This document shows positions 1 to 64,000 of a DNA stretch of 64,000 bases, piece by piece (position 1 is the stretch's first letter; every line of letters begins with the position of its first letter). This stretch comes from Ktedonosporobacter sp. Its GTDB lineage: Bacteria; Chloroflexota; Ktedonobacteria; Ktedonobacterales; Ktedonobacteraceae. The stretch is from contig DATGMF010000079.1 of assembly GCA_035293765.1 (NCBI GenBank), positions 1 to 64,000 on the forward strand. The letters run 5' to 3'. Position numbers and translations under genes: made by a program. The notes beneath the pieces were generated by a model. The model was not told where the DNA came from. It worked only from the letters and a program-made list of their open reading frames with translations, and did no database searches.

Positions 1-208
1 TATCTTGCGGGTGGCTGAGCAGGATTTCGATGACCACAATATGCCCGTGGTAGTAGCTGGCGATCAAGTGGCTCGTGCCGCCATGCCCCATATCCGCATC
101 CAGTTGCGAGAGCCGCCCATCGCCATAGTGCCATTGGTCGGCGGTGGCAGTCACGAACGGCAGAACCACCTGCTGACCCACGAGGAACAGCATGAGGCAG
201 AGCGCCAT
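1..208 (-). CDS. hypothetical protein, partial (runs off window start); hydrophobic N-terminus
   Basis: Minus-strand frame from ATG at 208 reads MALCLMLFLVGQQVVLPFVTATADQWHYGDGRLSQLDADMGHGG... with no stop before position 1. It is absent from the ORF track because there is no in-window stop. Confidence 0.3.
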   Translation of the reverse strand, partial: MALCLMLFLVGQQVVLPFVTATADQWHYGDGRLSQLDADMGHGGTSHLIASYYHGHIVVIEILLSHPQD

Positions 209-762
209 CCCAACTAGAAAGCTGCCCCACGGGTGCTGCTGGAGCAGAAACGGCGGCGTTGGTGCGGGCGTTGCCGCGTGCTGATCTTCCGTCTGGCGCA
301 CCTGCTGGCAGGAGTGGGACGGGTGCTGCTGGTCGGGGAGCGCCTGGGAGACGCGCGGGCGATTGGCGCGTGGAGGAACGGGTGAGCGGCCTTTAGGCGG
401 GATGAACCGGAACGGTTGGGTCGGAAACTCGGGCAGTACGCCGTCTTCACCCTCTTCGAGGTGCTCATTATCGCGCAGGGCATCATCATCGGCAGGGACA
501 GGTCGTTTGGTCTGTTGCATCATAGCACATCCTGCTTTCTTGCTTGCATGCTTGACACGGCCTGCCTGCTGTGGTATGAAGAAGGCAGACCGTTGGACAG
601 TGTATGGAAGTTTTACGAGAGACGGCCTACAACAACGACGGTTCATGCGCGTGGGTCTGTCTTGCTTGCAATGGGGACAGGCTCACGTTCTGCTTTCAGC
701 GGCCTCCTTTCTTATCAGTAAGTGGCTTTCATGATCAATTGCACTTGGTAAGCGGCCTCTTA

Positions 763-972
763 CTATCTGATATTAAGTCCTTCAATTTCCCAAGATTTGA
801 TTTCGCGTCCATAAGCTTTGCTGAGAGCATCTGCAATGGCCTTTGCAGTATCTGCTTGGATTAATGCCCCTCTCTCTGCTGCTGCTACGGACTGCCGCGC
901 TATCTGCGCCTCTTCTGCTAGCTTACTTACAGTCCAGCCGAGGTCAAGTCTATACTGACGTAAAGTTGCCAT
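763..972 (-). CDS. XRE-family helix-turn-helix transcriptional regulator (small)
   Basis: MATLRQYRLDLGWTVSKLAEEAQIARQSVAAAERG... matches HTH_3/XRE signature. The internal Met is the likely start; the track ORF is 5'-extended. Confidence 0.7.
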   Translation of the reverse strand: MATLRQYRLDLGWTVSKLAEEAQIARQSVAAAERGALIQADTAKAIADALSKAYGREIKSWEIEGLNIR

Positions 973-1779
973 AAATTCCTCCCACGAAAATAAGCGTCGC
1001 CGTAAGAGTACAAAAACTGGCAACTCCTGTCAATAAGTACTGATCCTGTAGAGAGTATACGAAAATTAACAACAATTGTCAAGTCTTAACGTAAGCTGTT
1101 GATATCACACGAAAGATAGCAACAGTGATAGCTAGCGAAGTTTGCTATTTCAGCAGAAGCAAAGCTTTACTGAGTGCTTGAACAGAACCGAAATAGTTTC
1201 TTTTTTACTTGTTCCCAAAGATTCGTCCAAGTCTATCGTATTTCTCTCTCATTGTAATCACTGGCTTTGAGGGAGTAGAGACGGTAGCCCTCGCAGTTTC
1301 TTTCCGTGCATGAGCAATCTCTTTGGTCAACATACATTGATGGTGTTTAGGGATGCAAACAAAGTGATAGGGTAATATGTAGGTGGCATGTTTGGTGTGT
1401 TGTACGTCCATACACCGCATTAGCACATGTGTTCTCACTGTCTGGAGAACCACGGCGGGCCGCCTTGCCCCTAGATGAATCGTAGGGTAAGGCGGCCCTT
1501 TCATGAACCTCTATCGCTCCGGTGGAGCGAAACAAATTTGCAAATCGAATTGCCCCAATAGCTTTCTATGTATGTCAAGAAATTTATTGGGTTTCTTAGA
1601 TATTGGTGTCCATTTTTATGTATTTTTAACGAAGCATGCTGTATAATCTATACTGAACAGTAAAGCATTTCTGGGCATATACAGTGCCTGGGTGCCAGTT
1701 CTAATGCGAGAGACTGTTGATAGGTAGCGGTAAGGGGCGATTGATGGGGAGGTAGCGCCACGCCGCAAGGAACGCTGGC

Positions 1780-2223
1780 ATGTTTATCGTAACTTCGTCG
1801 CCTTTTGCTGACCGTAAAGGAGCAGAACAGAGCATGGATGCATCTCTTTTGAGGACGAGTTTTGATCAGGTTGCACCCAACAAAGAAAAGTTTGCCGCAG
1901 CCTTCTATGATCGACTATTTGCCTCGTTCCCTGAGACGAAACAATTGTTCGCGAAGACCGACATGAGGAAGCAGCAGGCCACATTGATGGCAGCCATTGC
2001 TATGGTTGTATCAGGAGTGGAAAAAGGCGAGAATGTTGTTCCGGTGCTCCAAGAACTGGGCCAGCGCCACAAAACGTATGGCGTGACAGCAGAGCACTAT
2101 CCGCAAGTTGCGCAGGCGCTGTTGGAGACATTCAGCGAATTCCTGGGGCCTCAATGGACCCCTGAAGTGAAAGGCGCGTGGGTTGACGCTTATACAGTGA
2201 TTGCCAGCACAATGCAGGGGTAA
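1780..2223 (+). CDS. single-domain bacterial (3-on-3) globin, Vgb/flavohemoglobin-N-domain-like
   Basis: FYDRLFASFPETKQLFAKTDMRKQQATLMAAIAMVV...LGQRHKTYGVTAEHYPQVAQALLETFSEFLG aligns motif-for-motif with the Hmp/Vhb globin domain (FYDRMF..P..K..F, HxxxGVxxxHYxxV). Start may be the internal Met at 1834. Confidence 0.75.
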   Translation: MFIVTSSPFADRKGAEQSMDASLLRTSFDQVAPNKEKFAAAFYDRLFASFPETKQLFAKTDMRKQQATLMAAIAMVVSGVEKGENVVPVLQELGQRHKTYGVTAEHYPQVAQALLETFSEFLGPQWTPEVKGAWVDAYTVIASTMQG

Positions 2224-2347
2224 TAAAACAGACGCAGACACCATTACCGACGTTACTCTGTTTTTTATATCACCCTCGTTGTAGTGTCTCAATAAAGGAG
2301 CCGCGTTATGTGATTGCCTGCACATAATGCGGCTCCTTTATTTGCCA

Positions 2348-3484
2348 TCAGGTCACGATGGTTTTATCGTCATCCTCACCCAGTAGCGGCGGAGCCTTGT
2401 ACAGGCGAGCGGGCGTCTCTGACATGCGAATCGGGGAGCCTGCCAGGCGAATCTGACCTGCTGTGGGGTGCTCGCACTCCCATACCAGCCCTCGATCCAC
2501 GATTTGCGGATCGCGAAAAACCTGGCTGACCGGATTAATCGAGCCGCAGGGAATACCAGCGGCCCGCAGCGCCTCCAGCCACTCTGCGCTTTTGCGCTGC
2601 AAGAACTGTTCCTGGAGTTGTGGCACCAGCTCGTTGCGATGGCGAACCCGCTCAGGGTTGGTCGCAAAGCGGGGGTCCGCGATCAAATCTTCTCGTCTCA
2701 GCACGTTGCAGAAGGCGCGGTACAGACGATCATTGCCACAGGCCACCACGACGTAGCCATCCTGAGTGCGAAATGCCTGATATGGCACAATGTTGGGATG
2801 TCCATTGGCGTAGCGAATGGCCTCCTCCCCGGAGATAAGATGGTTGGCCGAAACGTTGCCGAGGAAGGCGACGGCGGATTCCAGCAGAGAAATATCGATA
2901 TACTGGCCCTTTCCGGTGCGGCGACGATAATTTAGCGCAGCCAGAATCGCAACGCAGCTATACATGCCTGCTGAAATGTCCGCCACTGGCACGCCGACGC
3001 GCTGCGGCTCCCCGTCGGCCTCGCCTGTCACCGCCATCAGGCCGGACTCAGCCTGGGCCACAAAATCGTAGCCGGGTCGCAGCGCATACGGGCCTGTCTG
3101 CCCGTAGCCGCTGATGGAGCAATAGATCAGGCCGGGGTTGATGGCGTGCACGTCTTCGTAACTCAATCCCTGTTTTGCCAGAGTGCCGGGACGAAAATTT
3201 TCCACCAGCACCGTCGCGCTTTTCAATAGTTCGAGCAGGCGCTGCTTCCCCTCAGGCGTGCTGAAATCGAGCGTAATGCTATATTTGTTGCGATTCAGGC
3301 CCAGATAATAGGCGCTTTCGCCTGCTGTGTAGGGGGGACCAAACTGGCGCGTATCATCTCCCTTGCCCGGCTGTTCAACTTTGATGACGGTCGCGCCCAG
3401 ATCCCCCAGGATCATCGTGCAGTAGGGACCGGCAAAGATACGCGAGAGATCGACAACGACAACATCCGAGAGAGCTGCTTCCAT
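2348..3484 (-). CDS. family III CoA-transferase (CaiB/BaiF family)
   Basis: VVDLSRIFAGPYCTMILGDLGATVIKVEQPGKGDDTR...GLNRNKYSITLD...GYDFVAQAESGLMAVTG are typical CoA_transf_3 motifs. Confidence 0.85.
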   Translation of the reverse strand: MEAALSDVVVVDLSRIFAGPYCTMILGDLGATVIKVEQPGKGDDTRQFGPPYTAGESAYYLGLNRNKYSITLDFSTPEGKQRLLELLKSATVLVENFRPGTLAKQGLSYEDVHAINPGLIYCSISGYGQTGPYALRPGYDFVAQAESGLMAVTGEADGEPQRVGVPVADISAGMYSCVAILAALNYRRRTGKGQYIDISLLESAVAFLGNVSANHLISGEEAIRYANGHPNIVPYQAFRTQDGYVVVACGNDRLYRAFCNVLRREDLIADPRFATNPERVRHRNELVPQLQEQFLQRKSAEWLEALRAAGIPCGSINPVSQVFRDPQIVDRGLVWECEHPTAGQIRLAGSPIRMSETPARLYKAPPLLGEDDDKTIVT

Positions 3485-3510
3485 TACACCTCCATAAAAT
3501 AGTACATCCC

Positions 3511-4656
3511 TTAATTTTTATCGTCAAAATGTTCTTCTAATATTATAGTTCGTATCTGGATAACAATCTCTCTCATATCCCCATTCAAATAGAGGCCCGG
3601 GAACTGGGGCAGCGTCTGTTTCTGCTGCAAAAGTGCCTGCCCGCCGAAAGCCAGAAGAGGGCGAGGTTCTGGCAAGAGTTGTATTTGCTGGCCTAGCTGG
3701 ATCAGCTCTGGTAGATAACTCGACATGGTCAGAGAAATGCAGATCATTGCAGGGGTTACCTGTTTGATAGTGTGAAGCAGTCCAGCAGCCTCGATGCTCT
3801 GGCCCAGATAAGCGACCCGGATGCCGTTCCTTCTCAAGAACAGCGTCAGCATTAACGCCGCCAGCTCGTGTTGCTCTCCTGGAGCGCAACAGGTAATCAC
3901 CAGCGGTCCGGTCAGCGGGCTTGGCGTAACACGGAGCAGATTCGTCAACAGGCCACGAAAGAAGTTGCTGGCGAAATGTTCGACCGAGACCGTCAGCTCT
4001 CCCTCTGACCAGAGCTGCCCGATCTGCCATAAGGTTGGCGTAATCAGATCGGTGCAAACCTGCTCAAGGGGATAGATTGCCAGCATTGAACTCATCAATA
4101 TGCCGGCGCCAGCCTCATCGAAATGTTGAAAAGCTTCGATGATGCGCCAGCGAGCGGCCCGCATATTATGCACGGTGGGGTAGCCGCTGGCGGACTGCTC
4201 AATATCGGCCAGGGTCCAGTGCGGCTCGGTGAGCGGCCCCACAGCACTTTTGACAGCGGTTTCTTGTAACTCTTCCTGGGTAGAAGAGGTCACAATCACC
4301 CGGGATGGCCCCTGACTCTCGACCGGGGAAGGCGCCGAGGGCAGCGCTTTGTCGCAGTCTGTCCGGCGCTGGTACTCTTCGTACATGTGGCGAAAAAGCG
4401 CAACGGCGTGGCTAATCGCCACGCCCGCATCGACCCGCTCCTTTAGCCAGCGGATCAGAGCAATATCGCGCTGTGAATACAGGCGGTAAGCATTGTTAGC
4501 GCGTTCAGGCGCGACCAGCTTATAACGGCGTTCCCATGCCCTCAGCGTCGGAGCAGGTACGCCTGTTTGTTGCACGACGGCTTTGGTATTGAATATCGGA
4601 GCATCTGAGTAATGCTCGAAATCAAGCCACTCGATAGCGTTCTCTTGTGTGGTCAT
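3511..4656 (-). CDS. MerR-family regulator with C-terminal cobalamin (B12)-binding domain (CarH/LitR-like light-responsive repressor)
   Basis: N-terminal MerR HTH (IFNTKAVVQQTGVPAPTLRAWERRYKLVAP..YRLYSQRDIALIRWLKERVDAGVAISHAV). The C-terminus has a B12-binding fold with ExHELG-like motif (APGEQHELAALMLTLFLRRNGIRVAYLGQSIEAAGLLHTIKQVTPAMICISLTMS). Confidence 0.75.
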   Translation of the reverse strand: MTTQENAIEWLDFEHYSDAPIFNTKAVVQQTGVPAPTLRAWERRYKLVAPERANNAYRLYSQRDIALIRWLKERVDAGVAISHAVALFRHMYEEYQRRTDCDKALPSAPSPVESQGPSRVIVTSSTQEELQETAVKSAVGPLTEPHWTLADIEQSASGYPTVHNMRAARWRIIEAFQHFDEAGAGILMSSMLAIYPLEQVCTDLITPTLWQIGQLWSEGELTVSVEHFASNFFRGLLTNLLRVTPSPLTGPLVITCCAPGEQHELAALMLTLFLRRNGIRVAYLGQSIEAAGLLHTIKQVTPAMICISLTMSSYLPELIQLGQQIQLLPEPRPLLAFGGQALLQQKQTLPQFPGLYLNGDMREIVIQIRTIILEEHFDDKN

Positions 4657-5198
4657 GAATGTTCTCCACTACTACTCTAGTATTGAGGAGATAATTGTGT
4701 GTACGATATTTGTCAACAGTAATACGGCTCAATAAGCAGAACTATTTTCGACATTTTTCATACAATAGCATATTTGCTAGCGACTGGTCCATGCTTTGTT
4801 CATACTTTGTCGCAAACTGACGCTGTTGGATACATTTAAGATGCAGGGTAGAAGAGCAATGGGTAATACATGTAAAAAAAAGTGGGAGGATGTAGTACTT
4901 CTAGGGGATAGAAGAGAGGGAGCGATAGGCTTGACAAAAGAGGGAATCATTGCTATCATGACGGGGCTACAGTATGCCCACAGAGGCCATTGAGGGTTTT
5001 GTGGTTGATCCCCTACGCTTCGAGGAAAAGCCAACACTGTATGCTATCTATTCAGTTCTGGTTAGCAACCCTTCACGAGATTGAGCCTGAATTGATCGTC
5101 CAGGGTGTGGAACTGTGCGCAAGGCGAGCCACCCATGCCTGCCACGTATCCATCTGGAACTATGCGTAGGGATTGAAGAAGGAGATATGTGAAAAGAC

Positions 5199-5705
5199 AT
5201 GTTTGCTGTAATTAAAAGCGGTGGGCGACAATACAAAGTTTCCGTCGGCGAGCGGCTGGAAGTGAACCGGTTGCCGGTCGAAGAGGGGGCGCAGGTCGAG
5301 ATCGGGGAAGTGCTGCTGATCTCGGATGCCGATCAGACCATGATCGGTGCCCCGTTCGTGGACAACGCAAAGGTGGTAGCCACGGTTGGCGGCCATCCGC
5401 GCGGCAAAAAACTCATTGTTTTCAAGTACAAGTCAAAGAAGCGCTATCGCCACCGTCGGGGGCATCGCCAGGAGCTAACCTTGCTGACCATTGATGATAT
5501 TATCGCGAATGGCAAGAGCCTGGTGACGGGCGAGGCTCCGCGGGCGAAGGAGGACCGGCTGGAGTTAGAAGAGGTAGCCGCCCCGGAGGCAACTACCGAG
5601 CCAGCAGAAGCGGCACAGGAAACTCCTGCTGCTGAGGGCGAGAAGAAGACGCGCCGACGCCGCAGCGCGAAGGCTGAAACAACTGAAAGCGGTACGGAGG
5701 AGTAA
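5199..5705 (+). CDS. rplU: 50S ribosomal protein L21 with ~65-aa acidic/lysine-rich C-terminal extension
   Basis: [41 protein letters not shown]...[36 protein letters not shown] is canonical L21. The remaining ~65 aa are a low-complexity tail. Confidence 0.9.
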
Positions 5706-5707
5706 TT

Positions 5708-6028
5708 ATGGCGCATAAAAAAGGAATGGGTAGCTCTCGCAATGGTCGAGATAGCAAACCCAAGATGCTCGGTGTCAAGCGTTACGACGGCCAGTTAGTG
5801 ACTGCCGGTAGCATTATTGTTCGCCAGCGCGGCACCAAAATCAAGCCTGGTAAGCATGTAGGCGTGGGCCGAGATCATACGCTGTACGCCTTGATCGACG
5901 GCTATGTCAAGTTTGGACATGCTTCACGCACGAATCGAGCGGTGAGCATTGTCACAGAATTCCCCGGGCGACCATCTATAGCCGAGTTGCTGGGGATCGA
6001 ACAGCCAGAAGCAGTTGCAGGATCGTAA
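5708..6028 (+). CDS. rpmA: 50S ribosomal protein L27 (with ~20-aa C-terminal extension)
   Basis: [69 protein letters not shown] is canonical L27. Its start is 3 nt after the rplU stop. Confidence 0.9.
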
Positions 6029-6096
6029 CTGCCAGATAAACAAGAGGGTCCATGCCGCCCGGCATGGACCCTCTTGCTGTACTAAAGCCGGAGAAG

Positions 6097-7599
6097 TTAT
6101 GGTCCTGTTGGTGGCTTTTGCTGAGGCCCGGGCTGGGCAGCGGGGCAGGTAATGTTCAACTGCTGGGTAGCGGCATCCACTGCGAAGGAGCAGCTTTGCC
6201 CATTAATGGTAGCCGTCCCGGCGCAGTTCGGAATGGCGGTACCATTGACGGCGCAAGCGGTAATCGCCGGCCCACCGCCGATGGATGCACCCTGAATCGT
6301 CGCGTCAATAGCCACGCCATTGGCATCGGTTGTAACGACGATGGGGCTATTTGCATTCAGAATGCCCTGGCAGTTCAGACCGCCGGTCGCGCCCCACGAA
6401 GTGTTGAAGCGCTGCGCAAGGAAGGTGAAGAGACTGTTGGCTGCGTTGGGATCGGGTGATGCTGCTGCTTTCGTGAGCGGGGCATCAAACATCAACCGTT
6501 CCGGTGCGATATTCATCAGGTTGGTGCAGTACGTTTTTGTGCTGGCATCGGCCATATTGCGCGCCACCGGCTGGTCAACGGAGCGGCGGTAATCATTGAC
6601 CTTCTGCAAGTTGGGTTTGCCGTTGACCTGGACCATCGGATCTCCAGCGGGAACCAGGGCGATGGGATTGGCCTGGAAAGCTGCGGCCTGCAATTCGTTG
6701 AGTGGTAAGGCAGGAACGTTGTGGCCTGGATCGGCAAGATCGGGAGCCGTCCAGGGAGTGCAGCCCAGCGCGCCATCCAGAGCCACGGCTAACAGGCGCT
6801 CATCGCTACCGTTAGCCTGAACGTTAGCGTTTTGGAGCTGAGCGGAATTAGCGGCAGTCATCTGTGCGGTTTGACCATTAGCAGTAACCAGATACGTTGT
6901 TGTGACGTTATCGCTCTGGTCCTGGTCAATGACACTAAAGTCGCGGGTGCTGGGGCAGGTAAGGCCATCTTTGCCCTTGCCCAGCGGGGGCACTACTAGC
7001 TTGCCTGCTTTGATGGCGGCATTAGCGGCAGCGAAGAAGGCAGGAGCGTTACAGGCGGAGAATTGTCCAAAGATAGAACCGTTAAGACCGTTGACACAGT
7101 GCGCTTCGCTCAGATTACTATCGGTGCCCAGCAGCGAGAGCGTATTGCCATTAGAGCCGAACCAGAGCGCAACCACCGCGTTGGCGGGCAGCTTTGGCGC
7201 TGTCGGGGCAATGGCTGGCTGCGAACCTTGATCGATTACCAGCGGATTGTAAATAGAAATCTGGCCGGTAGCAGGATCAATGATTGCGCCCTGGACGAAG
7301 GCGGACTGGCCGGCATTGGCCTCGTTACATGGCCCATTGGCGGGATCTGTGGCTGTTAGCTGGTAAGGCGTCGCCAGCCCTTGCGCTGTCAGTGGCTGTG
7401 ATGGTAGGATCAAAGTACAATCGCCATTGACTCCTCCTGCTGCATGCGAGCCGAAGTGGGGACGCAGTATGAAGTAGGTGCCTGCCCCGAGGGCGATAAT
7501 CAGCGTTACTGCTGCGCCAATGAACATGAGCGGGGAGAAGCGTGGCCGTCTTCGTGACGGCCTGATACTTGATGGAGTCGGTCGTGTAAGCGTCTGCAT
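6097..7599 (-). CDS. hypothetical secreted / membrane-anchored protein (Ala/Asn/Gly/Thr-rich)
   Basis: 500-aa ORF. N-terminal Arg-rich segment is followed by a TM/signal helix (LMFIGAAVTLIIALGAGTYFIL). I recognise no catalytic motif. Confidence 0.5.
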   Translation of the reverse strand: MQTLTRPTPSSIRPSRRRPRFSPLMFIGAAVTLIIALGAGTYFILRPHFGSHAAGGVNGDCTLILPSQPLTAQGLATPYQLTATDPANGPCNEANAGQSAFVQGAIIDPATGQISIYNPLVIDQGSQPAIAPTAPKLPANAVVALWFGSNGNTLSLLGTDSNLSEAHCVNGLNGSIFGQFSACNAPAFFAAANAAIKAGKLVVPPLGKGKDGLTCPSTRDFSVIDQDQSDNVTTTYLVTANGQTAQMTAANSAQLQNANVQANGSDERLLAVALDGALGCTPWTAPDLADPGHNVPALPLNELQAAAFQANPIALVPAGDPMVQVNGKPNLQKVNDYRRSVDQPVARNMADASTKTYCTNLMNIAPERLMFDAPLTKAAASPDPNAANSLFTFLAQRFNTSWGATGGLNCQGILNANSPIVVTTDANGVAIDATIQGASIGGGPAITACAVNGTAIPNCAGTATINGQSCSFAVDAATQQLNITCPAAQPGPQQKPPTGP

Positions 7600-8228
7600 A
7601 CCAGAAACTCTCTTTCTTCCAGTCAGGTCCTTTTTGGGGTCAACTGGCCTGTATTTTTATGTAATGGGTGGGCTGAACCAGACCCCCCTGATTCAAAAAG
7701 CACTCACCCATGAGCTGGAATCCTTTTCCCGCTGCTGAAGCGGGTTGACTTGCTGCCGTAAGGGTAAGCATTTGCTCGATTTCTCATCTGCTACAGCGCA
7801 AGCTAGCCTGAAATATGAATGAGTAAAGTTCATCAGGCCCGACTATATACATAGAAAGAGTGGCAGTCACAGCGTGCAACGCGATGCGCTGTGAACTGAT
7901 ATGAGCTTTTTTGATACTTTTTGTGATATTGCTATCGATTGGGATAATACCATAGGTCTCGCGCATAGCTACGGATCTGATTAAAAGTTGGTAGGAAAGT
8001 ACTAACTTTCGGTTAAGATATTCACACTCCCCAGGTGTTCTCCCGGGGCCGTTTGACAAAGAGCATGAAGGGTTGAAATGCCGTGAAACGATCAGGGCAA
8101 AACTGCGTGTAGGTTAAGGAATGTGGAAATATTTTGTTTCTGCGTCCAGAGATGCTTATATTTGAGATATACTGTTAGAAGAGGCTTTCCCGACATGTTC
8201 CCGGCAACCCAGTCTGAAAGGATAACTC

Positions 8229-9797
8229 ATGCGAGCGATAATAAGTGTGGCTAACCGCGATGGGCTAACGCAGTTAGCAGGTGAGCTGCAAGCTCACAAT
8301 GTGACGATCTTCTCCACCAGCGGGACGCAGAGCTTTCTGGCGGCAGAGGGTATTCCAGCCGAGTCGGTGAGCGCGCTGACCCGGTTCCCCGCAATACTTG
8401 ACGGTCGCGTCAAAACGCTGCACCCGGCGATTCTCGGCGGTGTGCTGGCACGCCGCGATCTTCCCCGGCACGCGCAAGAACTTGCGGCTCACGAAATCGA
8501 GCCGATTGATATCGTGGTGGTGAATCTGTACCCCTTTGCCGCAACCGTGGCTCGTCCAGAAACGACGCTGACGGAGGCTCTGGAACAGATTGATATCGGT
8601 GGGGTGACGCTGGTGCGTGCCGCCGCCAAAAACTTCCAGGATGTGATTGTGCTGGTGCGTCCTGAGGATTATGCCCCTGTCATGCAAGAATGGCGCGAAC
8701 AGGGCGAGGTGAGCATAGAGACCCGTCGCCATCTGGCTGCTATCGCGTTTCAGCATACCGCTACCTACGATACGACCATCGCCGAGTATCTGCGCGGCCC
8801 GACTGGCGAGCTTTTCCCAGAAGAACTGACACTCCCATTAGAGCGCGTTCAGTCCCTACGCTATGGCGAAAATCCGCATCAGCAGGCGACATTTTATCGT
8901 TGGGGAGGCGTTACCAGGTCCTCAACCAGCCTGCCGACGGTCGCGGGCGCAGAGGTATTGCATGGCAAAGAGCTCTCCTTCAATAACCTGCTCGACCTGG
9001 ATGCAGCCCTCAGTGCTGTGCAGGATTTTACAGCTCCCACGGTTGCAATTATTAAGCACACTAACCCCTGCGGCTTGGCCTGCGATGATGTGCTGGTTGA
9101 GGCATATAAAAAGGCGCACGGCGGTGATCCCATCTCCGCCTATGGCGGCATCATCGGCTGCAACCGCCCCGTTGATGAAGCCGTCGCGCATGAGATCAGC
9201 CAGTTGTTCTATGAAGCGGTGATTGCTCCAGGGTTTACGCCCGAAGCTCTTGATATTTTACGCCGCAAGAAGAATCTGCGTCTGCTGGCGACCCGTTGTC
9301 CAATAGAGCCAAAGGCGGTCAGTACGCAGCTATTGCAAGCCGGGCGCCCCGATGTTCACGCTGTCAGCGGAGGGCTGCTTTTGCAAACCCCCGATGTGGA
9401 TGAGCGCGAGACCGAGTATAACGTGGTAACCGAGCGCGAACCCACGCTGGATGAAGTAACGGACCTGATGTTTGCCTGGAAGGTTGTGCGCTGCGTGAAG
9501 TCTAACGCGATTGTGCTGGCGCGCAAATTGACAGTGGTGGGGGTTGGAGCTGGACAGATGAACCGCGTCACCAGCGTTCACCTGGCGGTCTCGAAGGCCG
9601 GAGATCGCGCTCGCGGCTCCGTGCTGGCATCCGATGCCTACTTCCCCTTCGCCGACGGCGTCGAGACTGCCGCGAAGGCGGGCGTGACCGCGATTATTCA
9701 GCCAGGCGGCTCTATCCGCGACGAAGAGACGATCCGCATGGCGAACCAGCATGCCATCGCCATGATCTTCACCGGAAAGCGGCACTTCAGGCATTAA
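8229..9797 (+). CDS. purH: bifunctional AICAR transformylase / IMP cyclohydrolase
   Basis: N-terminal MGS-like domain (ISVANRDGL...IFSTSGT...GRVKTLHP..GG) and C-terminal AICARFT domain (VAIIKHTNPCG...AYGGII); 522 aa. Confidence 0.95.
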   Translation: MRAIISVANRDGLTQLAGELQAHNVTIFSTSGTQSFLAAEGIPAESVSALTRFPAILDGRVKTLHPAILGGVLARRDLPRHAQELAAHEIEPIDIVVVNLYPFAATVARPETTLTEALEQIDIGGVTLVRAAAKNFQDVIVLVRPEDYAPVMQEWREQGEVSIETRRHLAAIAFQHTATYDTTIAEYLRGPTGELFPEELTLPLERVQSLRYGENPHQQATFYRWGGVTRSSTSLPTVAGAEVLHGKELSFNNLLDLDAALSAVQDFTAPTVAIIKHTNPCGLACDDVLVEAYKKAHGGDPISAYGGIIGCNRPVDEAVAHEISQLFYEAVIAPGFTPEALDILRRKKNLRLLATRCPIEPKAVSTQLLQAGRPDVHAVSGGLLLQTPDVDERETEYNVVTEREPTLDEVTDLMFAWKVVRCVKSNAIVLARKLTVVGVGAGQMNRVTSVHLAVSKAGDRARGSVLASDAYFPFADGVETAAKAGVTAIIQPGGSIRDEETIRMANQHAIAMIFTGKRHFRH

Positions 9798-9820
9798 GAT
9801 ACTTCCCTAAAAATCACACA

Positions 9821-9860
9821 AAAGGAACAGGTTGTTTGTATAGAAGCAACCTGTTCCTTT
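9821..9860. terminator. 14-bp-stem hairpin between convergent purH and a membrane-protein gene (bidirectional terminator candidate)
   Basis: aaaggaacaggttg-(12 nt loop)-caacctgttccttt; a U-rich run follows on the minus-strand transcript. Confidence 0.5.
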
Positions 9861-9886
9861 TGCTGCTGTCTTAGCGTATATGCTGC

Positions 9887-10282
9887 TTAGCTTTGCGATA
9901 CGATAATCTCGTCGGAGAAGAAGCGTACCCAGAGGACGACAATTCCCAGACCGCCGATCAGGGCGAAGAAAGCGACGGCGCCGCCTGCGTCGTTTGCCGG
10001 GTCCTTGAAGGGATAGAAAATAATCAGGGAGAGCCAGCAGATGGTCAGCGCCGCTGTCAGGCTTAACTTGGTTGTCTCGGGGCTGGCCCGGTAGAGGATG
10101 TGGTAGAAAACGATGACCAGCAGGCCAATCAACACCACGACAAACTTGAAGTTGGTTGTGATAGAGCCATCGCCCACCCAGTCTATCACGAGCGTTGATT
10201 TAATAAATAAGAAGGTACACACCCACAGGATGGTGAGAACGACGCCTCCTATGACTTTACGCAGCTCTATAGGGCTATTCAC
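9887..10282 (-). CDS. hypothetical small integral membrane protein (4 predicted TM helices)
   Basis: 131 aa, very hydrophobic (VVLTILWVCTFLFI..., VVVLIGLLVIVFYHIL..., LTICWLSLIIFY..., LIGGLGIVVLWV). Confidence 0.45.
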   Translation of the reverse strand: MNSPIELRKVIGGVVLTILWVCTFLFIKSTLVIDWVGDGSITTNFKFVVVLIGLLVIVFYHILYRASPETTKLSLTAALTICWLSLIIFYPFKDPANDAGGAVAFFALIGGLGIVVLWVRFFSDEIIVSQS

Positions 10283-10399
10283 GGTATCAAGGCTCCTTTC
10301 AAGGAGGATATGTTAGCTGAAAAAAGGACTGGACAATACGCCTGTATGGTTTATTGTGCGTATTCGTATTGTAGTCTTAAAATCAACTTATGGCAAGAC

Positions 10400-10630
10400 C
10401 TAAGCAACCGCATGTGTTCGCGGCGCTGGAAGCGGTTCCTTGTTTTTTATTGCGTCATTGATGAGCATTTCGAGAACTTCTTTGCCGTTCTTGACCGCCT
10501 CCTCGTAGGTATTCCCGTGTGTAGCAGGCATATAGACCTGTTGTGCCCATTCTGGCAATGTCACGAGATATGCCTGATCTTCTTCTGACCATTCAATCAG
10601 CATAGAATACTGAATCGGTTGCATGCTCAT
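10400..10630 (-). CDS. HicB-family (UPF0150) antitoxin-like protein; no HicA partner visible
   Basis: MSMQPIQYSMLIEWSEEDQAYLVTLPEWAQQVYMPATHGNTYEEAVKNGKEVLEMLINDAIKNKEPLPAP has the typical HicB N-domain pattern. The track ORF is 5'-extended over the psuG 3' end. Confidence 0.6.
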   Translation of the reverse strand: MSMQPIQYSMLIEWSEEDQAYLVTLPEWAQQVYMPATHGNTYEEAVKNGKEVLEMLINDAIKNKEPLPAPRTHAVA

Positions 10631-10665
10631 GGCTTGTCCTCCTTTGCTCTTTTGATATCTGCGAG

Positions 10666-11580
10666 CTACTGGTAATACGCGCGAGCAAAACGAGCCGCCC
10701 ACATAGCATTATTAATAAGCAGCGCCTTGTTTGCACTGAGGCTCTCGCCGCCGGTCACTTTTGCTACGTGCGCCAGCAGAAATGGTGTGATGGCGGATCC
10801 GCGTATGCCCTGCTCGCGAGCCAGTTGCAAAGCTTCCGCAGTCGCTTTTTCCAGGGGCGCGCTCTCTATCTCGTACGGTCTGGGGATAGGGCAGGCTACG
10901 ACGAGGCCGTGCAGGTGGCATTCCCATTGGGCGCGTGCGATGGCGGCCAGCGTGGTGACATCATCGACGCGATGGGGGAGCGGGCGTCCGCTGCTGTAGG
11001 TATAGAAGGCGGGAAATTCGCTGCTTTGCCAGCCAATTACAGGGACACCCTGCGTTTCCAGATATTCCAGCGTCAGATCGAGATCAAGAATAGATTTGGC
11101 TCCGGCGCAGACCACGAGCACCGGCGTCCGACTCAACTCGGTCAGGTCGGCGGAAATATCCATCGTCGTCTCGGCGCCACGATGAACGCCGCCGATGCCA
11201 CCGGTGGCGAAGAAACGAATACCGGCCATGTTGGCGCAAAGCATCGTACCCGCAACGGTTGTCGCCCCCCATCGCCCGCTCGCCAGGGTAATAGCCAGGT
11301 CGCGGCGGCTGACCTTCAGGATATCGTGTGCTGTGCCCAGATGGGCAATTTCGTCTGGCGTCAGGCCAATTTTGATCTGACCATCATGGATGCCGATGGT
11401 TGCCGGGACAGCTCCTTCGGCGCGGACGGCCTGTTCCATTGCCTGGGCTACTTCAATATTGATAGGATACGGCAGGCCATGCGCGATAACGGTTGATTCC
11501 AGCGCCACCACCGCGCGCTGCTCATTGAGGGCCGCCCGAACCTCCTCGGAAAAAGTAAGATAAGATACCTGTTTGTGCAT
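10666..11580 (-). CDS. psuG: pseudouridine-5'-phosphate glycosidase (indigoidine synthase A-like)
   Basis: ESTVIAHGLPYP.N...GA.PATIGI..G...GL.......VSRRD....L.....GATTVAGTM..A..AGI..FATGGIGGVHRG..TMDISADL matches the PsuG family. Start is most likely the MHKQ Met at 11580. Confidence 0.85.
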   Translation of the reverse strand: MHKQVSYLTFSEEVRAALNEQRAVVALESTVIAHGLPYPINIEVAQAMEQAVRAEGAVPATIGIHDGQIKIGLTPDEIAHLGTAHDILKVSRRDLAITLASGRWGATTVAGTMLCANMAGIRFFATGGIGGVHRGAETTMDISADLTELSRTPVLVVCAGAKSILDLDLTLEYLETQGVPVIGWQSSEFPAFYTYSSGRPLPHRVDDVTTLAAIARAQWECHLHGLVVACPIPRPYEIESAPLEKATAEALQLAREQGIRGSAITPFLLAHVAKVTGGESLSANKALLINNAMWAARFARAYYQ

Positions 11581-11763
11581 GATTCCTCTGAGGAAGAGTA
11601 TACGCGTCACACTCTGAGGGCGTCAAGTGGAAATGTGCTATGAGGGCATGCTATATTACCTTTGGAAGGGGTAATACAACGACATCGTTATACCCTATAA
11701 CCTTGTCTTTGTCGCTCTTAATTGATGTTGGTGTTTGATAGAACAAGAATGTAGGAGTGATGT

Positions 11764-12732
11764 ATGAACTTGACAAAAAAGTTGCTTGCCACCGGTCTGC
11801 TTGTGGGCGGCGGGCTGGGCGCGCTGACTATTTTCAATAAGATGACCGAATCGATGGCGGGCGAACTTGATACTGTATTGACGGGGGAAGAGCGGCGCTA
11901 TCCGTGGAAATATGGTGATATGTTCTACGAGGTGAAGGGCGCGGCTGATGCAAAGCCCCTGGTGCTGATTCATAGCTTTGGGCCTGGCGCTTCGTCTTAT
12001 GAGTGGCGCAAAAACATCGATGCGCTGGCAGAGCAATTCCGCGTGTATGCCCTCGATCTGCTGGGATTCGGCCTGTCCGATCATCCAGCCATTGATTACA
12101 CGCCTGAAACCTTTACCGATCTGATTCATGATTTTCTCAAGGAGGTCATTGGTAAGCCCGCTGTGGTGGTGGCGCATGGCCTGCCCTGTGCGTATATCAT
12201 CGCCTGCGCGTATCGCCGTCCGCAGATGTTTGAGCGCCTGGTGCTGGTTGCTCCTCCGCCGACAATCCTGCAAGAGGCATTCCCGGGTCCGCTCAATGCC
12301 TTAGCAAAGGCGGTGCTGCGCGCGCCCGTTGTGGGTGAGTTTATCTATAACATGCTGAATTCGCGCCGGGCGATTCGCAACTACTACGACCAGCAAGGCT
12401 ATCACAACCTGGGGATGATTACCGATGAACTGGTTGAGTACATCTATACGAGCGCGCATCAGGAGAACAGCTACTACCCTGCGGCTTCGTTTTTCAGTAA
12501 CTATCTGACTCTGGACGTACATGAGCCATTTGCGCGTTTACAGATGCCCGTAGTCGCAATCTGGGGCCGTGAGAGTATGCTGACCCCATCGGAGGCCAGC
12601 GCAGCCTTTAAACGGGTCAATTCCCGCATAGAAGTACATATTCTCGACCGTTGCAGTTTCCAGTTGCAGGAAGAGCAGGCGGCAAGCTTCAATAACTTTG
12701 TGCGTGAATTTGCCGGTACAGCAGTAAAGTAG
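11764..12732 (+). CDS. alpha/beta-hydrolase-fold protein (nucleophile elbow lacks Ser: VAHGLPC)
   Basis: HSFGPGASSYEWRKNIDALAEQFRVYALDLLGFGLSD and VVVAHGLPCAYIIACAYRRPQMFERLVLVAPP follow the alpha/beta-hydrolase layout. The Sm-x-Nu-x-Sm position carries Gly instead of Ser/Cys/Asp. Confidence 0.7.
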   Translation: MNLTKKLLATGLLVGGGLGALTIFNKMTESMAGELDTVLTGEERRYPWKYGDMFYEVKGAADAKPLVLIHSFGPGASSYEWRKNIDALAEQFRVYALDLLGFGLSDHPAIDYTPETFTDLIHDFLKEVIGKPAVVVAHGLPCAYIIACAYRRPQMFERLVLVAPPPTILQEAFPGPLNALAKAVLRAPVVGEFIYNMLNSRRAIRNYYDQQGYHNLGMITDELVEYIYTSAHQENSYYPAASFFSNYLTLDVHEPFARLQMPVVAIWGRESMLTPSEASAAFKRVNSRIEVHILDRCSFQLQEEQAASFNNFVREFAGTAVK

Positions 12733-12787
12733 GTTTGTGCCGCCAGTCGTAGAGTAAGGGCTAAACGCGCGTTTTGTTCTAACGCGT

Positions 12788-14392
12788 TTAGCCTTTATCG
12801 TGTATCCATCCCCCTGGCGATAGATGATCTTCGTTTGCCGTATGTCCCCCTCGCTCCGGGTTCGATCTGGTTGCCTCGTGAGAGGGAACGCCTGCTTTAC
12901 TCCTTGCTTCGGCCTCACAAATTTTCGCCTGTTCATAGAGGTTATAGGCCGCCCGCTCGGCATCGAAGGGCACGCTCTGGTTTGCCTGGGGATCTCTGGC
13001 GATGGCCTCGAATTTCGCGGCGATCTCGCGGATCGTCTGCGGATCGGTGATTTTCCCGCTCTGTACTTCTTTATAAGCTTTGCTGAGTACTTCTTCTTTG
13101 GGCAGTACGGACGGGGTGTTTGGCGACGTTGACGGAGCAGATGTTGTTTGCGCTAATTGTACCGGCTGAGCGGGTTGCGCTGACTCTATCGTTGGAGCCG
13201 CGCTGGTTTCGGTCCTTCTACTGTCTGGTAAGGCGGCGTGCTGGGCTACTTTTTCGCTAACGTCAGGATTGTTGCCAATCGGGTCGGTATCGATAATAGT
13301 CATGCCGTGCGGCGCCAGGGAGACATCACGGATATGGACTTTATGGATCATTACTCCCCAGAGGGCCACTTTATCGCGTATTTGCTGGTGCAGATAGTCA
13401 TTGATGCGCTGCCAGCGTATTCCGCCATCGGACCCCATGTTGCTGGCGCCGCTGCCACGATTCATGGACGGGCGTACCTGCAAACCTTGCGGCCAGACGA
13501 TGAAATCCTCGGGCGTGAATGTGGTTGCAATGCTCTGAATGCAGGTCAGGAAAAGTTCGCGCAGCCCCTCTTCCCAGTTTTTAACCTGGGTTACGGCCAG
13601 GTGGGCATCTTCCGGCATCAATTGGTACGAGACGATGCCGCGCAGGATCACATCTTCAGTGCGCGACAATTGCACCCGCTGCGGCGGGCTGATCCATTGC
13701 GTCTCCTCCACATTGAGCTGTTGCACCGCTTTTTCCCAGGGGAGGAGAATATTGAAGCCGGAGTAGAGGGTCCGGCTGTATTTGCTGAACGCGTAGACGA
13801 TATCAACATAGCCTTCTGGAACCGGGTGGATGTAGAGCCGGGCCAGGAAAATAATGGCGACCAGGATGAGCACAAGGAGGATGAAGCCTGCGGTCAGGCC
13901 AAAAATAGTAAAGCCACCGATGAGCAGGAAAATGAAGAATCCGCCAACCGTAGCCAGCGCCCAGAAGCCATTGTTTTCGCCGGCATAATAGACGGCGATT
14001 CCCTGCATAATGGTGACAGCGATGATGAGAAAAGTGACCAGCCAGAGCGCCTCGGGCGGCGCACTTGCGCGACCGGTCGCCACCAGTGGCAGGACGAACA
14101 GGCAGGTCAGCGCGCCAAAGAGCAGGGGGGCAAGGATAAGGGTGAAATATTGCCAGAGTTGCTTTACCAGGTCTGATGGGGCCGAAGAGGTATCCAGCGG
14201 GACATCTTCCTGGTTGTTAGTCTGTGGGGAGATTCCCAGGTGCAATGCCTCCTCTTGCTGTTGAGGGACGAGAGGCGGTGGCTCGCCCTGATCTGGTAGT
14301 TGAACTTGTTCGATAAACTGATTCCGGCCAGCATTGATGGGACCTTGCCAGATAGGACCGGAGTCATTTCCGTCTGCCGACATATTTTTCAT
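12788..14392 (-). CDS. membrane protein with Pro/Gln-rich N-terminus, multiple TM helices and an SPFH/band-7-like region; function unknown
   Basis: 534 aa. TM block FTLILAPLLFGALTCLFVLPLV...LIIAVTIMQG...GGFFIFLLIGGFTIFGLTAGFILLVLILVAIIF. The domain assignment is weak. Confidence 0.45.
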   Translation of the reverse strand: MKNMSADGNDSGPIWQGPINAGRNQFIEQVQLPDQGEPPPLVPQQQEEALHLGISPQTNNQEDVPLDTSSAPSDLVKQLWQYFTLILAPLLFGALTCLFVLPLVATGRASAPPEALWLVTFLIIAVTIMQGIAVYYAGENNGFWALATVGGFFIFLLIGGFTIFGLTAGFILLVLILVAIIFLARLYIHPVPEGYVDIVYAFSKYSRTLYSGFNILLPWEKAVQQLNVEETQWISPPQRVQLSRTEDVILRGIVSYQLMPEDAHLAVTQVKNWEEGLRELFLTCIQSIATTFTPEDFIVWPQGLQVRPSMNRGSGASNMGSDGGIRWQRINDYLHQQIRDKVALWGVMIHKVHIRDVSLAPHGMTIIDTDPIGNNPDVSEKVAQHAALPDSRRTETSAAPTIESAQPAQPVQLAQTTSAPSTSPNTPSVLPKEEVLSKAYKEVQSGKITDPQTIREIAAKFEAIARDPQANQSVPFDAERAAYNLYEQAKICEAEARSKAGVPSHEATRSNPERGGHTANEDHLSPGGWIHDKG

Positions 14393-14435
14393 GCACCTTC
14401 CTCTCGCATTAAACCAGGATCATATACATGCTCTA

Positions 14436-15392
14436 CTAAATTTTATTCTTTATACCACAAGAGCCGCAACTACCCGTTTTCGTCTGACAGCCCCCACTGC
14501 CGCAGGAGCCACAGCCGCCCGCTCTACTACATTTTCCGCTGCCGCAGCAACCGCCTTTGCCACAACTACTTTTGTTCGTTTGTTCTTCTACAGGGATCTG
14601 AATAGTGACGCCGCTTTCCAGCATCACGTCAACCGAGTTTTTAGGGACATTGATTGCTACGACCTTGCCGGGACCGCTGGGGGTAGTGAGGATAGCTCCG
14701 ATTTGCGGCATCAACTGCTTGGCCTGGATGTAGTTATCATTCTCATATGAAAGACAGCATAAAAGACGTCCGCAGACGCCAGAAATTTTGGAGGGATTAA
14801 GCGGGAGCCCCTGTTCCTTCGCCATTTTAATCGAGACCACGCCAAAGTCGGTAATCCACGAGCTGCAACAGAGGGTTTTGCCGCACGGTCCAACCCCCCC
14901 TTGCAATTTCGCCTGGTCGCGCGCACCAATCTGGCGTAGTTCGATGCGGGTGCGAAACGTTGCCGCCAGGTCACGTACCAGGGCGCGAAAGTCCACACGC
15001 TCGTCGGCAGTAAAATAGAAGGTCAGCCGACTCCCATCAAAGGTATATTCAGCCTCTACCAGCTTCATGGGCAGGTGATGTTGCTGGATGCGCTCGTGAC
15101 AACGCTGCAATGCCTCTTTTTCTTTGCTTTTGAAAGAGAGCATTGTGCGTAGCTCGTCCTCAGTTGCCAGACGTAACACGGGTTTGAGCGGATCGCTCAA
15201 GTCGCTCTCTGCCATCTTTTTTGAGGCAATCACTACGCGTCCGGCCTCGGTGCCGCGCACTGTCTCGACAATAACGTACTGGCCCGTAGTAAACGATTGC
15301 TCCTGCGGGTCAAAATAGTAAATTCGTCCCGCCGGACGAAAGCGAATGCCGACGATTGTAATTGTTTTGTCTCCATTTGTTGCCAGTGACAT
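14436..15392 (-). CDS. yaaT: PSP1 C-terminal domain protein (stage 0 sporulation YaaT/RicT-like) with Cys/Gly-rich tail
   Basis: IVGIRFRPAGRIYYFDP....GQYVIVETVRGTEAGRVV...YTFDGSRLTFYFTADERVDFRALVRDLAATFRTRIELRQIG is the PSP1 signature. The C-terminus is a CGSCGSGGC repeat. Confidence 0.85.
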   Translation of the reverse strand: MSLATNGDKTITIVGIRFRPAGRIYYFDPQEQSFTTGQYVIVETVRGTEAGRVVIASKKMAESDLSDPLKPVLRLATEDELRTMLSFKSKEKEALQRCHERIQQHHLPMKLVEAEYTFDGSRLTFYFTADERVDFRALVRDLAATFRTRIELRQIGARDQAKLQGGVGPCGKTLCCSSWITDFGVVSIKMAKEQGLPLNPSKISGVCGRLLCCLSYENDNYIQAKQLMPQIGAILTTPSGPGKVVAINVPKNSVDVMLESGVTIQIPVEEQTNKSSCGKGGCCGSGKCSRAGGCGSCGSGGCQTKTGSCGSCGIKNKI

Positions 15393-15561
15393 CGGCTGCT
15401 CTATCTTTTTTCAATCCCTCAAGTGGGTCGAGATAGCTCTACCGGCTCTCGCTGCCTCCCTTGAGGGGGAGTATAACATCAAACTGAAGATGTCAATTGG
15501 AAATGCAGCAGGCAAGAGAAGAGCGGAATGCAGCTTCGTTGCTACATTCATGCTTTTCTGC

Positions 15562-16134
15562 TTACATTTCGTTGGTCAAGAGAATTGCTTCCGCAACTTC
15601 GCGCATGGATTTGCGGTTATTCATGCTGGCCTTCTGAATTTTACGGAAAGCCTCATTCTCCGAAAGCCCTTGCTTTTCCATGAGAAGTCCCTTCGCGCGC
15701 TCTACCACCTTGCGCGTCTCTAGCTGTTCGTTCAGGGTTCGGGCCTTCTCTTCAAGGGAGCGGAATTCGTTGTAGCGTGCTAACGCTACCTCGATAGCGG
15801 GAGCAACCTCGCTCTCGCGTAAGGGCTTCACGATGTAGTTCACTACGCCCGCTTCTTTGGCTCGTTCGACCAGAGGCTGATCTCCAAAAGCTGTGAGCAG
15901 CAACACCGGGGCGACTTTTTCCTGGGTGAGGGTCTCGGCGGCGCTAATGCCGTCTATGTCGGGCATGCGAATATCCATGATGATCAGGTCTGGTCGTAAT
16001 TCGCGAGCCAGATTGATGGCGCTTTGCCCGTCGCCCGCCTCCCCAACGACAAGGTAGCCCTGTCTGGTCAAGACGTCCTTTAAATCCATGCGCTGAATGG
16101 CTTCGTCATCTGCAATAATAATACGTGTTGGCAT
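15562..16134 (-). CDS. ANTAR-domain response regulator (receiver + RNA-binding antiterminator domain, AmiR/NasT type)
   Basis: Receiver RIIIADDEAIQRMDLKDVL...DLIIMDIRMPDIDGISA. ANTAR domain LEEKARTLNEQLETRKVVERAKGLLMEKQGLSENEAFRKIQKASMNNRKSMREVAEAIL. Start Met at 16134 with an upstream RBS; the track ORF is 5'-extended. Confidence 0.85.
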   Translation of the reverse strand: MPTRIIIADDEAIQRMDLKDVLTRQGYLVVGEAGDGQSAINLARELRPDLIIMDIRMPDIDGISAAETLTQEKVAPVLLLTAFGDQPLVERAKEAGVVNYIVKPLRESEVAPAIEVALARYNEFRSLEEKARTLNEQLETRKVVERAKGLLMEKQGLSENEAFRKIQKASMNNRKSMREVAEAILLTNEM

Positions 16135-16260
16135 AGGTTTCACCTCAAAGCCTCTCATCTCTATCCACCCGGGTAGTACTAAATTCTCTCCCTGTACAAA
16201 GAGTATAACATACTCCATCGGGTGAGTCGATAGGGTGAGCAAAAAACCTGATCCTCACGA

Positions 16261-17328
16261 TCAGGCTACGTACGTCAGATCCGGCTCGTCTCGCAGGGTT
16301 AGAGCCAGCCGGCGCGTTTCGCAGACGATTTTATGCAACTGCTCAGGTGTAATGGATTGGCGTCCATCGCATAGGGCGCGATCAGGCTCAAGATGGGTTT
16401 CGATAATCAATCCTTCAGCCCCCGCGGCAATGCTGGCGCGCGACATGGTGGGAACGAGCTCGCGGCGTCCGGTGGCATGGCTGGGATCGACGATAACGGG
16501 AAGATGGGTCAGTTCGTGAAGCAGTGGCACACAGGAAAGGTCGAGAACGTTGCGCGTCTGGGGATCGTAGCTGCGAATGCCGCGCTCGCACAGGATCACA
16601 TTGGGATTGCCTGCCGCGACGATGTATTCCGCAGCCAGCAGCCATTCGTCGATGGTCGAGGCCAGACCACGTTTGAGCAAGACCGGACGTTGCAAGCTGT
16701 TGTTGCCGGCGGCACGCAGGAGAGGGAAGTTTTGCATGTTGCGGCTGCCGATTTGCAAGATATCAGCATGGTGTGCGACCGTCTCCACCATCTCAGGTTC
16801 CATCACTTCGGTAATGACCGGCAGCCCCGTCATCTCACGCGCTTCCGCTAACAAATGAAGCCCTTCGATGCCGAGCCCCTGGAACTGGTAAGGGGAAGTG
16901 CGGGGTTTGAAGGCTCCTCCGCGTAATATGTGCGCTCCCGCTGCCTGGACAGCCCGGGCAATGGAGAAAAGCTGTTCTTTACTCTCAACCGCACATGGTC
17001 CCGCCATGATGACCGGGTGTTCGCCTCCGATGGTTACAGGTGTGCAATTATGCCCATCCCCCACAACAATGGCGGTATTTTCAGCCTGGAAGGCCCGATT
17101 TACTAGCTGATACGGGGTCTTGATGGAAACCAGACGTTCGACCGCGCTTTGCTGGCTAATCAGGGCCTGCGCCTGCACGTCGATCTTGCCGCTATCCAGC
17201 GCGATCACCTCGCGCGCGCCAATCTGTGTGGTCGTGATGGGGGACAGACTATCGGTGATACGACATAGGAGCGTAATGAGTTGCGCTCGTTCATCGTTGG
17301 TGGCCTGATTACGAATGGTGATAATCAT
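16261..17328 (-). CDS. 3-deoxy-7-phosphoheptulonate (DAHP) synthase, type I-beta with N-terminal ferredoxin-like regulatory domain
   Basis: Catalytic core [18 protein letters not shown]...[21 protein letters not shown]...[14 protein letters not shown]. The N-terminal ~85 aa align with the Thermotoga-type regulatory domain ([17 protein letters not shown].. vs MIVVLKPGSTEEDI..). Start at MIIT (17328) is preferred over the track start at 17346, which would overlap the RBS AAAGGA. Confidence 0.9.
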
Positions 17329-17382
17329 AACACTGGATCCTTTCACTCTTCTAAATTTGGGAAACCGGCTCTCCTGAATTTG

Positions 17383-17414
17383 GGAAACAAAAAAGCAGAG
17401 GTTTTTTCCTCTGC
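17383..17414 (-). terminator. canonical intrinsic terminator hairpin in the DAHP-synthase 5' leader (minus strand)
   Basis: Minus-strand RNA reads GCAGAGG-AAAAAA-CCUCUGC followed by UUUUUUGUUU, ~70 nt upstream of the start codon. Confidence 0.55.
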
Positions 17415-17705
17415 TGCTCCAGCACGCTGGTGGTTAGTTTTCGCTCAGCCCAAAAGGCCCACCATCATGCTGGAGGGCTAAACCAATAATAAAAACTATA
17501 TTGTTGGGCAATTGGCTTGCTGAGCATAAACTCCGTCCCTTCCGTTAGTAACGTAAGGATAGAACTGCATCTTCGACTCTATTATAGAGTATACGCAACG
17601 CACCGAAATATGTCAAGGGGTAGAGACGGGCGCGAAGCGGGCAGGGCAACCAGTAGCTCCCCGAGTTGTGGCTCCCCGCTTCATCGTGGGAGGAGTTGCC
17701 CCTAC

Positions 17706-18473
17706 CTAGCGTTTTTTCTCGCGGCGCTGGCTGGCTTTATATTCCTGATAGAGCTTGTCGCCTGATGTTACCGCCGGTGGGGCCTGTTCTCTGGCCTTGG
17801 TCCTGGGTTTGGCGGCAGGGGTCGGGGTGGGGGCGCCACTCATGCCGGTAAGGCTGCGGGGAATGAGGTCCAGCTTAGCCAGGATGACGAGAACGATCAC
17901 AAGCGTTGCCAGGAAGAGTAGCGTCGATACCTTAATAGGAATTGATGCGCCGAAAAGGTTGAGCGTCGTTAATAGGCGCTCCAGGCCCGCATTGGTCAGG
18001 AATGCCTGTTCCAGGCCGCCGAGGTAGCTTGCGCCGATCAGGTAAATAGCCATACCGAGAATATAGCGTGTTTTGAATGTGCCGGTTGGCCGCGCCGGTG
18101 TTCTGCTGGTGCTGGTTGCCGCACGCGTTGTTTTCGTCTCGGTTTTTTTTGCGCTGGCAGCTTTTTCAGGTTGTGTGACTTTCCCACGGGTCGCACGCGC
18201 CAGGCGGGCCTGCGCGACATCCACCTCTTTTGTTTTATTCTCCTGGTCATTCTTGCCAACCGTGGAGAAGAAGCCGGGCAGGCGGCGCGGCCTGGGCGCG
18301 GCTACAGGCTCAGCGGCTGAACTGGTTTCAGCTATGTCAACGGCGAGTTTTTCAGTATCGGGTGCTAACGTAGCGGTTTCTGGCCCCTCAGTCCGCTCTG
18401 TTACCAATTTGGGACGGGTGCGCTGGCTGCGAGCTCTGACTTTTTTACTGGTGCCGGGCTGTTCCAGACTCAT
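17706..18473 (-). CDS. hypothetical protein: Lys/Arg/Thr-rich N-terminal half, C-terminal membrane segment(s)
   Basis: 255-aa ORF with a highly basic low-complexity N-terminus and hydrophobic YILGMAIYLIGASYLGG / LLFLATLVIVLVILA helices. I recognise no known motif. Confidence 0.4.
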   Translation of the reverse strand: MSLEQPGTSKKVRARSQRTRPKLVTERTEGPETATLAPDTEKLAVDIAETSSAAEPVAAPRPRRLPGFFSTVGKNDQENKTKEVDVAQARLARATRGKVTQPEKAASAKKTETKTTRAATSTSRTPARPTGTFKTRYILGMAIYLIGASYLGGLEQAFLTNAGLERLLTTLNLFGASIPIKVSTLLFLATLVIVLVILAKLDLIPRSLTGMSGAPTPTPAAKPRTKAREQAPPAVTSGDKLYQEYKASQRREKKR

Positions 18474-18599
18474 GATTTACCTCGTTTGCATCTTGCTTTT
18501 AACATTTCTATCCAATCAACCACAATCTTGTCAAGAGGGGCACTCTCTAAAAGAAAAGGCAAGTGTCCCCTTTACTATACCACGTCCCACGACACTTCG

Positions 18600-18800
18600 T
18601 CAGCCTGTGTAGGAGAAGTTTCTTTCGCAACGGGTTGACAGGAGGTCGGCGCATTTCTCTCCTATCATCATGCAGGTCATGCATGGGTTCACGCTGATCA
18701 TGGTGGGAAAGATCGAGGCGTCGGCAACTCTCAGGTGGTGAACGCCTTTGACGCGCAGTTGGGGGTCAACGACGGTCATTGGATGGTCACTTGCGCCCAT
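18600..18800 (-). pseudogene. C-terminal remnant of a GMC-family oxidoreductase (choline dehydrogenase-like)
   Basis: [49 protein letters not shown] matches the GMC_oxred_C signature (G..VVD..L.V.G...LRV.DAS..P.....N....IAE.AAD.I). Only ~60 aa are present, where a full gene would be ~500 aa. Confidence 0.6.
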
Positions 18801-19120
18801 GCGACACGTTCCCGCCGGATGGTAGACCGTGTTGGCGGTGCGCCGGGCGTACTCCGAAAGCTCGCACTCATCCTGTACATGATTGCCAGGAGCGAGTTCT
18901 CTTTTGATCCAGCGTTATTTCCACAGGAGAAACCTCAATGCTCTCGGCTCCTAGTGGAGCCCTTCCCGATTGCTAAAGTATATCTCAGCTTTGGGAACTC
19001 TAGCAAAGTGCGCCATTTAGTGGGTGATGGATACATAGAGTCCTGGTTGCGGCAGGAAATCGCAACCAGGACTACAGGCGCACTCAATAAGGTACTCACC
19101 AGGACGGTGGTGATAGCAGC

Positions 19121-20980
19121 CTAAAAGGACGGGTTAGCGTTTTGGACCAGCGTATCAAACCCGGCCTGGAACCAGGCACCAGAGACCGGAGCGTTAGCCA
19201 TAGCCCCCGTCGGCAGGTTGTTGTTCAGCGGATCGCCGCCAAACGTCGGGTCGCACATGCGGTCGAAGCCCTTGCCCGTGGGATTCTGAGGCCCCGTTGG
19301 AATCAGCGAGCTTGAGCCATCAGATTCGCCAGGCGGCTTGATCCAGACGAACGCGGCAATATTAGGCATCGGATTCGCTTGTGGGCGAGCCCCGATGCCA
19401 CCAGGCTGGTTGCACCAGTTGCCGCGGCCAATGCGCTTGTCGATCCTGGTGGCGTTAACGAATGTGTTCAGATCCGTTGAGGTGCTCGGTCCTGTCGGGC
19501 GAGCGGAGCCTCCCCAACCGTTACGCGACGTGTCGATTAACATGCCAATGGTGCTCGGGAAGCCGGCGGCGATAAACGCATTGCGCATATCGGTGTCATA
19601 GGTGGCCTCGTCGATGTAGGTGTTCCACTGGTAGAAGGTGGCGGAGCGCACCGGCTGACCGTTGATCTGCTGATTGGCGGTCATGAACGGCTCGGTCGTC
19701 GGCGTATAGTTGGCGGTGTTGCTGATGAAGCCATCCACACTATTGACGCCGGCGGTCGTGCCCTTGATCGTGTTGCTGATCAGGGTCACAGCGGGCTGGA
19801 AGTTGCTGGTCCAGCCGAGCCAGCCGTCGTGGGCAATATCGACGTAGTTGTATACGTTCGGGATCGCGTGCAGCTTGTTCAGTGCGTATTGGACGCCCTG
19901 CACGTAAGCGCCGCTGGAGTTTGCCTCAGCGCACTTGGCGATATTCAGGTTGGTGACCAGGTTGGGCAGCGAGTCCGGCTCGATGATCGCGACGATGCGC
20001 AAATTGCTATATTTCGGCAGACTGAACGTGGCCGCAATCGGGTCGATATACTGTGATTTGTAGATCGACAGACCGTTATTGGCGACAGTTAGCTCGCCGT
20101 TAGACGCCAGGGCTGCGCAATCGCGGTCAGGCAGGTCGTAGATGACGAAAGTGATCACGACGGGCTGGCTGCCGGTGGCCTGGGACAGTGCCGCATCCAG
20201 GTGCCCTGCCAGGCTTCTGGCGTAGCCCGGACCGCCGCTGATCGCGCCCATGCTGTCGAGCCAGACGGCTGTCGAGTACTGAGCGACTTTGGCCTCCTGC
20301 GTCCCGAGTGTGCCTCCTACCGAAGCTGCGCCCGCTTTAACGTTCGCGGCCCAATCAGGGTTGATGTATCCCTGAGCGCCAACGTAAGGATTGGCAACGT
20401 GCGTGCCAGGCGGTGGCGGCGGGGTAGGTGTAGGCGTATTCGTCGGCGTCTGGGTAGGCGTGGGTGTATTCGTCTGAGTCGGAGTTGGCGTATTCGTTGG
20501 CGGCGGTGGCGTGCCATTACAGGCATTACCATTGATGGTAAAGCTTGTAGGTGCGGTATTGCTACCACTCCAGTTGGCGTTAAAGCCAGGAGGAGAGGTC
20601 ACCGTCGCGCCCGCCGCAACGGCTCCATTATAGGACAGGCTGGTGATCGTCACCGCTGCGCCATTTTGCGTAAAGTTGCCATTCCACAACTGCGTGATCG
20701 TCTGGCCGTTGGGGAACGAGAACTGCAAGCTCCAGCTCGTCCATGCTGAGGCGCTGGTATTTTGAATGGTGAAACTTGCCCCGAAGCCAGTGTTCCACTG
20801 GTTTGTTACTGTGTAGGTCACCACACAGGATGAATCTGCATGCGTAGCCGTAGCCTCTATGAACAAGCTGCTGATGAGCAAAGTCAGCACGCTCGCGAGC
20901 AAGACCAGACTTCGTAGCTTGTTTTTAGCGAGCAAACCTGGAAGTCTACTCTGTGAGATGCGACGCTTGATATCGCGCAT
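19121..20980 (-). CDS. GH6 cellulase (cellobiohydrolase/endoglucanase) with N-terminal CBM2 and Pro/Thr linker
   Basis: N-terminal CBM2 ([23 protein letters not shown]...[18 protein letters not shown]). PT-linker TPTPTQTNTPTPT. GH6 catalytic signature VIYDLPDRDCAA. RBS aaaggaggg precedes the Met at 20980; the track ORF is 5'-extended. Confidence 0.9.
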   Translation of the reverse strand: MRDIKRRISQSRLPGLLAKNKLRSLVLLASVLTLLISSLFIEATATHADSSCVVTYTVTNQWNTGFGASFTIQNTSASAWTSWSLQFSFPNGQTITQLWNGNFTQNGAAVTITSLSYNGAVAAGATVTSPPGFNANWSGSNTAPTSFTINGNACNGTPPPPTNTPTPTQTNTPTPTQTPTNTPTPTPPPPPGTHVANPYVGAQGYINPDWAANVKAGAASVGGTLGTQEAKVAQYSTAVWLDSMGAISGGPGYARSLAGHLDAALSQATGSQPVVITFVIYDLPDRDCAALASNGELTVANNGLSIYKSQYIDPIAATFSLPKYSNLRIVAIIEPDSLPNLVTNLNIAKCAEANSSGAYVQGVQYALNKLHAIPNVYNYVDIAHDGWLGWTSNFQPAVTLISNTIKGTTAGVNSVDGFISNTANYTPTTEPFMTANQQINGQPVRSATFYQWNTYIDEATYDTDMRNAFIAAGFPSTIGMLIDTSRNGWGGSARPTGPSTSTDLNTFVNATRIDKRIGRGNWCNQPGGIGARPQANPMPNIAAFVWIKPPGESDGSSSLIPTGPQNPTGKGFDRMCDPTFGGDPLNNNLPTGAMANAPVSGAWFQAGFDTLVQNANPSF

Positions 20981-21018
20981 TCTACCCTCCTTTGGGTGCA
21001 ACTAAGAAAAACGATGCT

Positions 21019-21176
21019 AGAAAGATACTTCCTCGCCGAGCGACAGAGCGGAGCTAGCTGTGCTAACAGCGTTGTCGCTCGGAATAGAAAGATACTTCCT
21101 TGCCGAGCGACACTCCCACGATGAGTCGGGGAGCTACAACGCTCAGTCGCTCGGCAAAGAAAGATCAGGAAGTACT
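21019..21176. repeat. three copies (2 direct, 1 inverted, plus a partial) of a ~27-bp element AGAAAGATACTTCC(T/C)(C/T)GCCGAGCGACA forming two GC-rich hairpins in the GH48-GH6 intergenic spacer
   Basis: Copies at 21019-21045 and 21086-21112; inverted copy at 21146-21176; partial inverted copy at 21071-21085. Arms ttgccgagcgac/gtcgctcggcaa pair across a 34-nt loop, starting 8 nt past the GH48 stop. Confidence 0.6.
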
Positions 21177-23687
21177 ACAGGACGAACCATTCAAAGTGAA
21201 TGCAGTAGGAGGTGAATTACTGCCACTCCAGTTGGCATTAAAGCCAGGAGGAGAGCTCAGCGTGGCCCCTGCCGGGATCGAGCCGTTGTAGGACAGGTTG
21301 GTAATCGTCACCTTCGCGCCATTTTGCGTAAAGTTGCCGTTCCACAGTTGCGTGATTGTCTGGCCGTTGGGGAAGCTAAATTGCAAGCTCCAGCCATTGA
21401 TCGCCGTCGTTCCGGTGTTGGTAATCGTGAAGCTGGCCCCGAAGCCGGTGTTCCACTGGTTCGTCACCGTGTAGATCACCTTACAAGTCGCGCTCGGGTT
21501 CGGAGTGGGACTTGGCGTCGGGCTCGGCGTGGGCGTAGGTGTTGATGTTTGTGTGGGCGTAGGTGTCGGTGTTGATGTCTGCGTGGGCGTGGGTGTAGGC
21601 GTCCCTCCTGATGGTGGGAACAGGATATCAACATCAGCCATTGCCATAGCGATATCGGCCTGAGCCCAGAAACGATGGTAGTTAAAGGTTGGCGCCGGAC
21701 CCCCATTCAGGTAGGCTTGCACCTTTGGAAAGGCGGGATCTGACGTATACTTGGGCCGCTCGGTAAGAAACGTCGTGGACGAATTGAGCGTCGCGCCCTG
21801 TGCATTGGTGCCTACCCAGTTCGCAGGAATAGAGACCGAGTCGTTGAACTGGTTATAGTCCTTGCGAGTTTCGGGGTTGGAGACGCCGATGCTGTCAGCA
21901 AAGTTGGCCCACATATCGGTCAGCAGTGTCTGAGCCAGGGTGCGCGACGTGGTGTCGCCAGATTTGGCGGCATAGTACAGCAGGGTCTTAGCCAGCGCAG
22001 CCGTGACGCCCACATCAGTAGTGGTGTCTACCACGGTCACATGCAGGCCCGCATTGTTCACCGAGGTCGTCCCGGCAGTCCAGTTCCCTCCCGGCTGACC
22101 GCTCCAGTTAAGGGTTGAGGGGATCGTGTAAGTGCCATTGGAGTTGACTGTCGTCTCTGACTTGGCCCAGGCGACCCATTTATCCAGGATCGACTTGGCC
22201 GTGGCATCGCCGGTCTCGAAGTAATACTCGGCAACCCGTTCCATTGACCATGCCTGGAAACCAAACCAGTTGTTGCTGGGCGGATCATGGTAGACCGGTT
22301 CGAAATCGTAGGCCATGCCGTAGAATGTGGGATCACCGGCAGGAGGCGTTCCATACTGTCCATTCCAACTATTGGTCGCGCCACCGGCGATGGCACCTTC
22401 AGCCGATTGCAGCCACTGATAGAACTGTAACATGCGTTGCAGGCTGGTGGCCCAGTCACCGGGAGCGGTTGGAGACTTGGGTTTGAGAGCGGGCACAGTG
22501 CTCAGCGCCCAGGCGGCCAGAGGGTTCTGGTAGCCCTGGTGGGCAGCGCTGGCACCGATACGCCAGGCCCAGCTACCGGCGGAAGGGAGCGCTCCGCCCC
22601 AGGCATAGTACCAGTCCAGCAAATAGGTTGAACTGTTTTTGCCGCTACCTGCCGGGCAACTCGTGCTTGTACAACCCATCGTCTTGAAGTATTTATCGTA
22701 GGTGCCATAGCGCAGATAGTCACCCATCTTCGATGCTTCGGCAACTTGAGATGCTATCGCGCTCCCCTGTCCTTGAGCAGTCGCCCAGGTATAGGCCCAA
22801 AAGGCTGCCTGGACCGTGCGCGCATCAGCATCAGGAGCATCGGTATAGCGCCACTGCTGCGAGTAGCCACCTCCTGAAGCCGAGGTGTTGAATAGCGTCA
22901 AAAAGCCGGTTCCATCGTTCCTGCCCCAGGTGAATGTCTCACATTCTGGTTGAACTACCGTCTTCCAGACCGACTCCGATGCGCCACGCTGGTACGAGTT
23001 GATGAAAGATGGCTTGGTCGTGCCATCCCCACAGTGACCGTAACCGTACCAGTTATCCGTGTCGAGCAGCCAGGGCATGCCAAAGATATCGGAAGTGCCG
23101 TAGGTCTGCTGGAGTTCGTTAGCCAGTGGATCTTGCCCCACCGACACAGATGTGGAGAGCTGGGTTGGATAATCGGTGATATTGGGTGACTCTGGCGCGT
23201 ACTGCGCGGGACTGCTGGGATTATAGCCGCTGTTGGTCGGCTGATCGGCGTGTGATGGAATCATATACTTATCCATCGTCGCCCAGGCGTTGATAAAGGG
23301 CTGCCAGTTCCCCGTCACCTGACCGTAGGTCGCCTCCAGCCAGATCCAGAAGCTGAACGTTTCTGACGTGGTTTCGTGGCCGTAGTCTGGCGCTTCTACT
23401 ATCAGGGTCTCCACTGAATGGTAGGGGATACCCAGAGGGCTAAAATACCCATTGGCCGGATTCTTGATCTCACCATAGAGAGTCAGGAAATGCTGGGTAT
23501 AGATGGATGTGGCATTTGCAGTTCGAGTAGCACTATGTGCTAGCGGAATACGTTGGCCTCCTAAAAATCCAGAGATCATCAGCGTCGTGACGATGATCCC
23601 CAGTAAAACATATTGAAAGATCCTCTTTGGAGTCACTCTAACCTCCTTTTTACACAATGCTAAACCCAGGTGGTATAGACCATCCAA
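21165..23687 (-). CDS. GH48 reducing-end cellobiohydrolase with C-terminal CBM2
   Basis: YFSPLGIPYHSVETLIVEAPDYGHETTSETFSFWIWLEATYG is the GH48 N-terminal signature (cf. Cel48/CelS). C-terminal PT-linker plus CBM2 ([25 protein letters not shown]...). Signal peptide present; TTG start. Confidence 0.9.
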   Translation of the reverse strand: MDGLYHLGLALCKKEVRVTPKRIFQYVLLGIIVTTLMISGFLGGQRIPLAHSATRTANATSIYTQHFLTLYGEIKNPANGYFSPLGIPYHSVETLIVEAPDYGHETTSETFSFWIWLEATYGQVTGNWQPFINAWATMDKYMIPSHADQPTNSGYNPSSPAQYAPESPNITDYPTQLSTSVSVGQDPLANELQQTYGTSDIFGMPWLLDTDNWYGYGHCGDGTTKPSFINSYQRGASESVWKTVVQPECETFTWGRNDGTGFLTLFNTSASGGGYSQQWRYTDAPDADARTVQAAFWAYTWATAQGQGSAIASQVAEASKMGDYLRYGTYDKYFKTMGCTSTSCPAGSGKNSSTYLLDWYYAWGGALPSAGSWAWRIGASAAHQGYQNPLAAWALSTVPALKPKSPTAPGDWATSLQRMLQFYQWLQSAEGAIAGGATNSWNGQYGTPPAGDPTFYGMAYDFEPVYHDPPSNNWFGFQAWSMERVAEYYFETGDATAKSILDKWVAWAKSETTVNSNGTYTIPSTLNWSGQPGGNWTAGTTSVNNAGLHVTVVDTTTDVGVTAALAKTLLYYAAKSGDTTSRTLAQTLLTDMWANFADSIGVSNPETRKDYNQFNDSVSIPANWVGTNAQGATLNSSTTFLTERPKYTSDPAFPKVQAYLNGGPAPTFNYHRFWAQADIAMAMADVDILFPPSGGTPTPTPTQTSTPTPTPTQTSTPTPTPSPTPSPTPNPSATCKVIYTVTNQWNTGFGASFTITNTGTTAINGWSLQFSFPNGQTITQLWNGNFTQNGAKVTITNLSYNGSIPAGATLSSPPGFNANWSGSNSPPTAFTLNGSSCSTS

Positions 23688-23837
23688 CTACTCTCCAGAC
23701 TGCGGTGTCGATGCCCCATGACAGAGCCAGCGTTGAGGAGAGCAACCGTTATCCGCTGCATAAGTTGTGGGTGGCGTCTCAGCCTGCTCTGCACCTCCTT
23801 CTCACTGTGATATTTCGAGCGTGAGTGAGGAAAAGAA

Positions 23838-23972
23838 TAATCGTAATCGTTTACGTGAACGTTTACATTAACGGGTAAGTAATGGTAAGATACGTGATGA
23901 ACTGGTTTTGATTGTAGTGTAGCTAATCATTTTTCTGCATACAACGACATCCACTAGACACACTATGGACAG
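23838..23972. promoter_or_regulatory. ~135-bp conserved upstream module (promoter + 5'-UTR operator candidates) of the GH48 gene; paralogous copy at 35455-35590
   Basis: Aligns with 35455-35590 at the same distance (~150-285 nt) from the respective start codons. Shared blocks: gtaatcgtt(t/c)acg..aacgtttaca, ctggttttg..tgtagtgtagctaatc, cactagacacact(a/g)tggacag. In gene orientation it gives TTGTAT-17-TACACT. Confidence 0.5.
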
Positions 23973-24080
23973 ATAGAAGCGGGCAGAACGGGAGTCAGGA
24001 GTACATTGTTGTGCTTAGGAGTTAGCGATCAAGACGTTACACAATCAGTTGTTACGACGAGGTCATTGGAGGACACGCGT

Positions 24081-25262
24081 ATGACACCGAATCGTCGTTT
24101 GAAACAGGCACGCGAACTACGAGGTTGGTCGCAGGCTAAAGTGGCGGAACAGCTTGGCACCGATGCTACCACAGTCAGCCGCTGGGAACGAGGTCTGTTT
24201 TCCCCCACCCCTTATTTTCGCGAGAAACTCTGCGCGCTCTTCGGCAAAAACGCTGCCGAATTAGGGCTGCTGGAAGGCGCAAACCAATCACAAGAGAGCA
24301 ATGGGAACGACTCCTCCCTACGCTCGTCTGCTTCCCTCCTCTTTCAAGCAGGTATAGAATGGCAGGCAAAGGAACTGCATGCAGGAAAAATCACTTCTCC
24401 CGTACCACCTTCCTGGCCGAAACGTACAGACACTTTCACCTACATTCTACAAAGTGCTACATACGATCAACAGGCTCATTTGCTGTGGGGAGAGGCATAT
24501 GTGCGAGCGTTGCAGGGGCAACACAAAGAAGCGCAACTGCTGGGCGAGGCCAGTCTGAGCGCGTTTGAAAGCGTCAATCATTTGAATGCGACAGCTATTC
24601 GTGAGTGGCTTGACCAGCGGGGGCTGGTCCCGCCCACGCCTCCTCCACCCAGTGGAGCCCCACCTCTGCCTGTGCTGCCAGAACAGCGCAAACGCGCTCC
24701 CAGCCAGATTTTGCGCGCAGGGGGCGTTAGCTTTGCTCTCATCCTGATCGTTATCGCATCACTTCTGCTCCCCGGCTTTTCTTTCAATCAGTTCCGCCTA
24801 CCAGCTCTGACCTCGTCAACGGCTCATGCTTTGTCTTCTATGAAGCAAGAGACACCGATGAGGCCGCTCACAGGAGTTGCCAGCATTGCCACTCCAACGC
24901 CCGTCATCGTTGCCACACCTACGCCTATGATCTCTCCTGCTCTGACGCCGCCGACCCCCTCTGCTCTGACGGCTGAGATTTCGCCGGCCAATTTAACGCC
25001 GCAGGATTGTATCCTGGAGGCGCTCGGCTATCGCTGTACACTGACGCTCTGGTTATATGGCAGCGGCCAGGGGCTATTTACCTGGGAGGCTAGCAGCTCA
25101 TTGGCGGCGCAATTCAATGCTAGCAAGGGAACCAGTATGCCAGGGCAGCCATCACAGGTAATTGTTTATATCAGAAGTTCTCCTGGTGAGAAAGGCCAGC
25201 TTATTTTTACTTTTACCTCGTCTGCGGATACATGTACGAAATCCGTCACCTGGCAGGGCTGA
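24081..25262 (+). CDS. membrane-anchored XRE-family HTH regulator with Pro-rich linker, one TM helix and ~170-aa extracytoplasmic C-terminal domain
   Basis: HTH: MTPNRRLKQARELRGWSQAKVAEQLGTDATTVSRWERG. TM: GVSFALILIVIASLLLPGFSF. Lies divergent from GH48 and upstream of GH9. Confidence 0.7.
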   Translation: MTPNRRLKQARELRGWSQAKVAEQLGTDATTVSRWERGLFSPTPYFREKLCALFGKNAAELGLLEGANQSQESNGNDSSLRSSASLLFQAGIEWQAKELHAGKITSPVPPSWPKRTDTFTYILQSATYDQQAHLLWGEAYVRALQGQHKEAQLLGEASLSAFESVNHLNATAIREWLDQRGLVPPTPPPPSGAPPLPVLPEQRKRAPSQILRAGGVSFALILIVIASLLLPGFSFNQFRLPALTSSTAHALSSMKQETPMRPLTGVASIATPTPVIVATPTPMISPALTPPTPSALTAEISPANLTPQDCILEALGYRCTLTLWLYGSGQGLFTWEASSSLAAQFNASKGTSMPGQPSQVIVYIRSSPGEKGQLIFTFTSSADTCTKSVTWQG

Positions 25263-25305
25263 ACCACCCCTGCCGGGTAATGCTGCTGACCATGTGCTTA
25301 GTAAC

Positions 25306-25351
25306 TGTCTAGTGTGTGTTCTTGTATCTGGATTATCATGCTAGGTACAGT
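25306..25351 (+). promoter_or_regulatory. candidate GH9 promoter sharing the TGTCTAGTGTGTG upstream box and TTGTAT -35 with the GH48 / GH-A modules
   Basis: tgtctagtgtgtg (25306-25318), TTGTAT (25322-25327), 18-nt spacer, TACAGT (25346-25351); ~80 nt upstream of the GH9 ATG. Confidence 0.4.
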
Positions 25352-25432
25352 ACATCATACGCTCTTGTTTTATTTGGGAACATCTATGAAAAGGGGATGG
25401 GTACCCTCTATACCCTGAAAGGACAGGGGAAT

Positions 25433-27892
25433 ATGATGCCGGTCAAGAAGCTCGGTACACACAGGTTGAAGCAACCATCTACCATCCTGCTGCTACCTCT
25501 GCTCTGCATGATTCTGCTGGCGACTGTTCTCATAAGCCCGCTACGCTCAGCGATTGTCCATGCCAGCCCAACGTTTAACTACGGGGAGGCATTGCAGAAG
25601 GCCATATACTTTTATGAAGAGCAGAGTTCTGGCCCTAAACCATCCTGGAACCGTGTGCCCTGGATCGGCAACTCAGCCATGAACGACGGCTCAGACGTTG
25701 GCCTTGATCTGACCGGTGGCTGGTATGACGCCGGGGACCACGTCAAATTTGGCTTGCCGATGGCCTGGTCTGTCACTATGCTCGGTTGGGGCGTCATTGC
25801 GAACCGCGACGCCTATGTGCAGGATGGTCAACTGCAGTATATCTTGAATAATATCAAATGGGCCACCGATTACTTCATCAAAGCGCATCCCTCTCCCGAT
25901 GTATTGTACGGACAGGTTGGTGACCCTAATGCGGATCACTCCTTCTGGGGACCGGCAGAGGTGATGCAGATGGCCCGTCCCGCTTACAAGATCGACGAGA
26001 GTTGTCCAGGCTCCGATCTGGCAGGGGAGACGGCTGCCGCAATGGCCTCGGCCTCGATGGTTTTCCAACCGACAGATCCAACGTACGCGAGTACCCTCCT
26101 CACTCATGCCAAGCAGCTCTACTCATTTGCCGACAATTTCCGTGGCAAGTACGACTCCTGTATTACCGCAGCCAGTGGCTTCTACACCTCATTCAGTGGC
26201 TATAACGACGAACTGGTCTGGGGAGCCATCTGGCTCTATCTGGCAACCGGTGATACTGCGTATCTGACCAAAGCTGAGAATTATTACGTCAATCTCAGCA
26301 ATCAGCCGCAGACGAATATCAAATCCTACCAGTGGACGATTAGCTGGGATGATCAATCTTATGGCTGCTATATTTTGCTGGCTGAGATCACCGGCCTACA
26401 GCAGTACAAGGATGACGCTCAGCGTTTCCTCGATTGGTGGACGGTTGGAGTAAACGGGCAGAAAGTCAGCTACTCGCCTGGAGGGGAGGCTTTTCTCAGC
26501 CCGTGGGGCTCGCTACGCTACGCGGCCAATACGGCCTTCTTAGCCCTGAATTATGCCGACTATCTGGGCACGAGCAACCCGCTGTACTCGCGCTATCATG
26601 ATTTTGCTGTGCAGCAGATCAACTACATCCTGGGGGCGAATCCGCGCAATTGCAGCTACATGGTCGGCTTCGGCTCCTGCTATCCTCAGACGCCGCACCA
26701 TCGCACCTCGCATGGTTCCTGGGATAATAACATCACGGACCCGGTCTATCAGCGTCATATCCTCTACGGGGCAATGGTGGGCGGACCCAGTTCTGCCGAC
26801 GACTCCTTTACCGACAATCGCCAGACGTTCCAGACCAACGAGCCTGCCGACGATTATAACGCGGCTCTTACAGGTGCATTAGCACGCCTGTACAAAGAGT
26901 TTGGCGGTAGCCCGGCGGCTTCGCTGCCGGACAAGGCCAAAGACGACGATGAAATTTACGCCATGGCCGCCGTCAATGCTTCGGGGACGAACTTCACGGA
27001 GATCAAGGCCATCTTCGTCAACAAGACCGGCTGGCCTGCTCGCGTCACCAGCAATCTCTCTCTGAACTACTACTTCACGCTGGAGCCGGGAGTGACGCCG
27101 AGCATGCTTACGTTGAACACGAATTATACCGAGTGTGGCAGCCACCTCTCCGGGCCAACGCAGTTCTCTGGCAACATCTACTACATCACGGTGAGCTGCG
27201 CTGGTACCCTCATTTATCCAGGTGGGCAAAGCAATTTCCAGAAGCAGGTGCAGTTCCGCATTACCAGCTCGGGCGCCTGGGACCCTACCAACGACTGGTC
27301 CTACCAGGGGGTAGCCACGCCGGCAGGTGCGCAACCGGTCAAAGTGACGAATATGCCCGTTTTTGATGGCAGTACGCAGGTCTGGGGCGCGACGCCTGGC
27401 AGTACCGGACCCACGCCGACGCCAACTCCTGGTGTGACCCCAACGGTCACGCCAACGCAAACGCCAGTGCCTACTCCAAATCCAACACCAGGCCCGACGC
27501 CGAGTCCGACGCCCATGCCAACTCCAACGCCGAACCCGACGCCAAGTCCGACGCCCACCCCAGGCGCGAGCTGCAAGGTGGTCTACACGGTGACGAATCA
27601 GTGGTCCACCGGCTTTGGGGCGAGCTTCACGATCACCAACACGGGCACGACGGCGATTAATGGCTGGAGCCTGCAATTCAGCTTCGCCAACGGGCAGACC
27701 ATCACGCAGTTATGGGGCGGTAACTTCACGCAGACAGGAGCGAAGGTGACCATTACCAATCTCTCCTATAACGGCGCAATCCCGGCGGGGGCGACGCTCA
27801 GTTCCCCTCCTGGCTTCAACGCCTCCTGGAGCGGCACCAATGCGCCTCCAACCGCGTTCACCCTGAACGGAGCATCTTGTAGTACTTCCTGA
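25433..27892 (+). CDS. GH9 processive endoglucanase with CBM3c, PT linker and C-terminal CBM2 (Cel9A/E4-like architecture)
   Basis: GH9 signature [25 protein letters not shown]3c-like block [45 protein letters not shown] linker [37 protein letters not shown]2 [25 protein letters not shown].... RBS gggga precedes ATGATG at 25433. Confidence 0.9.
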
Positions 27893-27900
27893 GAGCAGAG

Positions 27901-28234
27901 GGCAAGCGCAAGGCCCCCTCCCAGGCCCATGCACCTCCCCTTGCCCCTACCGGTTCAGGGTTTACGTACGTGTGGGGAGACGACGAACGTATGGGTAGGG
28001 GCAATGCCTTGCGCTTGCCCTGCTCGCTTCCCCGACCCATGCCCATCCCTGCGACCCATCCAAACGGTTTGTACAAGGTTCCACCGCAGGCCGTAGGGGC
28101 AAGGGGACGGGCAGACGGGGATGTGGGGGCCTTGCACTTGCTTGCCCTGCTGGCTGCACGAGGGGAAACGCAGGCCGTAGGGGCAAGGGGACGGGCAGAC
28201 GGGGATGTGGGGGCCTTGCACTTGCTTGCCCTGC
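27901..28234. repeat. GC-rich intergenic repeat cluster: two 65-bp tandem direct repeats plus imperfect inverted/partial copies
   Basis: Unit gcaggccgtaggggcaaggggacgggcagacggggatgtgggggccttgcacttgcttgccctgc at 28086-28150 and 28170-28234. An inverted relative lies at 27901-27955 (gcaagcgcaaggccccc...ccccttgcccctac) and a partial one at 27993-28040. Confidence 0.65.
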
Positions 28235-28256
28235 CAGACCTGAAAGGAGATACAAC

Positions 28257-29204
28257 TTGCTTGCACGAAATGCAAATGGCAGCCACTATGCTACTCGTTT
28301 ACGCGTCCTGTTGTTACTGGCGATCTTGCTTTTCCCCCTGCTTGTAAGCTGTGGTGCAGATTCTCAGAATACTCCTCTGTCCGATAAGCCAACTATGCAA
28401 GCCGGACAGGTCTCCGCGACGCAGCCTGTGCCAACCTCCGCACCTCTGTCACCCACCTCAACTGCACAGCCATCAATCCTGCAAGGGCCGACAAATTTTC
28501 TCCTCACCCCCCCTCTCGCCTTTTCCAGTGCGAGCGGAGCTACTATGGACAATAACGGGGCGATCACTCCACTGGACGCGAATACGATAAAAACACAGAT
28601 TACTGCGGAACTGAAACGCCTCCTTTTTGTGGTAGACAGCCATAATGGCGTCAAAGTCTACAGCCCGGGAACATCACCGGTCACAGCCCAGGTAACACAC
28701 AATGCCGACGGCAGCATAGCTATCAACTATCAACAGACGGTAGACTCTGAAGCGGGGTCTGTAGCCATCACATTCGATGGGGTGCTGCTCAAGCAGCAAA
28801 TAACCGTGACCTATGATCAACAATATTCGCCTTCAATACTCATTAATGCCAATGCCAGCGAGGTAACGGTTGCCCTGACCGCGGCTGTGCGCTGGGTATC
28901 AGCAAACCAGATACCCGCCGCACCGGGGAACGGGAGCTATCGGCTCACGAGTAGCGGTGGCATTGCTCTCGCCTGGTCGGCGGGCCAGAATGCTGCCGCG
29001 TATAATGTCTATCGTCTGATCTCTGACCGCGATCAGCAGTTTCAGCTCCTGGCTACGGTAAAAGCTACCGCATATACCGACAACTCAGCCGCCGCCGCAC
29101 AATATGTCAACTCCCCAAAGGGCATCACCTACGCGGTCTTCTCCATTGGGCCAACCAATGTCGAAAATCCCGGGGGGATGGTTATAGTTGTGGCGACACA
29201 GTAG
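28257..29204 (+). CDS. hypothetical lipoprotein (lipobox LVSC) with Ser/Thr/Pro-rich linker
   Basis: MLARNANGSHYATRLRVLLLLAILLFPLLVSCGADSQN.... TTG start preceded by RBS aaaggaga; no recognisable catalytic domain. Confidence 0.55.
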   Translation: MLARNANGSHYATRLRVLLLLAILLFPLLVSCGADSQNTPLSDKPTMQAGQVSATQPVPTSAPLSPTSTAQPSILQGPTNFLLTPPLAFSSASGATMDNNGAITPLDANTIKTQITAELKRLLFVVDSHNGVKVYSPGTSPVTAQVTHNADGSIAINYQQTVDSEAGSVAITFDGVLLKQQITVTYDQQYSPSILINANASEVTVALTAAVRWVSANQIPAAPGNGSYRLTSSGGIALAWSAGQNAAAYNVYRLISDRDQQFQLLATVKATAYTDNSAAAAQYVNSPKGITYAVFSIGPTNVENPGGMVIVVATQ

Positions 29205-29247
29205 GAAGTTTAGAGGAGTCAGGCTTCTCGAAGATAGGTGCATTTGC

Positions 29248-29287
29248 GAGTCACAATCCCCACGAAGCTTCGTGGGGATTGTGACTC
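29248..29287. promoter_or_regulatory. perfect 40-bp palindrome (20-bp arms) between convergent lipoprotein and anti-sigma genes
   Basis: gagtcacaatccccacgaag|cttcgtggggattgtgactc. Neither strand has a following U-tract, so it may be a protein-binding site rather than a simple intrinsic terminator. Confidence 0.5.
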
Positions 29288-29293
29288 AAAAAC

Positions 29294-30787
29294 TCAGGAA
29301 AGCTGCCAGATGCTGACTGTGTTCTGCAAGAGCTCCTTCTGACCCAGTTCAGCAGAAATGTTGGTCGTAGTGGCAAGCATTGTGCTGTCCGGTGACCAGG
29401 CCAGTGTCGGAATAAAAGCAGGCTTACTGGTCTTGCCAAAGGTCGCAACAATCTTTTGTGCTTTCACATCCCAGATGTGGATAGCGCTGCCGCTCTCAGC
29501 CAGATATTTCCCATTTGGTGACCAGGCCAGCGAGCCAATAACCTTTGCCCAGGTATCGCTATCTTTAAAGGATGCGGTGAGTTGACCGCTTGCAACCGAC
29601 CAGATTTGCACCTCGGGAGTATCAGGTAAGCCCAGTGCAAGAAAAGCTCCATCCGGTGACCAGGCCAGTGCGCTCACGCTCACCAGATTAGCAGGCTGGT
29701 GGTAAGCAATGCTGTTGACCAGGTTACCACTCGCAATATTCCAGATCTCCACGCCGCCATTTACCGTCTGTACAGCGACATACTTCCCATCGGGGGAGAT
29801 GGGTAACATGCCAACATTCTGACCCAGAAGCTTTTTACCAGGACTCAATGTGATCGTCGTGCGAATGAGCGCTCCGGTGCTGGCATTCCATATCTGCATG
29901 AGTATAGGGCTAGCGGTGCCCGATGCTGCGAAGTTACCGGCCTTCGGCGTGAATGTCTGGACGGCAGAAATTATTGTTTCATTGGATAACCATGCTGACT
30001 GCTCAATAGCATTGTTATGCCCATTCCCTTGAAAGCTGGCGATGACACGTCCAGTGGTGGCATCGAGCACTTCTGCTTCGTATGCCCCGGTCAGCACTAA
30101 CAGGCGTTTCCCATCTGGTGACCAGGCAGCCTGCTGCGCATACGGTAATAAGTTTGCGGATTTGGTTGCACAGTTTTGTGCGGATACCGTTTTGAGATTA
30201 TAATAGGTCACGGCAAGCTGGCCGGTAGGAGACCAGTCCAGCGTGGGCTGGTGCAGAAACGGATAGCCGGTCCCGTTATCTGAGAAACTACATAATAGCA
30301 TCCCGGAGCTCAATGCTTTTTGCACTGTACCCGTCTGCGTTGTCGGCTTGTTATGAGTAGTCGATTGCCGCAACGAGGAAGAGAGCAGTACCCAGCTCAC
30401 GATGATGATCAAAACGGCTGCTACAGCCACAGCAGTGCTTAATATATTGCGGAGAGCGTGACGAGAGCGCCTCGTAGACCATGAATCGGAAGTCGAGAAT
30501 CTCGTTCCCTGCGAAGTATCTTCTTGCATTGTTTTTCCTTTTCTCAAAAACTGCTCGCCTTCAGGTGACTTGTGCCGTGCCTCCTGAAGCAGAGCAGGAT
30601 GCCCCTGACTCTGAACAAAGCGATTCCATATTCGCTCCAAAGACTGCTCGTTTTCTCGGGCATAGGTCTGGGAACTCGCATACAAAGCCTGGATCAAGCG
30701 GCGCTCGTCCCGTGAAAGATCTTGTGACCAGCGTTTAGTCTGTGCATCTATTGCCTCTGGGGTAAAGCCGTTCTCATGTTCTTTCAT
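29294..30787 (-). CDS. anti-sigma-factor-like membrane protein with extracytoplasmic WD40/PD40 beta-propeller
   Basis: 125-aa cytoplasmic N-domain, TM helix AVAVAAVLIIIVSWVLL, then repeated AWSPDG / LAWSPNGKYLA / LAWSPDSTML propeller blades. Overlaps the upstream ECF sigma gene by 4 nt. Confidence 0.7.
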   Translation of the reverse strand: MKEHENGFTPEAIDAQTKRWSQDLSRDERRLIQALYASSQTYARENEQSLERIWNRFVQSQGHPALLQEARHKSPEGEQFLRKGKTMQEDTSQGTRFSTSDSWSTRRSRHALRNILSTAVAVAAVLIIIVSWVLLSSSLRQSTTHNKPTTQTGTVQKALSSGMLLCSFSDNGTGYPFLHQPTLDWSPTGQLAVTYYNLKTVSAQNCATKSANLLPYAQQAAWSPDGKRLLVLTGAYEAEVLDATTGRVIASFQGNGHNNAIEQSAWLSNETIISAVQTFTPKAGNFAASGTASPILMQIWNASTGALIRTTITLSPGKKLLGQNVGMLPISPDGKYVAVQTVNGGVEIWNIASGNLVNSIAYHQPANLVSVSALAWSPDGAFLALGLPDTPEVQIWSVASGQLTASFKDSDTWAKVIGSLAWSPNGKYLAESGSAIHIWDVKAQKIVATFGKTSKPAFIPTLAWSPDSTMLATTTNISAELGQKELLQNTVSIWQLS

Positions 30788-31332
30788 CGTTTCTCACCTT
30801 TTTCCCAGTCTTTGTAGAACCTCCGCAGGCTCTGGAGTGTACGGAACAGGATCATCCGTACTGCTCCCGCGCTTTTTTCGACAGCAGGGGCTATTTCCTC
30901 ACATTTCAGGCCATGGCCAAACCGCAAGCGCAACACCTCTTGCTGAAGTTCTGGCAGGGCTCGTATCGTGCTAGAAAGCCAGATGAACTCTTCGCGTTGA
31001 AGACTGATCTGCTCTGGAGCCTGGTGCTCGTCTTCACAAAATGACTCGGAGAGCCATTCTATGGGAACGTATGGGTGACGAATGGAACGCCGGTAGTAAT
31101 CCACAACTTTGTTGCGAGTAATGGTCCAGAGCCAGGCCTCTTGCTTTTTCGCATCGAAGGTCGGAAACCGTTTGTTCTGTAAAACAGAGAGAAAGACCTC
31201 TAGCACAATATCTTCAGCGTCTTCGCGTGATGCAGTTTGCTGATAGACATAGGCGAAAAGGCTCGAAGCATAATGGCGGTAGAGTTCCGCATAGAGTGAG
31301 TGCTCCAAAAGTTCAGCTTCCTTGTGTTGCAT
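30784..31332 (-). CDS. ECF-type RNA polymerase sigma-70 factor
   Basis: Region 2 YRHYASSLFAYVYQQTASREDAEDIVLEVFLSV and region 4 LPELQQEVLRLRFGHGLKCEEIAPAVEKSAGAVRMILFRTLQSLRRF. Confidence 0.85.
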   Translation of the reverse strand: MQHKEAELLEHSLYAELYRHYASSLFAYVYQQTASREDAEDIVLEVFLSVLQNKRFPTFDAKKQEAWLWTITRNKVVDYYRRSIRHPYVPIEWLSESFCEDEHQAPEQISLQREEFIWLSSTIRALPELQQEVLRLRFGHGLKCEEIAPAVEKSAGAVRMILFRTLQSLRRFYKDWEKGEKR

Positions 31333-31551
31333 ATCTATCCTCTAGAGGTTTTTGAGATCTCATCAGGTATCTCGTCCAGAAGCGAAAAATGTCACACACT
31401 CAAAAAGAGAAATCAAAAACGGAGAGAAAAATGATGAAGCTGCCGAGGAAAAAAGAGGATAAGAATCTACTCAGAAAGAGCAAGCTACAGAGCTATGAGC
31501 ATAGGCGCCCATAGCTCTGCATATACAAACCAGACCGTTCCGGTACAAAGA

Positions 31552-33087
31552 TTACGATGTACTACAGGCCGCTCCATTGAGCGTGAAGGCGGTGGGCACC
31601 GTGTTGCTGCCACTCCAGTTGGCATTAAAGCCTGGAGGCGAGCTCAGCGTCGCTCCCGCCGGAATAGAGCCGTTATAGGACAGGTTGGTGATCGTTACCG
31701 TTGCGCCACTTTGCGTAAAATTCCCATTCCACAGTTGCGTGATCGTCTGCCCATTGGCGAAGCTAAAGCGCAAAGTCCAGCCGTTGATCGCCGTCGTGCC
31801 CGTGTTGGTGATCGTGAAGCTCGCCCCAAAGCCGGTATTCCACTGATTGGTGATCGTATACACCACTTTGCAGCTCGCGCCGCCGGTTGGGGTCGGTGTC
31901 GGGCTTGGGGTAGAGGTGGGAGTTGCTGTTGGCGTATTCGTGGGCGTGTTTGTCGGTGTGGGCGTAGGCGTGCCGCCACCACCTAGAGAAAGAAGGTGGG
32001 CTTTATACCCTGCCCCATAGTTCGTGGGAGTGCCGGTATAGTCGGCAAGCAGCGACGGCGTGCCGCCGCAATTCCCCGTCACCGTCCAGGTCCAGGCCAT
32101 GTAGCCGGTGCTGTGCTGATCGAGCCAGGTCGTGAGCGTATTAATAAAGCCTGAGGCACAGTCATTCTCGCCGATCTCGCCAGCCAGAACGGGCACCTGT
32201 GCGATTACCGGCGCGATTTGTGAGTCCCAACAACTTGTATTAGAACAGGCATTAAAGTTGTAGATATGCGTCGAGGCCGCCAGATTGTTCTGCGGATCGC
32301 TAGGCTTGTTTGCCAGCCATTGCGAGAGATCATTGGAGAAGGCCAGTCCTCCCAGCATCAGTACGTTGGTCGCACCGGTCGCACGGACCGTATTGACCAG
32401 CGTTTGCATCCCCGCCACAGCGAAACCAACGCCTGAGCATGCGCCGGACTGGGGAGCCGTGCTGCCGTTGAGCCAGCAGGACCAGCTCACGTCGTGCGGC
32501 TCATTGTACAGATCGAAGATCACCGAAGAGTTGCTCTTAAATGTATTGGCAACCGAGGTCCAGAAGGCGGGAGCGTGATCCAGGTCTGGCATCATCTGCT
32601 GACCGGTGGACTGATTGGTACCGGAATTATTCCAGTGCAAATCCAGGATCACGATCTGGCCGTTGGCGTTTAGTAAATTCACCCAGTTGACAATATCTGA
32701 CTGATACTGGGCCGCGGTTTTGTTGTTGGCGGGAAATCCATTGATACCAAGCCAGCAGTCTTCGTTCAGGGGGACACGGACGATATTGGTGCCCCAGGCG
32801 ACCATAGCACTGACAGTAGCCTGATCAATTGGCCCATCAAAGTCGGTGGGAGCGTTGGTCGCGCTCTTGGTACACTGGTATTCTGTGCCCATGCGATCAA
32901 CGCCGTGAGGCACAATGACATGACCACTGCCATCCTCAAGTTTATTGCCAACGACGTGCAGCCCCGTCGGCACGCTGGCTGCTTTGACCGAGCCTGGCGG
33001 TCGTGATGTGAAGATCATTGCCGCCGAGCAGAGAAGCAGAGCTACAACGGCGAGCATCAATAGTCGAAAGCGTTTTTTGCTTTGCAT
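31552..33087 (-). CDS. GH5 endoglucanase with C-terminal CBM2
   Basis: GH5 acid/base motif VIFDLYNEPHD; nucleophile region VLAGEIGENDC. PT-linker plus CBM2 ([25 protein letters not shown]...). Signal peptide present; RBS aaggagga. Confidence 0.9.
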   Translation of the reverse strand: MQSKKRFRLLMLAVVALLLCSAAMIFTSRPPGSVKAASVPTGLHVVGNKLEDGSGHVIVPHGVDRMGTEYQCTKSATNAPTDFDGPIDQATVSAMVAWGTNIVRVPLNEDCWLGINGFPANNKTAAQYQSDIVNWVNLLNANGQIVILDLHWNNSGTNQSTGQQMMPDLDHAPAFWTSVANTFKSNSSVIFDLYNEPHDVSWSCWLNGSTAPQSGACSGVGFAVAGMQTLVNTVRATGATNVLMLGGLAFSNDLSQWLANKPSDPQNNLAASTHIYNFNACSNTSCWDSQIAPVIAQVPVLAGEIGENDCASGFINTLTTWLDQHSTGYMAWTWTVTGNCGGTPSLLADYTGTPTNYGAGYKAHLLSLGGGGTPTPTPTNTPTNTPTATPTSTPSPTPTPTGGASCKVVYTITNQWNTGFGASFTITNTGTTAINGWTLRFSFANGQTITQLWNGNFTQSGATVTITNLSYNGSIPAGATLSSPPGFNANWSGSNTVPTAFTLNGAACSTS

Positions 33088-33273
33088 GTATTCCTCCTTA
33101 ATGCATTTCCGCTTGACATCTTCGGATTCGATGGTATACTTCCCCTCAAAAGGGGCGGCGGAAGCCAGTGGCTATCACGACCTGCTTGAGGGTACTGAAA
33201 ATTAATCAGGCGAGGTGAATGTGACGTCATAAAAAACCGCTGTACGTACATAGCTAGGGAAGCCCGTTACAAA

Positions 33274-33295
33274 GGCGACTGAGCATTCAGTCGCC
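33274..33295 (-). terminator. short hairpin downstream of the GH-A gene (weak U-tract)
   Basis: Minus RNA reads GGCGACUGA-AUGC-UCAGUCGCC-UUUGU, 21 nt after the stop. Confidence 0.4.
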
Positions 33296-33316
33296 TTGCC
33301 ACAAGCCAGGGATTGC

Positions 33317-35314
33317 TCATGAGGTGCTGCATGCAGCACCGTTGAGCGTAAACGAGGTCGGGTTGAGATTGCTGCCGCTCCAGGAGGCGTTGAAGCCAGG
33401 GGGGGAGCTCAAAGTGGCTCCCGCCGGGATCGAGCCGTTATAGGACAGGTTGCTGATCGTCACCGCCGCGCCATTTTGCGTAAAATTGCCGTTCCACAAT
33501 TGCGTAATTGTTTGCCCATTGGCGAAACTAAATTGCAAATTCCAACCGTTAATTGCCGTTGTGCCCGTATTGGTGATCGCGAAGCTCGCGCCAAAGCCGG
33601 TGTTCCACTGATTCGTCACTGTATACACTACCTTGCAGCTCACTCCTGAAGGCGTCGGGCTGGGCGTCGGACTCGGCGTATTGGTAGGTGTCGCTGTGGG
33701 CGTATTGGTGGGCGTGGGTGTGGGCGTTCCTCCCGTGCCTGGCTGTAAAACAATCGTCGTGAGCGAATACGGTGCGATACTGATGCCGCTGAGCGAGCCC
33801 TGGGCTGAGCTGATTGAGTTGCTGCTCTGACCGTAGGTGTAAAGCGTCGCGTTGGCAGCCGCGCTGTAGCCATTGAGCGAGAGAGCCACCGTGTACGTGG
33901 TACCAGGATCTTTGTTGATCAAGAGCAGTGCCAGATTGCCATTGGCCTGCTTGACCGCGTGGACCGCTACCAGGCTTTGATTAGACGAGGAGGAGACCAT
34001 CGTATCCCCCGGGCCAAACAGGTGAGAGAGCATCTGCAAGCCATAATATGGTGGGAATGGGGTATCTGCTGGCGGCTCAGTGATGCCTCCAGACGAACTG
34101 CCATTGGATAAGACGCCCATATCCCCGTAGTTGGCCGTGCCATAGAGGCTGGAGCTATTGTCCCCGCTGGTCACGATGCCATTGTGCTCCGCCCACCAGT
34201 CCACGTTGAAGACGCCGTTTTCCAGCCAGGTCATATACGCGTCGGCCAGAAAGAGGCCATTGACCAGGCTGACCGTTTGCTTACCAGGAGGGAAGCCGCC
34301 GCCGTTCGAGTTCATTTCGGTCACGGCAATGCCGACCTGGCTGGCTCTGGAGCCAAGATATTGCCCATAGAGCGAGCGCAGCGTCGCGACCTTGCCGGCA
34401 ATTTCCGCCGGACTGCCGAGCAAGCCAGCGTCGCTGTAGTTGCCGCCAGAGGCGTAATCGGTGTACCAGTGAATGTCGCCGAAGTCTATAAAGGGGCCGG
34501 CGATAGAGAGCACGGTATGATTCCAGTCCATCGTATCGCCATCATTAGTATCAACGACCCCATCAGGCCAATCGCCAGGAGTCGTCAGCACCACACCAAC
34601 CTTGATGGTCGGGTCAACAGCTTTCATGGCCTGGATGATCTGTACAGCATTCTGAGCGTAGGCGGTGGCTCCCTTCTTCGAATGGATGTCATATTCCCAG
34701 TTGGCGGTATAACTGCCATTGCCGTAAACTTCGTTGCCAACCTCCCAGTATTTGATACCGTAGGTATGGCCTGTACTGCTGCCTCCTGTATAGGTGGGAA
34801 CCGGACCATTATAGCCAGGACCCCCTTTGTTAGCGTACTGCACCCAGTTGGCGGCTTCCTGCGCTGTGCCTGAGCCATAGTTCACGGTAACGATTGGCTG
34901 CGCATCGGACCCGACCGCCTGAACAGCGCCCATGAAGGCATCAAAGGTATTGCTGGGATTGGCAAAGCTCTGGCCCGGTACCGTTGTATTCGACTGCCAA
35001 TGGTAGACATCCGAGGTCGAGCCGCCGGGATAGCGTATGGTTTTGACGTTGGCGCTCTTGAGCAAGGTGGCCGCTGTAGCATCGAGCATATTCCCATTCC
35101 AGACGGCGGTATTGATGCCCTCGCTTGCAGTGGTGAAAGTGCCAAGCGACTGGCCGGCATTGATAGTGATCTGGGCGCTGGTGGCTGCGACCGCGTGCCC
35201 CAATGGGCTAAATAGCACGATGGAGAAGATCAAAATGCAACACATTGCCGCGCAAGCAATCACTGTGTTGCTCCTGGGGGACAGATACGAACTGACGAAC
35301 AACTTCCTTGTCAT
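33317..35314 (-). CDS. clan GH-A (beta/alpha)8 glycoside hydrolase (GH5/GH30/GH44/GH51-like; family unassigned) with C-terminal CBM2
   Basis: IRYPGGSTSDVYHWQ and GIKYWEVGNEVYG (acid/base NE motif) are typical of clan GH-A. C-terminal PT-linker plus CBM2 ([25 protein letters not shown]...). Confidence 0.8.
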   Translation of the reverse strand: MTRKLFVSSYLSPRSNTVIACAAMCCILIFSIVLFSPLGHAVAATSAQITINAGQSLGTFTTASEGINTAVWNGNMLDATAATLLKSANVKTIRYPGGSTSDVYHWQSNTTVPGQSFANPSNTFDAFMGAVQAVGSDAQPIVTVNYGSGTAQEAANWVQYANKGGPGYNGPVPTYTGGSSTGHTYGIKYWEVGNEVYGNGSYTANWEYDIHSKKGATAYAQNAVQIIQAMKAVDPTIKVGVVLTTPGDWPDGVVDTNDGDTMDWNHTVLSIAGPFIDFGDIHWYTDYASGGNYSDAGLLGSPAEIAGKVATLRSLYGQYLGSRASQVGIAVTEMNSNGGGFPPGKQTVSLVNGLFLADAYMTWLENGVFNVDWWAEHNGIVTSGDNSSSLYGTANYGDMGVLSNGSSSGGITEPPADTPFPPYYGLQMLSHLFGPGDTMVSSSSNQSLVAVHAVKQANGNLALLLINKDPGTTYTVALSLNGYSAAANATLYTYGQSSNSISSAQGSLSGISIAPYSLTTIVLQPGTGGTPTPTPTNTPTATPTNTPSPTPSPTPSGVSCKVVYTVTNQWNTGFGASFAITNTGTTAINGWNLQFSFANGQTITQLWNGNFTQNGAAVTISNLSYNGSIPAGATLSSPPGFNASWSGSNLNPTSFTLNGAACSTS

Positions 35315-35454
35315 TGCAATTCTCTTTCCTTTAAACCTTACTTTGTAAGCTCACTGTGCAAGTTTTCGTAAGTCCCCTGCGGGGATGCTGCTATTCGCGG
35401 CGCCGAGAGGAGTTTTGGAACCCCCCCAGGCCCTGGGGTCACACTAAGAAGGAA

Positions 35455-35590
35455 ATGTAATCGTTCACGGTAACGTTTACAGTGAATGATAAAAACATGT
35501 AAGGTATCGAGCGGGCTGGTTTTGTCTGTAGTGTAGCTAATCTTTCGTTAACATACAATGACAGTCACTAGACACACTGTGGACAGAATG
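35455..35590. promoter_or_regulatory. paralogous copy of the conserved cellulase upstream module (see 23838-23972)
   Basis: Same blocks in the same order and at the same distance from the GH-A start codon. In gene orientation it gives TTGTAT-17-TACACT followed by a GTAAACGTTACCGTGAACG palindrome-like element. Confidence 0.5.
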
Positions 35591-35686
35591 TTGCTGTGCA
35601 TAAATATGAGCACCTGAGGGGAGCTTGAGGCTGGCTCCGTCAGGTGCTCATTTGTGGGTCTCGCGCTATGACTTTTCAGGGGTTGT

Positions 35687-36652
35687 TTACGGGCCTGTCA
35701 TGACACAACTGCCTCTGGCATTATCCCATTCTCTCTGGACCTCATAGGTATGGCCATTGACGGTGAGATCGCCATTGTTTGCGTTGAGCGGACCAAAGTT
35801 GAAATTACACTTGTCGCCGATCTCATTGCCATTCCTGTCAAACCAGGCGTTGAGCAATGGGTCAGTGGCCGTTTCGATCTCCTCGTGCGAACTGACATTG
35901 ATCGTCAGGTCAGCGTCGTCGTTGTTCGGTTCGGTCTGACCTGGCGCACGGCAGCTAAAGCTCGCAGCATAGGGCATCGCGGCATACTGCGTGTTCGTGC
36001 CAAATGTGCTGTGATAGGCACAAAATACATTGCTTGCGCACTGTGAGAGCGTGCTGTCGAAGCACAGGTCCTGATTCCTTTGCAGGAAGACGAAGAATAC
36101 GTTATTGACCGCCGAGGCCCAGCCGTTGATACTCTGCGCGCGGCTCACCTCGTTCTGGATATCGCTGTCCAGCAAGGGGCTTTCAGGATACGCAATGGTA
36201 TCTACAAACGTTCCGGCTAGATGCGCATTGGAGGGAGCTCCTCCGCCCGTCTGGGTGTACTGGGTGTTGTTGTGGTACAGTCCGGTACTGCCTATATCGC
36301 CGAAGAACTGCTGAAGCAGGCTATTGTACCGCGCAGATACGTTACCCGTGGGCTCCCAGAAAATCGCAAAGATATTGGCCGTTCCTGCCTGGACTGGTCC
36401 GCCGTGATACGTCAGGTTGTTCCGCGCAAGCGGCTGACTTGCCTGCGCATGCTGCACCACTACATGCGTCTGGAAGTGCGCAGTATGAAGCGGTGCGACT
36501 GATGCATTTACGCTCAATGGTGACGCAAATGCAAGCAACAGGAGGGCCAGGGTAACAAAAGGTGTGAGAAGAAGCATACGTGCTGTCTGTTTCACCGAGA
36601 AACTCCTTGTGTCTTTTGGCATGGCGACACGCACCAGTATGGTAGAGGGCAA
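35687..36652 (-). CDS. secreted PHI-1/EXORDIUM-like (Phi_1 family) protein
   Basis: LTYHGGPVQAGTANIFAIFWEPTG parallels plant EXO [23 protein letters not shown]. The later CAYH... and PNNDDADLTINVSSHEE parallel EXO CAWPFH / PNNDVGVDGMVIN. N-terminal signal peptide present. Confidence 0.55.
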   Translation of the reverse strand: MPSTILVRVAMPKDTRSFSVKQTARMLLLTPFVTLALLLLAFASPLSVNASVAPLHTAHFQTHVVVQHAQASQPLARNNLTYHGGPVQAGTANIFAIFWEPTGNVSARYNSLLQQFFGDIGSTGLYHNNTQYTQTGGGAPSNAHLAGTFVDTIAYPESPLLDSDIQNEVSRAQSINGWASAVNNVFFVFLQRNQDLCFDSTLSQCASNVFCAYHSTFGTNTQYAAMPYAASFSCRAPGQTEPNNDDADLTINVSSHEEIETATDPLLNAWFDRNGNEIGDKCNFNFGPLNANNGDLTVNGHTYEVQREWDNARGSCVMTGP

Positions 36653-36860
36653 GAGGGCAAATAGGCCTCAATAAGCTGTCCCATAGGAAGACCAGCTCTA
36701 TTTATCCATAAAAATAAGTATATGCATCGTGACTTCGCTGCGGCTTACACAGAGAAGACACCTCTTTCCCGTATCTGAGTGAACAAGCTGAAGATTGGTA
36801 TAAGATTATCTTGTATAAGAAACGCGGTCAAATCAGCTTTCTCAAACTTTCAGGCTGACT

Positions 36861-37421
36861 TTGCAATCTAACCTGCGCAACCTACTGTATAAGTTGCGTA
36901 AGGCCCTGCCCGTGATTGATCACTTTCTCATTTTGCAAGAGGAGGAACAGGACCTTTCCGCGGCTATCGAGACTGCTCAACGGTTGCTGCGTTCCGACCC
37001 GCTTCAAGAGACAGCTTATAGCCATTTGATGCGCCTCTACGTAGCGCATGGGGACCGAGCTGCTGCGCTGCGTACCTATCACGCGTGTACCACTGTACTG
37101 GAACGCGAACTGAGTGTTGCGCCTGGCGTGGTAATCCGAGAGAGCTACGCGCGTTTGCTCCAGGCAGAAAAACGAGTAGCTCCTCCAAGAACTACACCGT
37201 CTACCAGGTTGAAAGGGAGAGCCCCTCTGGTCGGGCGCGAGTCGGAGTGGGCCCGGCTTCGGGTGTCCTGGCAACGTACACTGGCTGGTCGCTCGCACAT
37301 GGTCCTGCTCATCGGAGAAGCCGGCATGGGTAAAACCTATCTGGTCGAGGAACTGCAAGCCTGGGTGGAGCGGCAAGGGATAGCCACTGCTAGGCAATGG
37401 TGCATCTTTGAGCAAGCATAG
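36861..37421 (+). pseudogene. fragment of a SARP/AfsR-type regulator (BTAD domain + start of P-loop NTPase), lacking DNA-binding and C-terminal domains
   Basis: BTAD: AIETAQRLLRSDPLQETAYSHLMRLYVAHGDRAAALRTYHACTTVLERELSVAPG. P-loop: LVGRESEWARLRVSWQRTLAGRSHMVLLIGEAGMGKTYLVEEL. No wHTH upstream. The ORF stops after 186 aa, then the frame shifts into 37408-37902. Confidence 0.6.
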
Positions 37422-37905
37422 TGGGAGCACTGATCCCATTCGCTTTATTCAGCGCCTGGCAGCCTGTGGCTATCCTCTCGTAGAGAATGCCTGTATTTCC
37501 CTGTTTCTCTTGCATCCAGATCTTGCGCCATCCGTTGTGGCCGCGCTCCAGTGCAGTGAGCCTGCCGTCGCGGAACATATCGCGGTACTCACACTGGCTA
37601 CTCTCTACCTCCAACAATGGTGGTTCTTTCGCTTGGCATTTGCCTTTGGCCGTCTCCCGTGCTTTCCTGAACCCCCGTTTGTGGCCCTTTGGGAGGAACG
37701 TGGTTTACCCTCCCCTGATTCTGGGTACGGATTGCATGGACTGCTGGCATTGCAAGAGTATCAGCGCCAGAGATACGGCGTTCCCCTGAACTTTCTCGGC
37801 GACTGGCAGAATCAGATCAATCATCTGCTTGCTCAAGAGGAAGCCTATCGTCGTGAACTGCCAGGCGAACTGAAGGAAGCACTGGTACAACTTAGCGCCT
37901 GAGGA

Positions 37906-38463
37906 ATGACTTCCATGAGCATGCGACAGCGCGTTGGGCGACAGGAAATCGAGCAATTTCTCATTCAGGTGGGTCGCACACAGCAGCCAGGACGGTTATA
38001 TTTCACAGGGGGAGCTGCGCTGGTTCATAGAGGCATTCGCCTTGGTCAAACGCTTGATATCTATATTCAGATTACCATCGATCCAGCCAATCTCACCACG
38101 CAGATTGCACAGTTGAAGCAGAAGATGAATATTGATATCGAATTTGCATCTCCAGGTGATTTCATCCCTTTGCCAACGCAATGGGAAGCACGATCAGAGT
38201 TCATCAAGCGGTACAATCAGGTTGATGTGTTCTACTTTGACTGGTATAGTATCGCATTATCCAAAATGCAGCGAGCAAATCGTCAGGATGTAGTAGATGT
38301 GCAGCTTTTAATTCGTCAGGGGGTTGTTGATGTAACGGAACTAGATCGGTTGTGTCAGGATGTCCTGAGCAAAATTGGTAGACCTCCTTATGATAGGTTT
38401 CTTCCGAACCTCTCATCGCAACAGTTTGCGCAACCTTATCAGGCTGTTCGCCAACTTCTCTAG
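37906..38463 (+). CDS. putative nucleotidyltransferase-fold protein (AbiEii/MNT-like), uncertain
   Basis: RLYFTGGAALVHRGIRLGQTLDIYIQI resembles the hhKGGtAL...DhD NTase core. Weak, motif-level only. Confidence 0.3.
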   Translation: MTSMSMRQRVGRQEIEQFLIQVGRTQQPGRLYFTGGAALVHRGIRLGQTLDIYIQITIDPANLTTQIAQLKQKMNIDIEFASPGDFIPLPTQWEARSEFIKRYNQVDVFYFDWYSIALSKMQRANRQDVVDVQLLIRQGVVDVTELDRLCQDVLSKIGRPPYDRFLPNLSSQQFAQPYQAVRQLL

Positions 38464-38728
38464 TACATTTCAAACCGCTTGCAATACTCGTGGTGGCATT
38501 CCTTCGGCAGGCTATTTATAGGAGACCGAGGGACTGCCTTCGATAAACTCCAAGCTTTGTGCTCCTTCCCTGGTCGCGACGGCTCACGTCTTGATATTCA
38601 TCGCTGCTTCCCTGCTCAAAAGTCCGAAGGGCTTGCTAACAAAGGCTGGAACATGTACAGTAAGGGTGCCATCTGGCAAATAACTCATCCAACCATAACA
38701 GGAAATGCATGGACTGTGGAGGAGAGGC

Positions 38729-40036
38729 ATGTCGAAAAAATCAAAGCGAGCAAAGAGGCAGGCACAATCATCAAGGCCAGGAATACCATTACCACAACGA
38801 GTATCGATACCTTTGCGGATGTACGAGCGTGTTGAGTATGCCAGACAGCAGATGTTTATGGGCGACTTTGTGGGCTGCATTCGTACCTGCGAGCCGCTCC
38901 TTGCTCCCCTGCCCAAACGGAGCCATGAACGTCTGGAGGTTCTCATGCTGTTGGGACTGGCTCATGGGATGTTGCAACAGTACCAGCAAAGCTATGATAT
39001 TTTCAGTGAGGCGATTGCTCTCGAACCCACCTTTGCAGAGTCATGGTATAACCGTGGTCTGGCCTGTCACTATCTGGCCCGTCCCGGTGAGGCTGTGCAG
39101 AATTTTGAGCGTGCAGTTGAGCTTTCAAAAGACGAGCCGGGTGAAATGGCTCGCAAATTCGCGCTGCAGTTAGAGGAAGGTCGGCGGGAACTGCAAGAGG
39201 CGATGCTGGCGCATGGAACGGACATCACGTTCGAACAATACCTGGAGAGGGAGGAGTGGTTCACTCAGGCACTGCGTCTGGTGAAGCAAGAACAATGGCA
39301 TGAGGCCGAAGGGCTGTTCCGACAACTCACCGAGATGGGGAGCCGCATCCCCTCGTATTGGGGGAACCTGGGAGTTTGCTTGCTGATGCAATTGCGCTAT
39401 GAAGAGGCAGAAGCAGCGCTCAAACAAGCCCTTGCCGTTGATCCTGACTATTCCATTGCACGGGACAACTTGAAGAAGCTGCCGGAGCTCCGGCGCTCAA
39501 AGAGGCCTGTTGGGCATAAGTTGATCAACCCCCATCGAGAGGCGGAGGCGAAACAATCGCTTACGCTGTATGAGAAAGATAGCGAGGGGGAAGTGATCGC
39601 CTCCACCGTGATCGAGAAGGTTGGGCACGCTGTGACAAGCAGTGGGAGACGGCTTGGGAAACAACCCCCACGCTACGATTTTCTGCTGAACCCGTACCCG
39701 GATCTCCGTTTTACCACCTGTCCACGGTGTCAGGGTAAAACGCACCTGCGCAAGTTCTCCCTGGTGGTGCATGTGAACCCCGATCATACAGCCATCCTGG
39801 ACAAACGATGCCGTTTCTGCGACGCCTGTGATCTGCTGATGGTTCATCAGCGTCAACTAGAAGGGCAGCTTACCACCGAGTGTATGGTCAGCAATCCGAA
39901 GGTCATTGGCAATAACTATCAAGTGGTGGGGACGCTCGATAGAGCGAAGTGGGACCAGGGGAAGCAAGCCACAGTATCTTTTGAGCATCTGAGAGAGCAC
40001 CTCCACGATTTTAAAGAGGTTGTCACGTTGCAGTGA
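38729..40036 (+). CDS. TPR-repeat protein with C-terminal CxxC...CxxC zinc-ribbon
   Basis: Multiple TPR-like A..W.N.G......G...EA...F..A..L.P units (AESWYNRGLACHYLARPGEAVQNFERAVEL; SYWGNLGVCLLMQLRYEEAEAALKQALAVDPDY). C-terminal CPRCQGK...CRFCDAC. Start at the MSKKSK Met with RBS ggagga. Confidence 0.6.
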   Translation: MSKKSKRAKRQAQSSRPGIPLPQRVSIPLRMYERVEYARQQMFMGDFVGCIRTCEPLLAPLPKRSHERLEVLMLLGLAHGMLQQYQQSYDIFSEAIALEPTFAESWYNRGLACHYLARPGEAVQNFERAVELSKDEPGEMARKFALQLEEGRRELQEAMLAHGTDITFEQYLEREEWFTQALRLVKQEQWHEAEGLFRQLTEMGSRIPSYWGNLGVCLLMQLRYEEAEAALKQALAVDPDYSIARDNLKKLPELRRSKRPVGHKLINPHREAEAKQSLTLYEKDSEGEVIASTVIEKVGHAVTSSGRRLGKQPPRYDFLLNPYPDLRFTTCPRCQGKTHLRKFSLVVHVNPDHTAILDKRCRFCDACDLLMVHQRQLEGQLTTECMVSNPKVIGNNYQVVGTLDRAKWDQGKQATVSFEHLREHLHDFKEVVTLQ

Positions 40037-40098
40037 GAGTCTGCGGAGAAGTCCTGTCTGGGACAGCTGTAGAAGAATGTATGAGAGAAGGACACAGT

Positions 40099-41004
40099 AT
40101 GCGTTTACCGCCCCAGGAAACCGAACGCTTTTACCGCATCTGGTTTGCGTTATTGCACTACGTTAATAGTCAGTTGCACCTCGTTCCAGCTTTTCCTGCG
40201 ACGTGTGATGAGGAACAGGTCTCCACCGACATTGTGATCCAATTGCGTGATGCGCTCTGGGCCAATGATGCTCTGCGTGAACAGTTCATCGCGGACAATC
40301 CAGCTCAATTGTCGGCTGCCGATCTCGCACTCGTTGCTAGCTGGCAATATCGCGTTGCTGGAACATTTTATATCTTTCGCTCCTTGCAAAAATATACCAT
40401 TTTTCTCTCCGAGACCACCCCGACTCATGCCTACGGCGTTCTGGGCCTGGTGAGCTCGATTGAAGAGACCGTTCCTCTCCCCTTGCCAGTGTACACCAAC
40501 GCCGTCTTGCTCCCCTTTGGGCATGAGATTATCTATGATAGCCTGCTCATCTCTTACAATGTCGTCTTTGGTTCTGGCATCCGTCGTGAGCTCCAGGAGA
40601 CGTACCGCGCGGTCCAGGAGCGGGAAGGGATCATGACCAGTTTATTGCCGGAAGATCACCTGTTGGCAGATCGCAGCAAAGATATCAGTACACGCAATCG
40701 CAAGGTCTTGACGGCCTTTCGACGTGAGCTAGGTAAGGCCGGACTGAGCACGCATATGATCGAAGTTCACGCCCACACCATCGAAGACTTCTCACAGACG
40801 GTCCTGTTGCATGCTGAACCTCCACGAGGGATACTTGATCTCACGCTGGCCGATATCCAATCCTATTTGAACGAGAAGCCAGGGAAGCAGCCGGTGACCA
40901 GCTTCAAACGGTTTGTGCGCTTTCTCATCAATACGGGACGCATAGACTATGAGGTGGGAGAGGAGATATATGATGTCCTCAAGCAGATGAGTAAAGGGAG
41001 CTGA
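40099..41004 (+). CDS. hypothetical protein
   Basis: 302-aa ORF with RBS gagaagga; no motif recognised. Confidence 0.4.
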   Translation: MRLPPQETERFYRIWFALLHYVNSQLHLVPAFPATCDEEQVSTDIVIQLRDALWANDALREQFIADNPAQLSAADLALVASWQYRVAGTFYIFRSLQKYTIFLSETTPTHAYGVLGLVSSIEETVPLPLPVYTNAVLLPFGHEIIYDSLLISYNVVFGSGIRRELQETYRAVQEREGIMTSLLPEDHLLADRSKDISTRNRKVLTAFRRELGKAGLSTHMIEVHAHTIEDFSQTVLLHAEPPRGILDLTLADIQSYLNEKPGKQPVTSFKRFVRFLINTGRIDYEVGEEIYDVLKQMSKGS

Positions 41005-41151
41005 GGCTTGCGAAAAGTCGCAACACGAATTTCCAGAAGGTATAGCATAGCGGGAAGGGAGCAGAAGATGTCCCTTTGCATCTGCTATACTACTGAGTGA
41101 CATCATTGACGATCCAATAGTCCACGGTGGTCATTGTTTAGGAGGAGAAAA

Positions 41152-41520
41152 ATGGCCCGCATTGCTAAAGATGACACACGAGAAAAACGGATTCATAACG
41201 AGATTATTGTCGATGCCTATGGGCCTGAAGAGCAAGCTGCTGCCTGGTATACGGTACTTGATGATACCCTGCACTTCCCCTTTACGGCAAAGTGTATCGC
41301 AGTCCGGGCGATATCACCCCTGGAACTGGGAGAAGAAGTCGAAGTCGTGGGGATGGCTCCCGATGCGGAATGTGAGCATGACATGTTGGTGCTCATTGTC
41401 TGGAAACAGCGTCGGTTTGCTGTTCCCTTGAGCCAGTTAGAGGGGCTTGATCTTGATCCAGAAACTCGACAGGTCATCGAAGATTGGCATTATTGGGTGA
41501 AAAGAGGCTATACCTTGTAA
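41152..41520 (+). CDS. CcbP-like (cyanobacterial Ca2+-binding protein family) small acidic protein
   Basis: REKRIHNEIIVDAYGPEEQAAAWYTVLDDTLHFPFTAKCIAVRAISPLELGEEVEVVGMAPDAECEHDMLV follows the CcbP pattern (IVDAY..EEQA.GWY..L.D.L.FPF.AKC). RBS ggagga. Confidence 0.5.
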   Translation: MARIAKDDTREKRIHNEIIVDAYGPEEQAAAWYTVLDDTLHFPFTAKCIAVRAISPLELGEEVEVVGMAPDAECEHDMLVLIVWKQRRFAVPLSQLEGLDLDPETRQVIEDWHYWVKRGYTL

Positions 41521-42144
41521 ATGACGTATGACCAAATCATGGAGGCATTACAGCAAGAGGCCAGCCCTCAAGCAGTCGAAGGGATGGCCAGATTTGGCAT
41601 CAGAGGGACCCAGGTATTAGGCATTTCGATCCCTGTCCTGCGAAAGATAGCAAAAGCTGTGGGAAAGGATCACCAGCTCGCCTTGCAACTCTGGGACTCT
41701 GGTCTGCATGAGGCAAGGATTCTCGCCTCGATGGTAGCTGAGCCGCAACGCATGAGCGAGCAACAGATAGAGGCGTGGGTGAGTACCTTTGACTCGTGGG
41801 ATATCTGCGATCAGGTGTGTGGGAATCTGTTCGATAAAACGCCTTTTGCGTACCAAAAAGCCTGTGAGTGGTGTCAGCGAGAGCCTGAGTTTGTGCGCCG
41901 AGCGGGCTTTGTGATGATGGCAGAACTGGCCGTTCATGACAAAACCGCACCAGATGAAGCCTTTCTGCCATTTTTTCCCCTCATCAAACAATATGCGACC
42001 GATGAGCGTAATTTTGTGAAAAAAGCCGTCAACTGGGCGCTGCGCCAGATCGGAAAGCGCAATGCTCATCTGCGACAGTATGCATTGCAGTGGGCAGAAG
42101 AGATGAAAGTAGCCGCGCGTCTGCTGGAAGAAGTTGGTCAGTAG
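41521..42144 (+). CDS. DNA alkylation repair protein (AlkD/AlkC HEAT-like-repeat glycosylase family)
   Basis: ARFGIRGTQVLGISIPVLRKIAKAVGKDHQLALQLWDSGLHEARILASMV...WDICDQVC..LFDK matches the DNA_alkylation family. The ATG follows the ccbP-like stop directly. Confidence 0.75.
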   Translation: MTYDQIMEALQQEASPQAVEGMARFGIRGTQVLGISIPVLRKIAKAVGKDHQLALQLWDSGLHEARILASMVAEPQRMSEQQIEAWVSTFDSWDICDQVCGNLFDKTPFAYQKACEWCQREPEFVRRAGFVMMAELAVHDKTAPDEAFLPFFPLIKQYATDERNFVKKAVNWALRQIGKRNAHLRQYALQWAEEMKVAARLLEEVGQ

Positions 42145-42609
42145 CCGCGCCTGTTCCTCGCTATAGTGCTGCGGGATCTTGAGCCGGGTGAGCAGGTCGG
42201 GGGTGATAGGTTCGGGCAGGTGCGATGGTTCTGGTGGCTTTGGGGCCAGAAACTGTTCCCACTGCCTCTGCGACCGGTTCGTCTTCTGCTCCGGAGGAAT
42301 TTCAGGATCGAAGCCGCCGAGAAACTCCACGTCGAAATCGTCGTCGTAGGTATCTTCTTTGCGCTTCTTGATGGAGAGCAGGCTGACGTAGGGGGCTTGA
42401 AAGGTGTAAAAGATGCGATAGTCGCCGCAGCGGATGCGATGCAAACGTGGATCGATATATTTTAGCTGCTTTTTGGTTTTCGCGTCCGGCGTGGGATCTT
42501 CTGTGAGCAGATTGATCTTGTCGAGAATATGCAGCACCTCTTTTGGCGGCAGCGCCAACCATTCAGCGGTAAAACTGGGCTTCATAGAGATGGTCCATTG
42601 CTTGCTCAT
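42145..42609 (-). CDS. RelE/ParE-superfamily toxin-domain protein with C-terminal extension; 3' end undefined (possible pseudogene)
   Basis: LHILDKINLLTEDPTP..KQLKYIDPRLHRIRCGDYRIFYTFQAPYVSLLSIKKRKEDTY is a clear RelE/ParE motif. The ORF has no stop and continues antisense through alkD to 41617, so the distal part is probably artefactual. Confidence 0.4.
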
Positions 42610-42903
42610 ACATCGACCCTTTCCAAACAGACCTTCTGGCACCTATTGTGTCGATCAGGATGATTGGTCAATCCCTCCATAAAATTTTTACATGAAAAGC
42701 GTTTCATTTGCAATATAACATGTTATACTCATTCTCTGTTTTGCGTTGTCTGTATATTTTTTTATTCCAACTGCTATCTATCTACTCCAACGCTTTTCAA
42801 CGTATACCTACTGCTTTTATGCTTATCCTATCTATTTTTACAATTAAATAGTACAAATGTTTTATTAGAACTTATGTATCATATATAACATCAATACTTA
42901 TCT

Positions 42904-42933
42904 ATTGACAAGTAGATCGATAAATACCTACAA
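42904..42933 (+). promoter_or_regulatory. consensus sigma70-like promoter inside a ~300-bp AT-rich spacer, oriented toward the defence operon
   Basis: TTGACA (42904-42909), 18-nt spacer, TACAAT (42928-42933); 135 nt upstream of the GTG start at 43068. The surrounding 42650-42960 is ~25-30% GC in a >60% GC genome. Confidence 0.45.
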
Positions 42934-43067
42934 TATATAAAAACCTCCTTTAATCGTAATTGCCTCTCTCATTCGTTCTACTCGCCAAGAGCGTGGTATT
43001 GTATAACGAAGGTGAAGCAGGTCCTGCTCAGCCTCCATGAGGCTGAGTTTCTAGAAGGTGGAAGTGT

Positions 43068-48265
<5,198 letters not shown>

Positions 48266-48266
<1 letters not shown>

Positions 48267-51235
48267 TGAATTTTACTGTTGGCTCGCTGGTCAAAGCACG
48301 CGGACGCGAGTGGGTCGTCCTGCCGGAATCCGATGATCAGGTGTTGGTCCTGCGCCCGCTGGGAGGGAGCGAGCAGGAAGTGACCGGCATTTATCGCGGC
48401 CTGGAGGAGGTGGAGGCGGCTTCGTTTGCCCTGCCCGATCCGCAGGCGCTGGGCGATTATCGTTCGTGTCGCCTGTTGCGAGACGCGGTCCGCCTGGGCT
48501 TTCGGACCAGCGCCGGTCCTTTCCGCTCGTTCTCCCATATCGGGGTAGAGCCGCGCCCCTACCAGTTTGTGCCGCTGCTGCTGGCCCTCAAGCTCGATCC
48601 GGTGCGCCTGTTGATCGCCGATGACGTGGGCATTGGCAAAACCGTCGAAGCCTGCCTGATTGGTCGCGAACTGCTGGATCGCGGCGAGATCGAGCGCATG
48701 GCAGTGCTCTGTCCGCCGCACCTGGCCGAACAGTGGCAGGTGGAACTGCGCGAGAAATTTCATATCGAGGCGGTGCTGGTGCTGGCGAGTACGGCGACAC
48801 AGCTTCAACGGACCTGCCGCTTTGACGAGTCGATTTTCGAGCGCTATCCCTTTGTGATCGTCTCAACCGATTTCATCAAAGCCGACCGCAGGCGCGACGA
48901 ATTCCTGCGCACCTGCCCCGAATTCGTGATCGTGGACGAGGCGCATACCTGCACGGATGCCGGCGCTGGACGCGGACGCCAGCAGCGCTACGATCTGGTG
49001 GCAAGTCTGGCTGCTCATGCTGAACGGCATCTGGTGCTGGTCACGGCCACGCCCCATAGCGGCAACGAAGCGGCCTTCCGCTCGCTACTCAGCCTGCTCA
49101 AGCCAGAGTTCGCGGCCCTGCCCGAAGATTTGACCGGCCAGCAGCATGAACGCGAGCGGCGCACGCTGGCGGCCCATTTTGTGCAGCGGCGACGCGCTGA
49201 TATCACCGCCTATCTTCACACCAATACTCCCTTCCCTGACCGCAAGGAGAGCGAGCAGCACTACACGCTCACCCCCGCGTACCGGCGGCTCTTTGAGCGC
49301 GTGTTGCACTACGCCCGCGAGACGATTAGCGATCCGGCGGATGGCAACAGGCATCGCCAGCGGGTGCGCTGGTGGTCGGCCCTGGCCTTGCTCCGCTCCC
49401 TGGCCTCCAGTCCGGCGGCGGCGGCTGCCACCCTGCGCAATCGCGCCAGCACGGCTGATACTTCCGACGAAGCTGAGGCCGACCGGATCGGACGCCATAC
49501 GGTGATGGATCTGCTGGACAACGAGTCGAGCGAAGGGGTCGATATTGTGCCGGGCAGCGATTACGAGGAGCAGCAGGCGGGCGAGTCAAGTTTGCGCAAG
49601 CGTTTGCAGGCGATGGCTCGTGAGGCCGAGGCGCTCAAAGGCGCGCAGGATGCCAAACTGTTGCAGGCGGTGAAGATCGTCAACGACCTGCTCAAAGATG
49701 GCTTTCAGCCGATCCTCTTCTGCCGCTTTATTCCCACGGCTGAATATGTGGCGCAGGAGCTGAGTACGCGCCTGCCAAAAGATATCCAGGTCGAGGCGGT
49801 GACGGGCCTGCTGCCGCCGGTGGAGCGCGAAAACCGCATCCTGCAACTGGCGGAGCAGCCCAGGCGCGTGCTTGTTTGCACCGATTGCTTGAGCGAGGGC
49901 ATCAACCTGCAAGAGCATTTTAACGCGGTCATCCACTACGATCTTTCATGGAACCCCACGCGCCATGAACAGCGCGAAGGGCGGGTGGACCGCTATGGTC
50001 AGGCCAGCCCCCAGGTGCGCGTGGTGACGTACTACGGCCACGATAATCCAGTTGATGGCATTGTGCTGGAAGTCCTGATCAAAAAGCATCATACCATTCG
50101 CACCTCGCTGGGTATCTCGGTGCCGGTACCGGTCAATAGCGAGCAGGTGCTGGAAGCGATCTTGGAGGGCGCATTGCTGCGCGGCCATAGTAGCTCGCCT
50201 TCCAGCCTGCAAATGACCCTGCCGGGCCTGGAAGACCCGCGCGAGGAGCAGTTCTGGTTGCAATGGGAGGCCAACGCGGCCCGCGAGAAGCGTTCGCGTA
50301 CCATGTTCGCCCAGGAGAGCATTAAGCCCGACGAGGTTGCGGCGGAACTGGCGGCCATGCGCTCGGCGATGGGGTCCGCTATCGACGTCGAGCACTTTAT
50401 CCGCGATGCGTTGAGCGAATACGGTGCTGCCGTCTCGCCGCTCAACAATGGTGCGCTCCAGGTGGATTACAGCACCATGCGGGGTCCGCAACCAGCACAG
50501 AGCGTACACGAGGCTCGCGGCTTGAAAGAGACCCTTCAGGCGGTACTGCGCCACGATCAGAAGGACAGGCGTTTCAGGGCGCGCTTCGAACTGCCTGTTC
50601 GTGAGGGAGAATTGTATTTGAGCCGCACGCACCCGCTGGTCGAGAGCGTGGCGGCGTACGTGATGGATGCCGCGCTCGATTCGACGACTGGCAGCGAGAG
50701 CATCGCCAAACGCTGCGGTGTGATGCGCACCAGCCAGGTTGAGCGGCGCACCACTCTGCTGCTGCTCCGCCTGCGCTACCATATCGTGACCACGCAGCGC
50801 GGACAGGCTGAACGGACGCTGCTGGCCGAGGATTGCCAGGTGCTGGCCTTCCAGGGTTCACCCATGAGTGCCCGCTGGCTTGACGATAAAACCCTGGTCG
50901 AACGCCTGCTTGAGGCGCGGCCCGATGGCAATATCTATGAAGATCAGGCGCGGCAATTTCTGTGCCAGTTGCTTGCAGAGATCGAGCATGTGCAGCCATA
51001 TCTGACCGAGATAGCCGAGCAGCGAGCGCAGGAACTCGCGACCGCGCATCGCCGTGTGCGCCAGGCCGCCCAGGCGCGCGGCCTGCAATACCGCGTCGAG
51101 CCGCAAATGCCGGTTGACATCCTGGGCATCTATCTCTATTTGCCCAAGATCGCGTCAACCCCACAAGGCAAGAGCGAAGCACCGTCGTATCGACCTGATT
51201 ATGAGCATGAACGACCAAGATCGGCAAGGTCGTAG
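48266..51235 (+). CDS. SNF2-family helicase/ATPase (DrmD-like), translationally coupled to upstream gene (TGATG overlap)
   Basis: SNF2_N: RPYQFVPLLLALKLDPVRLLIADDVGIGKTVEA; DEAH box FVIVDEAHTC. Helicase_C: VLVCTDCLSEGINLQEHFNAVIHYDLSWNPTRHEQREGRVDRYGQ. Confidence 0.85.
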
Positions 51236-51389
51236 GGACCCGATTATATCGCGTCCGATTTATCGCCCGTCCCCGTTGGCGACCGGTCGGCAGCGAGCAG
51301 AAGTCGAAAAAGGAACGGGTTCGACAAGGGGAAAGGAGAGGCGATGGCGAGGGGGAGCGCTGAAGCGGACGCGATATAATCGGGTCGCT
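51236..51389. repeat. intergenic element with 27-bp near-perfect inverted repeats flanking ~108 nt (MITE-like or large RNA stem) between SNF2 and methyltransferase genes
   Basis: cgtagGgacccgattatatcgcgtccg (51232-51258) vs the reverse complement of 51367-51393 (cgtagCgacccgattatatcgcgtccg); 1 mismatch. Confidence 0.6.
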
Positions 51390-51469
51390 ACGAAGGCCCA
51401 AGGTCGCGTCGTTCCCAACCCATTGGCGTTCATCATCTTACATCACAACCTGGAAAAGGAAAAGTAGTC

Positions 51470-54400
51470 ATGGTAGCATACCAGAAGCGACAGCAAACCA
51501 TCTTCTCGACCATCCATAGCGAGGGGGCGATCCTGCCGATGGACCTGCTGCAACGCATCAGCGACCCGCAGAACGCCCAGCTTGAGGGTCTGACCCCCGA
51601 CGCCTATCACCTCGAAACGATCAAGCTGAACGAGGCGATTAACCGCGCGTGGACCAGCCTGCTGGGCGTCTGGCAGCGGTTCCGGCATGAACAGAAGCGG
51701 TTGACGGAGCACGAGAGTGGGACGACGCTGACACGCGAACGCTGGCTGCTGCCATTATTTCAAGAACTGGGCTATGGTCGCCTGCAAACGAAATCCCCCC
51801 TGGTGGTGAGCGAGCGCAGCTACGCGATCTCGCACGGCTGGGAAGGCACGCCGATTCACCTCGTGAGCTACAAGGTGGCGCTGGACCATAGCGTACACTT
51901 TGAGAGTGGCGCGCGGCGTAGCAGCCCTCACAGCCTGCTACAAGAACTACTCAACCGTTCAAAAGAGCATCTGTGGGGCATCGTCTCCAACGGGCTGCGC
52001 TTGCGTCTGCTGCGCAATAATGTGAGCCTGACGCGCCAGGCGTATGTCGAGTTTGATCTGGAGGCGATGTTCAACAACGAGGTCTATGCCGATTTTGTGC
52101 TGCTCTGGCTGCTGTGCCATCAATCGCGGATGGAGGGGGAGCGCCCGGCGGATTGCTGGCTGGAGAAGTGGTCGCAGGAGGCTCATACGACCGGGACGCG
52201 CGTGCTCGAAGATCTGCGCGAGAACGTCGAACACGCCATCAAGGAACTGGGCAGCGGCTTTCTGACCCACCCGGCCAACGGCCAGTTGCGCGAGCAACTG
52301 AGTACGGGGACGCTGAGCGCGATGGATTACTACAAGCAGCTCCTGCGTATCGTGTACCGCCTGCTGGTGCTCTTCGTGGCCGAGGATCGCGGCATCCTCT
52401 TCGACCCAGCCGCGCCCCAGTCCGCCCGCGAGCTGTACACCCGCTATTACTCGACGATGAAGTTGCGCTTCCAGGCTGACCGGCAACTGGGGACGCGCCA
52501 CAGCGACCTGTACTATGGCCTCAAGCTGGTGATGGAGAAGCTGGGCCAGGAGCGCGGCTGCCCGGAGCTGGGTCTGCCCGCGCTCAACGGCTTTCTCTTC
52601 TCGCCCAGAGCGGTCAGCGATCTTCAGGAGTGCCAGCTCGCCAACTATGCCCTGCTGGCGGCGGTGCGTCACCTGGCCTATACCGAACGCGGGCGCACAC
52701 GGCGCATCATCGATTACAAAAACCTGGGCTCCGAAGAACTGGGCAGCGTCTACGAATCGCTGCTGGAGCTGCACCCGGTCTTCCATCTCGATACCGGTAC
52801 ATTCGAGCTTGCCAGCGCCAGCGGCAACGAGCGCAAGACCAGCGGCAGCTACTACACTCCCACCAGCCTGATCACCTGCCTGCTCGACTCGGCCCTCGAT
52901 CCCGTGCTGGACGAAGCGGCGAACAAGCCCAATGCCGAAGCTGCCATTCTCAGCCTCAAAGTCTGCGATCCCGCCTGTGGCAGCGGTCACTTCCTGGTTG
53001 CCGCCGCGCATCGCATCGCCAAACGGCTGGCCGCCGTGCGCACCGGAGACGAGGAGCCAGCGCCGGAAGCGCGCCGCCACGCCCTGCGCGATGTCGTCGG
53101 ACGCTGTATCTACGGCGTGGACATGAACCCGATGGCGGTGGAACTGTGCAAGGTCAGCCTGTGGATGGAGGCTATCGAGCCAGGCAAGCCGTTCTCCTTC
53201 CTCGATGCCCACATCCAATGCGGCAATAGCCTGCTGGGCGCGACTCCGGCCCTGCTCAAAGCGGGCATCCCTGACGCGGCCTTTGAGCCGATAGAGGGCG
53301 ATGATAAGAAGGTCTGTGGGGAATTTAAGAAGCTGAACAGACAGCAGCGCGAGGGCAACGTCAGCCTCTTCCGCGAGGACCGCGGCGAGCCGATCTGGGA
53401 GCAGCAAGGGACGCTGCTGCATTCGATGCTGGAAGTTGAAGCGATGCCCGACGACAACTTCGCGCACATTCACCGCAAAGATGCCTCCTTTGACAAACTG
53501 CGCAAGTCGGAAATCTACCAGAACGCCCTGCTGTGGGCCAACGCCTGGTGCGCCGCCTTCGTCTGGAAGAAGACCGCCGAGATGCGCCCGCCGATCACCG
53601 ACGAAGAGTTCCGCGACATCGGCAAAAATCCCTTCACGCTCCCGGGCTGGCGCAAAGCCGAAATCAAGCGGCTGGCCGCGCAATACCAGTTCTTCCACTG
53701 GCACCTCGCCTTCCCCGACGTCTTCCGCGTCCCTCCCCGAGGTAAGCCGCCCGAGAGCGAGCAGGCAGACTGGTCCGGCGGCTTCGATGTGGTGCTGGGG
53801 AATCCGCCGTGGGAACGCATCAAACTTCAAGAGAAAGAGTGGTTTGCCAGTCGCCAACCGGAGATCGCCAATGCCGCCAACGCCGCCCTGCGCCGCAAAA
53901 AGATCGCGGCCCTGAAGGACGAAAATCCCGCGCTGTTCCAGGCATTTATGGACGACCAGCGCAAAGCCACCGGCGAAAGCCATATCGTGCGCGATAGTGG
54001 CCGCTACCCCCTCTGTGGTCGCGGCGATGTCAATACCTACTCGATTTTCGCTGAGAACATGCGAACAATCATCTCTTCTCAAGGGCGCGTGGGATGTATT
54101 GTGCCTTCAGGAGTGGCAACGGATGATACAACAAAGGTTTTCTTTCAAGATTTGATGCAATCCAGGTCTTTGCTTTCACTATATGATTTTGAGAATCGAG
54201 ATGCTATCTTTTCTGGAGTTCATCGAAGCTATAAATTTTGCCTGTTAACCTTAACTGGTTCGGCTCGCCCTGCCTCTCGTGGAGCAGAATTCTTCTTCTT
54301 CGCTCATGATACTGCCGATTTGCAAGAGAAAGAGCGGCGTTTTGTTCTCTCGGCCCGCGATATTGAGTTGCTGAACCCGAACACGCGCACTTGCCCGATC

Positions 54401-55468
54401 TTCCGTACAAAGAGAGATATGACAATCACAAAATCTGTCTATTCTCGTGTACCAGTGCTGATTAAGGAAGGCTCAACAGGGTATAACGTGTGGAACGTTT
54501 CCTTTGCCTCAATGTTTCATATGACAAATGACTCCCACCTTTTCCAGATGCGTGAGCAGCTAGAGAACGAGGGCTGGAGGCTGGTTGGCAATGCTTTCCA
54601 GAAGGATGGGGAAGTGTGCCTGCCTTTATACGAGGGCAAGATGATTTCACATTTTGACCATCGCTTTGCCGCTTATGGTGAGGAACAGGGAGACCATGAA
54701 AGTATAGCGGGTGCCGCGCAAAATGCTGACCCTCACAAGCTCAATCTGCCGCGCTACTGGGTGCATGCATCCCACATGCCGACTCTAACACAGCGCAGAA
54801 AGGTATTGCTGGCTTTTCGGAGCATTGCTCGCTCTACAGATATACGCACAATCATATCTAGTATTGTCCCCAATACTCCTTGTGGCAATAGCTTAATCGT
54901 CGCTTTAATTAATGAGCACAGCTCAAAACTGCTGTTTCTGCCTGTTTCTATCTCATCATTTGTGTTTGATTATATTGCGAGACAAAAGACTGGCGGAGCC
55001 AATTTAAACTTTTTCATCCTCAAGCAACTCCCCGTTCCTCCACCCGATACCTACAAAGCCGCGTGTGGGTGGGATCACCAACATACTATCGGCGAATGGA
55101 TAGTGCCGCGAGCGATGGAACTCACGTACACCGCCTGGGACCTCGCGGCGTTCGCCAGAGATTGCGGCTATGATGGGCCGCCTTTCAGGTGGGATGAGGC
55201 GCGGCGCTTCCTGCTGCGCTGCGAGCTGGACGCGGCGTACTTTCACCTGTATGGGATTGAGCGGGAGGATGTGGACTATATTATGGACACGTTCCCCATT
55301 GTCAAGCGCGGGGATGAGAAGCAACACGGGGAGTATCGCACGAAGCGGGTGATTCTGGAGATGTATGATGAGATGCGGCGGGCGATGGAGACGGGGGAGG
55401 CGTATCGGACGCGGCTGGTGCCAGAACCGGCAGGTGCGGGGGTGCGGCATGAGGGGAAGAACGAGTAG
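51470..55468 (+). CDS. large gamma-class N6-adenine DNA methyltransferase (DrmMI / PglX / type IIG-IIL family) with N-terminal unassigned domain and C-terminal TRD
   Basis: Motif I VCDPACGSGHFLVAAAHRI (~52966). Motif IV VVLGNPPWERIK (~53800). Motif order I then IV means gamma class; 1332 aa. The ~54080-55010 portion is markedly AT-richer than the rest of the gene. Confidence 0.85.
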   Translation: MVAYQKRQQTIFSTIHSEGAILPMDLLQRISDPQNAQLEGLTPDAYHLETIKLNEAINRAWTSLLGVWQRFRHEQKRLTEHESGTTLTRERWLLPLFQELGYGRLQTKSPLVVSERSYAISHGWEGTPIHLVSYKVALDHSVHFESGARRSSPHSLLQELLNRSKEHLWGIVSNGLRLRLLRNNVSLTRQAYVEFDLEAMFNNEVYADFVLLWLLCHQSRMEGERPADCWLEKWSQEAHTTGTRVLEDLRENVEHAIKELGSGFLTHPANGQLREQLSTGTLSAMDYYKQLLRIVYRLLVLFVAEDRGILFDPAAPQSARELYTRYYSTMKLRFQADRQLGTRHSDLYYGLKLVMEKLGQERGCPELGLPALNGFLFSPRAVSDLQECQLANYALLAAVRHLAYTERGRTRRIIDYKNLGSEELGSVYESLLELHPVFHLDTGTFELASASGNERKTSGSYYTPTSLITCLLDSALDPVLDEAANKPNAEAAILSLKVCDPACGSGHFLVAAAHRIAKRLAAVRTGDEEPAPEARRHALRDVVGRCIYGVDMNPMAVELCKVSLWMEAIEPGKPFSFLDAHIQCGNSLLGATPALLKAGIPDAAFEPIEGDDKKVCGEFKKLNRQQREGNVSLFREDRGEPIWEQQGTLLHSMLEVEAMPDDNFAHIHRKDASFDKLRKSEIYQNALLWANAWCAAFVWKKTAEMRPPITDEEFRDIGKNPFTLPGWRKAEIKRLAAQYQFFHWHLAFPDVFRVPPRGKPPESEQADWSGGFDVVLGNPPWERIKLQEKEWFASRQPEIANAANAALRRKKIAALKDENPALFQAFMDDQRKATGESHIVRDSGRYPLCGRGDVNTYSIFAENMRTIISSQGRVGCIVPSGVATDDTTKVFFQDLMQSRSLLSLYDFENRDAIFSGVHRSYKFCLLTLTGSARPASRGAEFFFFAHDTADLQEKERRFVLSARDIELLNPNTRTCPIFRTKRDMTITKSVYSRVPVLIKEGSTGYNVWNVSFASMFHMTNDSHLFQMREQLENEGWRLVGNAFQKDGEVCLPLYEGKMISHFDHRFAAYGEEQGDHESIAGAAQNADPHKLNLPRYWVHASHMPTLTQRRKVLLAFRSIARSTDIRTIISSIVPNTPCGNSLIVALINEHSSKLLFLPVSISSFVFDYIARQKTGGANLNFFILKQLPVPPPDTYKAACGWDHQHTIGEWIVPRAMELTYTAWDLAAFARDCGYDGPPFRWDEARRFLLRCELDAAYFHLYGIEREDVDYIMDTFPIVKRGDEKQHGEYRTKRVILEMYDEMRRAMETGEAYRTRLVPEPAGAGVRHEGKNE

Positions 55469-55564
55469 CAGTCTTTTTAGAAGGCGATGATGTGGGCATT
55501 CCCTCTGTGGCTGCTGTGATAGTCAGAGTATAATAGATGTGTCTATGGTAGAAAGGGATTGTGT

Positions 55565-58198
55565 ATGGCAACTCAGGGATCGCTAACCCGCGAAGGGATG
55601 CTTGCGGGAATGCAGCAGGCTCTTGATGAAGAGATCGCAGAAAAGATCGCCAGACCGAATATTAAGCATAGTGCCGTGGACGGCAAACTCGTTTCTGTAG
55701 GCAACGGCCAGTATATTTACCAGTTTACTTTGCTCGAACCCTGGACGCCCGACGATGATACGTCGCTCTCCATTGTGAACGCAGAAGCAAAAAGTATCAA
55801 GTGTAGCGTCGTTACCTCGACCGGCACCTTGCTGACCATCGCTTCAGATCAAGCATTGCCTCCAGCTCAGCTGAGCCAGATCAATCTGAGCGACGACTCG
55901 ACTGAACTCCTCAAGCGCCAGAAGGAAGCTTTGAAACATGTCGAGGAAGGGAAAAATCAGCTTGCCTCGAAATGCTTTGGCCTGATCGCGTATCGGTATA
56001 TAACCGCTGCGAGCGACAAACGCTTTGGAAAGTGGAAGCTGCGTAACAACCAATATATGGCGGCACAGAGGACCCTGGGCGGTGAGATCGCTTTTATTGT
56101 CGGCCCTCCTGGCACTGGCAAGACCCTGACGCTGGCCGCTATCGCCGCGCATAACAATATCGCCATCGATAATGCGATCATGAAGCCCTGTGAGTTGTGC
56201 AAAAGCGCGGGCAGGCCGGATCTGCTCAGAGATGGGCAGGTTGTGCGCTTTGGTGCAGTGCAAAAAGCCGAACTCAAAGATAATGCCGAGTACGCGGAAG
56301 TCTATCTGCCCAAAATCGCTCACTCCCTGGGCGTTGCGACCCAGGAGCGCCAGAAGGCCGTTAAAGCTGAATTGGATCAGATCACGCAAAAGCTGACAAG
56401 CATACTGCAACAGCGGCGAGGGAGCAGCGGACCATTAGAGCAGCAATTGAGCGAAATAACTGCTCAAATCGCGCGCTGGAATCAGGAACTGGCTCCCCTG
56501 GAGCAGGAAGGGCAGCGCCATATTGCCTCCCTGCAAGCTCAGCAGAAGCAATATACAGCAAACCACGGCCGCCTGCAACGGGAGGCTACTCAAGCCGGAC
56601 AGCAGCTTGCCAGGGCGAAAGCGCAAGAGGAGGAGCGGAAACGCGAACTTGAGCACTGGAAGCAACAGAAGCAGCAGACAGTGACACGGCTGGTTGAAGC
56701 GCGAGCGATGAGCGGTATCAAGCGTCTCTTCAAAGGTCCCAGCCTGAAGGCGCTGGAAGACCAGGTCGCGCAATGCAGCCATAAAGTCTATGTAACCCGG
56801 CAAGCACTGGATGCCCTTCAACCAGAAGTGAAGCGCGTGCAAAAGGCGTTTTCCCAGCACACGCAAGAGTTGGAGATGAGCGAGCAACAGTTAAAGGCCA
56901 TCCTGGAACAGTTACATACACCCACCGAACGAGCGCAACGAATAGCAGAGCTGAGGGAGCAGAAAGCTTATGCAGGGCAGCGAACCACCAGCATCCAGGC
57001 AACATTGAAGCAAAAGAAAGCAGGCGCTGCTGCGGAGACGCAAGCTTTGCAGGCTCAAAAGAACCGCCTGGAGACAGCGTTGGCGGAGCTGGATCAGCAA
57101 TTGCGAGACATCGAGAAGAGCATCGTCGAGAAGGCCCTGGTTGTTGGCACAACGCTCACCAAAACCTACATGAATCAAGCCGTTGCGAGCAGGCGTTTTG
57201 ATGCCGTCATTCTCGATGAGGTCTCGATGGCACCTATGCCGCTTGTCTATCTGGCAGCTACTCACGCCGAACGCTCCGTAACCCTCATTGGCGATCCACG
57301 GCAGCTCGCACCAACAGTCTCATCTGACAAGCCAGCGGCTCGGCAGTGGTTGGGCAAAGATATTTTCGATCTCAGAGGAATTTCTTTAGAAGCTGCCGAT
57401 CAACTTTTCCAGCATAGCATCTTGCTGAATGTGCAATCACGTATGCACCCTGACATTTCGCGTATAGCGAGGGAACTGATCTACGACGATAAATTGCATG
57501 ACGATCCAACATTGCCAAAAGAGGCGCAACCGCTGTTCCCACTGCCCACATCCCCGCTGGTGCTCTGTGATACGCAAGACGCTTCCCCGCTTGCAACACG
57601 ACCCTCTCGTGGGCGATCATGGAAAAATTACTATCATGCGCTCTGCTGCATCACTCTGGCGCGTAAGATGCTAGAGGAGCACTCCGATCTCAAGAAAAAA
57701 AGAAACGAACCGGCTATCGGCATTGTCACGCCTTATCGTGCGCAGGCGCAACTATTACAAAGCCTCTTGAAGGATGCTGGATTGCAAACCCATGTACAGG
57801 CGGGGACGATACACCGTTTCCAGGGCCTGGAATTTGAGATCATCCTATTTGATACGGTTGCCTCTACTGGCTCCCATGCGAGCGAGTTTATTGCTGGCGG
57901 CCATGGCTCAAATTCGATGCGCCTCTTGAATGTCGCGGTCACGCGTGCGAAACAAAAACTCGTCATCGTTGCTAATCCAGGCTTTATCCAGGAACAGTTC
58001 CAGGAGAGTCCCATCATGCACCAGGTTGTACTGATGGCTGCAGGAACTGCTACTATTCCCTCGCTCAATGTGGCGGGCACGTCATTCTCCTCTCTTGTCG
58101 CGAAAGCACGTCGTGCGCATCCAGAAGTCACTGCTCCAGAGGTGATCCTGGCTCTACTCGATATGAAATTTACGGCGCGTAAAGCGAGACCCATATAG
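55565..58198 (+). CDS. Upf1/DNA2-like SF1B helicase (AAA_11/AAA_12) with ~290-aa coiled-coil insertion between Walker A and Walker B
   Basis: Walker A FIVGPPGTGKTLT. Long Q/E/K/R/A-rich heptad region (~aa 230-520). Walker B VILDEVSMAP, III LIGDPRQLAPTV, IV VQSRMHPDISR, V IGIVTPYRAQAQ, VI LNVAVTRAKQKLVIV. ATG at 55565 with RBS gaaaggga; the track used an upstream TTG. Confidence 0.8.
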   Translation: MATQGSLTREGMLAGMQQALDEEIAEKIARPNIKHSAVDGKLVSVGNGQYIYQFTLLEPWTPDDDTSLSIVNAEAKSIKCSVVTSTGTLLTIASDQALPPAQLSQINLSDDSTELLKRQKEALKHVEEGKNQLASKCFGLIAYRYITAASDKRFGKWKLRNNQYMAAQRTLGGEIAFIVGPPGTGKTLTLAAIAAHNNIAIDNAIMKPCELCKSAGRPDLLRDGQVVRFGAVQKAELKDNAEYAEVYLPKIAHSLGVATQERQKAVKAELDQITQKLTSILQQRRGSSGPLEQQLSEITAQIARWNQELAPLEQEGQRHIASLQAQQKQYTANHGRLQREATQAGQQLARAKAQEEERKRELEHWKQQKQQTVTRLVEARAMSGIKRLFKGPSLKALEDQVAQCSHKVYVTRQALDALQPEVKRVQKAFSQHTQELEMSEQQLKAILEQLHTPTERAQRIAELREQKAYAGQRTTSIQATLKQKKAGAAAETQALQAQKNRLETALAELDQQLRDIEKSIVEKALVVGTTLTKTYMNQAVASRRFDAVILDEVSMAPMPLVYLAATHAERSVTLIGDPRQLAPTVSSDKPAARQWLGKDIFDLRGISLEAADQLFQHSILLNVQSRMHPDISRIARELIYDDKLHDDPTLPKEAQPLFPLPTSPLVLCDTQDASPLATRPSRGRSWKNYYHALCCITLARKMLEEHSDLKKKRNEPAIGIVTPYRAQAQLLQSLLKDAGLQTHVQAGTIHRFQGLEFEIILFDTVASTGSHASEFIAGGHGSNSMRLLNVAVTRAKQKLVIVANPGFIQEQFQESPIMHQVVLMAAGTATIPSLNVAGTSFSSLVAKARRAHPEVTAPEVILALLDMKFTARKARPI

Positions 58199-58672
58199 AT
58201 ACCGGTTCAGCTTGTCTGTTCTGTCAATAATAATCTGTCGACTGATAGATATCATGCCTTGCAAACAGCAAAGATGCCTCTGGCACCCTGTAATTGCGCA
58301 CCTATGTGTGATGAGCAGGGGATGTACGACCTGGCGATGGAAGCGGCTTTTCAGGAGAGAGATGCAAGTAATATATATTGAAGTGCATAAAAGTTCTATT
58401 TTGACCTGTTTTCCTCAGGGTTTCTCAAAAGTCCCACGAGTAGCGCAACGAGGAGGTAGCAGAGTTTGTGCAGGCTGATGAGAGGTGACAAGTGGCCTAA
58501 GGAGAATGTTGCACTCCTGAGAGGTGGAGCAGCAGCGCAAGAGCAACCGAAATGAGCATCAGATGAACGAAAAAGCGGAGAAGCTAGGGAAAGAAGCCAT
58601 GAGGGGCCACTCGGCACAGAAGGCTGAGCCGAGGAAGGGAACCCGCAAGGCCCTGGAAGGCTGGTTAGTGGG

Positions 58673-59745
58673 CTATGAGTCCCAGAAAGGCTGCGCACTG
58701 AGCTCTCCATCAGGGGGCAGATGCAGCCGAGCCTGGACGAGGGGGTGATCGAGCACGGTGTAGTCCTTGCCCCGTGTCACAAACCCGTAGCCTGCCAGAT
58801 CCGAGAGGACGGCTCCCGTGCCATACGCTCCATCCAGGCGCAGGAGGGCCTGCCCTCCTGGGAAGCGGTGCGCAGCAAGATAGGCGCTGATGGCCTCGAC
58901 CGCACGACGCACTTCCTCGCGATACCGCCCGTTCCCACGGTTGCCGAAACTGCCGAGCCACTGATGGCTGTGGGCCTGCAAGACAGTCGTGCGGGTACGC
59001 ACCACCTCACCCCGTTTGCGTCCGGTGTAGCCAGGGGCACACACCTCAGTCAGGCGACGCTGCGGCTCTGGAAGATGATCTCCACCGGGCAAGGCGCGTT
59101 GGCGGGCCGCCTCACGGGTCCCGTCGATGTCGAAGACCCTCCATTGCTGCCCCTGCCGATCCCAGAGTCCGGCGACCTCGGCGTCTGCACCCAGAGATCG
59201 GACCAACAGATCGGCCAGAAACAGGGTACGCAAGGTTTCGATCACTGGCGCTGTCAGAGCCGCCAACGCCCGCGAGAGAGCCGAACGAGAGGGCAGCTGC
59301 TCCCGTCCAAAGAGCGCCATAAAGGGCTGTCCCCAGGGCCGCAGAACCTCGTAGAATCTCTCTAGGGTAGGCTCGGCACTGACAGCGTAGCCAAAGAGCA
59401 CGACGAGAAAGTCGATCAGCTCATCGTGTCCACAGCGTCGTCGCTCAAAGCGCATGCTTTCGGCGCTGGGTCAGGATGCCCTGCTGCCGAAGATGCTGCG
59501 ACAGAAGTACGAGTTCGCCCCACCAGGGCGGCGGACAGGGCAGAGCGTCGGCAGACGTTTGGATCATCACCGATCCGTCGGCGATACTATTCATATGCTC
59601 CTCCTTGATGGGAAAACATTGATTCTTCTCCATCAGGGAGGCATATTCTTTGGCTGGCTGGCTAGCTGTCAGCTCGTTGCGCTACTCGTGGGAAAGGGGA
59701 TGCTCTGGTGTGGTACGCTTTTTCTTAGGTACAGACATAGTTCCC
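58673..59745 (-). mobile_element. degraded IS element: DDE transposase (IS4/IS701-like) split over >=3 frames and C-terminally truncated
   Basis: ORF 58673-59455 (260 aa; ...WRVFDIDGTREAARQRALPGG...). Upstream N-terminal piece 59445-59633 in another frame. 18-codon stub MSVPKKKRTTPEHPLSHE with RBS aaggaggg at ~59744. A full IS4-type transposase would be >400 aa. Confidence 0.55.
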
Positions 59746-60032
59746 TCCTTATGGGGATGTGAAGTCGGTACATGCGCTGTTCCAAATGAACAGCCTATGC
59801 CTGTAGTATCATCTCTGAAGTGCTTTGTTTACTACTTCCCCTCTACACATAACTCGAAATGGCATCTACTTGGGCAGATTTTTCCGATGCTGATGAAATC
59901 GAGCGAGTTATTAACGTATTGTCCATAATCTGAGCAGATATTGTCTAGAATCTGGTCAGAGCTTGTCTATCTCATATAAATATACTTCTACCAGATAACC
60001 AAGGAAGTTGCTAACCGTTGAGAGGAGGTCAA

Positions 60033-60212
60033 ATGATGAACTGTATCAAGCGTTATCTGGCTCCCCTAATATTTCTAGCGGTCCTTATCTGGAACAGGTA
60101 TTTAGTGAGTTCCATTGTATTTAGAGGTATGCTGGTGAGTCTGGTATTGATGATAGTGATTTATGTAACGTCTGGTACAGTAGATGGCCCAGGGCCTCCT
60201 CCATGGCCATAA
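60033..60212 (+). CDS. small two-TM membrane protein (59 aa)
   Basis: Strong RBS gagaggaggt 6 nt before ATGATG. MMNCIKRYLAPLIFLAVLIWNRYLVSSIVFRGMLVSLVLMIVIYVTSG... ends with a PGPPPWP tail. Confidence 0.4.
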   Translation: MMNCIKRYLAPLIFLAVLIWNRYLVSSIVFRGMLVSLVLMIVIYVTSGTVDGPGPPPWP

Positions 60213-60247
60213 ACATACTGATGTAGCACGGGAGGAAAGAAAGTTTT

Positions 60248-60469
60248 ATGTCTTGGAAAATTATCAACCGCATTCTCGGTCTGGCAACTATCGATCAAGA
60301 TTTTGCTCAAAAACTGTTAACCGATCCATTACCCGCAATTCAGGACAAAGGTTTTCAACTTACGAATAGGGAACGAGAGGTTTTCAGTGAAATCTCTGCA
60401 AGTACGCTCAATGAACTCAGCCAACAGCTCATGCAAAAGCTGAGTCATGACGATGTTGATCGGAGTTGA
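60248..60469 (+). CDS. small soluble protein (73 aa) with NHLP/Nif11-leader-like N-terminus; function unknown
   Basis: RBS gggaggaaag. ...IDQDFAQKLLTDPLPAIQDKGFQLTNREREVF... resembles the W.D..F...LL.DP..A....G..L leader pattern. It lacks a GG site or a Cys-rich core. Confidence 0.35.
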   Translation: MSWKIINRILGLATIDQDFAQKLLTDPLPAIQDKGFQLTNREREVFSEISASTLNELSQQLMQKLSHDDVDRS

Positions 60470-60497
60470 AATATAGGTGTGATTATAAGGAGGTAAG

Positions 60498-61481
60498 ATG
60501 AAGCAATCTCTCGCTCCGCTACGGGTGTACCTGTTCGGCCACTTCTCTGCCGAACGTGGTGGGCATGTCATCGCGGGCTTGGAGCCACGACGCCTGCAAG
60601 AGCTCTTTAGCTATCTCCTCCTCAACCGTCATCGCCGCTGTTCTCGTGAACTACTGGCAAGCCTTTTCTGGGGAGAGAGTTCTACAGAGCAAGCAAAGAG
60701 AAATTTGCGCCAGGTGCTATGGCAACTGCAGACAGCGCTAGAGGCAGAAATATCCACAGATACAGCATCTATTCTTACTATTACCGCCGACTGGTTACAG
60801 GTCAATCCGAACGCTGAGCTCTGGCTGGATGTAGATTGCTTTGAACAAGCCTGGAATAAAACCAGATATATCTCTGGAAAAGATTTAGATGCTTCGCAGG
60901 CACAATTGCTACGGAACGCTATCGGGCTGCATCAGGAGGTATTATTACTCGGCAATTACGAGAATTGGTGTCTCCGCGAGCGTGAACGGCTACGCGAGTG
61001 CTCTGTAGAGATGCTAGACAAATTGATGGAGTATAGTGAGTTCCACCATGATTACGAGGCCGCTCTAAGCGCCGGTTCTCGCATTCTGGACTACGACCGT
61101 GCCCACGAGGCTACTTATCAACACATTATGCGTCTCTACTACTTTTTAGGTCAAAGGGTGGAGGCACTCAAGCAGTATCAGCGCTGTAAAGCCGCTCTTC
61201 TGGAAGAATTGGGAGCCTTGCCCAGTAGAAGCACCCGTACTCTCTATCAGCACATCTTTCTGGAGCAAATGGAGGTCGAGACGGATGGGAAGGGGATGAC
61301 CGAGTATGTACAGCAGGAAACACCTCTGCTTGCACATATCTTGCATGAATTGCAACAAGTTCAAGCCATTCAAGCCAATGCGCAACGACAGGTGGACTTT
61401 CATATTCGCAAAATCGAGCAGGCTCTCCAGACATTTGTGGGAGCCTCAAAAGAGCCGATAACCAGTAAGCTCACTTTGTAA
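60498..61481 (+). CDS. SARP-family transcriptional activator (OmpR-type winged helix + BTAD)
   Basis: LRVYLFGHFSAERGGHVIAGLEPRRLQELFSYLLLNRHRRCSRELLASLFWGESSTEQAKRNLRQVLWQLQ is the SARP DNA-binding domain. BTAD: ...ATYQHIMRLYYFLGQRVEALKQYQRCKAALLEELGALPS. RBS aaggaggt. Confidence 0.8.
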   Translation: MKQSLAPLRVYLFGHFSAERGGHVIAGLEPRRLQELFSYLLLNRHRRCSRELLASLFWGESSTEQAKRNLRQVLWQLQTALEAEISTDTASILTITADWLQVNPNAELWLDVDCFEQAWNKTRYISGKDLDASQAQLLRNAIGLHQEVLLLGNYENWCLRERERLRECSVEMLDKLMEYSEFHHDYEAALSAGSRILDYDRAHEATYQHIMRLYYFLGQRVEALKQYQRCKAALLEELGALPSRSTRTLYQHIFLEQMEVETDGKGMTEYVQQETPLLAHILHELQQVQAIQANAQRQVDFHIRKIEQALQTFVGASKEPITSKLTL

Positions 61482-61674
61482 AAGTTGGAGTTTAGAGTGG
61501 GTCGTATCGTTACCCTTTTTCCGACCCGCTCTAAACTCCAATAAAAGAAAAAGTGTAGGACGAGAAATTGGCTGTAAAAAGACGCCGTCAAAGATAGTTA
61601 GTTAACGCCCTGGCAGACAGCCCTGCGCTATCATCATAGTAACACCGTGTGCCGATATATAAGGAGTTGATAGC

Positions 61675-62631
61675 GTGTCCTTCTTTTCAGTTCAACTGAG
61701 GCAGTTGCGTAAATCACTCTTTGGAATCGCGTTGGAAGAGACAACATTTGCCAAGCGAGGATTTTACAGAGGGGATTCAGATGCGCAATACAGGTTGGAG
61801 CAGATCGGGGCAACCTTCGTCCAGGGATATCATGCAGCGCTCGAAGATGATTGCTTTGAAGTCCTGGTACCTTCCCTTCAAAACCTTGAAGCCGAGTTAC
61901 AGGGTTTCGCTTTTGAAGGAGCTGCGATGGGACTCGCTCTGCTCGACTACTTTCTGCCTCCAAAACAACGCCTGATCTCTTTTATGCAAGGACCAGGGAA
62001 AAACCACATTTACATGTTGCATGTCGGAGCTGGCTGGACGCTTGGAAGGCTTCCCAGGAGCGCCCGCAGGCTGATGCGACAGTTCGATCCACTGCTGTGC
62101 TGGTTAGTTCTGGACGGTTACGGGTTCCATCAAGGCTTTTTCTCCTGGCGTCACTTTATCGATAACCAGGCTCTTCCAGCGCGTCTTTCTGGCGATGCTC
62201 TCCATGTTTTTGATCAGGGACTGGGCCGAAGCCTCTGGTTTGTGAGAGGGGCCGATGTTGCTCAAGTTAGCTCCACCATTGATGCGTTTCCTGCAGAACG
62301 TAGGGGCGATCTCTGGAGCGGAATCGGACTGGCTTGTGCATATGCAGGCGGAACTGAACGGGGTGCGATAGAGGCGCTCTGTAACGCGGCAGGAAAAGAT
62401 CGATGGCACCTTGCGCAAGGGGCAGCCTTCGCGGCGAAAGCCCGGCAAAGAGCAGGGAATCCAGCGCCGCATACTGATCTTGCCTGCAAGGTTTTCAGCG
62501 GTCGCTCAAGTGACGAGGCGACAAGACTGACAGATGAATGCTTGAACGATTTACCCCCGGGTGAGCAGGCTTACGCGCTCTGGCGTCTACGATTGCGAAC
62601 GCAACTGGCCCAGCAGGATGAACGCGTTTAG
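61675..62631 (+). CDS. conserved hypothetical protein immediately upstream of the PKS (possibly enediyne-cassette UnbL/DUF1702-like; unverified)
   Basis: 318-aa soluble protein. The UnbL/DUF1702 assignment rests on genomic context only; I could not match a motif from memory. Confidence 0.4.
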   Translation: MSFFSVQLRQLRKSLFGIALEETTFAKRGFYRGDSDAQYRLEQIGATFVQGYHAALEDDCFEVLVPSLQNLEAELQGFAFEGAAMGLALLDYFLPPKQRLISFMQGPGKNHIYMLHVGAGWTLGRLPRSARRLMRQFDPLLCWLVLDGYGFHQGFFSWRHFIDNQALPARLSGDALHVFDQGLGRSLWFVRGADVAQVSSTIDAFPAERRGDLWSGIGLACAYAGGTERGAIEALCNAAGKDRWHLAQGAAFAAKARQRAGNPAPHTDLACKVFSGRSSDEATRLTDECLNDLPPGEQAYALWRLRLRTQLAQQDERV

Positions 62632-62751
62632 CAAGCTCTTTCAGCTTGTTTCCTTCTGCGCGAAGGGCCTGTATCAACGAAACTGGCTGGCGAGATATGT
62701 TCCCGGCTATAAAAGTAACTCTCCAACCCACAATGATGAGGAGAAGTAATT

Positions 62752-64000: not shown

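Follow-up and report, generated by a model that had tools for sequence, protein, structure and literature searches.

The window analyzed here is a 64,000-nucleotide stretch of DNA from Ktedonosporobacter sp., and all features described below lie on its minus strand. The regulated gene, aroF (16261–17328), encodes a 355-aa DAHP synthase of type I-beta with an additional N-terminal domain (Pfam DAHP_synth_1, E 7e-79). A purine-rich GAAAGGA lies 10 nt 5′ of its ATG. The intergenic gap upstream of aroF (17329–17705) is bounded by the ATG at 17328 and by the stop codon, at 17706, of a 255-aa ORF without a Pfam match. The original prediction had placed a gap of this extent before a DAHP synthase gene, and the ORF boundaries and the Pfam assignment bear this out. 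It had also treated all 377 nt as leader; the length of the gap is correct, but a promoter lies within it. TTGACA (17616–17611) and TATACT (17593–17588), separated by a 17-nt spacer, match the consensus at 11 of 12 positions and form the top promoter-like site within the 3.2 kb scanned. Transcription is predicted to start near 17581. Because the promoter (17616–17588) sits inside the gap, the transcribed leader is probably ∼250 nt long rather than 377 nt. In relatives, a TTGACA/TATAAT-like promoter, judged by eye, occupies a comparable place just 5′ of the leader.

The leader contains an intrinsic terminator (17385–17415, −12.7 kcal/mol) composed of the 5′ arm AGCAGAGG (17415–17408), an A6 loop, the 3′ arm CCUCUGCU (17401–17394), and the tract UUUUUGUUU. 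The stem (17415–17394) is a perfect, G+C-rich 8-bp helix followed by a U5-G-U3 tail, as had been anticipated from the sequence. The terminator thus stands between a leader ORF and the structural gene, an arrangement expected of a leader-peptide attenuator. One other origin considered for the hairpin was that it is simply the 3′ end of the upstream gene. This appears not to be so, because a strong promoter separates the two and because the leader travels with aromatic genes; it accompanies an aroF, tyrA, or chorismate mutase gene irrespective of the upstream neighbor. Overlapping the terminator tail are two copies of a 20-nt direct repeat (17346–17388) that are 90% identical and 23 nt apart. 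The predicted repeats therefore exist, but the exactly repeated unit is the 12-mer GTTTCCCAAATT (17388–17377 and 17365–17354) rather than 13 nt, with a U in the first copy where a G had been written. The 12-mer is absent elsewhere in the window, and its two copies exceed chance (0 of 100 shuffles). The first copy coincides with the tail of the terminator U-tract; the second is absent from the 13 closest relatives examined and from the further Ktedonobacteria leaders read, and was found in the window only. Because the relatives read have one copy only, the repeats are judged to be a local, window-specific duplication of the terminator tail, without a conserved role. TRAP-like binding to the repeats, as originally suggested, was rejected on the same evidence, namely two copies only, with the second missing from the relatives examined.

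The leader ORF (17465–17527) reads MLSKPIAQQYSFYYWFSPPA, 20 codons followed by UGA, with the purine-rich segment GGAAGGGACGGAG immediately 5′ of its start codon, and is conserved in relatives. From the sequence and the comparison of 31 leaders, it contains an aromatic run, UUU UAU UAU UGG UUU (17480–17494), that encodes F12, Y13, Y14, W15, and F16; an additional Tyr codon, Y10, lies at 17500–17498. The distance from ATG to TGA is 60, 63, 66, 69, or 72 nt in all 31 distinct Ktedonobacteria leaders. These distances are multiples of three throughout; all 31 leaders, which fall into five length classes, therefore preserve the reading frame. At the aromatic positions of these 31 leaders, F, Y, and W interchange (FYYWF, FWYWF, YWYWF, and FYFWF). 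An equivalent aromatic ORF is found in more than 100 further loci. Short-ORF leaders in Limnocylindria and other Chloroflexota have just 11 codons, exemplified by MSHYFYFRCPA, MNAPYWFTPPA, and MSTFFFYRTPA, each followed by a stop codon. The end of the ORF is conserved as xPA-UGA or SPPA-UGA; the Pro-Ala-UGA nucleotides are also under helix constraint. Two attributes of a leader-peptide attenuator are therefore present, a short, conserved, translatable ORF and regulatory codons that correspond to the pathway end products (F-Y-Y-W-F, with aromatic-pathway genes downstream). This in-frame, aromatic-rich mini-ORF agrees with the leader-peptide option in the original prediction. The short-ORF type also carries an overlapping AUGA and a +1 mini-ORF. 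Another aromatic-looking ORF in the window, MQFYPYVTNGRDGVYAQQANCPTI (17570–17496), has no equivalent in the 13 close relatives examined and was rejected.

Conserved helices of the leader

A large helix, A:C, is formed by a 5′ arm, CUCCAGCAUGAUGGUGG (arm A, 17459–17475), and a 3′ arm, CCACCAGCGUGCUGGAG (arm C, 17417–17433). In the window, it comprises 17 bp and begins 4 nt past the final aromatic codon, and the terminator stem starts after a 1-nt linker. Arm A includes the last four sense codons of the leader ORF and its UGA stop (17467–17465). Helix A:C is 99.6% paired in the close alignment A1. In the 85-hit alignment A2, which was fitted to the covariance model and is hence biased toward its structure, it is 98% paired, with compensatory changes at eight of nine outer pairs and a covariation score of 0.165, as compared to 0.070 after shuffling and at most 0.03 with slid partners. 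A gapless search that is independent of A2 recovers 9–15 contiguous base pairs abutting the terminator versus 5–8 after shuffling. The helix is represented by 32 distinct 9-nt arm sequences.

Two smaller elements accompany helix A:C. The small apical hairpin P_s, GCC-UUUU-GGGCU (17447–17458), shows compensatory changes in alignment A1. Helix P_a pairs a 5′ strand that covers the leader start codon (AGUUUAUGCUCAGC, 17519–17532) with a 3′ strand in the apical loop of the large helix (GCUGAGCGAAAACU, 17436–17449). All 31 sequences compared can form its eight core pairs (100% paired), which show two compensatory changes; the duplex energy is −16.5 kcal/mol. As modeled, P_a and the large helix would constitute either a pseudoknot or an alternative fold.

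The placement of helix A:C was compared in 122 leaders. With the helix base chosen automatically, a choice on which these spacing statistics hinge, the last aromatic codon lies 3–5 nt from the first helix pair in 114 of the 122, the leader stop codon begins at +7 to +9 of arm A in 98, and an unpaired linker of 0–3 nt joins arm C to the terminator in 94. In the leaders remaining after these 98, the ORF extends into the apical loop, and its stop codon lies 23–36 nt before the terminator; the stop position shifts by 20–30 nt in these extended-ORF types. Where leaders with a 5-nt linker were inspected (e.g., L026), the gap was closed by additional pairs at the base, UUUCG:CGAAG.

Distribution across Chloroflexota

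A genome search that used the aroF protein as query yielded 80 loci. The best matches, from Ktedonobacteraceae, Dictyobacter, and Ktedonobacter racemifer, have 68–76% amino-acid identity, and the upstream regions of these relatives align with the window from the promoter through the terminator. Of these 80 loci, all found via the aroF protein alone, 35 conserve the leader ORF, the helix, and the terminator; the 35 include Limnocylindria and other Chloroflexota with an aroF only 54–59% identical to that of the window. A metagenome scan with the terminator pattern added 120 loci, most of which contain the leader ORF, the helix, and the terminator; a few pattern matches are plain gene-end terminators without a leader ORF. 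In ∼85 of the 120 metagenome loci, an aroF homologue is the ORF that immediately follows. The other downstream genes encode prephenate dehydrogenase (tyrA), type I chorismate mutase, and type I-alpha DAHP synthase, each type lying behind its own aromatic-rich leader ORF. Across genomes and metagenomes, the same layout is found in ∼150 loci, mostly before a DAHP synthase gene.

A covariance model was built from 31 Ktedonobacteria leaders. It recovers all other types, with E values of 1e-15 to 1e-2, and identifies one true copy in the window. It is only marginal (E 0.14) on one Chloroflexota leader with a variant terminator, and it finds no match in four loci from other phyla that have an aromatic leader ORF (L046, L047, L051, and L052). 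Rfam contains no counterpart. A gathering-threshold scan of the whole window gave no match, and cmscan of 17200–17850 to E = 10 returned just two spurious weak matches. Ten representative related loci matched nothing in Rfam except tRNAs. The T-box covariance model (RF00230) matches neither the window nor these 10 loci, and the Rfam 15 amino-acid leader models (Trp, His, Leu, Thr, and others) gave no match. T-boxes and known riboswitches, which had been offered as options for this leader, were rejected because the region, the window, and the 10 related loci are all without an Rfam match. An empty Infernal search, combined with RNA-seq placing the hairpin at the end of the upstream transcript and a separate aroF promoter downstream, had been named as grounds for refuting attenuation. 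The search was indeed empty, yet the attenuation reading stands, because the family is missing from Rfam and the null result is thus a false negative for attenuation.

The aroF leader is very probably a ribosome-mediated leader-peptide transcription attenuator, because a mini-ORF rich in codons for the end products precedes the terminator and recurs before four aromatic-pathway genes. Attenuation had been proposed from the position of a terminator in the 5′ leader of the first aromatic gene, and the comparative evidence agrees. The element, by its genomic placement, defines a candidate aromatic amino-acid regulon, because the same element precedes tyrA, chorismate mutase, and type I-alpha DAHP synthase genes. 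It is extremely unlikely that the unit is instead a separate gene for a small RNA or small protein, with termination every time at its end and with aroF transcribed from a promoter of its own downstream. The unit does have its own strong promoter and strong terminator, and released attenuator RNAs can act in trans in other bacteria, rnTrpL being an example. However, a promoter-like site was looked for between the terminator and aroF, where the original prediction had allowed for one, and none was found. The distance between the U-tract and aroF is short (57 nt), and no conserved motif between the terminator and the downstream gene was noticed by eye in the relatives read. Moreover, the unit precedes four different aromatic-pathway genes, and the residues in which its peptide is enriched are precisely the end products of that pathway.

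The terminator stem is nearly invariant in sequence, whereas the adjoining helix A:C covaries. The stem core, GCAGAGG/CCUCUGC, and the U-tract are identical in 35 of the 80 genome loci. The terminator loop varies in sequence and in length, from 5 to 9 nt in the examples read, with loops of 3–9 nt permitted in the pattern search. An invariant stem beside a covarying helix is what recognition by a conserved factor might produce, and an RNA-binding protein that recognizes the hairpin or the repeats, either TRAP-like or an ANTAR regulator, could mediate attenuation. An ANTAR response regulator gene does lie directly 3′ of aroF in every Ktedonobacteria locus whose sequence reaches that far. We regard such protein-mediated control as very unlikely, however. 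The ANTAR gene was found beside aroF in Ktedonobacteria loci only and not outside them, the direct repeats are not conserved, and the terminator loop, with its variable length and sequence, is by eye unlike the usual ANTAR dual-hexaloop target. Control of this type would also leave the conserved aromatic ORF without explanation.

Antiterminator search and models of control

Leader-peptide attenuators are further expected to contain an antiterminator that shares nucleotides with the terminator. Such a structure was sought by ribosome-masked folding, both in the presence and in the absence of the terminator 3′ arm, by RNAalifold on truncated alignments, and by calculating the best duplexes of the terminator 5′ arm with the codon and apical regions against shuffled controls. 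From the folding, RNAalifold, and duplex searches, no general base-pairing competitor that overlaps the terminator emerged; instead, helix A:C abuts the terminator at a distance of 0–3 nt. With the terminator 5′ arm, the codon region gives −6.16 kcal/mol versus −6.42 kcal/mol when shuffled and, across the family, the apical region gives −5.98 versus −6.13 kcal/mol, a gain in neither case. In nearest-neighbor folding, helix A:C and the terminator are predicted to form side by side. With ribosome masks, the terminator is favored at every modeled ribosome position (average probability of at least 0.87), and its probability falls to 0.45 only in one ribosome-free relative (L017).

The original prediction had proposed that a segment upstream of the terminator, GGUGGGCC, could pair with the terminator 5′ arm. 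The GGUGG of this segment pairs instead with CCACCA in the large helix; pairing of the adjacent GCCUUUUGGGCUGA with CAGCAGAGG of the terminator arm is possible. This duplex, which involves the P_s segment, has an energy of −9.7 kcal/mol in the window. As a general feature, the alternative antiterminator pairing is not sustained, since it is family-wide no better than shuffled controls, and the suggested analysis of alternative folds favors the terminator under all ribosome masks. Two other pairings were rejected. Local hairpins that might trap a freed arm C, and so act as an anti-antiterminator, involve a fraction of 0.51 of the arm nucleotides, as compared to 0.60 in shuffles. Pairing between arm C and the terminator amounts by eye to at most four to five weak pairs and cannot be general, because the arm covaries and the terminator does not.

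The apical pairing is the basis of a relay of the classical kind. Helix A:C would act as an anti-antiterminator, a stalled ribosome would melt arm A and free arm C as a tether, and the apical segment CCUUUGGGCU, possibly stacked on P_a as a pseudoknot, would pair with the terminator 5′ arm AGC-AGAGG. In the Ktedonobacteria group, 8 of 11 genome loci have this pairing in a shared position with an energy of −8.2 kcal/mol or better; it is ∼2 kcal/mol better than with a shuffled apical sequence, and P_a could stack on it. We consider this relay unlikely nevertheless. The aromatic codons lie 3–5 nt before the helix, which means that a stalled ribosome would open at most 1–3 of its 10–17 pairs. The apical pairing does not rise above shuffled sequences family-wide (−5.98 vs −6.13 kcal/mol), inspection of tyrA-type and short-ORF leaders by eye revealed no comparable pairing, and with ribosome masks the pairing is never the minimum-energy fold.

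The pairing potential of the codon region bears on a different possibility, in which translation itself triggers termination. Ribosome-free aromatic codons, CUUCUACUUU, would pair with GAAGCAGAGG, which would extend helix A:C at its base and hide the terminator arm, and any ribosome would break this pairing. The signal would be the dwell of the ribosome at Pro-Ala-UGA, possibly through nascent-peptide sensing of free aromatic amino acids as in TnaC rather than through stalling at hungry codons. In the short-ORF type, C-UUC-UAC-UUU complements the linker and terminator arm at 9 of 10 positions. The terminator arm is 0.61–0.86 paired in most ribosome-free short-ORF models (at least 0.67 in five of nine), although only 0.18–0.29 paired in two of them; placing a ribosome on the aromatic codons usually lowers its pairing a great deal. 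The conserved xPA-UGA or SPPA-UGA at the end of the ORF is in keeping with such a signal, and codon:terminator-arm pairing would partly explain the invariant terminator sequence. However, the pairing is absent from the group to which the window belongs (R:T5, −1.8 kcal/mol in the window) and is overall no better than in shuffles (−6.16 vs −6.42 kcal/mol). The free exchange of F, Y, and W fits hungry-codon sensing and not a specific arrest peptide, the stop codon shifts by 20–30 nt in the extended-ORF types, and the Pro-Ala-UGA nucleotides are constrained by the helix as well. A stalled ribosome, moreover, would cover the codon:terminator-arm pairing. Together, these observations make translation-triggered termination distinctly unlikely.

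The explanation that we favor, with somewhat better than even confidence for the whole, is a leader-peptide attenuator that uses the abutting helix to adjust DAHP synthase to how fully tRNA-Phe, tRNA-Tyr, and tRNA-Trp are charged. When aromatic aminoacyl-tRNA is scarce, the ribosome would stall as an aromatic codon occupies its A site. The helicase boundary of the ribosome is at about +11 from the first P-site nucleotide, and a structure ∼10–12 nt from that nucleotide sits at the mRNA entrance and is not unwound, as is known from work on the helicase and on frameshift spacers. In this stalled state, helix A:C would start ∼10–12 nt from the first P-site nucleotide. It should remain folded, because the codon-to-helix spacing puts it at the mRNA entrance. 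The structure that survives stalling must then be the one that prevents termination, and the helix would be lost only once the ribosome translates the last four codons and reaches the UGA in arm A.

How an intact helix might prevent termination is a step to which we assign slightly less than an even chance. The base of a terminator sits deep in the RNA polymerase exit channel, and a few single-stranded nucleotides would be required 5′ of the hairpin. With the helix intact and a linker of 0–3 nt, the terminator base would not be drawn into the exit channel, and completion of the terminator would need several G-C-rich helix pairs to be opened. In the window, opening four helix pairs costs 10.4 kcal/mol, as compared to −12.7 kcal/mol for the terminator. 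A ribosome docked at the helix base would add bulk, such that termination would fail and transcription would continue into aroF. With charged tRNAs available, the ribosome would unwind arm A and come to sit at UGA, leaving arm C single-stranded and allowing the terminator to fold; termination would release a leader RNA of ∼195 nt. P_a probably allows only one early ribosome to translate the leader, or else silences the leader RNA after its release. Steric exclusion is inferred because arm A pairs with the segment that precedes the terminator arm and not with the terminator arm itself. This step rests on a steric argument, because the folding calculations let helix A:C form together with the terminator. 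We know of no characterized attenuator that works without shared nucleotides.

The abutting-helix model leaves the near-invariance of the terminator stem unaccounted for. A combined proposal, which we hold to be possible but somewhat unlikely, is that the helix bridges the terminator arm to the stalled ribosome without base-pair competition and that the invariant stem has a second, sequence-specific role. The terminator 5′ arm, ∼55 nt downstream in sequence, would be held against the leading edge of the stalled ribosome. For that second role, the stem might interact with a trans-acting factor, or the leader RNA, once released, might act in trans through its CCUCU arm, which resembles an anti-Shine-Dalgarno sequence.

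Relation to known attenuators

The closest known analogue, compared by description, is the Corynebacterium glutamicum aroR-aroF attenuator. The AroR leader peptide (Phe-Tyr-Phe) attenuates aroF, and stalling at its aromatic codons raises transcription of the operon (Neshat et al. 2014, as summarized in PMC11802643 and PMC4046766). Both systems consist of a short aromatic leader peptide before a DAHP synthase gene, and the F-Y-F core of AroR recurs in short-ORF Chloroflexota leaders such as MSHYFYFRCPA. Unlike AroR, which belongs to a different phylum, the F-Y-Y-W-F peptide of the window covers all three aromatic amino acids; several genes share the Chloroflexota element, the terminator of which is near-invariant.

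The leader also resembles the Escherichia coli trp and pheA attenuators in having a leader ORF with regulatory codons, a characteristic stop-codon placement, and an intrinsic terminator. In E. coli, the stop codon is placed such that a terminating ribosome masks the 5′ strand of the antiterminator, and the parts found in the window match this layout. The leader stop in the window lies ∼70 nt 5′ of the terminator U-tract, and the corresponding distance in the E. coli trp leader is comparable. Unlike the E. coli 1:2, 2:3, 3:4 model (Rfam Trp leader, RF00513), the window has no 1:2 protector hairpin that holds the regulatory codons, the helix that would survive stalling shares no nucleotides with the terminator stem, and no Rfam leader family matches.

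Aromatic leader ORFs also occur 5′ of aroF in Bryobacteraceae and other phyla (L046, L047, L050–L052, L056, L070, and L073). These leaders, like that of the window, place an aromatic-rich mini-ORF and a terminator before the same gene family, whereas their sequences are unrelated to the window family. Bryobacteraceae leaders show a classical overlap, which the window family does not have: their antiterminator strand, GAGUGGCGUUGG, base-pairs with the terminator arm itself, CCAACCCACUC. The 5′ strand of this antiterminator starts at the leader stop codon, where arm A is likewise located. Because the Bryobacteraceae strand at the stop codon pairs with the terminator arm, the comparison suggests that arm A corresponds by position to an antiterminator arm. 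A precedent for steric effects is that a ribosome less than ∼27 nt from a terminator represses it in E. coli (PMC4824070). As in pyrBI-type or stop-proximal repression, a nearby ribosome would keep the terminator hairpin from folding in the polymerase. Unlike the cases in that study, in which the ribosome is near along the RNA chain, proximity is proposed here to arise through a helix that loops out ∼40 nt.

Leader-peptide attenuators are already known as a kind, including for DAHP synthase. Papers from 2010 and 2013 describe them as essentially proteobacterial and actinobacterial, with the first Firmicutes case reported in 2010 (PMC2965389, PMC3766115). The literature searched contains no description of leader-peptide attenuation, or of this element, in Chloroflexota. 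What is new is a family without an Rfam model and a helix that abuts rather than overlaps the terminator, in departure from the textbook model. If an ordinary overlapping antiterminator was missed, the element would simply be another attenuator of the classical type. The fixed spacings without an overlapping antiterminator raise the question of whether an abutting helix and a stalled ribosome block the terminator sterically; if true, the bridge described above would amount to antitermination without base-pair competition. The element adds a large, defined cis-regulatory RNA family of ∼150 instances for Chloroflexota. It also provides a ready annotation rule for an aromatic regulon (aroF, tyrA, chorismate mutase, and type I-alpha DAHP synthase) in Ktedonobacteria, Limnocylindria, and their relatives.

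Terminator sequence across leaders and phyla

The terminator occupies 17385-17415 (minus strand). Its stem, GCAGAGG/CCUCUGC, and the accompanying UUUUUUGUU are nearly identical across Chloroflexota classes in 35 loci from genomes and 120 from metagenomes, whereas the adjoining helix covaries freely. This near-identical sequence precedes four different genes, encoding the DAHP synthase AroF, prephenate dehydrogenase, chorismate mutase, and a type I-alpha DAHP synthase. No pairing partner or factor that accounts for the near-identity was found in these loci or in the window.

Unrelated aromatic-rich leader ORFs were also observed 5' of aroF in Bryobacteraceae, Phycisphaerae, Rokubacteria, Methylomirabilota, and one delta-proteobacterium (genome loci L046, L047, L050-L052, L056, L061, L068, L070, and L073). 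Example peptides include MRYTFASFRFWF.., MKADTRFFFGYFWF.., and ..GFYGYWFYTYF... Most of these ORFs are followed by a clear terminator, and the Bryobacteraceae leader displays the classical overlap of antiterminator with terminator.

Small ORFs and other features near the leader

In the short-ORF leaders (L014-L067 and metagenome loci L081-L200; for example, L026 2749-2810), the 11-codon ORF terminates in GCAUGA, such that the leader stop overlaps an AUG. Reading from this AUG in the +1 frame gives a mini-ORF of 5-7 codons (MNVSGR or MTDPGA, then stop) that ends inside the loop of the inner hairpin. In other leader types, the equivalent stretch is in frame 0 and belongs to an extended ORF (..PA-MLGQISM, then stop). 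The overlap and mini-ORF may represent termination-reinitiation, or they may merely be a frameshifted relic.

The window leader also contains a second small ORF, MQFYPYVTNGRDGVYAQQANCPTI (17496-17570, minus strand), which has four aromatic residues and starts ~11 nt past the predicted transcription start. It was rejected as a functional leader ORF and is probably a chance occurrence, because no counterpart occurs at that place in any of the 13 close relatives examined. In the interval from the stop codon that ends the upstream gene to the leader promoter lies an 11-nt inverted repeat (17634-17644 / 17672-17682; 91% complementary) without a U-tract, which could mark the upstream transcript's 3' end. 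Elsewhere in the window, a gene at 19121-21001 (minus strand) encodes a secreted-looking protein of 626 aa with a CBM2 cellulose-binding domain, a Pro/Thr linker, and a GH6 catalytic domain.

Gene neighborhood and duplication of the leader

Directly 3' of aroF is a response-regulator gene whose product carries an ANTAR RNA-binding domain (15562-16242, minus strand), followed by PSP1 and SPFH/Band-7 genes; this order recurs in L001-L011 and many metagenome loci. The ANTAR gene is 3' of aroF in all Ktedonobacteria loci of sufficient extent, immediately adjacent in all except L009, and was not found adjoining aroF in loci outside Ktedonobacteria. Its product is 79-94% identical across Ktedonobacteria, exceeding the conservation of AroF.

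In two Ktedonobacterales MAGs (L012 and L013), a prephenate dehydrogenase gene, judged by eye, apparently ends just 5' of the aroF leader. On other contigs (L116, L122, L154, L170, L179, and L196), prephenate dehydrogenase is preceded by its own leader copy (..AFAWYFYFSPPA, then stop). Taken together, an aroF leader adjoining prephenate dehydrogenase and a separate copy before prephenate dehydrogenase indicate that the leader element has been duplicated within genomes.

Follow-up and report, generated by a model that had tools for sequence, protein, structure and literature searches.

A 64,000-nucleotide stretch of DNA (the window) from an uncultured soil Chloroflexota bacterium of the Ktedonobacteraceae contains a genuine cluster of secreted cellulase genes. 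We lean modestly towards a reading in which a membrane-anchored XRE-family regulator encoded in the cluster controls the cellulase regulon, and an ECF sigma factor with its putative anti-sigma factor forms an independent module. The locus is assembled from two blocks (Table 1). Block 1 (19018–29204) is a class-wide core with GH48 and GH6 genes transcribed leftwards, divergent from rightwards-transcribed XRE, GH9 and lipoprotein genes; Block 2 comprises the GH51-like gene followed by GH5. This arrangement is not an assembly artefact, since the anti-sigma protein is present with exactly the same sequence on 22 contigs and the gene order is constant in the assemblies displayed.

Table 1. Features of the cellulase locus, in window coordinates.
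Feature	Coordinates	Strand	Basis or description
CBM2-GH6 exocellulase, cellobiohydrolase type, secreted	19121..20980	-	Pfam CBM_2 + Glyco_hydro_6, E 5e-97
Two tandem hairpin repeat units, ~67 nt each	21002..21164	-	Direct and inverted repeats
GH48-CBM2 exocellulase, secreted	21165..23636	-	Pfam Glyco_hydro_48 (E 3e-292) + CBM_2
Tandem 12-bp palindromic boxes, candidate operator	23843..23866	-	GTAAACGTTCAC GTAAACGATTAC, in long GH48 leader
Promoter element before GH48	23916..23960	-	TGTCTAGTGGATGTCGTTGT; -35 TTGTAT, 17-nt spacer, -10 TACACT
Membrane-anchored XRE-family regulator	24081..25262	+	HTH_3/XRE (Pfam); transmembrane transcription regulator
Promoter element before GH9	25306..25351	+	TGTCTAGTGTGTGTTCTTGT; -35 TTGTAT, 18-nt spacer, -10 TACAGT
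GH9-CBM3c-CBM2 processive endoglucanase	25433..27892	+	Pfam GH9 (E 9e-158) + CBM3 + CBM2
GC-rich repeat element, GH9–lipoprotein gap	27893..28256	.	Two perfect 66-nt copies, inverted arms
Conserved lipoprotein, 315 aa	28257..29204	+	Lipobox Cys32, low-complexity linker, beta-sandwich domain, FN3 domain
Hairpin, perfect 17-bp stem	29250..29290	.	Between convergent lipoprotein and anti-sigma genes
Putative anti-sigma factor	29294..30787	-	Pfam WD40/PD40-type propellers
ECF sigma factor	30784..31332	-	Pfam Sigma70_r2 + r4
Conserved element directly upstream of sigma	31350..31397	-	GTGTGAYATTTTT-N10-CGAGAT-N6-TGAGATCTCAAAA
Terminator-like hairpin, 16-bp stem	31486..31521	-	Between GH5 stop and sigma promoter element
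GH5-CBM2, probable endoglucanase	31552..33087	-	Pfam Cellulase (E 3e-33) + CBM_2
GH51-like (clan GH-A) enzyme with CBM2	33317..35263	-	GH51 arabinofuranosidases, E 2e-13
Tandem boxes before GH51-like	35457-35480	-	Within 35457..35574 upstream region
Promoter element before GH51-like	35555-35574	-	Copy of shared cellulase motif
Secreted protein, PHI-like	35687..36652	-	Phi_1, E 0.005

The genes named in the original prediction are all present at or near the positions first proposed. The initial ORFs were longer for five genes (leftwards GH6 19121–21001, GH48 21165–23687 and GH51-like 33317–35314; rightwards XRE 24006–25262 and GH9 25316–27892), and gene calls place the likely true starts of GH48, XRE, GH9 and GH51-like at 23636, 24081, 25433 and 35263 respectively; the longer GH9 ORF overlaps a promoter-like element. 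The lipoprotein gene had been overlooked.

Pfam and structure matches bear out a compact set of CBM2-bearing cellulases, which are probably secreted, as judged by eye from N-terminal hydrophobic segments. The GH6 protein, whose gene follows GH48 on the minus strand and which is 99% identical to its copy in sister genome L013, has bacterial cellobiohydrolases as its closest solved structures (HmCel6A, CbsA, CbhA and T. fusca Cel6B; E 1e-139 to 1e-158), and the GH48 protein is 823 aa long according to the gene calls. The GH9 enzyme is nearest to T. fusca E4/Cel9A across the catalytic domain plus CBM3c (E 6e-241). A full exo/endo set had been proposed, and its exo and processive endo members stand; the "classical endoglucanase" is presumptive, because solved GH5 enzymes are no more than distant relatives of this one (best E 1e-8); GH5 orthologs (80–85%) occur in other cellulase loci. 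In the clan GH-A protein Pfam finds CBM2 alone, with the GH51 arabinofuranosidase match at the N-terminus (residues 85–286) and an NCBIfam match to ArfA (E 4e-11); the same GH51-like–GH5 order recurs in locus L108. The PHI-1/EXORDIUM-like protein said to close the cluster fared less well: at 16.7 bits its Phi_1 match falls short of the cut-off of 25, a PDB search gave no relative, no homolog is present in any other cellulase locus examined, and the shared cellulase motif was not found in the region upstream of its gene. The conserved portion of the locus does not include it.

Comparison of 23 Ktedonobacteria loci anchored on GH48 shows that the Block 1 genes recur, with the XRE gene present in 14 and the lipoprotein gene in 16. 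The DNA of L013 is ~93% identical and is colinear over 19018–29204 only, the colinearity breaking off precisely where the lipoprotein gene ends. Within this core, the tandem hairpin units separate the stop of GH48 from the start of GH6, and the perfect 66-nt copies of the GC-rich element are spaced 84 nt apart, with one repeat unit more than in L013. Metagenome loci anchored on XRE contain GH48, GH6, GH9, GH5, CBM2 or the promoter motif in ~20 of 22 informative cases, and the XRE loci L092 and L095 likewise carry cellulase genes, CBM2 or the motif. By gene neighborhood, then, XRE is a conserved regulator-like partner of GH48, GH9 and GH6 throughout the class, which favors one part of the proposal that regulators are tied to the cellulase genes; the linkage of the sigma pair is unsupported.

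The XRE protein has the membrane-anchored form and outer domain predicted for it. It combines a bona fide DNA-binding fold (HTH, residues 1–60) with a three-helix domain (118–179), a single-pass transmembrane helix (215–232) and an Ig-like (ASH/PapD-like) outer domain (297–392), the last of which doubles as the C-terminal domain of Ser/Thr kinases. The family is seen in Ktedonobacteria only. The HTH is near-invariant throughout the family, but this says little for a specific target, because HTHs of this type are common to many other Ktedonobacteria proteins.

The cellulase genes share a recurrent promoter motif (TGTCTAGYG-N2-TGTY-N-TTGT ... TACAMT), whose consensus was built from 43 distinct copies across the fetched loci; all mapped copies lie directly upstream of a cellulase-locus gene. 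Three exact copies are present in the window (chance expectation 0.22), before GH48, GH9 and GH51-like, and would define three units: GH48–GH6, GH9–lipoprotein and GH51-like–GH5. The motif core is invariant in 10 aligned Ktedonobacteraceae GH48 upstream regions, and the GH9-type element also follows the XRE gene in L013–L017, L022, L026, L092, L096, L097 and L101. The promoter appears to be of the housekeeping-sigma type (-35 TTGTAT, a 17–18 nt spacer and -10 TACAMT). Its copies contain phased TGTC-like repeats ~11 bp apart (core TGTCTAGYG-N2-TGTY), and the position of the motif is activator-like since these repeats lie upstream of and overlap the -35. Inverted repeats are the usual target of XRE-type HTH dimers; in appearance the conserved element consists of phased direct repeats, which counts against binding by XRE.

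The second shared element is the pair of palindromic boxes (chance expectation 0.00–0.27), also present before GH48 in L013, L014, L015 and L019; the GH51-like upstream region is 83% identical to that of GH48 over 72 nt. These boxes (GTAAACGNTNAC) are palindromic and resemble LacI-family operators. A rather unlikely alternative is that XRE is only a conserved neighbor and that an unlinked factor, perhaps a response regulator or a cellobiose-responsive repressor resembling LacI/CebR, binds the TGTCTAG element, the boxes, or both, leaving XRE with a role such as control of the lipoprotein gene only, as a membrane scaffold, or in response to another signal. Besides the direct-repeat appearance of the motif and the palindromic boxes, such a factor would suit Ktedonobacter species, where motif and boxes persist before GH48 with no adjacent XRE gene, and cultured Dictyobacter sp. 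and Reticulibacter, where neither cellulase genes nor the motif occur within 10 kb of XRE. However, Ktedonobacter keeps a shortened XRE ortholog, away from GH48, that retains the HTH and the outer domain; XRE is the only regulator gene conserved across these loci and adjoins one or two motif copies in most of them, and its family is confined to the class that carries the motif.

As predicted, the cluster contains an ECF sigma gene and, after it, one for a single-pass membrane WD40 protein. Sigma is nearest to the BldN family in NCBIfam (115 bits, under the cut-off of 206). The anti-sigma candidate has a conserved N-terminal helical region of ~65 aa with a conserved SLERIW motif, a transmembrane segment at ~114–136 and an outer WD40 beta-propeller that is nearest, among solved structures, to the PkwA WD40 domain; Pfam and NCBIfam detect no established anti-sigma domain in it. 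The two genes overlap by 4 bp, as in L007–L011 (14 bp in L012). The element upstream of sigma, a candidate autoregulated ECF promoter, is conserved in 7 of 7 pairs, occurs once in the window, and across 1.9 Mb of fetched loci stands solely before sigma genes of this family; a search before the GH genes found none. Hairpins flank the pair on both sides and separate it from its neighbors, that at 29250..29290 marking the junction between the two blocks and likely acting as a bidirectional terminator. The pair belongs to a multi-copy family whose six other members (anti-sigma identities 78, 70, 47, 46, 41 and 32%) have unrelated contexts and no GH neighbors; one of them is a paralog within this genome, and another, the 78%-identical pair, is the likely ortholog in the sister genome. 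The pair is in none of the 23 Ktedonobacteria GH48 loci and none of the XRE-anchored metagenome loci. It looks like a chance neighbor of the cellulase genes, but its adjacency to GH5 in this species could still be a recent recruitment.

Such a recruitment might amount to layered control in this species only, with XRE and the shared promoter ancestral and the pair contributing an indirect input particular to the species, such as gating of enzyme secretion by envelope or developmental state. The juxtaposition is stable in the displayed independent assemblies of the species, the sigma factor is closest to a developmental family (BldN), and Ktedonobacteria are mycelial and spore-forming (PMC5371077), but we consider this improbable: the sigma and GH promoters have no common cis element, terminators insulate the pair, and adjacency in one lineage is what chance rearrangement would produce in highly rearranged genomes. 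The original proposal, that the propeller detects cellulose or cello-oligosaccharides and frees sigma to transcribe the nearby GH genes as in SigI/RsgI, agrees with a pair encoded on the GH5 strand, 219 bp downstream of that gene, and with an N-in, single-TM anti-sigma whose large outer domain is typical of sensing anti-sigma factors, but is very improbable given the family's lack of GH neighbors, the absence of the pair from other GH48 and XRE loci, the end of L013 colinearity at the lipoprotein gene, a pair-specific element missing before all GH genes, their different, housekeeping-type common promoter, the 16-bp-stem terminator between GH5 and the sigma promoter, and a WD40 sensor with no carbohydrate-binding module.

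The biomass-sensing SigI/RsgI pairs of Clostridium thermocellum (PMC4711584, PMC6582324, PMC10328401) resemble the pair in that a sigma gene near cellulase genes precedes one for a single-pass membrane protein whose outer domain is large. Here, however, sigma is of the ECF type and not sigma-I, the anti-sigma lacks the RsgI N-terminal domain and carries WD40 where RsgI has a CBM, PA14 or GH module, the linkage to GH genes is not conserved, and those genes lack the sigma-associated promoter element. Shared with BldN-type ECF systems with a single-pass membrane anti-sigma are the sigma factor's composition (regions 2 and 4 only; best NCBIfam match BldN), the overlapping downstream gene for a single-pass membrane protein, and a conserved upstream element suggestive of autoregulation; the sub-threshold BldN equivalog score, the outer propeller and the lack of a detectable established anti-sigma domain set the pair apart.

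In Thermobifida fusca and Streptomyces, the LacI-type repressor CelR/CebR acts at a 14-bp palindromic operator that precedes every cellulase gene. The locus shares with these systems free CBM2-bearing GH6, GH48, GH9-CBM3c and GH5 enzymes (T. fusca enzymes being among the closest solved relatives of its GH9 and GH6), scattered units with a common cis element, and palindromic boxes downstream of the promoter. It differs in that it has no LacI-family gene, its conserved local regulator is the membrane XRE, its box GTAAACGNTNAC is unlike the actinobacterial operator (TGGGAGCGCTCCCA), and its dominant conserved element lies upstream of and overlaps the -35.

For the XRE protein itself, the nearest parallels are transmembrane transcription regulators of the ToxR/CadC/TcpP type, in a survey of which HTHs are the commonest DNA-binding domains and ~56% are single-pass (PMC10269533), and ChiS and TfoS, chitin-responsive membrane regulators of Vibrio cholerae tied to chitin use (PMC11856585). 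Like these, it joins a cytoplasmic, putatively DNA-binding domain, one transmembrane helix and an outer domain in one protein, and its gene lies beside polysaccharide-degrading genes. Unlike them, it has an XRE/Cro-C1 domain in place of a ToxR-like winged helix, AraC or hybrid-kinase type, an ASH/PapD-like Ig fold outside and a family confined to Ktedonobacteria.

Gene identities, domain architectures, synteny patterns and motif distribution are established by these comparisons; from them we infer what binds the motif, which way regulation runs and what the signal is. In the favored reading, the sigma and anti-sigma factors would be a self-contained, probably autoregulated module of a multi-copy family that sits between the two blocks in this lineage only, with the cellulase genes outside its control. 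The membrane-bound XRE regulator would bind the upstream TGTCTAG element and tune transcription through its Ig-like outer domain on an extracellular cue, and a second regulator, encoded away from the locus, may bind the palindromic boxes of the GH48 and GH51-like leaders.

The window derives from an uncultured member of the Ktedonobacteraceae (Chloroflexota). Its cellulase genes are flanked by unrelated ones, to the left those for a DAHP synthase and an ANTAR regulator and to the right BTAD/AAA fragments, DUF6036, and a TPR protein, and Pfam agrees with the original prediction on the domains of the locus genes (GH6, GH48, XRE, GH9-CBM3, WD40, ECF, GH5, and CBM2). The GH6, GH48, and GH9 catalytic domains score 326, 971, and 527 bits respectively, above the curated thresholds, and have close characterised relatives; by comparison with solved relatives the GH6 enzyme is of the cellobiohydrolase type, and T. 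fusca Cel9A/E4 is a close relative of the GH9 enzyme, CBM3c included. The GH5 catalytic domain is also present (Pfam Cellulase, 116 bits), and its nearest solved relatives are distant (E 1e-8) and include both cellulases and mannanases. The similarity of the GH51-like protein to arabinofuranosidases is confined to residues 85–286, and it scores 42 bits against NCBIfam ArfA, for which the cut-off is 625. N-terminal hydrophobic signal-like segments are present on all five enzymes, and nothing about the set is unusual for a free-cellulase, actinobacterium-like system. A further protein had been called PHI-1/EXORDIUM-like, but its Phi_1 score of 16.7 bits (E 0.005) is below the Pfam gathering cut-off of 25, and searches of Pfam, NCBIfam, and PDB gave no informative match.

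Coordinates of genes and cis elements at the cellulase locus
Feature	Coordinates	Strand	Basis or position
CBM2-GH6	19121-21001	-	Pfam
GH48-CBM2	21165-23687	-	Pfam
HTH_3/XRE protein	24006-25262	+	Pfam
GH9-CBM3-CBM2	25316-27892	+	Pfam
315-aa lipoprotein	28257-29204	+	
WD40 propeller protein (putative anti-sigma)	29294-30787	-	Pfam
ECF sigma	30784-31332	-	Pfam
GH5-CBM2	31552-33087	-	Pfam
CBM2 protein, N-terminal half GH51-like	33317-35314	-	Pfam; GH51 arabinofuranosidases E 2e-13
Promoter core copy	23941-23960		before GH48
Promoter core copy	25306-25325		before GH9
Promoter core copy	35555-35574		before GH51-like gene
Sigma-upstream element	31350-31397		before ECF sigma gene
Perfect hairpin, 17-bp stem	29250-29290		after anti-sigma gene
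Terminator-like hairpin, 16-bp stem	31486-31521		between GH5 stop and sigma-upstream element

The arrangement is not an assembly artefact, since an identical anti-sigma protein is encoded on 22 contigs and the same layout is seen in the assemblies GCA_037025245.1, GCA_037024435.1, GCA_037025345.1, JGI 3300005531, and 3300039487. The five CBM2 modules are 74–89% identical as proteins with third codon positions only 45–60% identical, which rules out recent gene conversion among them; their likeness is thus that of a conserved module type.

Several other sequence features lie within or close to the locus. The GH48-GH6 intergenic region (21002–21164) is filled by two tandem ~67-nt hairpin-forming units that might serve as an attenuator or affect RNA processing or stability in a GH48-GH6 transcript. 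The gap between GH9 and the lipoprotein gene (27893–28256) contains a GC-rich repeat element with two perfect 66-nt copies 84 nt apart and several inverted arms; the window has one unit more than the sister genome, and this may be a small mobile or REP-like element. Rfam gave no known RNA element above chance in the long GH48 leader or the rest of the locus. A 186-aa rightwards-transcribed open reading frame (36861–37421) contains nothing but the last part of a BTAD domain and the first part of an AAA_16 domain; it resembles a piece of a large AfsR/MalT-like regulator and looks like the scar of a rearrangement on the right-hand edge of the locus. Further right, a rightwards-transcribed stretch (43068–58198) of ~62% GC, compared with ~54% elsewhere, has a defence-island-like gene set including a 1732-aa DEAD helicase with MZB/DUF1998 and DUF559 (PADLOC DruE, E 3.5e-98), a SNF2 helicase (DpdE 1.8e-267, DrmD 3.7e-83), an Eco57I-type methylase (DrmMI 7.8e-65, or type IIG), and an AAA_11/AAA_12 helicase (MkoA 2e-51). 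It looks like a horizontally acquired DISARM/Druantia/Dpd-like hybrid.

The cellulase locus has a two-block structure. The sister genome matches the window with ~93% DNA identity only over 19018–29204, and its colinearity ends exactly where the 315-aa open reading frame ends. Among 23 Ktedonobacteria/Chloroflexota GH48 loci searched by tblastn with 10-kb flanks, the XRE gene lies within 10 kb of GH48 in 14 and the 315-aa gene in 16; commonly, XRE is divergent to GH48 and is followed by GH9, the 315-aa gene, or both. Cultured relatives sharing the core block of the window include Thermogemmatispora carboxidivorans PM5, T. tikiterensis T81, and Thermosporothrix hazakensis. When metagenome loci are instead anchored on XRE, ~20 of the ~22 with usable flanks have a GH48, GH6, GH9, GH5, or CBM2 gene or the promoter motif beside it, as do two fetched XRE-bearing loci (L092 and L095). 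XRE, the lipoprotein, and the promoter element are conserved across the class, with exceptions to the XRE-cellulase linkage in Dictyobacter sp. S3.2.2.5 and Reticulibacter mediterranei, and with Ktedonobacter species having only a shortened and unlinked XRE ortholog (P0237).

Upstream of GH48 and of the GH51-like gene, 72 nt are shared at 83% identity. The core of the promoter element (TGTCTAGYG-N2-TGTY-N-TTGT) is found at exactly three positions in the window, against 0.22 expected by chance, and does not vary among ten aligned GH48 upstream regions from Ktedonobacteraceae. When up to two mismatches are allowed, the fetched loci contain 43 distinct copies, and every mapped copy is just upstream of GH48, GH9, GH6, GH5, the 315-aa gene, or the GH51-like gene. 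The consensus (A.CTGyyyA-N5-TGTCTAGyr..TGTy.TTGTat-N17/18-TACAmT) has a housekeeping-type −35/−10 architecture, preceded and overlapped by three TGTC-like repeats spaced ~11 bp apart. Downstream of the promoter, the GH48 and GH51-like leaders contain tandem 12-bp palindromic boxes (GTAAACGTTCAC and GTAAACGATTAC) that are also found in close relatives, Ktedonobacter species included.

In every case a motif-bearing promoter precedes the lipoprotein gene, directly or with GH9 in between. The lipoprotein combines a lipobox whose cysteine is invariant, a linker of low complexity, and a pair of beta-sandwich domains, of which the second is clearly FN3, and belongs to an unannotated family of 50 members of which the named ones are from Ktedonobacteria or Chloroflexota. 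The structural model resembles accessory domains of GH85 and GH39 enzymes. A role as a ToxS/VtrC-like lipocalin co-receptor was considered and rejected, as the model has two beta-sandwich domains and no barrel.

The XRE family is small, with 165 matches in 5.8 billion proteins, and all those with an organism name are from Ktedonobacteria. Family alignment shows a nearly invariant HTH (residues 1–65), a conserved three-helix domain, a basic stretch and transmembrane helix, a variable Ser/Thr/Pro linker, and, at the C-terminus, a conserved ~100-aa domain in which two cysteines are invariant. This last domain is ASH/PapD-like and is found elsewhere, arranged in tandem in large HYDIN/BACON_2-type proteins and placed C-terminally in Ser/Thr kinases, so that this outer module is shared with further signalling proteins. 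Having a DNA-binding domain and a transmembrane helix in one polypeptide, XRE qualifies by its architecture as a single-pass transmembrane transcription regulator. The class is widespread (PMC10269533), and ChiS and TfoS, which regulate chitin use, are polysaccharide-linked members of it (PMC11856585). RodZ, with its HTH_25 and C-terminal DUF4115, is a different protein: Pfam finds neither of these in XRE, which instead has the ASH/PapD-like domain and belongs to a Ktedonobacteria-restricted family in cellulase loci. Shortened forms also occur: one of 235–240 aa (P0214, and P0234 at L092 19602–20309) retains the HTH and helical domain and ends in a hydrophobic tail, with no outer domain, and a 313-aa form in Ktedonobacter robiniae (P0237) has the HTH, transmembrane helix, and outer domain without the helical domain. 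These natural domain-deletion variants could help to dissect function.

In most loci the XRE gene adjoins the conserved promoter element, and from sequence we regard it as an even call whether XRE is the regulator that binds this motif. XRE would do so while resident in the membrane, contacting the phased repeats at cellulase promoters, with an outside cue acting through its Ig-like domain and the palindromic boxes being bound by a second, unlinked regulator. The main alternative is that an unlinked factor binds the promoter element and XRE has another role; this appears rather unlikely. A more elaborate version of XRE control is likewise rather unlikely: the Ktedonobacteria-specific XRE would be a membrane-resident master regulator of a class-wide cellulase regulon, acting on phased TGTCTAG-type repeats overlapping the −35 at each of the cellulase promoters, with the ASH/PapD-like outer domain as a switch that senses cellulose or cellodextrins, or else the state of the enzymes bearing CBM2, and the lipoprotein (beta-sandwich plus FN3) as a possible co-sensor.

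The ECF sigma and WD40 genes are, by synteny and cis elements, independent of the cellulase genes. The 182-aa sigma factor has regions 2 and 4 only (Pfam Sigma70_r2, r4, and r4_2) and scores 81.8 bits against the NCBIfam sigma70-ECF superfamily (cut-off 42.9), and every NCBIfam family that it matches is of ECF type; the nearest is BldN, with a score under the BldN cut-off. At the N-terminus of the anti-sigma candidate is a conserved helical region, in which neither Pfam nor NCBIfam finds a known anti-sigma domain; its outer part is a WD40/PD40 propeller. Contigs were looked up for six anti-sigma homologs (78, 70, 47, 46, 41, and 32% identity), and all six have an ECF sigma gene before, and overlapping, that for the membrane WD40 protein. 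The pair is thus a real conserved unit; the overlap is 4 bp in the window and in L007–L011, and 14 bp in L012. There is no glycoside hydrolase within 10 kb of these six pairs, whose neighbours include AMP-ligases, a cation-efflux gene, ATP synthase, ABC transporters, and MarR regulators. The L010 pair is a paralog within the window's own genome, and the 78% homolog (L007) shares the locus-tag prefix VFB60 with the sister genome's cellulase block but is on a different contig. Conversely, no such pair is near GH48 in any of the 23 GH48 loci (tblastn, all window locus proteins, 10-kb flanks), and the cellulase promoter motif is absent from the sigma-pair loci at up to two mismatches.

Alignment upstream of seven sigma genes reveals a conserved start-codon-adjacent element of ~60 nt (GTGTGAYATTTTT-N10-CGAGAT-N6-TGAGATCTCAAAA). 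It occurs once in the window, before none of the GH genes, and in 1.9 Mb of fetched loci is confined to positions before sigma genes of the same family. With this element of its own and hairpins on both sides, the pair looks insulated and is probably an autoregulated operon; the hairpin evidence consists of individual strong hairpins and not of counts from a generic sigma-70 and terminator scan, which were not above shuffled controls.

The pair had been proposed to control the cellulases in the manner of SigI/RsgI. That system has a sigma-I type factor with a specific C-terminal domain, an anti-sigma with an RsgI N-terminal domain, outer CBM3, CBM42, PA14, or GH sensor modules, and a cognate promoter before its target GH genes, whereas the window has an ECF factor, no RsgI_N match, and a propeller with no CBM match. 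Synteny, promoter motif, and terminators all contradict the proposal, which is now highly improbable: homolog loci lack GH genes, GH48 loci lack the pair, the sigma element precedes no GH gene, and a hairpin intervenes. The pair is very likely not a dedicated cellulase regulator.

Other associations of ECF sigma genes were observed. Two paralogous pairs (L010 3382–6078 and L011 801–3446) each adjoin a large BACON_2/HYDIN-type Ig-repeat protein of ~880–900 aa, whose fold class is also that of the XRE outer domain; the association may be fortuitous or may point to the targets of the sigma family. A different ECF sigma gene, with 28% identity to that of the window and unrelated to its pair, is convergent to XRE beside GH48 in one metagenomic lineage (L099 11266–11739 and L100 3121–3594), showing that ECF sigma genes recur near cellulase loci in gene-dense, regulator-rich genomes.

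The overall picture of a cellulase block, control by XRE, and an independent sigma pair is one that we slightly favour. Ktedonobacteria are abundant, mycelial soil Chloroflexota. Their degradation of cellulose has already been noted (e.g. PMC12453558, PMC12901349), and limited literature searches found no account of the regulation of their cellulase genes and no description of the class-specific membrane XRE family, the regulon-wide promoter signature, or the conserved lipoprotein. More generally, a regulator may sit inside a gene cluster as a bystander, which comparative synteny reveals quickly. The conserved element before GH48, GH9, GH6, GH5, and the GH51-like gene provides a testable regulon signature, with a single conserved candidate regulator of unusual design. 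In the role of master regulator, XRE would represent a novel type of polysaccharide sensor; if confirmed, XRE control would be a third bacterial solution to cellulase control, beside LacI-type CebR/CelR and SigI/RsgI, and would supply parts for engineering cellulase expression.

What the first reader, a model, noticed from the sequence alone, without database searches (positions are those of the whole stretch)
21019..21176. Tandem and inverted 27-bp repeats forming paired GC-rich hairpins in the GH48-GH6 spacer
AGAAAGATACTTCC(T/C)(C/T)GCCGAGCGACA occurs twice directly (21019, 21086) and once inverted (21146-21176, overlapping the GH48 stop), plus a partial inverted copy (21071-21085). This gives two stem-loops with 12-bp GCCGAGCGAC stems. 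The position fits a GH48 terminator, but the repetition and the conserved AGAAAGATACTTCC flank go beyond what a terminator needs. It could be a REP/BIME-like element, a processing site between two co-transcribed cellulase genes, or a protein-binding array.
Basis: seen in the sequence. Interest (0 to 1): 0.5.

Follow-up and report, generated by a model that had tools for sequence, protein, structure and literature searches.

The report
Amplified hairpin between two cellulase genes
The repeats are real: a 67-base hairpin-forming module sits between two co-oriented cellulase genes of a soil Ktedonobacteria bacterium and has been tandemly copied (0, 1, 2 or 4 hairpins in close relatives), most likely a leaky terminator or mRNA-stabilising stem-loop and not a genome-wide repeat family, so it is tidy but fairly ordinary.

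Summary
Both genes lie on the minus strand: GH48+CBM2 (23636→21165) and GH6+CBM2 (20980→19121). The 184-nt spacer RNA holds two strong hairpins that share a 10-bp GC core; HP1 has a 21-bp stem that includes the GH48 stop codon.

Relatives explain the "excess" conservation. A more distant Ktedonosporobacter has the same HTH–GH48–GH6 layout with a 46-nt spacer and no hairpin. A sister species (~93% nt) has one hairpin flanked by CTTTCT direct repeats. The window has two. Thirteen assemblies, ≥99.97% identical to the window wherever compared, have four (period 67 nt, 99% identical). The AGAAAGATACTTCC "flank" is therefore the lower stem plus the U-rich tail of a recently duplicated unit, not an extra motif.

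I found no copy elsewhere in the window or in 1.3 Mb of fetched loci, so the REP/BIME reading is not supported. The whole source genome could not be scanned.

The spacer has no promoter-like site and lacks the cellulase operator motif. Nearly all Ktedonobacteria GH48 genes are followed by an unrelated strong hairpin.

Best reading (about 0.55): an intercistronic terminator or stabiliser stem-loop, amplified by slippage, that may tune the GH48:GH6 ratio. This function is inferred, not shown. It is a new member of a known kind, of modest interest.

The parts
21165..23636 (-). GH48 + C-terminal CBM2 exoglucanase gene (GTG 23636, stop TGA 21167-21165)
   Evidence: Pfam PF02011 E=3e-292 and PF00553. 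The start was chosen after an AAAGGAGG Shine-Dalgarno. The identical 823-aa protein is called on 16 public contigs.
20981..21164 (-). GH48-GH6 intercistronic spacer (184 nt) holding the whole repeat/hairpin array
   Evidence: It aligns as a nested 0/1/2/4-hairpin series with relatives.
21146..21166 (-). Hairpin 1, 5' arm (RNA: GAUCUUUCUUUGCCGAGCGAC). Its first two bases are the last two of the GH48 stop codon.
   Evidence: (I2)
21112..21145 (-). Hairpin 1 loop (34 nt) with its own small sub-hairpin. It has diverged from the loops of the other units.
21091..21111 (-). Hairpin 1, 3' arm (GUCGCUCGGCAAGGAAGUAUC). It is followed by the U-rich UUUCUAUU (21090-21083).
   Evidence: I2, D4; -43.3 kcal/mol, z = -6.2
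21073..21082 (-). Hairpin 2, 5' arm core (CCGAGCGACA). An imperfect extension runs up to about 21095.
   Evidence: (I8, I3)
21046..21072 (-). Hairpin 2 loop (27 nt). It matches the single hairpin's loop in the sister species.
21024..21045 (-). Hairpin 2, 3' arm (UGUCGCUCGG core 21045-21036 plus CGAGGAAGUAUC extension)
   Evidence: I8, D4; -32.8 kcal/mol, z = -4.3
21019..21085 (-). One full 67-nt repeat unit as defined by the tandem period: about 1.4 copies in the window, 3.4 copies in near-identical assemblies
   Evidence: TRF period 67, 99% matches in L001. 28-nt direct repeat with 67-nt spacing in the window (D4).
20993..21023 (-). U-rich tail and GH6 leader (UUUCUAGCAUCGUUUUUCUUAGUUGCACCCA), conserved in the 0-, 1-, 2- and 4-hairpin relatives
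   Evidence: alignment
20985..20992 (-). Shine-Dalgarno AAGGAGGG of GH6, 4 nt before the ATG
   Evidence: read directly from the sequence
19121..20980 (-). GH6 + N-terminal CBM2 cellobiohydrolase gene (ATG 20980)
   Evidence: Pfam PF01341 E=5e-97 and PF00553. The identical 619-aa protein is called on 20 public contigs.
23842..23867 (.). Context only: a dual palindromic operator-like site upstream of GH48, shared with another cellulase promoter and absent from the spacer

Best explanation
The element acts at the RNA level. It is a long GC-cored stem-loop placed directly after the GH48 stop codon, inside a GH48-GH6 two-gene operon of a Ktedonosporobacter-like bacterium (Chloroflexota, Ktedonobacteria). 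It has been tandemly amplified. SHOWN: the hairpin module is lineage-specific. It is absent from an outgroup whose spacer is 46 nt, present once in the sister species flanked by CTTTCT direct repeats, twice in the window, and four times in near-identical assemblies. The 67-nt period equals the hairpin (61 nt) plus one CTTTCT copy, which is what slipped-strand or unequal recombination between those direct repeats would give. INFERRED: each unit works as a leaky (internal) intrinsic terminator and/or a barrier to 3'-to-5' exonucleases. GH48 transcripts would then end, or be protected, at the hairpins while a fraction of polymerases read through into GH6. That sets GH48 mRNA above GH6 mRNA, and more units would give stronger attenuation or stabilisation. 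The 21-bp stem of hairpin 1 is also long enough to be an RNase III-type processing site. The 'conserved AGAAAGATACTTCC flank' is simply the lower stem (GGAAG pairs with CUUUC) plus the U-rich tail of the duplicated unit.
For: Structure: z = -6.0 for the spacer, and -6.2 and -4.3 for the individual hairpins. The four-unit allele has z = -9.6. Operon context: the genes are co-oriented. The outgroup L097-L099 has HTH-GH48-46 nt-GH6 with no hairpin, so there is no room there for a terminator plus a promoter. No sigma-70-like site lies on the minus strand of the spacer. The dual operator found upstream of GH48 (23842-23867) and of the CBM2 gene at 35456-35481 is absent from the spacer. The position is a recurrent feature: 19 of 20 GH48 loci from distinct Ktedonobacteria lineages carry a strong hairpin of unrelated sequence within about 100 nt of the stop, and several have canonical T-runs. 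Related GH48-GH5-GH6 clusters also have intercistronic hairpins. Tails are U-rich: UUUCUAUU after hairpin 1, and UUUCUAGCAUCGUUUUUCUU after the last hairpin. Stems are kept while loops drift: the 17-nt arms are identical between the sister species and window hairpin 1, but the loops differ strongly. Amplification series 0/1/2/4 and TRF period 67 at 99% identity. The window and the 4-unit contigs differ by only 1-4 SNPs over 22 kb. Precedent: in Ruminiclostridium cellulolyticum, intergenic stem-loops set transcript ratios in the cip-cel cellulase operon (PMC4423207, PMC10311766), and internal terminators with long GC stems and U-poor tails set ratios in ABC-importer operons (PMC9045158).
Against: No transcript data exist, so termination, stabilisation and processing are all inferred. 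The hairpins are not canonical intrinsic terminators. Their loops are 27-34 nt, the tail is interrupted, and the consensus scan did not call them. The outgroup does without the hairpin, so it is dispensable, and both the insertion and its amplification could be neutral. The array can fold in many registers (MFE frequency 0.0004-0.005), so the sequential-hairpin picture assumes co-transcriptional folding. The 2-copy state is seen only in the window, while 13 other assemblies show 4 copies. An assembly collapse cannot be excluded, although the A/G marker site should make every k-mer of 79 nt or more unique.
Confidence: 0.55

Rival explanations
1. A selfish or neutral palindromic insertion (MITE/REP-like). 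A roughly 61-nt element with 17-nt terminal inverted repeats inserted into the operon spacer, made a CTTTCT target-site duplication, and then expanded locally. Any effect on RNA is incidental.
For: The module is an insertion relative to the outgroup spacer (TGAT|CTTATTCAGGGT|CG against TGAT|CTTTCT...67 nt...|AGCATCG). It is flanked by a 6-nt direct repeat and has near-perfect inverted termini (CTTTCTTTGCCGAGCGAC / GTCGCTCGGCAAGGAAG). A second local inverted-plus-tandem repeat lies behind the GH9 gene, so such structures recur in this genome.
Against: There is no second copy in the 64-kb window at up to 3 mismatches or in 1.3 Mb of fetched loci. The exact 25-mer gave 0 hits in 185,579 species genomes and in the metagenome collection. 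The gapped-arm pattern hit only the orthologous locus plus two chance matches in a high-GC ABC-transporter CDS. Caveat: the scanned collections evidently lack the contigs nearest to the window, so the source genome itself was never scanned. Deletion in the outgroup instead of insertion in this lineage is not excluded.
Confidence: 0.2
2. A DNA-level protein-binding array. The repeated GCCGAGCGAC half-sites are operators for a regulator that controls a GH6-specific promoter.
For: Four half-sites in alternating orientation lie just upstream of GH6. An XRE-type HTH regulator gene is next to the cluster.
Against: The spacer has no promoter-like site on the minus strand. The half-site is not enriched in the window and is absent from the other cellulase promoters. 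Those promoters instead share a different dual operator, TGTAAACGTTCACG/TAAACGATTACG. The outgroup has the same HTH-GH48-GH6 cluster and none of these sites. Half-site spacing of 27-34 bp and a 67-bp period is unusual for an operator.
Confidence: 0.07
3. A shift-register attenuator. Arm 1 overlaps the GH48 stop codon, so a terminating ribosome masks it. Arms 2:3 (and 4:5, 6:7) then pair into hairpins that lack U-tails, the last arm stays single, and polymerase reads into GH6. Without translation, arms 1:2, 3:4 and so on form U-tailed hairpins and transcription stops.
For: All arms are interchangeable, and the alternative 2:3 hairpin is stable (-22 kcal/mol, z = -3.9). The MFE of the whole spacer actually uses the outer-plus-inner register. 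The stop codon lies inside arm 1. Only the in-register hairpins are followed by UUUCU tails.
Against: The ancestral single-hairpin state has no alternative pairing, so this could only be a by-product of the duplication. There is no leader peptide or sensing logic. Transcription-translation coupling in Ktedonobacteria is unstudied. No data are available.
Confidence: 0.07
4. The copy-number difference between the window (2 hairpins) and the other assemblies (4) is an assembly artefact, and there is no real polymorphism within the species.
For: Only the window shows 2 copies. All 13 other contigs with the identical flanking proteins show 4. One Logan contig breaks inside the array (L096), which shows that assemblers struggle here.
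Against: The A/G marker (GGCAAGG or GGCGAGG) makes the units distinguishable, and the window's A-G junctions are not sub-paths of A-A-G-G for long k-mers (my own reasoning, not a computation). The between-species differences (0 and 1 copy) are each seen in two or three independent assemblies and do not depend on this point.
Confidence: 0.3

Closest known systems
Intercistronic stem-loops of selective RNA processing and stabilisation (SRPS) operons, e.g. the cip-cel cellulosome operon of Ruminiclostridium cellulolyticum (PMC4423207, PMC10311766)
   Same: A stable GC-rich stem-loop sits at the 3' end of an upstream cellulase cistron (cip-cel also contains a GH48 gene, by my own knowledge), inside an operon of synergistic cellulases. 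The proposed role is to set transcript ratios.
   Different: A different phylum, free enzymes with CBM2 instead of a cellulosome, no sequence relationship, and no processing sites mapped here. The present element is a recently amplified tandem array that is absent from a close relative.
Internal (leaky) intrinsic terminators inside operons, e.g. downstream of SBP genes of ABC importers in cellulolytic Clostridia (PMC9045158)
   Same: Long GC-rich stems and tails poorer in U than canonical terminators. They lie between co-transcribed genes, and the upstream gene is expected to be the more abundant.
   Different: The loops here are 27-34 nt and the stem reaches 21 bp. The units are repeated 2-4 times. 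Termination was not measured.
REP/BIME elements of enterobacteria and pseudomonads
   Same: Palindromic units in alternating orientation, separated by two kinds of linker ('loop' 27-34 nt, 'tail' 17-19 nt). They are intercistronic or 3' of genes, and the unit number varies between strains. REPs are known to stabilise upstream mRNA (my own knowledge: malE-malF).
   Different: REP/BIME families are defined by tens to hundreds of dispersed copies and by association with a RAYT transposase. No second locus was found here.
MIRU-type VNTRs of Mycobacterium tuberculosis (my own knowledge)
   Same: Tandem repeats of 40-100 bp inside intercistronic regions of operons, with strain-variable copy number.
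   Different: MIRUs occur at about 40 loci and carry short ORFs for translational coupling. This unit is 67 nt (not a multiple of 3), forms a hairpin and is known from one locus.
Canonical intrinsic terminators after GH48 in other Ktedonobacteria (Thermogemmatispora, Dictyobacter)
   Same: The same position just after the CBM2 or GH48 stop codon, with a GC-rich perfect stem.
   Different: Those have 4-6-nt loops and T5-T6 runs, and they end the transcription unit. This one has a large loop and an interrupted U-tail, and the next cellulase gene's Shine-Dalgarno follows 31 nt after the last stem.

Membership tests
Intrinsic (Rho-independent) terminator | GC-rich stem of at least 5 bp | tested here: met
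   10-bp perfect GC-rich core in both hairpins; 21 bp in hairpin 1
Intrinsic (Rho-independent) terminator | Short loop (about 3-8 nt) | tested here: not met
   Loops are 34 and 27 nt. The consensus scan found no terminator-like site in the spacer.
Intrinsic (Rho-independent) terminator | U-tract directly after the stem | tested here: inconclusive
   UUUCUAUU (6 of 8 U) follows the extended stem of hairpin 1. UUUCUAGC, then CGUUUUUCUU, follows the last hairpin. The tails are interrupted and not canonical.
Intrinsic (Rho-independent) terminator | Transcript 3' ends map to the tail | not testable with these tools
   No transcript data are available
SRPS / operon-internal stabiliser stem-loop | Lies between co-transcribed cistrons | tested here: inconclusive
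   Same strand; 46-nt spacer in the outgroup; no promoter-like site or operator in the spacer. Co-transcription is inferred, not shown.
SRPS / operon-internal stabiliser stem-loop | Thermodynamically stable stem-loop at the 3' end of the upstream cistron | tested here: met
   -43.3 and -32.8 kcal/mol, z = -6.2 and -4.3
SRPS / operon-internal stabiliser stem-loop | Mapped processing site and skewed transcript abundance | not testable with these tools
   Needs 5'P-seq, Northern blots or RNA-seq
REP/BIME | Dispersed in tens to hundreds of extragenic copies per genome | tested here: not met
   Only this spacer in the 64-kb window and in 1.3 Mb of loci. Collection scans found only the orthologous locus. 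The complete source genome could not be scanned, and the scanned collections lack the contigs nearest to the window.
REP/BIME | Imperfect palindromes in alternating orientation with characteristic linkers, extragenic | tested here: met
   Arms alternate, with loop and tail linkers
REP/BIME | Associated RAYT (Y1 transposase) gene | not tested
   Window ORFs were not screened systematically for PF01797
MITE | Terminal inverted repeats plus a target-site duplication | tested here: inconclusive
   17-nt inverted termini and a flanking CTTTCT direct repeat in the single-copy state. The 'empty' site in the outgroup has diverged, so the duplication cannot be proven.
MITE | Multiple copies at unrelated loci | tested here: not met
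   Same evidence and same caveats as for REP/BIME
MIRU-like intercistronic VNTR | Tandem 40-100-bp unit with copy number varying among close relatives | tested here: met
   Period 67. 0/1/2/4 hairpins. The 2-against-4 difference lies between sequences at least 99.97% identical.
MIRU-like intercistronic VNTR | Many loci; unit carries an in-frame short ORF for translational coupling | tested here: not met
   Single locus. 67 is not a multiple of 3, and only chance ORFs of 21-63 aa on the antisense strand overlap the spacer.
Known structured RNA family (Rfam), including riboswitches and ANTAR-type dual hairpins | Match to a curated covariance model | tested here: not met
   Only sub-threshold chance hits to miRNA precursor models (20.8 bits against a gathering score of 62)

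The most novel reading that the evidence does not exclude
The hairpin array is a selected, copy-number-variable 'rheostat' for the ratio of the two synergistic exo-cellulases (GH48 and GH6). Each added 67-nt unit would lower read-through or raise GH48 mRNA stability. Because arm 1 overlaps the GH48 stop codon and all arms are interchangeable, the array could also act as a register-shifting attenuator that couples GH6 transcription to ongoing GH48 translation. The natural 0/1/2/4 allelic series would then be an evolutionary tuning experiment caught in progress.
Probability: 0.1. Interest if true: 0.6.

Novelty: new member of a known kind. Interest (0 to 1): 0.3.

Why it matters
If the hairpins do set the GH48:GH6 transcript ratio, this locus offers a ready-made natural allelic series (0, 1, 2 and 4 units in otherwise near-identical operons). 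That series could be used to measure how the number of stem-loops translates into stoichiometry of two synergistic cellobiohydrolases. It would do so in Ktedonobacteria, a phylum whose transcription termination and mRNA decay are essentially unstudied. It would also extend to aerobic soil Chloroflexota the 'stem-loops control cellulase stoichiometry' principle so far shown in Clostridia. If the amplification is neutral, the locus is only a strain-typing VNTR and a caution for assemblers.

Tried and rejected
1. Rfam at E<=10 on 20500-21700: only chance miRNA-precursor hits.

2. Consensus promoter/terminator scan: nothing in the spacer. The terminator rule requires loops of 3-8 nt, so the negative is partly a matter of definition.

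3. Collection scans for dispersal.
- The exact 25-mer gave 0 hits in genome contigs and in metagenome contigs.
- The gapped-arm pattern found the sister-species locus L086 plus two chance hits in an actinobacterial ABC-ATPase CDS.
- These negatives carry limited weight. JGI contigs that demonstrably hold the 25-mer four times (L090, L092, L094) were not returned, so the scanned collections do not include the contigs nearest to the window.

4. Small-ORF or coding repeat: 67 is not divisible by 3, and only short antisense chance ORFs are present. Rejected.

5. CRISPR-like array: the 'spacers' between arms are identical from unit to unit. Rejected.

6. ANTAR target. An ANTAR response regulator lies four genes downstream, but the loops are 27-34 nt, not hexaloops, and there is no Rfam hit. 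Rejected.

7. Operator for the cellulase regulon: the real shared operator-like motif is different and lies elsewhere.

8. Covariation analysis: not attempted. Only two lineages carry the hairpin and their arms are identical, so it would carry no information.

9. A literature search for Ktedonobacter cellulase regulation found nothing relevant.

10. TRF on the window found no array, because 1.4 copies fall below its threshold. The period only became visible in L001.

Full report
**1. What is in the sequence**

The window region 19121-23636 carries two genes on the minus strand. One encodes a GH48 catalytic domain with a C-terminal CBM2 (GTG 23636, stop TGA at 21167-21165). The other encodes a CBM2 with a GH6 catalytic domain (ATG 20980, stop at 19121). 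The spacer between them is 184 nt (21164-20981).

As a 28-nt direct repeat it has 67-nt spacing (D4). The inverted copy is at 21146-21166 and overlaps the stop codon. The partial inverted copy is at 21073-21089 (I2, I3, I8).

Read as RNA on the minus strand, the spacer forms two hairpins.
- **Hairpin 1:** GAUCUUUCUUUGCCGAGCGAC, a 34-nt loop, then GUCGCUCGGCAAGGAAGUAUC. The stem is 21 bp with one mismatch (-43.3 kcal/mol, z = -6.2). UUUCUAUU follows it.
- **Hairpin 2:** a 10-bp perfect core with an imperfect extension and a 27-nt loop (-32.8 kcal/mol, z = -4.3). UUUCUAGCAUCGUUUUUCUUAG follows it, then the GH6 Shine-Dalgarno AAGGAGGG and the ATG.

The whole spacer folds at -91 kcal/mol (z = -6.0), but in a different register, outer arms plus inner arms, because all arms are interchangeable.

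**2. Where it comes from**

The identical GH48 and GH6 proteins are found on 16 and 20 public contigs, from NCBI soil MAGs and JGI metagenomes. NCBI names the GH6 protein 'Ktedonosporobacter sp.'. The nearest genomes are Ktedonobacteraceae (taxonomy).

Across 22 kb the window is at least 99.97% identical to the six longest of those contigs, L001-L006 (1-4 SNPs). The one consistent exception is the spacer, which is 318 nt there: exactly 184 + 2 x 67. Tandem Repeats Finder gives period 67, 3.4 copies and 99% matches. All 13 contigs read across the spacer carry this four-hairpin form. One Logan contig breaks inside the array.

An A/G marker (GGCAAGG or GGCGAGG) labels the units: A-G in the window, A-A-G-G in the others.

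**3. The evolutionary series**

- **Sister species** (L007, about 93% nt; the same sequence in metagenome contig L086). It has one hairpin at the same place: TGAT[CTTTCT]TTGCCGAGCGAC, a 29-nt loop, GTCGCTCGGCAAGGAAGACC[CTTTCT]AGCATCG, and then the same leader, SD and ATG.
- **Next outgroup** (L097-L099, GCA_035310105.1 and a JGI contig; GH6 87% aa). It has the same HTH-GH48-GH6 synteny but a 46-nt spacer with no hairpin at all: TGATCTTATTCAGGGTCGTTTTCCTTAGTTGCACCCGAAGGAGGGTAGAATG.

A four-way alignment shows a clean nested 0/1/2/4 series.

The single hairpin (61 nt) plus one CTTTCT copy makes 67 nt, which is exactly the tandem period. The array is therefore what slippage or unequal recombination between the flanking CTTTCT direct repeats would produce.

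AGAAAGATACTTCC is conserved because the whole unit was copied recently. It also corresponds to the lower stem (GGAAG pairs with CUUUC) and the U-rich tail, not to an additional motif.

**4. Is it a dispersed repeat?**

No other copy of the 27-mer, the 14-mer flank, the 17-nt arm or the gapped arm pair exists in the 64-kb window or in 1.3 Mb of fetched loci. The exact 25-mer gave no hit in the species-genome or metagenome collections. The gapped arm pattern hit only the orthologous sister locus, plus two chance matches inside a high-GC ABC-transporter gene.

An important caveat applies. JGI contigs that contain the 25-mer four times were not returned by those scans. The scanned collections therefore lack the sequences nearest to the window, and the source genome as a whole was not searched.

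A high-density REP family is unlikely, since about 64 kb holds no second copy. A low-copy MITE is not excluded.

**5. Functional context**

- GH48 and GH6 are operon-like. They are co-oriented, and the outgroup spacer is only 46 nt.
- The spacer has no sigma-70-like site on the minus strand.
- The two cellulase promoter regions in the window share a dual operator-like motif: TGTAAACGTTCACG/TAAACGATTACG at 23842-23867, and a close copy at 35456-35481. They also share an upstream block. The spacer has neither.
- I examined 20 GH48 loci from distinct Ktedonobacteria lineages. Nineteen carry a strong hairpin of unrelated sequence within about 100 nt of the stop. Several are canonical terminators with T5-T6 runs (Thermogemmatispora, Dictyobacter). 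The hairpin-free outgroup L097 is the exception.
- Related GH48-GH5-GH6 clusters also have intercistronic hairpins, including two different ones in tandem before GH6 in L101.
- Other genes in the window end with 11-14-bp hairpins and weak U-tails.
- Between the sister species and window hairpin 1, the 17-nt arms are identical while the loops differ strongly. This is weak evidence that the stem is what matters.

**6. Mechanism I commit to (confidence about 0.55)**

The element is an intercistronic RNA stem-loop module after GH48. It acts as a leaky internal terminator and/or a 3'-exonuclease barrier, and possibly as an RNase III-type processing site, given the 21-bp stem. It was amplified by slippage. 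The result would be that GH48 mRNA exceeds GH6 mRNA, with unit number modulating the ratio.

- **Shown:** the structure, the position, the operon-like context, the lineage-specific gain and amplification, and the absence of other copies in what could be searched.
- **Inferred:** co-transcription, termination or stabilisation, and any dosage effect.

The closest experimentally characterised analogues come from Ruminiclostridium cellulolyticum. In the cip-cel cellulase operon, intergenic stem-loops set transcript ratios (PMC4423207, PMC10311766). In its ABC-importer operons, internal terminators with long GC stems and U-poor tails do the same (PMC9045158).

**7. Rivals**

- A neutral MITE/REP-like insertion that later expanded (0.2). 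This concerns origin and is compatible with an RNA-level effect.
- A DNA operator array (0.07). It is contradicted by the missing promoter, by a different regulon motif, and by its absence from the outgroup.
- A ribosome-coupled register-shifting attenuator (0.07). It is attractive because arm 1 contains the stop codon and only in-register hairpins have U-tails, but it has no ancestral basis.
- Separately, the 2-against-4 difference may be an assembly artefact (0.3). This does not affect the 0/1/multi-copy series between species.

**8. Comparison and novelty**

The element works like an SRPS or internal-terminator stem-loop. Formally it resembles a BIME (alternating palindromes) and a MIRU-type intercistronic VNTR.

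It fails the dispersal criterion of REP/BIME, MITE and MIRU in everything that could be tested. It fails the short-loop criterion of canonical intrinsic terminators. It matches no Rfam family.

I file it as a new member of a known kind: an operon-internal hairpin that happens to be a young tandem array. Interest is modest (0.3). Its main value is the natural 0/1/2/4 allelic series, which could be used to test how stem-loop dosage sets the stoichiometry of two synergistic cellobiohydrolases in an unstudied phylum.

Noticed in passing
window 27893-28250 (just after the GH9 stop at 27892): A second local repeat structure behind a cellulase gene. Perfect 16-bp arms at 27899-27914 and 28006-28021 enclose a 91-nt loop, starting 6 nt after the GH9 stop. 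There is also an 84-nt-period tandem duplication (66 nt, 100% identical: 28085-28150 and 28169-28234), plus inverted GTAGGGGCAAGGGGA motifs. By blast coordinates the sister species L007 appears to have only one copy of the duplicated unit. This suggests that local amplification of structured 3' flanks recurs in this genome.
   Followed up: partly
window 23842-23867 and 35456-35481: A dual 14-bp palindromic operator-like site (TGTAAACGTTCACG + TAAACGATTACG). It lies in the divergent HTH/GH9-GH48 promoter region and again upstream of the CBM2-protein gene 33317-35314(-). Both follow a shared block GATTAGCTACACTACA..CAAAACCAG. There are 19 matches at <=3 mismatches against 4.4 expected. This is probably the cis-element of the cellulase regulon; the regulator is unknown.
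   Followed up: partly
window 43068-55468: A high-GC island (0.61-0.63 against about 0.54 elsewhere). It encodes a 1732-aa DEAD helicase with an MrfA Zn-binding (DUF1998) domain, a 1022-aa SNF2 helicase and a 1332-aa Eco57I/N6-adenine methylase. This gene set resembles a DISARM-type anti-phage island and was probably acquired horizontally.
   Followed up: partly
window 51230-51275 / 51348-51393: A 46-nt inverted repeat (83% complementary, 72 nt apart) lies between the SNF2 helicase and methylase genes of the high-GC island. It is the longest inverted repeat in the window.
   Followed up: no
window 15562-16242 (-); L001/L002 17637-18209: A response regulator with an ANTAR RNA-binding output domain lies four genes downstream of GH6. 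Its called length differs between near-identical MAGs (190 against 134 aa), and L002 has a small indel there relative to the window. No ANTAR-type dual hexaloop target was seen in the GH48-GH6 spacer.
   Followed up: no
L100 (contig JBAIHU010000764.1 of the same MAG as L001) and L101: A second, paralogous cellulase cluster GH48-GH5-GH6 (GH6 78% identical) occurs in the same MAG. Its GH5-GH6 spacer is 37 nt and also contains GTATCTTTC. L101 has two different hairpins in tandem in its GH5-GH6 spacer. Either the genome has two exo-cellulase operons or the MAG mixes two species.
   Followed up: partly
window 20415-20497, 21526-21599, 33661-33727: 24-30-nt tandem repeats reported by TRF lie inside the cellulase genes. 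They appear to encode the Pro/Thr-rich linkers between the CBM2 and catalytic domains, so they are ordinary.
   Followed up: no
search tools: The metagenome contigs pattern scans did not return JGI contigs (Ga0070738_10000535, Ga0070740_10000713, Ga0400691_000013) that demonstrably contain the searched 25-mer four times. Negative collection scans for sequences close to the window should therefore not be read as absence.
   Followed up: yes
window 29243-29292, 9819-9862, 2291-2342, 6041-6076, 61485-61541: Near-perfect palindromes of 17-25 nt with loops of 0-17 nt. For example, the one at 29243-29292 lies between the convergent ORFs 28257-29204(+) and 29294-30787(-). They are probably ordinary, partly bidirectional, terminators.
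   Followed up: no

Follow-up and report, generated by a model that had tools for sequence, protein, structure and literature searches.

The closest described systems are those of the actinomycete repressors CebR and CelR (Streptomyces, Thermobifida fusca). These LacI/GalR-family proteins respond to cellobiose or cello-oligosaccharides; their palindromic site is found upstream of many cellulase genes as well as at the repressor's own transporter/beta-glucosidase locus (PMC4898821). As for the arrangement of operators, Ravcheev et al. (2014) found that overlapping LacI-family sites are conserved in some orthologous groups; such sites, ∼13 bp apart, precede 110 operons and are known to function in the case of E. 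coli GntR, which at gntKU has, like the locus described below, two CG-centred palindromes shifted by about 12–13 bp (PMC4052901).

The little-studied Ktedonobacteria, Chloroflexota that are abundant in soil, possess large sets of secreted cellulases; our literature searches found no paper on regulation of cellulase genes in this group. We analyzed a stretch of 64,000 nucleotides (the window) of an uncultured member of Ktedonobacteraceae (Chloroflexota), for which the nearest GH48 of an isolate is that of Ktedonobacter robiniae (84% identity). Two non-coding stretches of the window are best explained as copies of a composite promoter–operator cassette serving genes of secreted (hemi)cellulases in Ktedonobacteria; we give this explanation as a whole, with the mechanism outlined below, a probability of about 0.7.

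The logic of the cassette appears to mirror that of CebR/CelR, extending a known principle rather than overturning it. As in the actinomycetes, a repressor gene, an ABC transporter and a beta-glucosidase are linked and sites are present before cellulase genes: LacI-type sites stand before GH48, GH10, GH5 and GH51-like genes as well as before a LacI–transporter–GH1 operon. Still, there are differences in box sequence, phased tandem layout, leader position, coupling to repeats and phylum. The CebR/CelR 14-bp box, TGGGAGCGCTCCCA, is not the site found here; the Ktedonobacteria site is made of GTAAnCGnTnAC units. The units abut in 12-bp phase, with two of them at cellulase genes and three to four at the LacI gene; the operator has a fixed position, 49 nt after the -10, and is coupled to phased repeats; the binding protein of the transporter is SBP_bac_5, not the CebE type; and the phylum is Chloroflexota, where the regulon is predicted from sequence. 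The cassette is a real and well-conserved regulon signature, and a mechanistically unsurprising one.

Two copies of a promoter–operator module in the window

The stretches 23838–23975 and 35455–35590 align block for block, with 105 identical positions over 136–138 nt in a global alignment. When the GH48 upstream region was compared with the whole window by blastn, 35457–35587 was the sole significant match (E 1e-19), and significant non-coding similarity within the window is confined to this pair. The first-pass annotation, made from the letters of the window, had proposed that a module of ∼135 bp is duplicated upstream of two cellulase-type genes, and these figures show the duplication to be real. 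The 25-mer TGTAAACGTTNNCGTNAACGATTAC has only two sites in the window (0.00 expected by chance), as has TGYC-N7-TGYC-N7-TGYC (0.11 expected); GATTAGCTACACTACA occurs in the window in the two modules only. G+C content is 36–40% in the modules against 55% in the window; at about 55% the genome, which had been called GC-rich, is not especially so.

The likeness between the copies extends to stretches outside the motifs, e.g. ACAGACAAAACCAG, and ends where the modules do; no alignment is seen between the proximal 5′ UTRs or between the coding regions. The duplication thus stops short of coding sequence, and the blocks are neither part of a duplicated coding segment nor restricted to this window (see below). 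Spacing had been described as identical with respect to the start codons. Inside the module it is indeed the same, the hexamers being separated by 17 nt and the operator following the -10 after 49 nt in both copies, but not outside it: the operator stands 206 nt from the start codon at GH48 and 142 nt from it at the second gene. A search for terminal inverted repeats flanking the repeated unit found none, only the internal palindromes and the neighbouring terminator hairpin. No further module copy or single operator was found before the GH9, GH5 and GH6 genes of the window.

The features of the two modules, read with the gene, and the genes of interest here are as follows.

Module 1 (GH48)
23939–23971, minus: three direct repeats in 11-bp phase, the third overlapping the -35
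23971–23961, minus: repeat 1, TGTCCATAGTG
23960–23950, minus: repeat 2, TGTCTAGTGGA
23949–23939, minus: repeat 3, TGTCGTTGTAT, overlapping the -35
23916–23944, minus: promoter candidate, -35 TTGTAT at 23944–23939, 17-nt spacer, -10 TACACT at 23921–23916
23867–23915, minus: leader spacer of 49 nt from -10 to operator, partly conserved (ACAATCAAAACCAG; ATCTTAC)
23843–23866, minus: tandem LacI-type operator GTAAACGTTCAC GTAAACGATTAC, two CG-centred palindromes
23862–23891, plus: opposite-strand promoter-like site from the promoter scan, TTTACA-18-TAAGAT, TG-extended, with its -35 inside the operator

Module 2 (GH51-like)
35553–35585, minus: direct repeats TGTCCACAGTG, TGTCTAGTGAC and TGTCATTGTAT, at 35585–35575, 35574–35564 and 35563–35553, repeat 3 overlapping the -35
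35530–35558, minus: promoter candidate, TTGTAT at 35558–35553, 17 nt, TACACT at 35535–35530
35457–35480, minus: tandem operator GTAAACGTTACC GTGAACGATTAC, 49 nt after the -10
35607–35650, minus: hairpin with 14-bp arms that ends the upstream gene (35687–36595) and forms the 5′ boundary of module 2

Genes
21165–23636, minus: GH48 + CBM2 cellobiohydrolase gene, target of module 1; start GTG 23636 after AAGGAGG
19121–20980: GH6+CBM2 gene, after GH48
33317–35314, minus: 665-aa secreted hydrolase, target of module 2; distant GH51-like catalytic domain (clan GH-A) + CBM2
24081–25262, plus: XRE-family protein anchored in the membrane; gene divergent from GH48, with GH9 after it
15562–16242: ANTAR protein
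3511–4656: MerR-B12 protein
30784–31332: ECF sigma factor

Copy 1 lies in the divergent intergenic region between GH48 and the XRE-family gene, and copy 2 begins directly past the terminator hairpin of the gene upstream. The start of GH48 at GTG 23636 is agreed upon by gene callers on identical contigs and by the AAGGAGG ribosome site. A hairpin followed by TTT is located past the stop codon of the GH51-like gene, before the GH5+CBM2 gene. In both copies the operator consists of two abutting 12-bp palindromes GTAAnCGnTnAC with a central CG in each; in module 1 the palindromes are 12 bp apart, centre to centre, and would cover roughly positions +43 to +66 of the inferred transcript. The upstream box GTGTGTCTAGTG, which the first-pass annotation had singled out, is real; it is the middle one of three TGTC repeats in 11-bp phase. 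We also noticed an 11-nt inverted repeat bracketing the -35 (23915–23925 / 23955–23965); it is absent in Thermogemmatispora, and we took it as coincidental and dropped it as an element.

The cassette in other genomes and metagenomes

Complete cassettes precede the GH48 genes of K. robiniae, Thermogemmatispora onikobensis and T. tikiterensis, the Thermogemmatispora cassettes having the TGCC/TGCY version of the repeats. Other full cassettes stand before the GH51-like orthologue in another Ktedonobacteraceae genome and before a GH10+CBM2 xylanase gene, likewise within Ktedonobacteraceae. At the GH48 promoter of Thermosporothrix, we recognized by eye three 11-bp-phased TGT(C/T) repeats running into TTGCAT-18-TATAAT.

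The scan of metagenomes with the repeat–promoter pattern produced 28 loci, of which we accept 27; although the search pattern did not include the first repeat, CTGnnCA, this repeat is conserved in the metagenome loci. Over all sequences fetched, the pattern had 33 distinct matches, the doubtful L158 among them. Leaving out L158 and the copies too near a contig end, we counted 32 distinct repeat–promoter modules, from Ktedonobacteria genomes and soil metagenomes. These 32 modules all face the gene they precede in the same orientation; the genes downstream are GH48, GH51-like, GH10+CBM2, GH5+CBM2 and CBM3+GH5 genes, genes for a 152-aa secreted or lipoprotein-like protein, and GT2 glycosyltransferase genes.

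The tandem operator is present in 19 of the 33 pattern matches, 47–61 nt (most often 49) after the -10. About 40% of the modules lack it, among them the modules of GT2 genes and those of another class of GH48 leader, where repeats and promoter are kept; this fraction counts against our explanation. On the other side, the operator is also found with ordinary consensus promoters. As the repeat–promoter part and the operator each occur separately, the cassette is modular.

Across these copies, motif columns are conserved and spacers have diverged, with orientation and internal spacing fixed over at least three families and six gene families. The earlier interpretation, in which the two stretches form a cis-regulatory module common to a (hemi)cellulase regulon, is supported; its proposals for the regulators of the palindromic half-sites are not, as discussed below. 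The pattern of repeats and promoter together with the tandem operator could serve as a code by which genomes and metagenomes are searched for co-regulated plant-cell-wall enzymes.

In housekeeping (sigma-70-type) promoters the two hexamers stand 16–18 nt apart, upstream of the TSS. The promoter candidate TTGTAT-17-TACACT agrees with the consensus at 7 of 12 positions; it is under the threshold of the consensus promoter scan and was not called by it, a point to be set against our explanation. In all 32 distinct modules it has kept its place, spacing and orientation, which supports the candidate as first proposed, and the only -10 variants in the copies examined are TACACT, TACAAT and TATACT. 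Since consensus promoters of the same clade read TTGACA/TATACT, the -35 of the module is sub-optimal.

Phased direct repeats would be recognized as two or more repeats with 10–11-bp periodicity at the -35; here, three TG(T/C)C repeats are exactly 11 bp apart, and all three are kept in Ktedonobacteraceae and Thermogemmatispora. Three direct repeats, spaced by one turn of the helix and running into a weak -35, make up the typical layout of an activator-dependent promoter (OmpR/PhoB, SARP or CarH type). The sites of the Pho box and other OmpR/PhoB regulators, of SARP and of CarH/LitR resemble the module in just this respect, 11-bp direct repeats that reach a weak -35. CTGTCAT, the repeat of the pho box, is like the third repeat of module 2, CTGTCAT, but the pho box has a different register relative to the -10.

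The tandem operator and a candidate repressor

Operators of the LacI family are even palindromes with a central CG and TGWAANCG half-sites (PMC4052901); TGTAAACGTTCACG and CGTAAACGATTACG both have this form. Each 14-mer fits the LacI/cre-type consensus TGWAANCGNTNWCA, with CG at the centre.

We scanned genomes, one per species, for tandem sites with the pattern GTAAMCGNTNMCGKRANCGNTTRC and found at least 119 sites in many phyla; hosts among the matches listed include Streptomyces, Cytophagaceae, Paenibacillus and other Bacillota, several Chloroflexota and others. A LacI-family ORF starts between -60 and +250 nt from the site (median 39 nt) in 50 of the 119 loci listed, and a LacI gene is present within the 8-kb block in 62 of them. 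The first-pass annotation had named the XRE and ECF proteins of the cluster as candidate regulators for the palindromic half-sites; the half-sites are of LacI type, and this frequent abutment of tandem sites and LacI genes speaks against that assignment. Genes neighbouring the tandem sites differ from case to case (e.g. fucose isomerase, 6-phosphogluconate/dihydroxy-acid dehydratase), and the tandem site is therefore a general arrangement of LacI-family sites rather than the mark of one regulon. Some tandem sites in Cytophagaceae have no LacI gene nearby, which is another point against our explanation. In Ktedonobacteria, the tandem sites among the matches listed are located before GH48, GH74-like, GH51-like, GH10, GH5 and LacI genes. 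In comparison with the E. coli GntR sites, the Ktedonobacteria arrays have up to four units and are joined, in the cassette, with a separate repeat element. The wide spread of 12-bp-phased tandem LacI-type sites across phyla may be of interest to those who study DNA binding by LacI/GalR proteins.

Pfam searches on 30 ORFs found no LacI gene within the window; the regulators seen in this set were the XRE protein, the ECF sigma/WD40 pair, the ANTAR response regulator, the MerR-B12 protein and BTAD proteins. Most likely, the repressor is a LacI protein of the CebR/CelR kind whose gene lies outside the window. LacI genes of Ktedonobacteraceae have a promoter TTGACA-17-TATACT followed, 5 nt on, by three to four 12-bp units, as in the array GTAACCGGTTAC GTAAACGGTTTC GCAATCGGTACC GGTTCCGGTTAC; sites at a LacI promoter, the sign of autoregulation, are thus present in the same lineage, outside the window. 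In three loci (L164, L165 and L167) the gene order is LacI, SBP_bac_5, two permeases, GH1. A fourth, L166, has LacI, SBP_bac_5 and two permeases, the next gene being cut at the contig end with no family on record; the metagenome sample that gave this locus also yielded a contig with the window's exact GH48. We infer that the best repressor candidate is this autoregulated LacI gene heading the SBP_bac_5 transporter–GH1 operon of Ktedonobacteraceae.

Several observations weigh against this choice. The candidate LacI locus is tied to the organism of the window by the shared sample alone. The operators of the window read GTAAACG, while the candidate gene's own sites are mostly GTAACCG. There are several LacI paralogues in Ktedonobacteria, one close paralogue being without an array; LacI dimers 12 bp apart should, moreover, clash sterically. 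The close paralogue, P0186, was considered as the repressor and dropped, its promoter having no array and its neighbours being unrelated to sugar use.

In the mechanism we propose, a promoter of the housekeeping sigma factor with a weak -35 would receive help from a factor that binds the phased repeats. A LacI-family repressor, in whatever number of dimers may be seated on each 24-mer, would sit on the tandem operator and stop transcription about 45–65 nt into the leader; it would be released by a soluble breakdown product, e.g. cellobiose or cellodextrins, as CebR/CelR are in actinomycetes. The repressor would be encoded elsewhere in the genome, with the LacI gene that heads the SBP_bac_5 transporter–GH1 operon as the best candidate. 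Candidates that can be tested are thereby named, the LacI protein of the LacI–transporter–GH1 operon as repressor along with a candidate activator, to which we now turn.

The XRE neighbour and other explanations

The XRE gene is the divergent neighbour of nearly every GH48 module of Ktedonobacteraceae, whether the operator is present or not, and is never found beside modules of other gene families. Such a position fits a regulator encoded beside one of its own targets, by proximity only. All named matches among the 163 XRE homologues belong to Ktedonobacteria. The protein is predicted to have an almost invariant HTH, a conserved helical domain, one transmembrane helix and disordered Pro/Thr-rich linkers; its C-terminus is confidently predicted as a beta-sandwich of generic Ig/PapD type. 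Foldseek with the C-terminal domain of the model returned only generic Ig/PapD-like sandwiches, from which no ligand could be inferred. Because of its conserved divergent position beside GH48, we regard the XRE protein as a candidate binder for the upstream repeats, and for these only.

In Thermogemmatispora, the XRE–GH9 pair is divergent from a GH74-like gene, and the XRE promoter, TTGCTA-17-TACAAT, has the tandem operator starting 8 nt past its -10. This placement makes the XRE gene itself a probable target of the LacI-type repressor and a probable member of the regulon. The plus-strand site TTTACA-18-TAAGAT of the window overlaps the operator in the same manner as in Thermogemmatispora; it could drive the XRE–GH9 pair.

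One could speculate that the cassette is a two-input gate built as a cascade, with an XRE activator on the repeats and a LacI repressor on the operator. The membrane XRE protein would sense insoluble or extracellular polysaccharide by its extracytoplasmic Ig-like domain and activate through the TGTC repeats; the LacI protein would sense imported cello-oligosaccharides, bind to the 12-bp-phased arrays, possibly as a cooperative assembly of several dimers, and block the cellulase leaders as well as the XRE gene's own promoter. Taken jointly with all these details, the scheme is doubtful. If it were true, a membrane-tethered XRE activator on direct repeats, or LacI dimers stacked at 12 bp, would each be an unusual mode of DNA binding.

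A further possibility, improbable in our estimation, is that the neighbouring XRE protein binds the palindromic half-sites themselves (perhaps the upstream box too) and is the dedicated regulator of the cluster. The divergent XRE gene at almost all Ktedonobacteraceae GH48 modules would be in line with this, as would Thermogemmatispora, where XRE adjoins a GH74-like gene having the tandem site and where the site, 8 nt past the -10 of the XRE promoter, looks like autoregulation; a near-invariant HTH across the family also implies a conserved DNA target. However, the tandem site is pan-bacterial and found beside LacI genes in the 50 loci mentioned above, while the XRE family is confined to Ktedonobacteria, and the site fits the LacI consensus with its central CG. 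Arrays of the same units are located on LacI promoters of Ktedonobacteraceae with no XRE gene nearby, and, conversely, GH48 modules L007, L011, L138, L144 and L157 have the XRE neighbour and no palindromes.

Binding of a LacI-type repressor to DNA is also to be preferred to a function of the palindromes in RNA, i.e. as an attenuation or stability hairpin of the 5′ leader or as the target of an RNA-binding regulator such as the ANTAR protein (15562–16242). The site does lie within the inferred transcribed leader, and folding is strong for the version at Thermogemmatispora GH48 (-24.1 kcal/mol, z -4.3); the copies of the window, however, fold weakly and differently from one another (-5.4 kcal/mol, z -0.18; -7.9 kcal/mol, z -2.4), and any palindrome automatically yields hairpin potential. 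An Rfam scan of 18000–37000 with E up to 1 gave no match at the modules, only weak palindrome matches at 29243–29292. LacI and XRE promoters, too, have two to four of these units in a row, placed at the -10 or directly behind it, where a hairpin role is less natural; we consider an RNA element very unlikely.

Least credible is that the likeness only reflects history, with a piece of promoter duplicated through recombination or by a small mobile element and no regulation in common, as the non-motif likeness of the copies and the common descent of the cassette that it suggests might allow, or that the promoter depends on the ECF sigma factor (30784–31332), whose gene and that of the anti-sigma factor are downstream of the genes of module 2 on the same strand: a trace would leave unexplained the fixed orientation and internal spacing among diverged spacers and the lack of terminal inverted repeats, and, as to the ECF pair, the hexamers are unlike the usual ECF AAC/CGT type, the pair is absent from other module-bearing loci, hairpins stand between GH5 and the ECF gene, and nothing ties the pair to the module.

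Two more regulators were noted for their proximity only: an OmpR-type response regulator adjoins the candidate LacI operon, and the MerR-B12 protein (3511–4656) is encoded in the window itself.

Variants of the module and an added target

Considering the loci with a module 5′ of a GH48 gene, we saw that in a second class of leader (L007, L011, L138, L144, L150 and L157) the phased repeats and the promoter candidate were kept, and the tandem operator was exchanged for a different conserved leader, reading aaaggaggg...ttgagcttattgaggcgc...ttttttcgcgctgat. This leader may contain a short ORF 5′ of the GH48 gene or act as an RNA element. At another GH48 locus, L134, the operator itself was a variant, GTAATCGCTCAT ATT ATGAGCGGTTAC; this 27-bp palindrome retained the outer half-sites, with the inner ones replaced and a 3-nt spacing.

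The full module, operator included, also preceded a gene for a 152-aa protein at four loci (L142, L145, L147 and L152; the operator of the last had three units). The protein carried a lipoprotein-type signal (…LTGCG…), and its sequences from these loci had no Pfam match; it is a regulon member of no known family.

Abutting, 12-bp-phased palindromes of LacI type were widespread among genome contigs (at least 119 matching loci, L012–L130). A perfect 24-bp palindrome, GTAAACGCTTACGTAAGCGTTTAC, was common to Streptomyces species among the matches listed; at the loci checked it adjoined a LacI gene (L017 and L049) or a gene for a dehydratase of the dihydroxy-acid/6-phosphogluconate type (L023). Those matches of Cytophagaceae type (Flectobacillus, Arcicella and one MAG) for which the ORFs were listed had GTAAACGTTTACGGAAACGTTTAC within T-rich flanks and no LacI gene adjoining the site, the two scanned neighbours being an amidohydrolase and an amino-acid permease.

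Regulators near the module and near the LacI operon

The XRE protein (24081–25262, plus strand) is predicted to be membrane-anchored: the predicted layout runs from an HTH through a helical domain, one TM helix and a Pro/Thr linker to an Ig-like beta-sandwich at the C terminus, in which two Cys are conserved. The family was confined to Ktedonobacteria, with GH48 and GH9 as conserved neighbours of the gene.

In the Ktedonobacteraceae loci with the candidate repressor operon (LacI, transporter and GH1 genes; L164–L167), the gene of an OmpR-type response regulator adjoined the operon on the opposite strand, together with a histidine kinase gene, at about 1721–4145. Judged by this proximity, the pair is a possible source of a factor binding the phased repeats. 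The binding sites of CarH/LitR-like regulators are direct repeats of 11 bp that lie across a −35; a protein of such architecture is encoded in the window, and no link between it and the module was found in this analysis:

3511–4656, MerR-type HTH fused to B12-binding domains (CarH/LitR-like)

Repeats and other gene stretches in the window

Several repeats were located outside the module:

21018–21045 and 21085–21112, repeat copies in the tandem 67-nt units of the GH48–GH6 spacer
28085–28150 and 28169–28234, direct repeat of 66 nt 3′ of the GH9 gene, the two copies 100% identical and their starts 84 nt apart
29243–29292, palindromic element between convergent genes

The tandem 67-nt units lay within 21002–21164, and every unit contained the inverted repeat GCCGAGCGAC...GTCGCTCGGC. 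The spacer was 184 nt long in the window versus 318 nt on contigs with an identical GH48 gene; as the difference is exactly two units, the copy number varies among close strains. The palindromic element is probably a bidirectional terminator hairpin; either strand gave weak Rfam matches, to CRISPR-DR31 and to a model of a miRNA, at E values of about 0.6–0.9.

An apparently broken large regulator was seen at 36861–40036, where a 186-aa ORF, which carries the last part of a BTAD domain and the beginning of an AAA_16 domain, was followed by a 164-aa ORF, a DUF6036 nucleotidyltransferase gene and a TPR protein. The stretch 43068–55468, with ∼62% G+C (∼54% elsewhere) and very long ORFs (1732, 1022 and 1332 aa), may be a biosynthetic gene cluster; beyond it, at 60498–62631, lie genes for a BTAD (SARP-like) regulator and a DUF1702 protein.

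Follow-up and report, generated by a model that had tools for sequence, protein, structure and literature searches.

The window analysed here, a 64-kb stretch of DNA, derives from an uncultured Ktedonobacteraceae bacterium, and the same DNA was found in soil metagenomes and in several MAG assemblies. It carries a cluster of cellulase genes on both strands. The GH9-CBM3-CBM2 endoglucanase gene (25433-27892, plus strand, ATG at 25433) encodes a product of 819 aa with the Pfam domains PF00759 (Glyco_hydro_9), CBM_3, and CBM_2. Between it and the GH48-CBM2 gene on the minus strand (21165-23636, GTG start at 23636, assigned by Pfam) lies a plus-strand gene for an XRE-family membrane protein (24081-25262, Pfam HTH_3). 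The GH6-CBM2 gene (19121-20980, minus strand) follows GH48 and has no repeat array of its own. A second minus-strand pair consists of the gene referred to as 'GH-A' (33317-35314) and the GH5-CBM2 gene that follows it (31552-33087). The profile search returned only CBM2 for 'GH-A', and its catalytic domain, called GH51-like here, matched GH51 arabinofuranosidases among PDB sequences (1e-13).

Three further genes lie between GH9 and GH5. The gene 3' of GH9 (28257-29204, plus strand) encodes a secreted or membrane protein with no Pfam family and a weak Fn3-like match; in a local blastp of the ORFs 3' of arrays, its homologues were found directly under a GH9-type array in three other genomes. A WD40 protein gene (29294-30787) and an ECF sigma factor gene (30784-31332) overlap inside the cluster on the minus strand (29294-31332). 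This pair is absent from the equivalent cluster in a MAG with a 97% identical GH9 and thus looks recently inserted. The spacer between GH48 and GH6 (20990-21170, minus strand) contains two copies of a hairpin unit of ~70 nt, GCCGAGCGAC...GTCGCTCGGC and then AAGGAAGTATCTTTCTA, with a fold of -84.4 kcal/mol (z = -8.4), and could be an intra-operon processing, attenuation, or stabilising element.

Upstream of GH9, the promoter letters given in the earlier note were borne out. TGTCTAGTGTGTG occupies 25306-25318 on the plus strand, TTGTAT follows at 25322-25327, and after a spacer of 18 nt the predicted -10 hexamer TACAGT is found at 25346-25351, so that the promoter ends 82 nt 5' of the GH9 ATG. 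On the minus strand, GH48 and 'GH-A' carry GTGTGTCTAGTG 5' of TTGTAT-17-TACACT, as had been claimed, with the predicted -10 hexamers TACACT at 23916-23921 and 35530-35535, respectively. The combination TTGTAT-N16-19-TACANT occurred three times in the window against 0.01 expected, and none of 100 shuffles reached three. Hexamers placed 16-18 nt apart and 5' of a gene characterise sigma-70-type promoters, and TTGTAT-18-TACAGT before GH9 has this arrangement. The -35 is always TTGTnn and matches TTGACA at three of six positions, and the predicted -10, TAcAnT, comes 17-18 nt after the -35 hexamer. A sigma-70 consensus scan made no call for these promoters because the -35 is too weak; from the hexamers and their spacing, we infer promoters of the sigma-70 type.

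The GH9 box had been described as a permuted version of the box before GH48 and 'GH-A'. The ungapped alignment TGTCTAGTGnnTGTnnTTGTAT instead places the three promoters collinear and in register; 18 of the 22 positions are shared by all three, and CTAG precedes TTGTAT by 9 nt in each. Their common layout is TGTCTAG-N4-TG-N3-TTGT, with the -10 element 19-20 nt further. The shared core, earlier given as CTAGAC/GTGTG, had to be redrawn as TGTCTAG plus phased TGYY units. GTGTG and CTAGAC were both rejected as the core since the flagged positions, including those of GTGTG in GH9, vary among orthologues. Short parts of the box were not enriched in the window when searched alone: GTGTCTAG gave two matches against 1.07 expected, which is not significant, and TGTCTAGTGTG with up to two mismatches gave nine against 10.8, which is at chance level. 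The claim that three cellulase promoters share an upstream element was upheld, and the element recurs before other cellulase and hemicellulase genes.

This recurrence was established across genomes. A search for TGTCTAG, made before any scan with the full pattern, recovered eight distinct promoters; TGTCTAG was identical in 8/8, and TAcAnT stood at a fixed distance in 8/8. The pattern TGTCTAG-N4-TGYY-N-TTGT-N19-20-TANANT was scanned over a collection with one genome per species (185,579 species, 596 Gb), and 64 stretches were returned. Twenty-five stretches, holding 33 matches, came from 17 Ktedonobacteraceae, Ktedonobacter, or Thermogemmatispora genomes (two Ktedonobacteria lineages). The remaining 39 stretches were single matches scattered over unrelated taxa, for which ~35 were expected by chance, as computed from the information content of the pattern for 596 Gb. 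Most of the 33 Ktedonobacteria matches precede CAZyme genes. The genes 3' of these matches encode GH9, GH48, GH51-like, GH5+CBM2, CBM3+GH5, and GH10+CBM2 enzymes, as well as Fn3-like homologues of the protein at 28257-29204 and a cupredoxin-like lipoprotein. The earlier note had named absence of the box from other cellulase promoters as the observation that would speak against it; the genome-collection scan looked for the box there and found it. A regulon motif is a shared cis element that recurs before related genes above chance, and this is what the box does, with the 39 matches elsewhere at chance level. The box is part of a conserved, lineage-specific array that probably marks a cellulase/hemicellulase regulon of Ktedonobacteraceae and Thermogemmatispora.

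The same distribution was seen in individual relatives, for which GH9 orthologues were fetched through the protein database. The box lies 5' of both GH9 and GH48 in the MAG with the 97% identical GH9 and in Ktedonobacter sp. SOSP1-52. In the closely related MAG SMAG_U10091, it precedes GH9, GH48, GH10, a GH51-like gene, and a small lipoprotein gene, and in Thermogemmatispora aurantia, it precedes only GH9 of the GH9/GH48 pair. Among the promoters of Ktedonobacter, Thermogemmatispora, and the MAGs, the repeat cores are fixed, and the -35/-10 spacer and flanks have diverged. The box was not found in the GH9 upstream regions of Tengunoibacter and two other Ktedonobacteria MAGs; the element thus does not cover the whole class. 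In the two MAGs lacking it, the best sigma-70-like candidate for GH9 was TTGACA-17-CATAAT, an unmapped consensus match ~250-330 nt before the start codon.

To describe the element by position, 33 non-redundant promoters were anchored on TGTCTAG and assembled into a position matrix. As the scan pattern had fixed TGTCTAG, TGYY at +11, TTGT, and TAnAnT, only the unforced columns provide independent evidence. TGYY was present at -11, 0, and +11 in 33/33 Ktedonobacteria promoters, and at the unforced position -11, the comparison was 33/33 against 0/39 chance matches. A further TGYY at -22 or -21 (unit 0) was found in 19 of 33 promoters and in none of the 39 chance matches, and C at the third position of the -10 in 26 of 33 and again none of 39. 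Unit 1 has A at -6 in 32/33, and the last four positions of unit 2 vary. Comparison of the matrix with itself gave a sharp peak at a shift of 11 (0.37 against a background of ~0.15; 0.76 for unit 1) and a second one at 22. The element is a set of three to four direct repeats of TGYYYA with a period of exactly 11 bp, of which the best-conserved copy is TGTCTAG; this spacing places the repeats on one face of the helix.

The repeats can be read directly in the window. Before GH9, the weak distal unit 0 (TGCTGACCATG, 25284-25294), unit 1 (TGCTTAGTAAC, 25295-25305), unit 2 (TGTCTAGTGTG, 25306-25316), and unit 3 (TGTTCTTGTAT, 25317-25327) follow each other on the plus strand; unit 2 holds the TGTCTAG core of the box first described, and unit 3 overlaps the weak -35 TTGTAT. 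The GH48 array comprises TGTCCATAGTG / TGTCTAGTGGA / TGTCGTTGTAT (23939-23971, minus strand), the last unit including the -35 TTGTAT, and the 'GH-A' array comprises TGTCCACAGTG / TGTCTAGTGAC / TGTCATTGTAT (35553-35585, minus strand). In general, the last unit, TGYYnTTGTnn, holds the -35, and TGYY-N-TTGT is conserved. No convincing dyad was detected in the self-similarity analysis, with no pairing of arms beyond the trivial CTAG palindrome. An inverted-repeat reading was rejected on this ground, and a LacI/CelR-type operator (a palindrome of 14-20 bp with a central CG) was rejected because the array is asymmetric.

When the -10 hexamer is taken as -12 to -7, the units start at ~-62, -51, and -40, and weakly at -73. 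The box had been proposed to be a class I activator site at about -45, which proved too narrow. A class I site is discrete, clear of the -35, and usually a dyad; the footprint here runs continuously from ~-62 (weakly -73) to -36 in 11-bp direct repeats and abuts TTGT. Tandem direct-repeat sites have at least two repeats with a period of 10-11 bp, as found here, and a footprint of this extent in repeats touching the -35 indicates a tandem array like those of OmpR/PhoB or lambda CI/CII.

The same spacings bear on whether an alternative sigma factor, for instance the ECF sigma factor encoded at 30784-31332, recognises the box as a promoter element. The presence of the ECF gene and its WD40 partner inside the cellulase cluster is in keeping with this idea, and Clostridium thermocellum employs SigI/RsgI pairs for its cellulosome genes. 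TGTCTAG, however, is located 33-34 nt 5' of the -10, a distance greater than that of a -35, and its separation from TTGTAT, only 9-10 nt, is smaller than that within a -35/-10 pair. Moreover, the -10 has the common form TAnAnT, and the relative with the 97% identical GH9 has no ECF/WD40 pair in this cluster. Readings of the box as a sigma-54 or ECF element, or of TGTCTAG as a -35, were rejected because of the unsuitable spacings and the lack of conservation of the ECF/WD40 pair; we regard an alternative-sigma element as scarcely credible.

The arrays fall into two types. GH9-type promoters have GTGCTTAGTAAC-TGTCTAG and a -10 of TACAGT or TAAAGT. GH48-type promoters have CTGTCCAYAGKG-TGTCTAG, a -10 of TACACT or TACAAT, and a leader that opens with a conserved sequence (ACAAAACCAG) and contains LacI-type operators ~40 nt from its beginning. 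The two types have only the phased cores in common. Two GH9-type arrays in relatives have other genes beside them. In Ktedonobacter robiniae, a gene for a 442-aa RRXRR/HNH endonuclease is found directly 3' of the GH9-type array (fetched-locus positions ~1200-2530), where it occupies the place of GH9 as in SOSP1-85, and this looks like insertion of a mobile element between the promoter and GH9. T. aurantia has a second GH9-type array (fetched-locus position 17361, plus strand; -35 TGGCAG, -10 TATAGT) 5' of a gene for a 295-aa protein without a Pfam family, 8 kb from the GH9 locus.

Part of the conservation reflects shared ancestry because many of the promoters are orthologous. This could be taken further, to a promoter cassette that was copied among cellulase genes and kept by common descent only, with no dedicated factor. 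GH48-type promoters do have ~150-200 bp in common, including the leader, and look like a copied module, and many of the matches are orthologous. Conservation is nevertheless position-specific: the cores are fixed, while the four variable positions in every unit have been randomised, as have the spacer from -35 to -10 and the flanking DNA. This holds both across genera, whose enzymes share only 71-86% identity, and across non-homologous genes. The phased cores are all that GH9-type and GH48-type arrays share, and the 11-bp TGYY phasing is not explained by descent alone. A cassette kept by descent only is hence highly improbable, and on this pattern of conserved letters, it is very likely that some protein binds the array.

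The GH48-type leaders carry a second regulatory element. LacI-type operator pairs are located in the leaders of GH48 (TGTAAACGTTCACGTAAACGATTACG, 23842-23867, minus strand) and 'GH-A' (35457-35481, minus strand), and in the GH48-type leaders of other genomes, they occur at the same distance (seven fetched loci). The GH9 leader lacks a LacI-type operator, and a search of the whole window against Rfam gave no family at threshold, that is, no known riboswitch or leader. LacI-family proteins known as CelR/CebR control actinobacterial cellulase genes through the 14-bp palindrome TGGGAGCGCTCCCA. The operators of the GH48-type leaders are probably a cellobiose-responsive repressor layer of this kind, and with them, these genes appear to be under dual control. 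The CelR/CebR sites and the array are alike in that a short element common to many cellulase promoters defines a regulon; the array differs in being non-palindromic, located upstream of the -35 rather than over the start or leader, and found in Chloroflexota, and the CelR/CebR role is probably played here by the separate leader palindrome. The bases just after the -10 (ACAnACAAAACCAG; 23900-23915 and 35514-35529, minus strand) are also conserved in GH48, GH51-like, GH10, and GH5 promoters of several genera, which suggests a further functional element at the transcript start. A degenerate GH48-type module (TGTCTAA) was found in Dictyobacter sp. S3.2.2.5 (fetched-locus positions 7600-7870, minus strand), divergent from the XRE orthologue. 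It reads TGCTCGCGCTA-TGTCTAAGTAA-GTACCATTGCG and retains TACAAT, the conserved leader, and the LacI-type operator; downstream of it come a 46-aa ORF and the gene of a formate/nitrite transporter, with no cellulase.

The XRE gene (24081-25262) is the only conserved regulator linkage beside the arrays in the fetched loci. In the window, its stop codon is 43 nt 5' of the TGTCTAG core of GH9 and 21 nt before the weak unit 0, and 121 nt separate its start from the GH48 array. In 14 fetched genomes, the XRE stop is 16-224 nt upstream of a GH9-type array, and the next gene is GH9 or one for a protein of the 28257-29204 type; in eight of those genomes, a GH48-type array is located 121-332 nt upstream of the XRE start on the other strand. 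Its product of 393 aa has an HTH_3 domain at residues 7-61 (Pfam), a conserved helical cytoplasmic segment, a hydrophobic span, a Pro/Thr-rich linker, and a C-terminal domain of 100 residues, in this order. The hydrophobic stretch GGVSFALILIVIASLLLPGF was seen in the translation and is conserved in the family alignment, and it was called transmembrane by inspection only. With this call, a DNA-binding domain and a transmembrane segment are combined in one polypeptide, as in transmembrane transcription regulators. The C-terminal 100 aa were modelled with a pLDDT of 94 as an Ig-like beta-sandwich of the PapD/MSP kind. A carbohydrate-binding module was considered for this domain and rejected, as the model matched only generic Ig-like/PapD/MSP sandwiches, including accessory domains of glycosidases; the modelled fold of the ectodomain names no ligand.

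The XRE family is small, with 165 proteins at E<=1e-5, and all of its named members belong to Ktedonobacteria. Residues 1-64, which include the HTH, are almost invariant among members that are 42-50% identical overall, and in the HTH, the closest paralogue observed shares only 34% identity. Searches of the HTH domain against PDB and NCBIfam gave only weak generic matches to XRE, SinR, and RstR proteins, the nearest PDB sequences being SinR (E about 0.004-0.009, marginal) and ICEBs1 Xre. The linkage has exceptions. In the four Ktedonobacter species, the XRE gene is missing from between the arrays, which stand back to back. K. robiniae has no XRE gene at this locus; its genome does contain a shortened family member whose HTH is the same, located elsewhere amid GH43, GH30, and pectinase genes. 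Cellulase genes do not adjoin the XRE orthologues of Dictyobacter, Reticulibacter, and K. robiniae. As a rule, proteins of the XRE family act as dimers that bind inverted repeats, and the link to an array without a convincing dyad is weakened accordingly. SinR of Bacillus subtilis, however, binds a 7-bp motif in both inverted and tandem direct arrangements, which is a precedent for the reading of direct repeats by an XRE protein. SinR is among the nearest solved sequences to the HTH of the candidate, and it differs in being a soluble repressor with a different motif. On gene order and the near-invariant HTH, the XRE protein is the best candidate for the binder of the array, an assignment that we make tentatively.

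Another reading is that the array is an activator site for an unlinked response regulator of the OmpR/PhoB family or a SARP-type protein and that the XRE protein does something else. Pho boxes are CTGTCAT-N4-CTGTCAT, and TGTC-N7-TGTC-N7-TGTC in units of 7+4 is the architecture of pho boxes and of other sites for winged-helix regulators. Like pho boxes and OmpR/PhoB sites, the array has TGTC-core direct repeats with an 11-bp period (a 7-bp unit and a 4-bp spacer) and adjoins a weak -35, as those sites adjoin or replace one to activate a coherent regulon. The 11-bp periodicity is objectively present, Ktedonobacter species retain arrays where the locus lacks the XRE gene, and BTAD (SARP-like) ORFs occur in the window at 36861-37421 and 60498-61481. 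These ORFs, however, are far away, and no response regulator or SARP gene is conserved beside the arrays in any fetched locus, where the XRE gene, between or beside the arrays, is the sole conserved regulator linkage. The array also ends ~21 nt before the -10, which is one helical turn further upstream than in pho boxes or SARP repeats, and it keeps a TTG -35 and has the core TGTCTAG. The regulon consists of plant-polysaccharide hydrolases. An unlinked winged-helix regulator is the main alternative binder, though we consider it rather unlikely.

With respect to the effect of binding, the consistently weak -35 and the position of the element wholly upstream of the -35 make an activator site the most economical reading, and the array probably activates transcription. 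The opposite effect would follow if the array were a repressor operator, on which a protein coats -62 to -36 and blocks RNA polymerase until an inducer arrives. The site does overlap the -35; most characterised XRE-family proteins (SinR, Xre, and Cro) are repressors, and the PDB sequences nearest to the candidate are two of these, SinR and ICEBs1 Xre. On the other hand, the -10 and the start site are clear of the element in every case, all copies have an intrinsically weak core promoter, which would be superfluous for a repressed promoter, and GH48-type promoters already have a dedicated LacI-type leader operator. An operator for repression is therefore improbable.

In the activator reading, a transcription factor would bind head-to-tail along the repeats from ~-62 to -36 and contact RNA polymerase, making up for the poor -35. 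The GH9, GH48(+GH6), GH51-like(+GH5), GH5, and GH10 genes would thereby be switched on together, with the GH48-type promoters additionally repressed through their leader operators. The candidate binder would be a transmembrane one-component regulator with an extracytoplasmic Ig-like domain. As a whole, a lineage-specific activator array that may be bound by the candidate XRE protein is a reading that we hold with some confidence. The most complete version, in which the Ktedonobacteria-restricted XRE regulator senses a cue of cellulose breakdown through its Ig-like ectodomain, polymerises on the TGTCTAG repeats, and directly activates the whole regulon, is conceivable and is put forward with considerable reserve.

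Known systems resemble parts of this scheme. Lambda CII reads direct repeats, TTGC-N6-TTGC, that straddle the -35, and lambda CI bound at OR2 activates PRM. Both are HTH proteins with the lambda-repressor/XRE fold whose activating sites touch the -35, as proposed for the candidate; in phage promoters, such sites consist of two repeats or of a dyad, with a period of 10 bp, whereas the array has three to four repeats with an 11-bp period in chromosomal CAZyme promoters. BcrR has an XRE-type HTH. Like ToxR, CadC, and BcrR, the candidate has its DNA-binding domain at the cytoplasmic N-terminus, spans the membrane once, and has a domain on the extracytoplasmic side; it differs in its small Ig-like sandwich as the sensor domain and in its putative target, a cellulase regulon. 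Transmembrane transcription regulators are a recognised class that includes these three proteins, BcrR being covered in a survey (PMC10269533). The SigI/RsgI system of C. thermocellum likewise relays the status of extracellular polysaccharides across the membrane to cellulase promoters. It does so with alternative sigma factors and with anti-sigma factors that carry CBM sensors. In the proposed system, by contrast, the promoters resemble those of sigma-70, and the HTH is part of the linked membrane protein.

The Ktedonobacteria are Chloroflexota that are abundant in soil, have been little studied, and possess large sets of cellulases resembling those of actinomycetes. Full-text literature searches on Ktedonobacteria (Ktedonobacter and Thermogemmatispora) turned up nothing on cellulase regulation or this motif, and searching for membrane-bound XRE regulators yielded nothing on the control of these cellulase genes. 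The array is a new, lineage-specific example of a familiar type of regulatory site. It provides a concrete definition of a cellulolytic regulon, with a motif that can be scanned for in genomes, a short list of enzymes predicted to be co-regulated, uncharacterised proteins among them, and a specific candidate for the regulator. Should the XRE protein prove to be the binder, it would be a tractable transmembrane transcription factor that couples the degradation of extracellular polymers to gene expression. If true, its circuit would be the first one known from Chloroflexota to regulate cellulases, and it would present an XRE-type transmembrane activator that reads direct repeats. In these organisms, inducible expression could also be driven from the motif and its weak core promoter.

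Several other genes were observed elsewhere in the window. A gene for a MerR-family regulator with B12-binding domains (a CarH-like light/B12 sensor; 3511-4656, minus strand) adjoins a CoA-transferase gene. BTAD-domain ORFs of the SARP/AfsR-like kind are both on the plus strand, and the one at 36861-37421, which also contains the start of an AAA_16 domain, looks truncated or frameshifted. Very large helicase-type genes at 43068-58198 (plus strand) have the look of a defence island; this block encodes a 1732-aa protein with DEAD and MrfA Zn-binding domains, an SNF2-related protein (1022 aa), an unannotated ORF of 1332 aa, and an AAA_11/AAA_12 helicase (879 aa).
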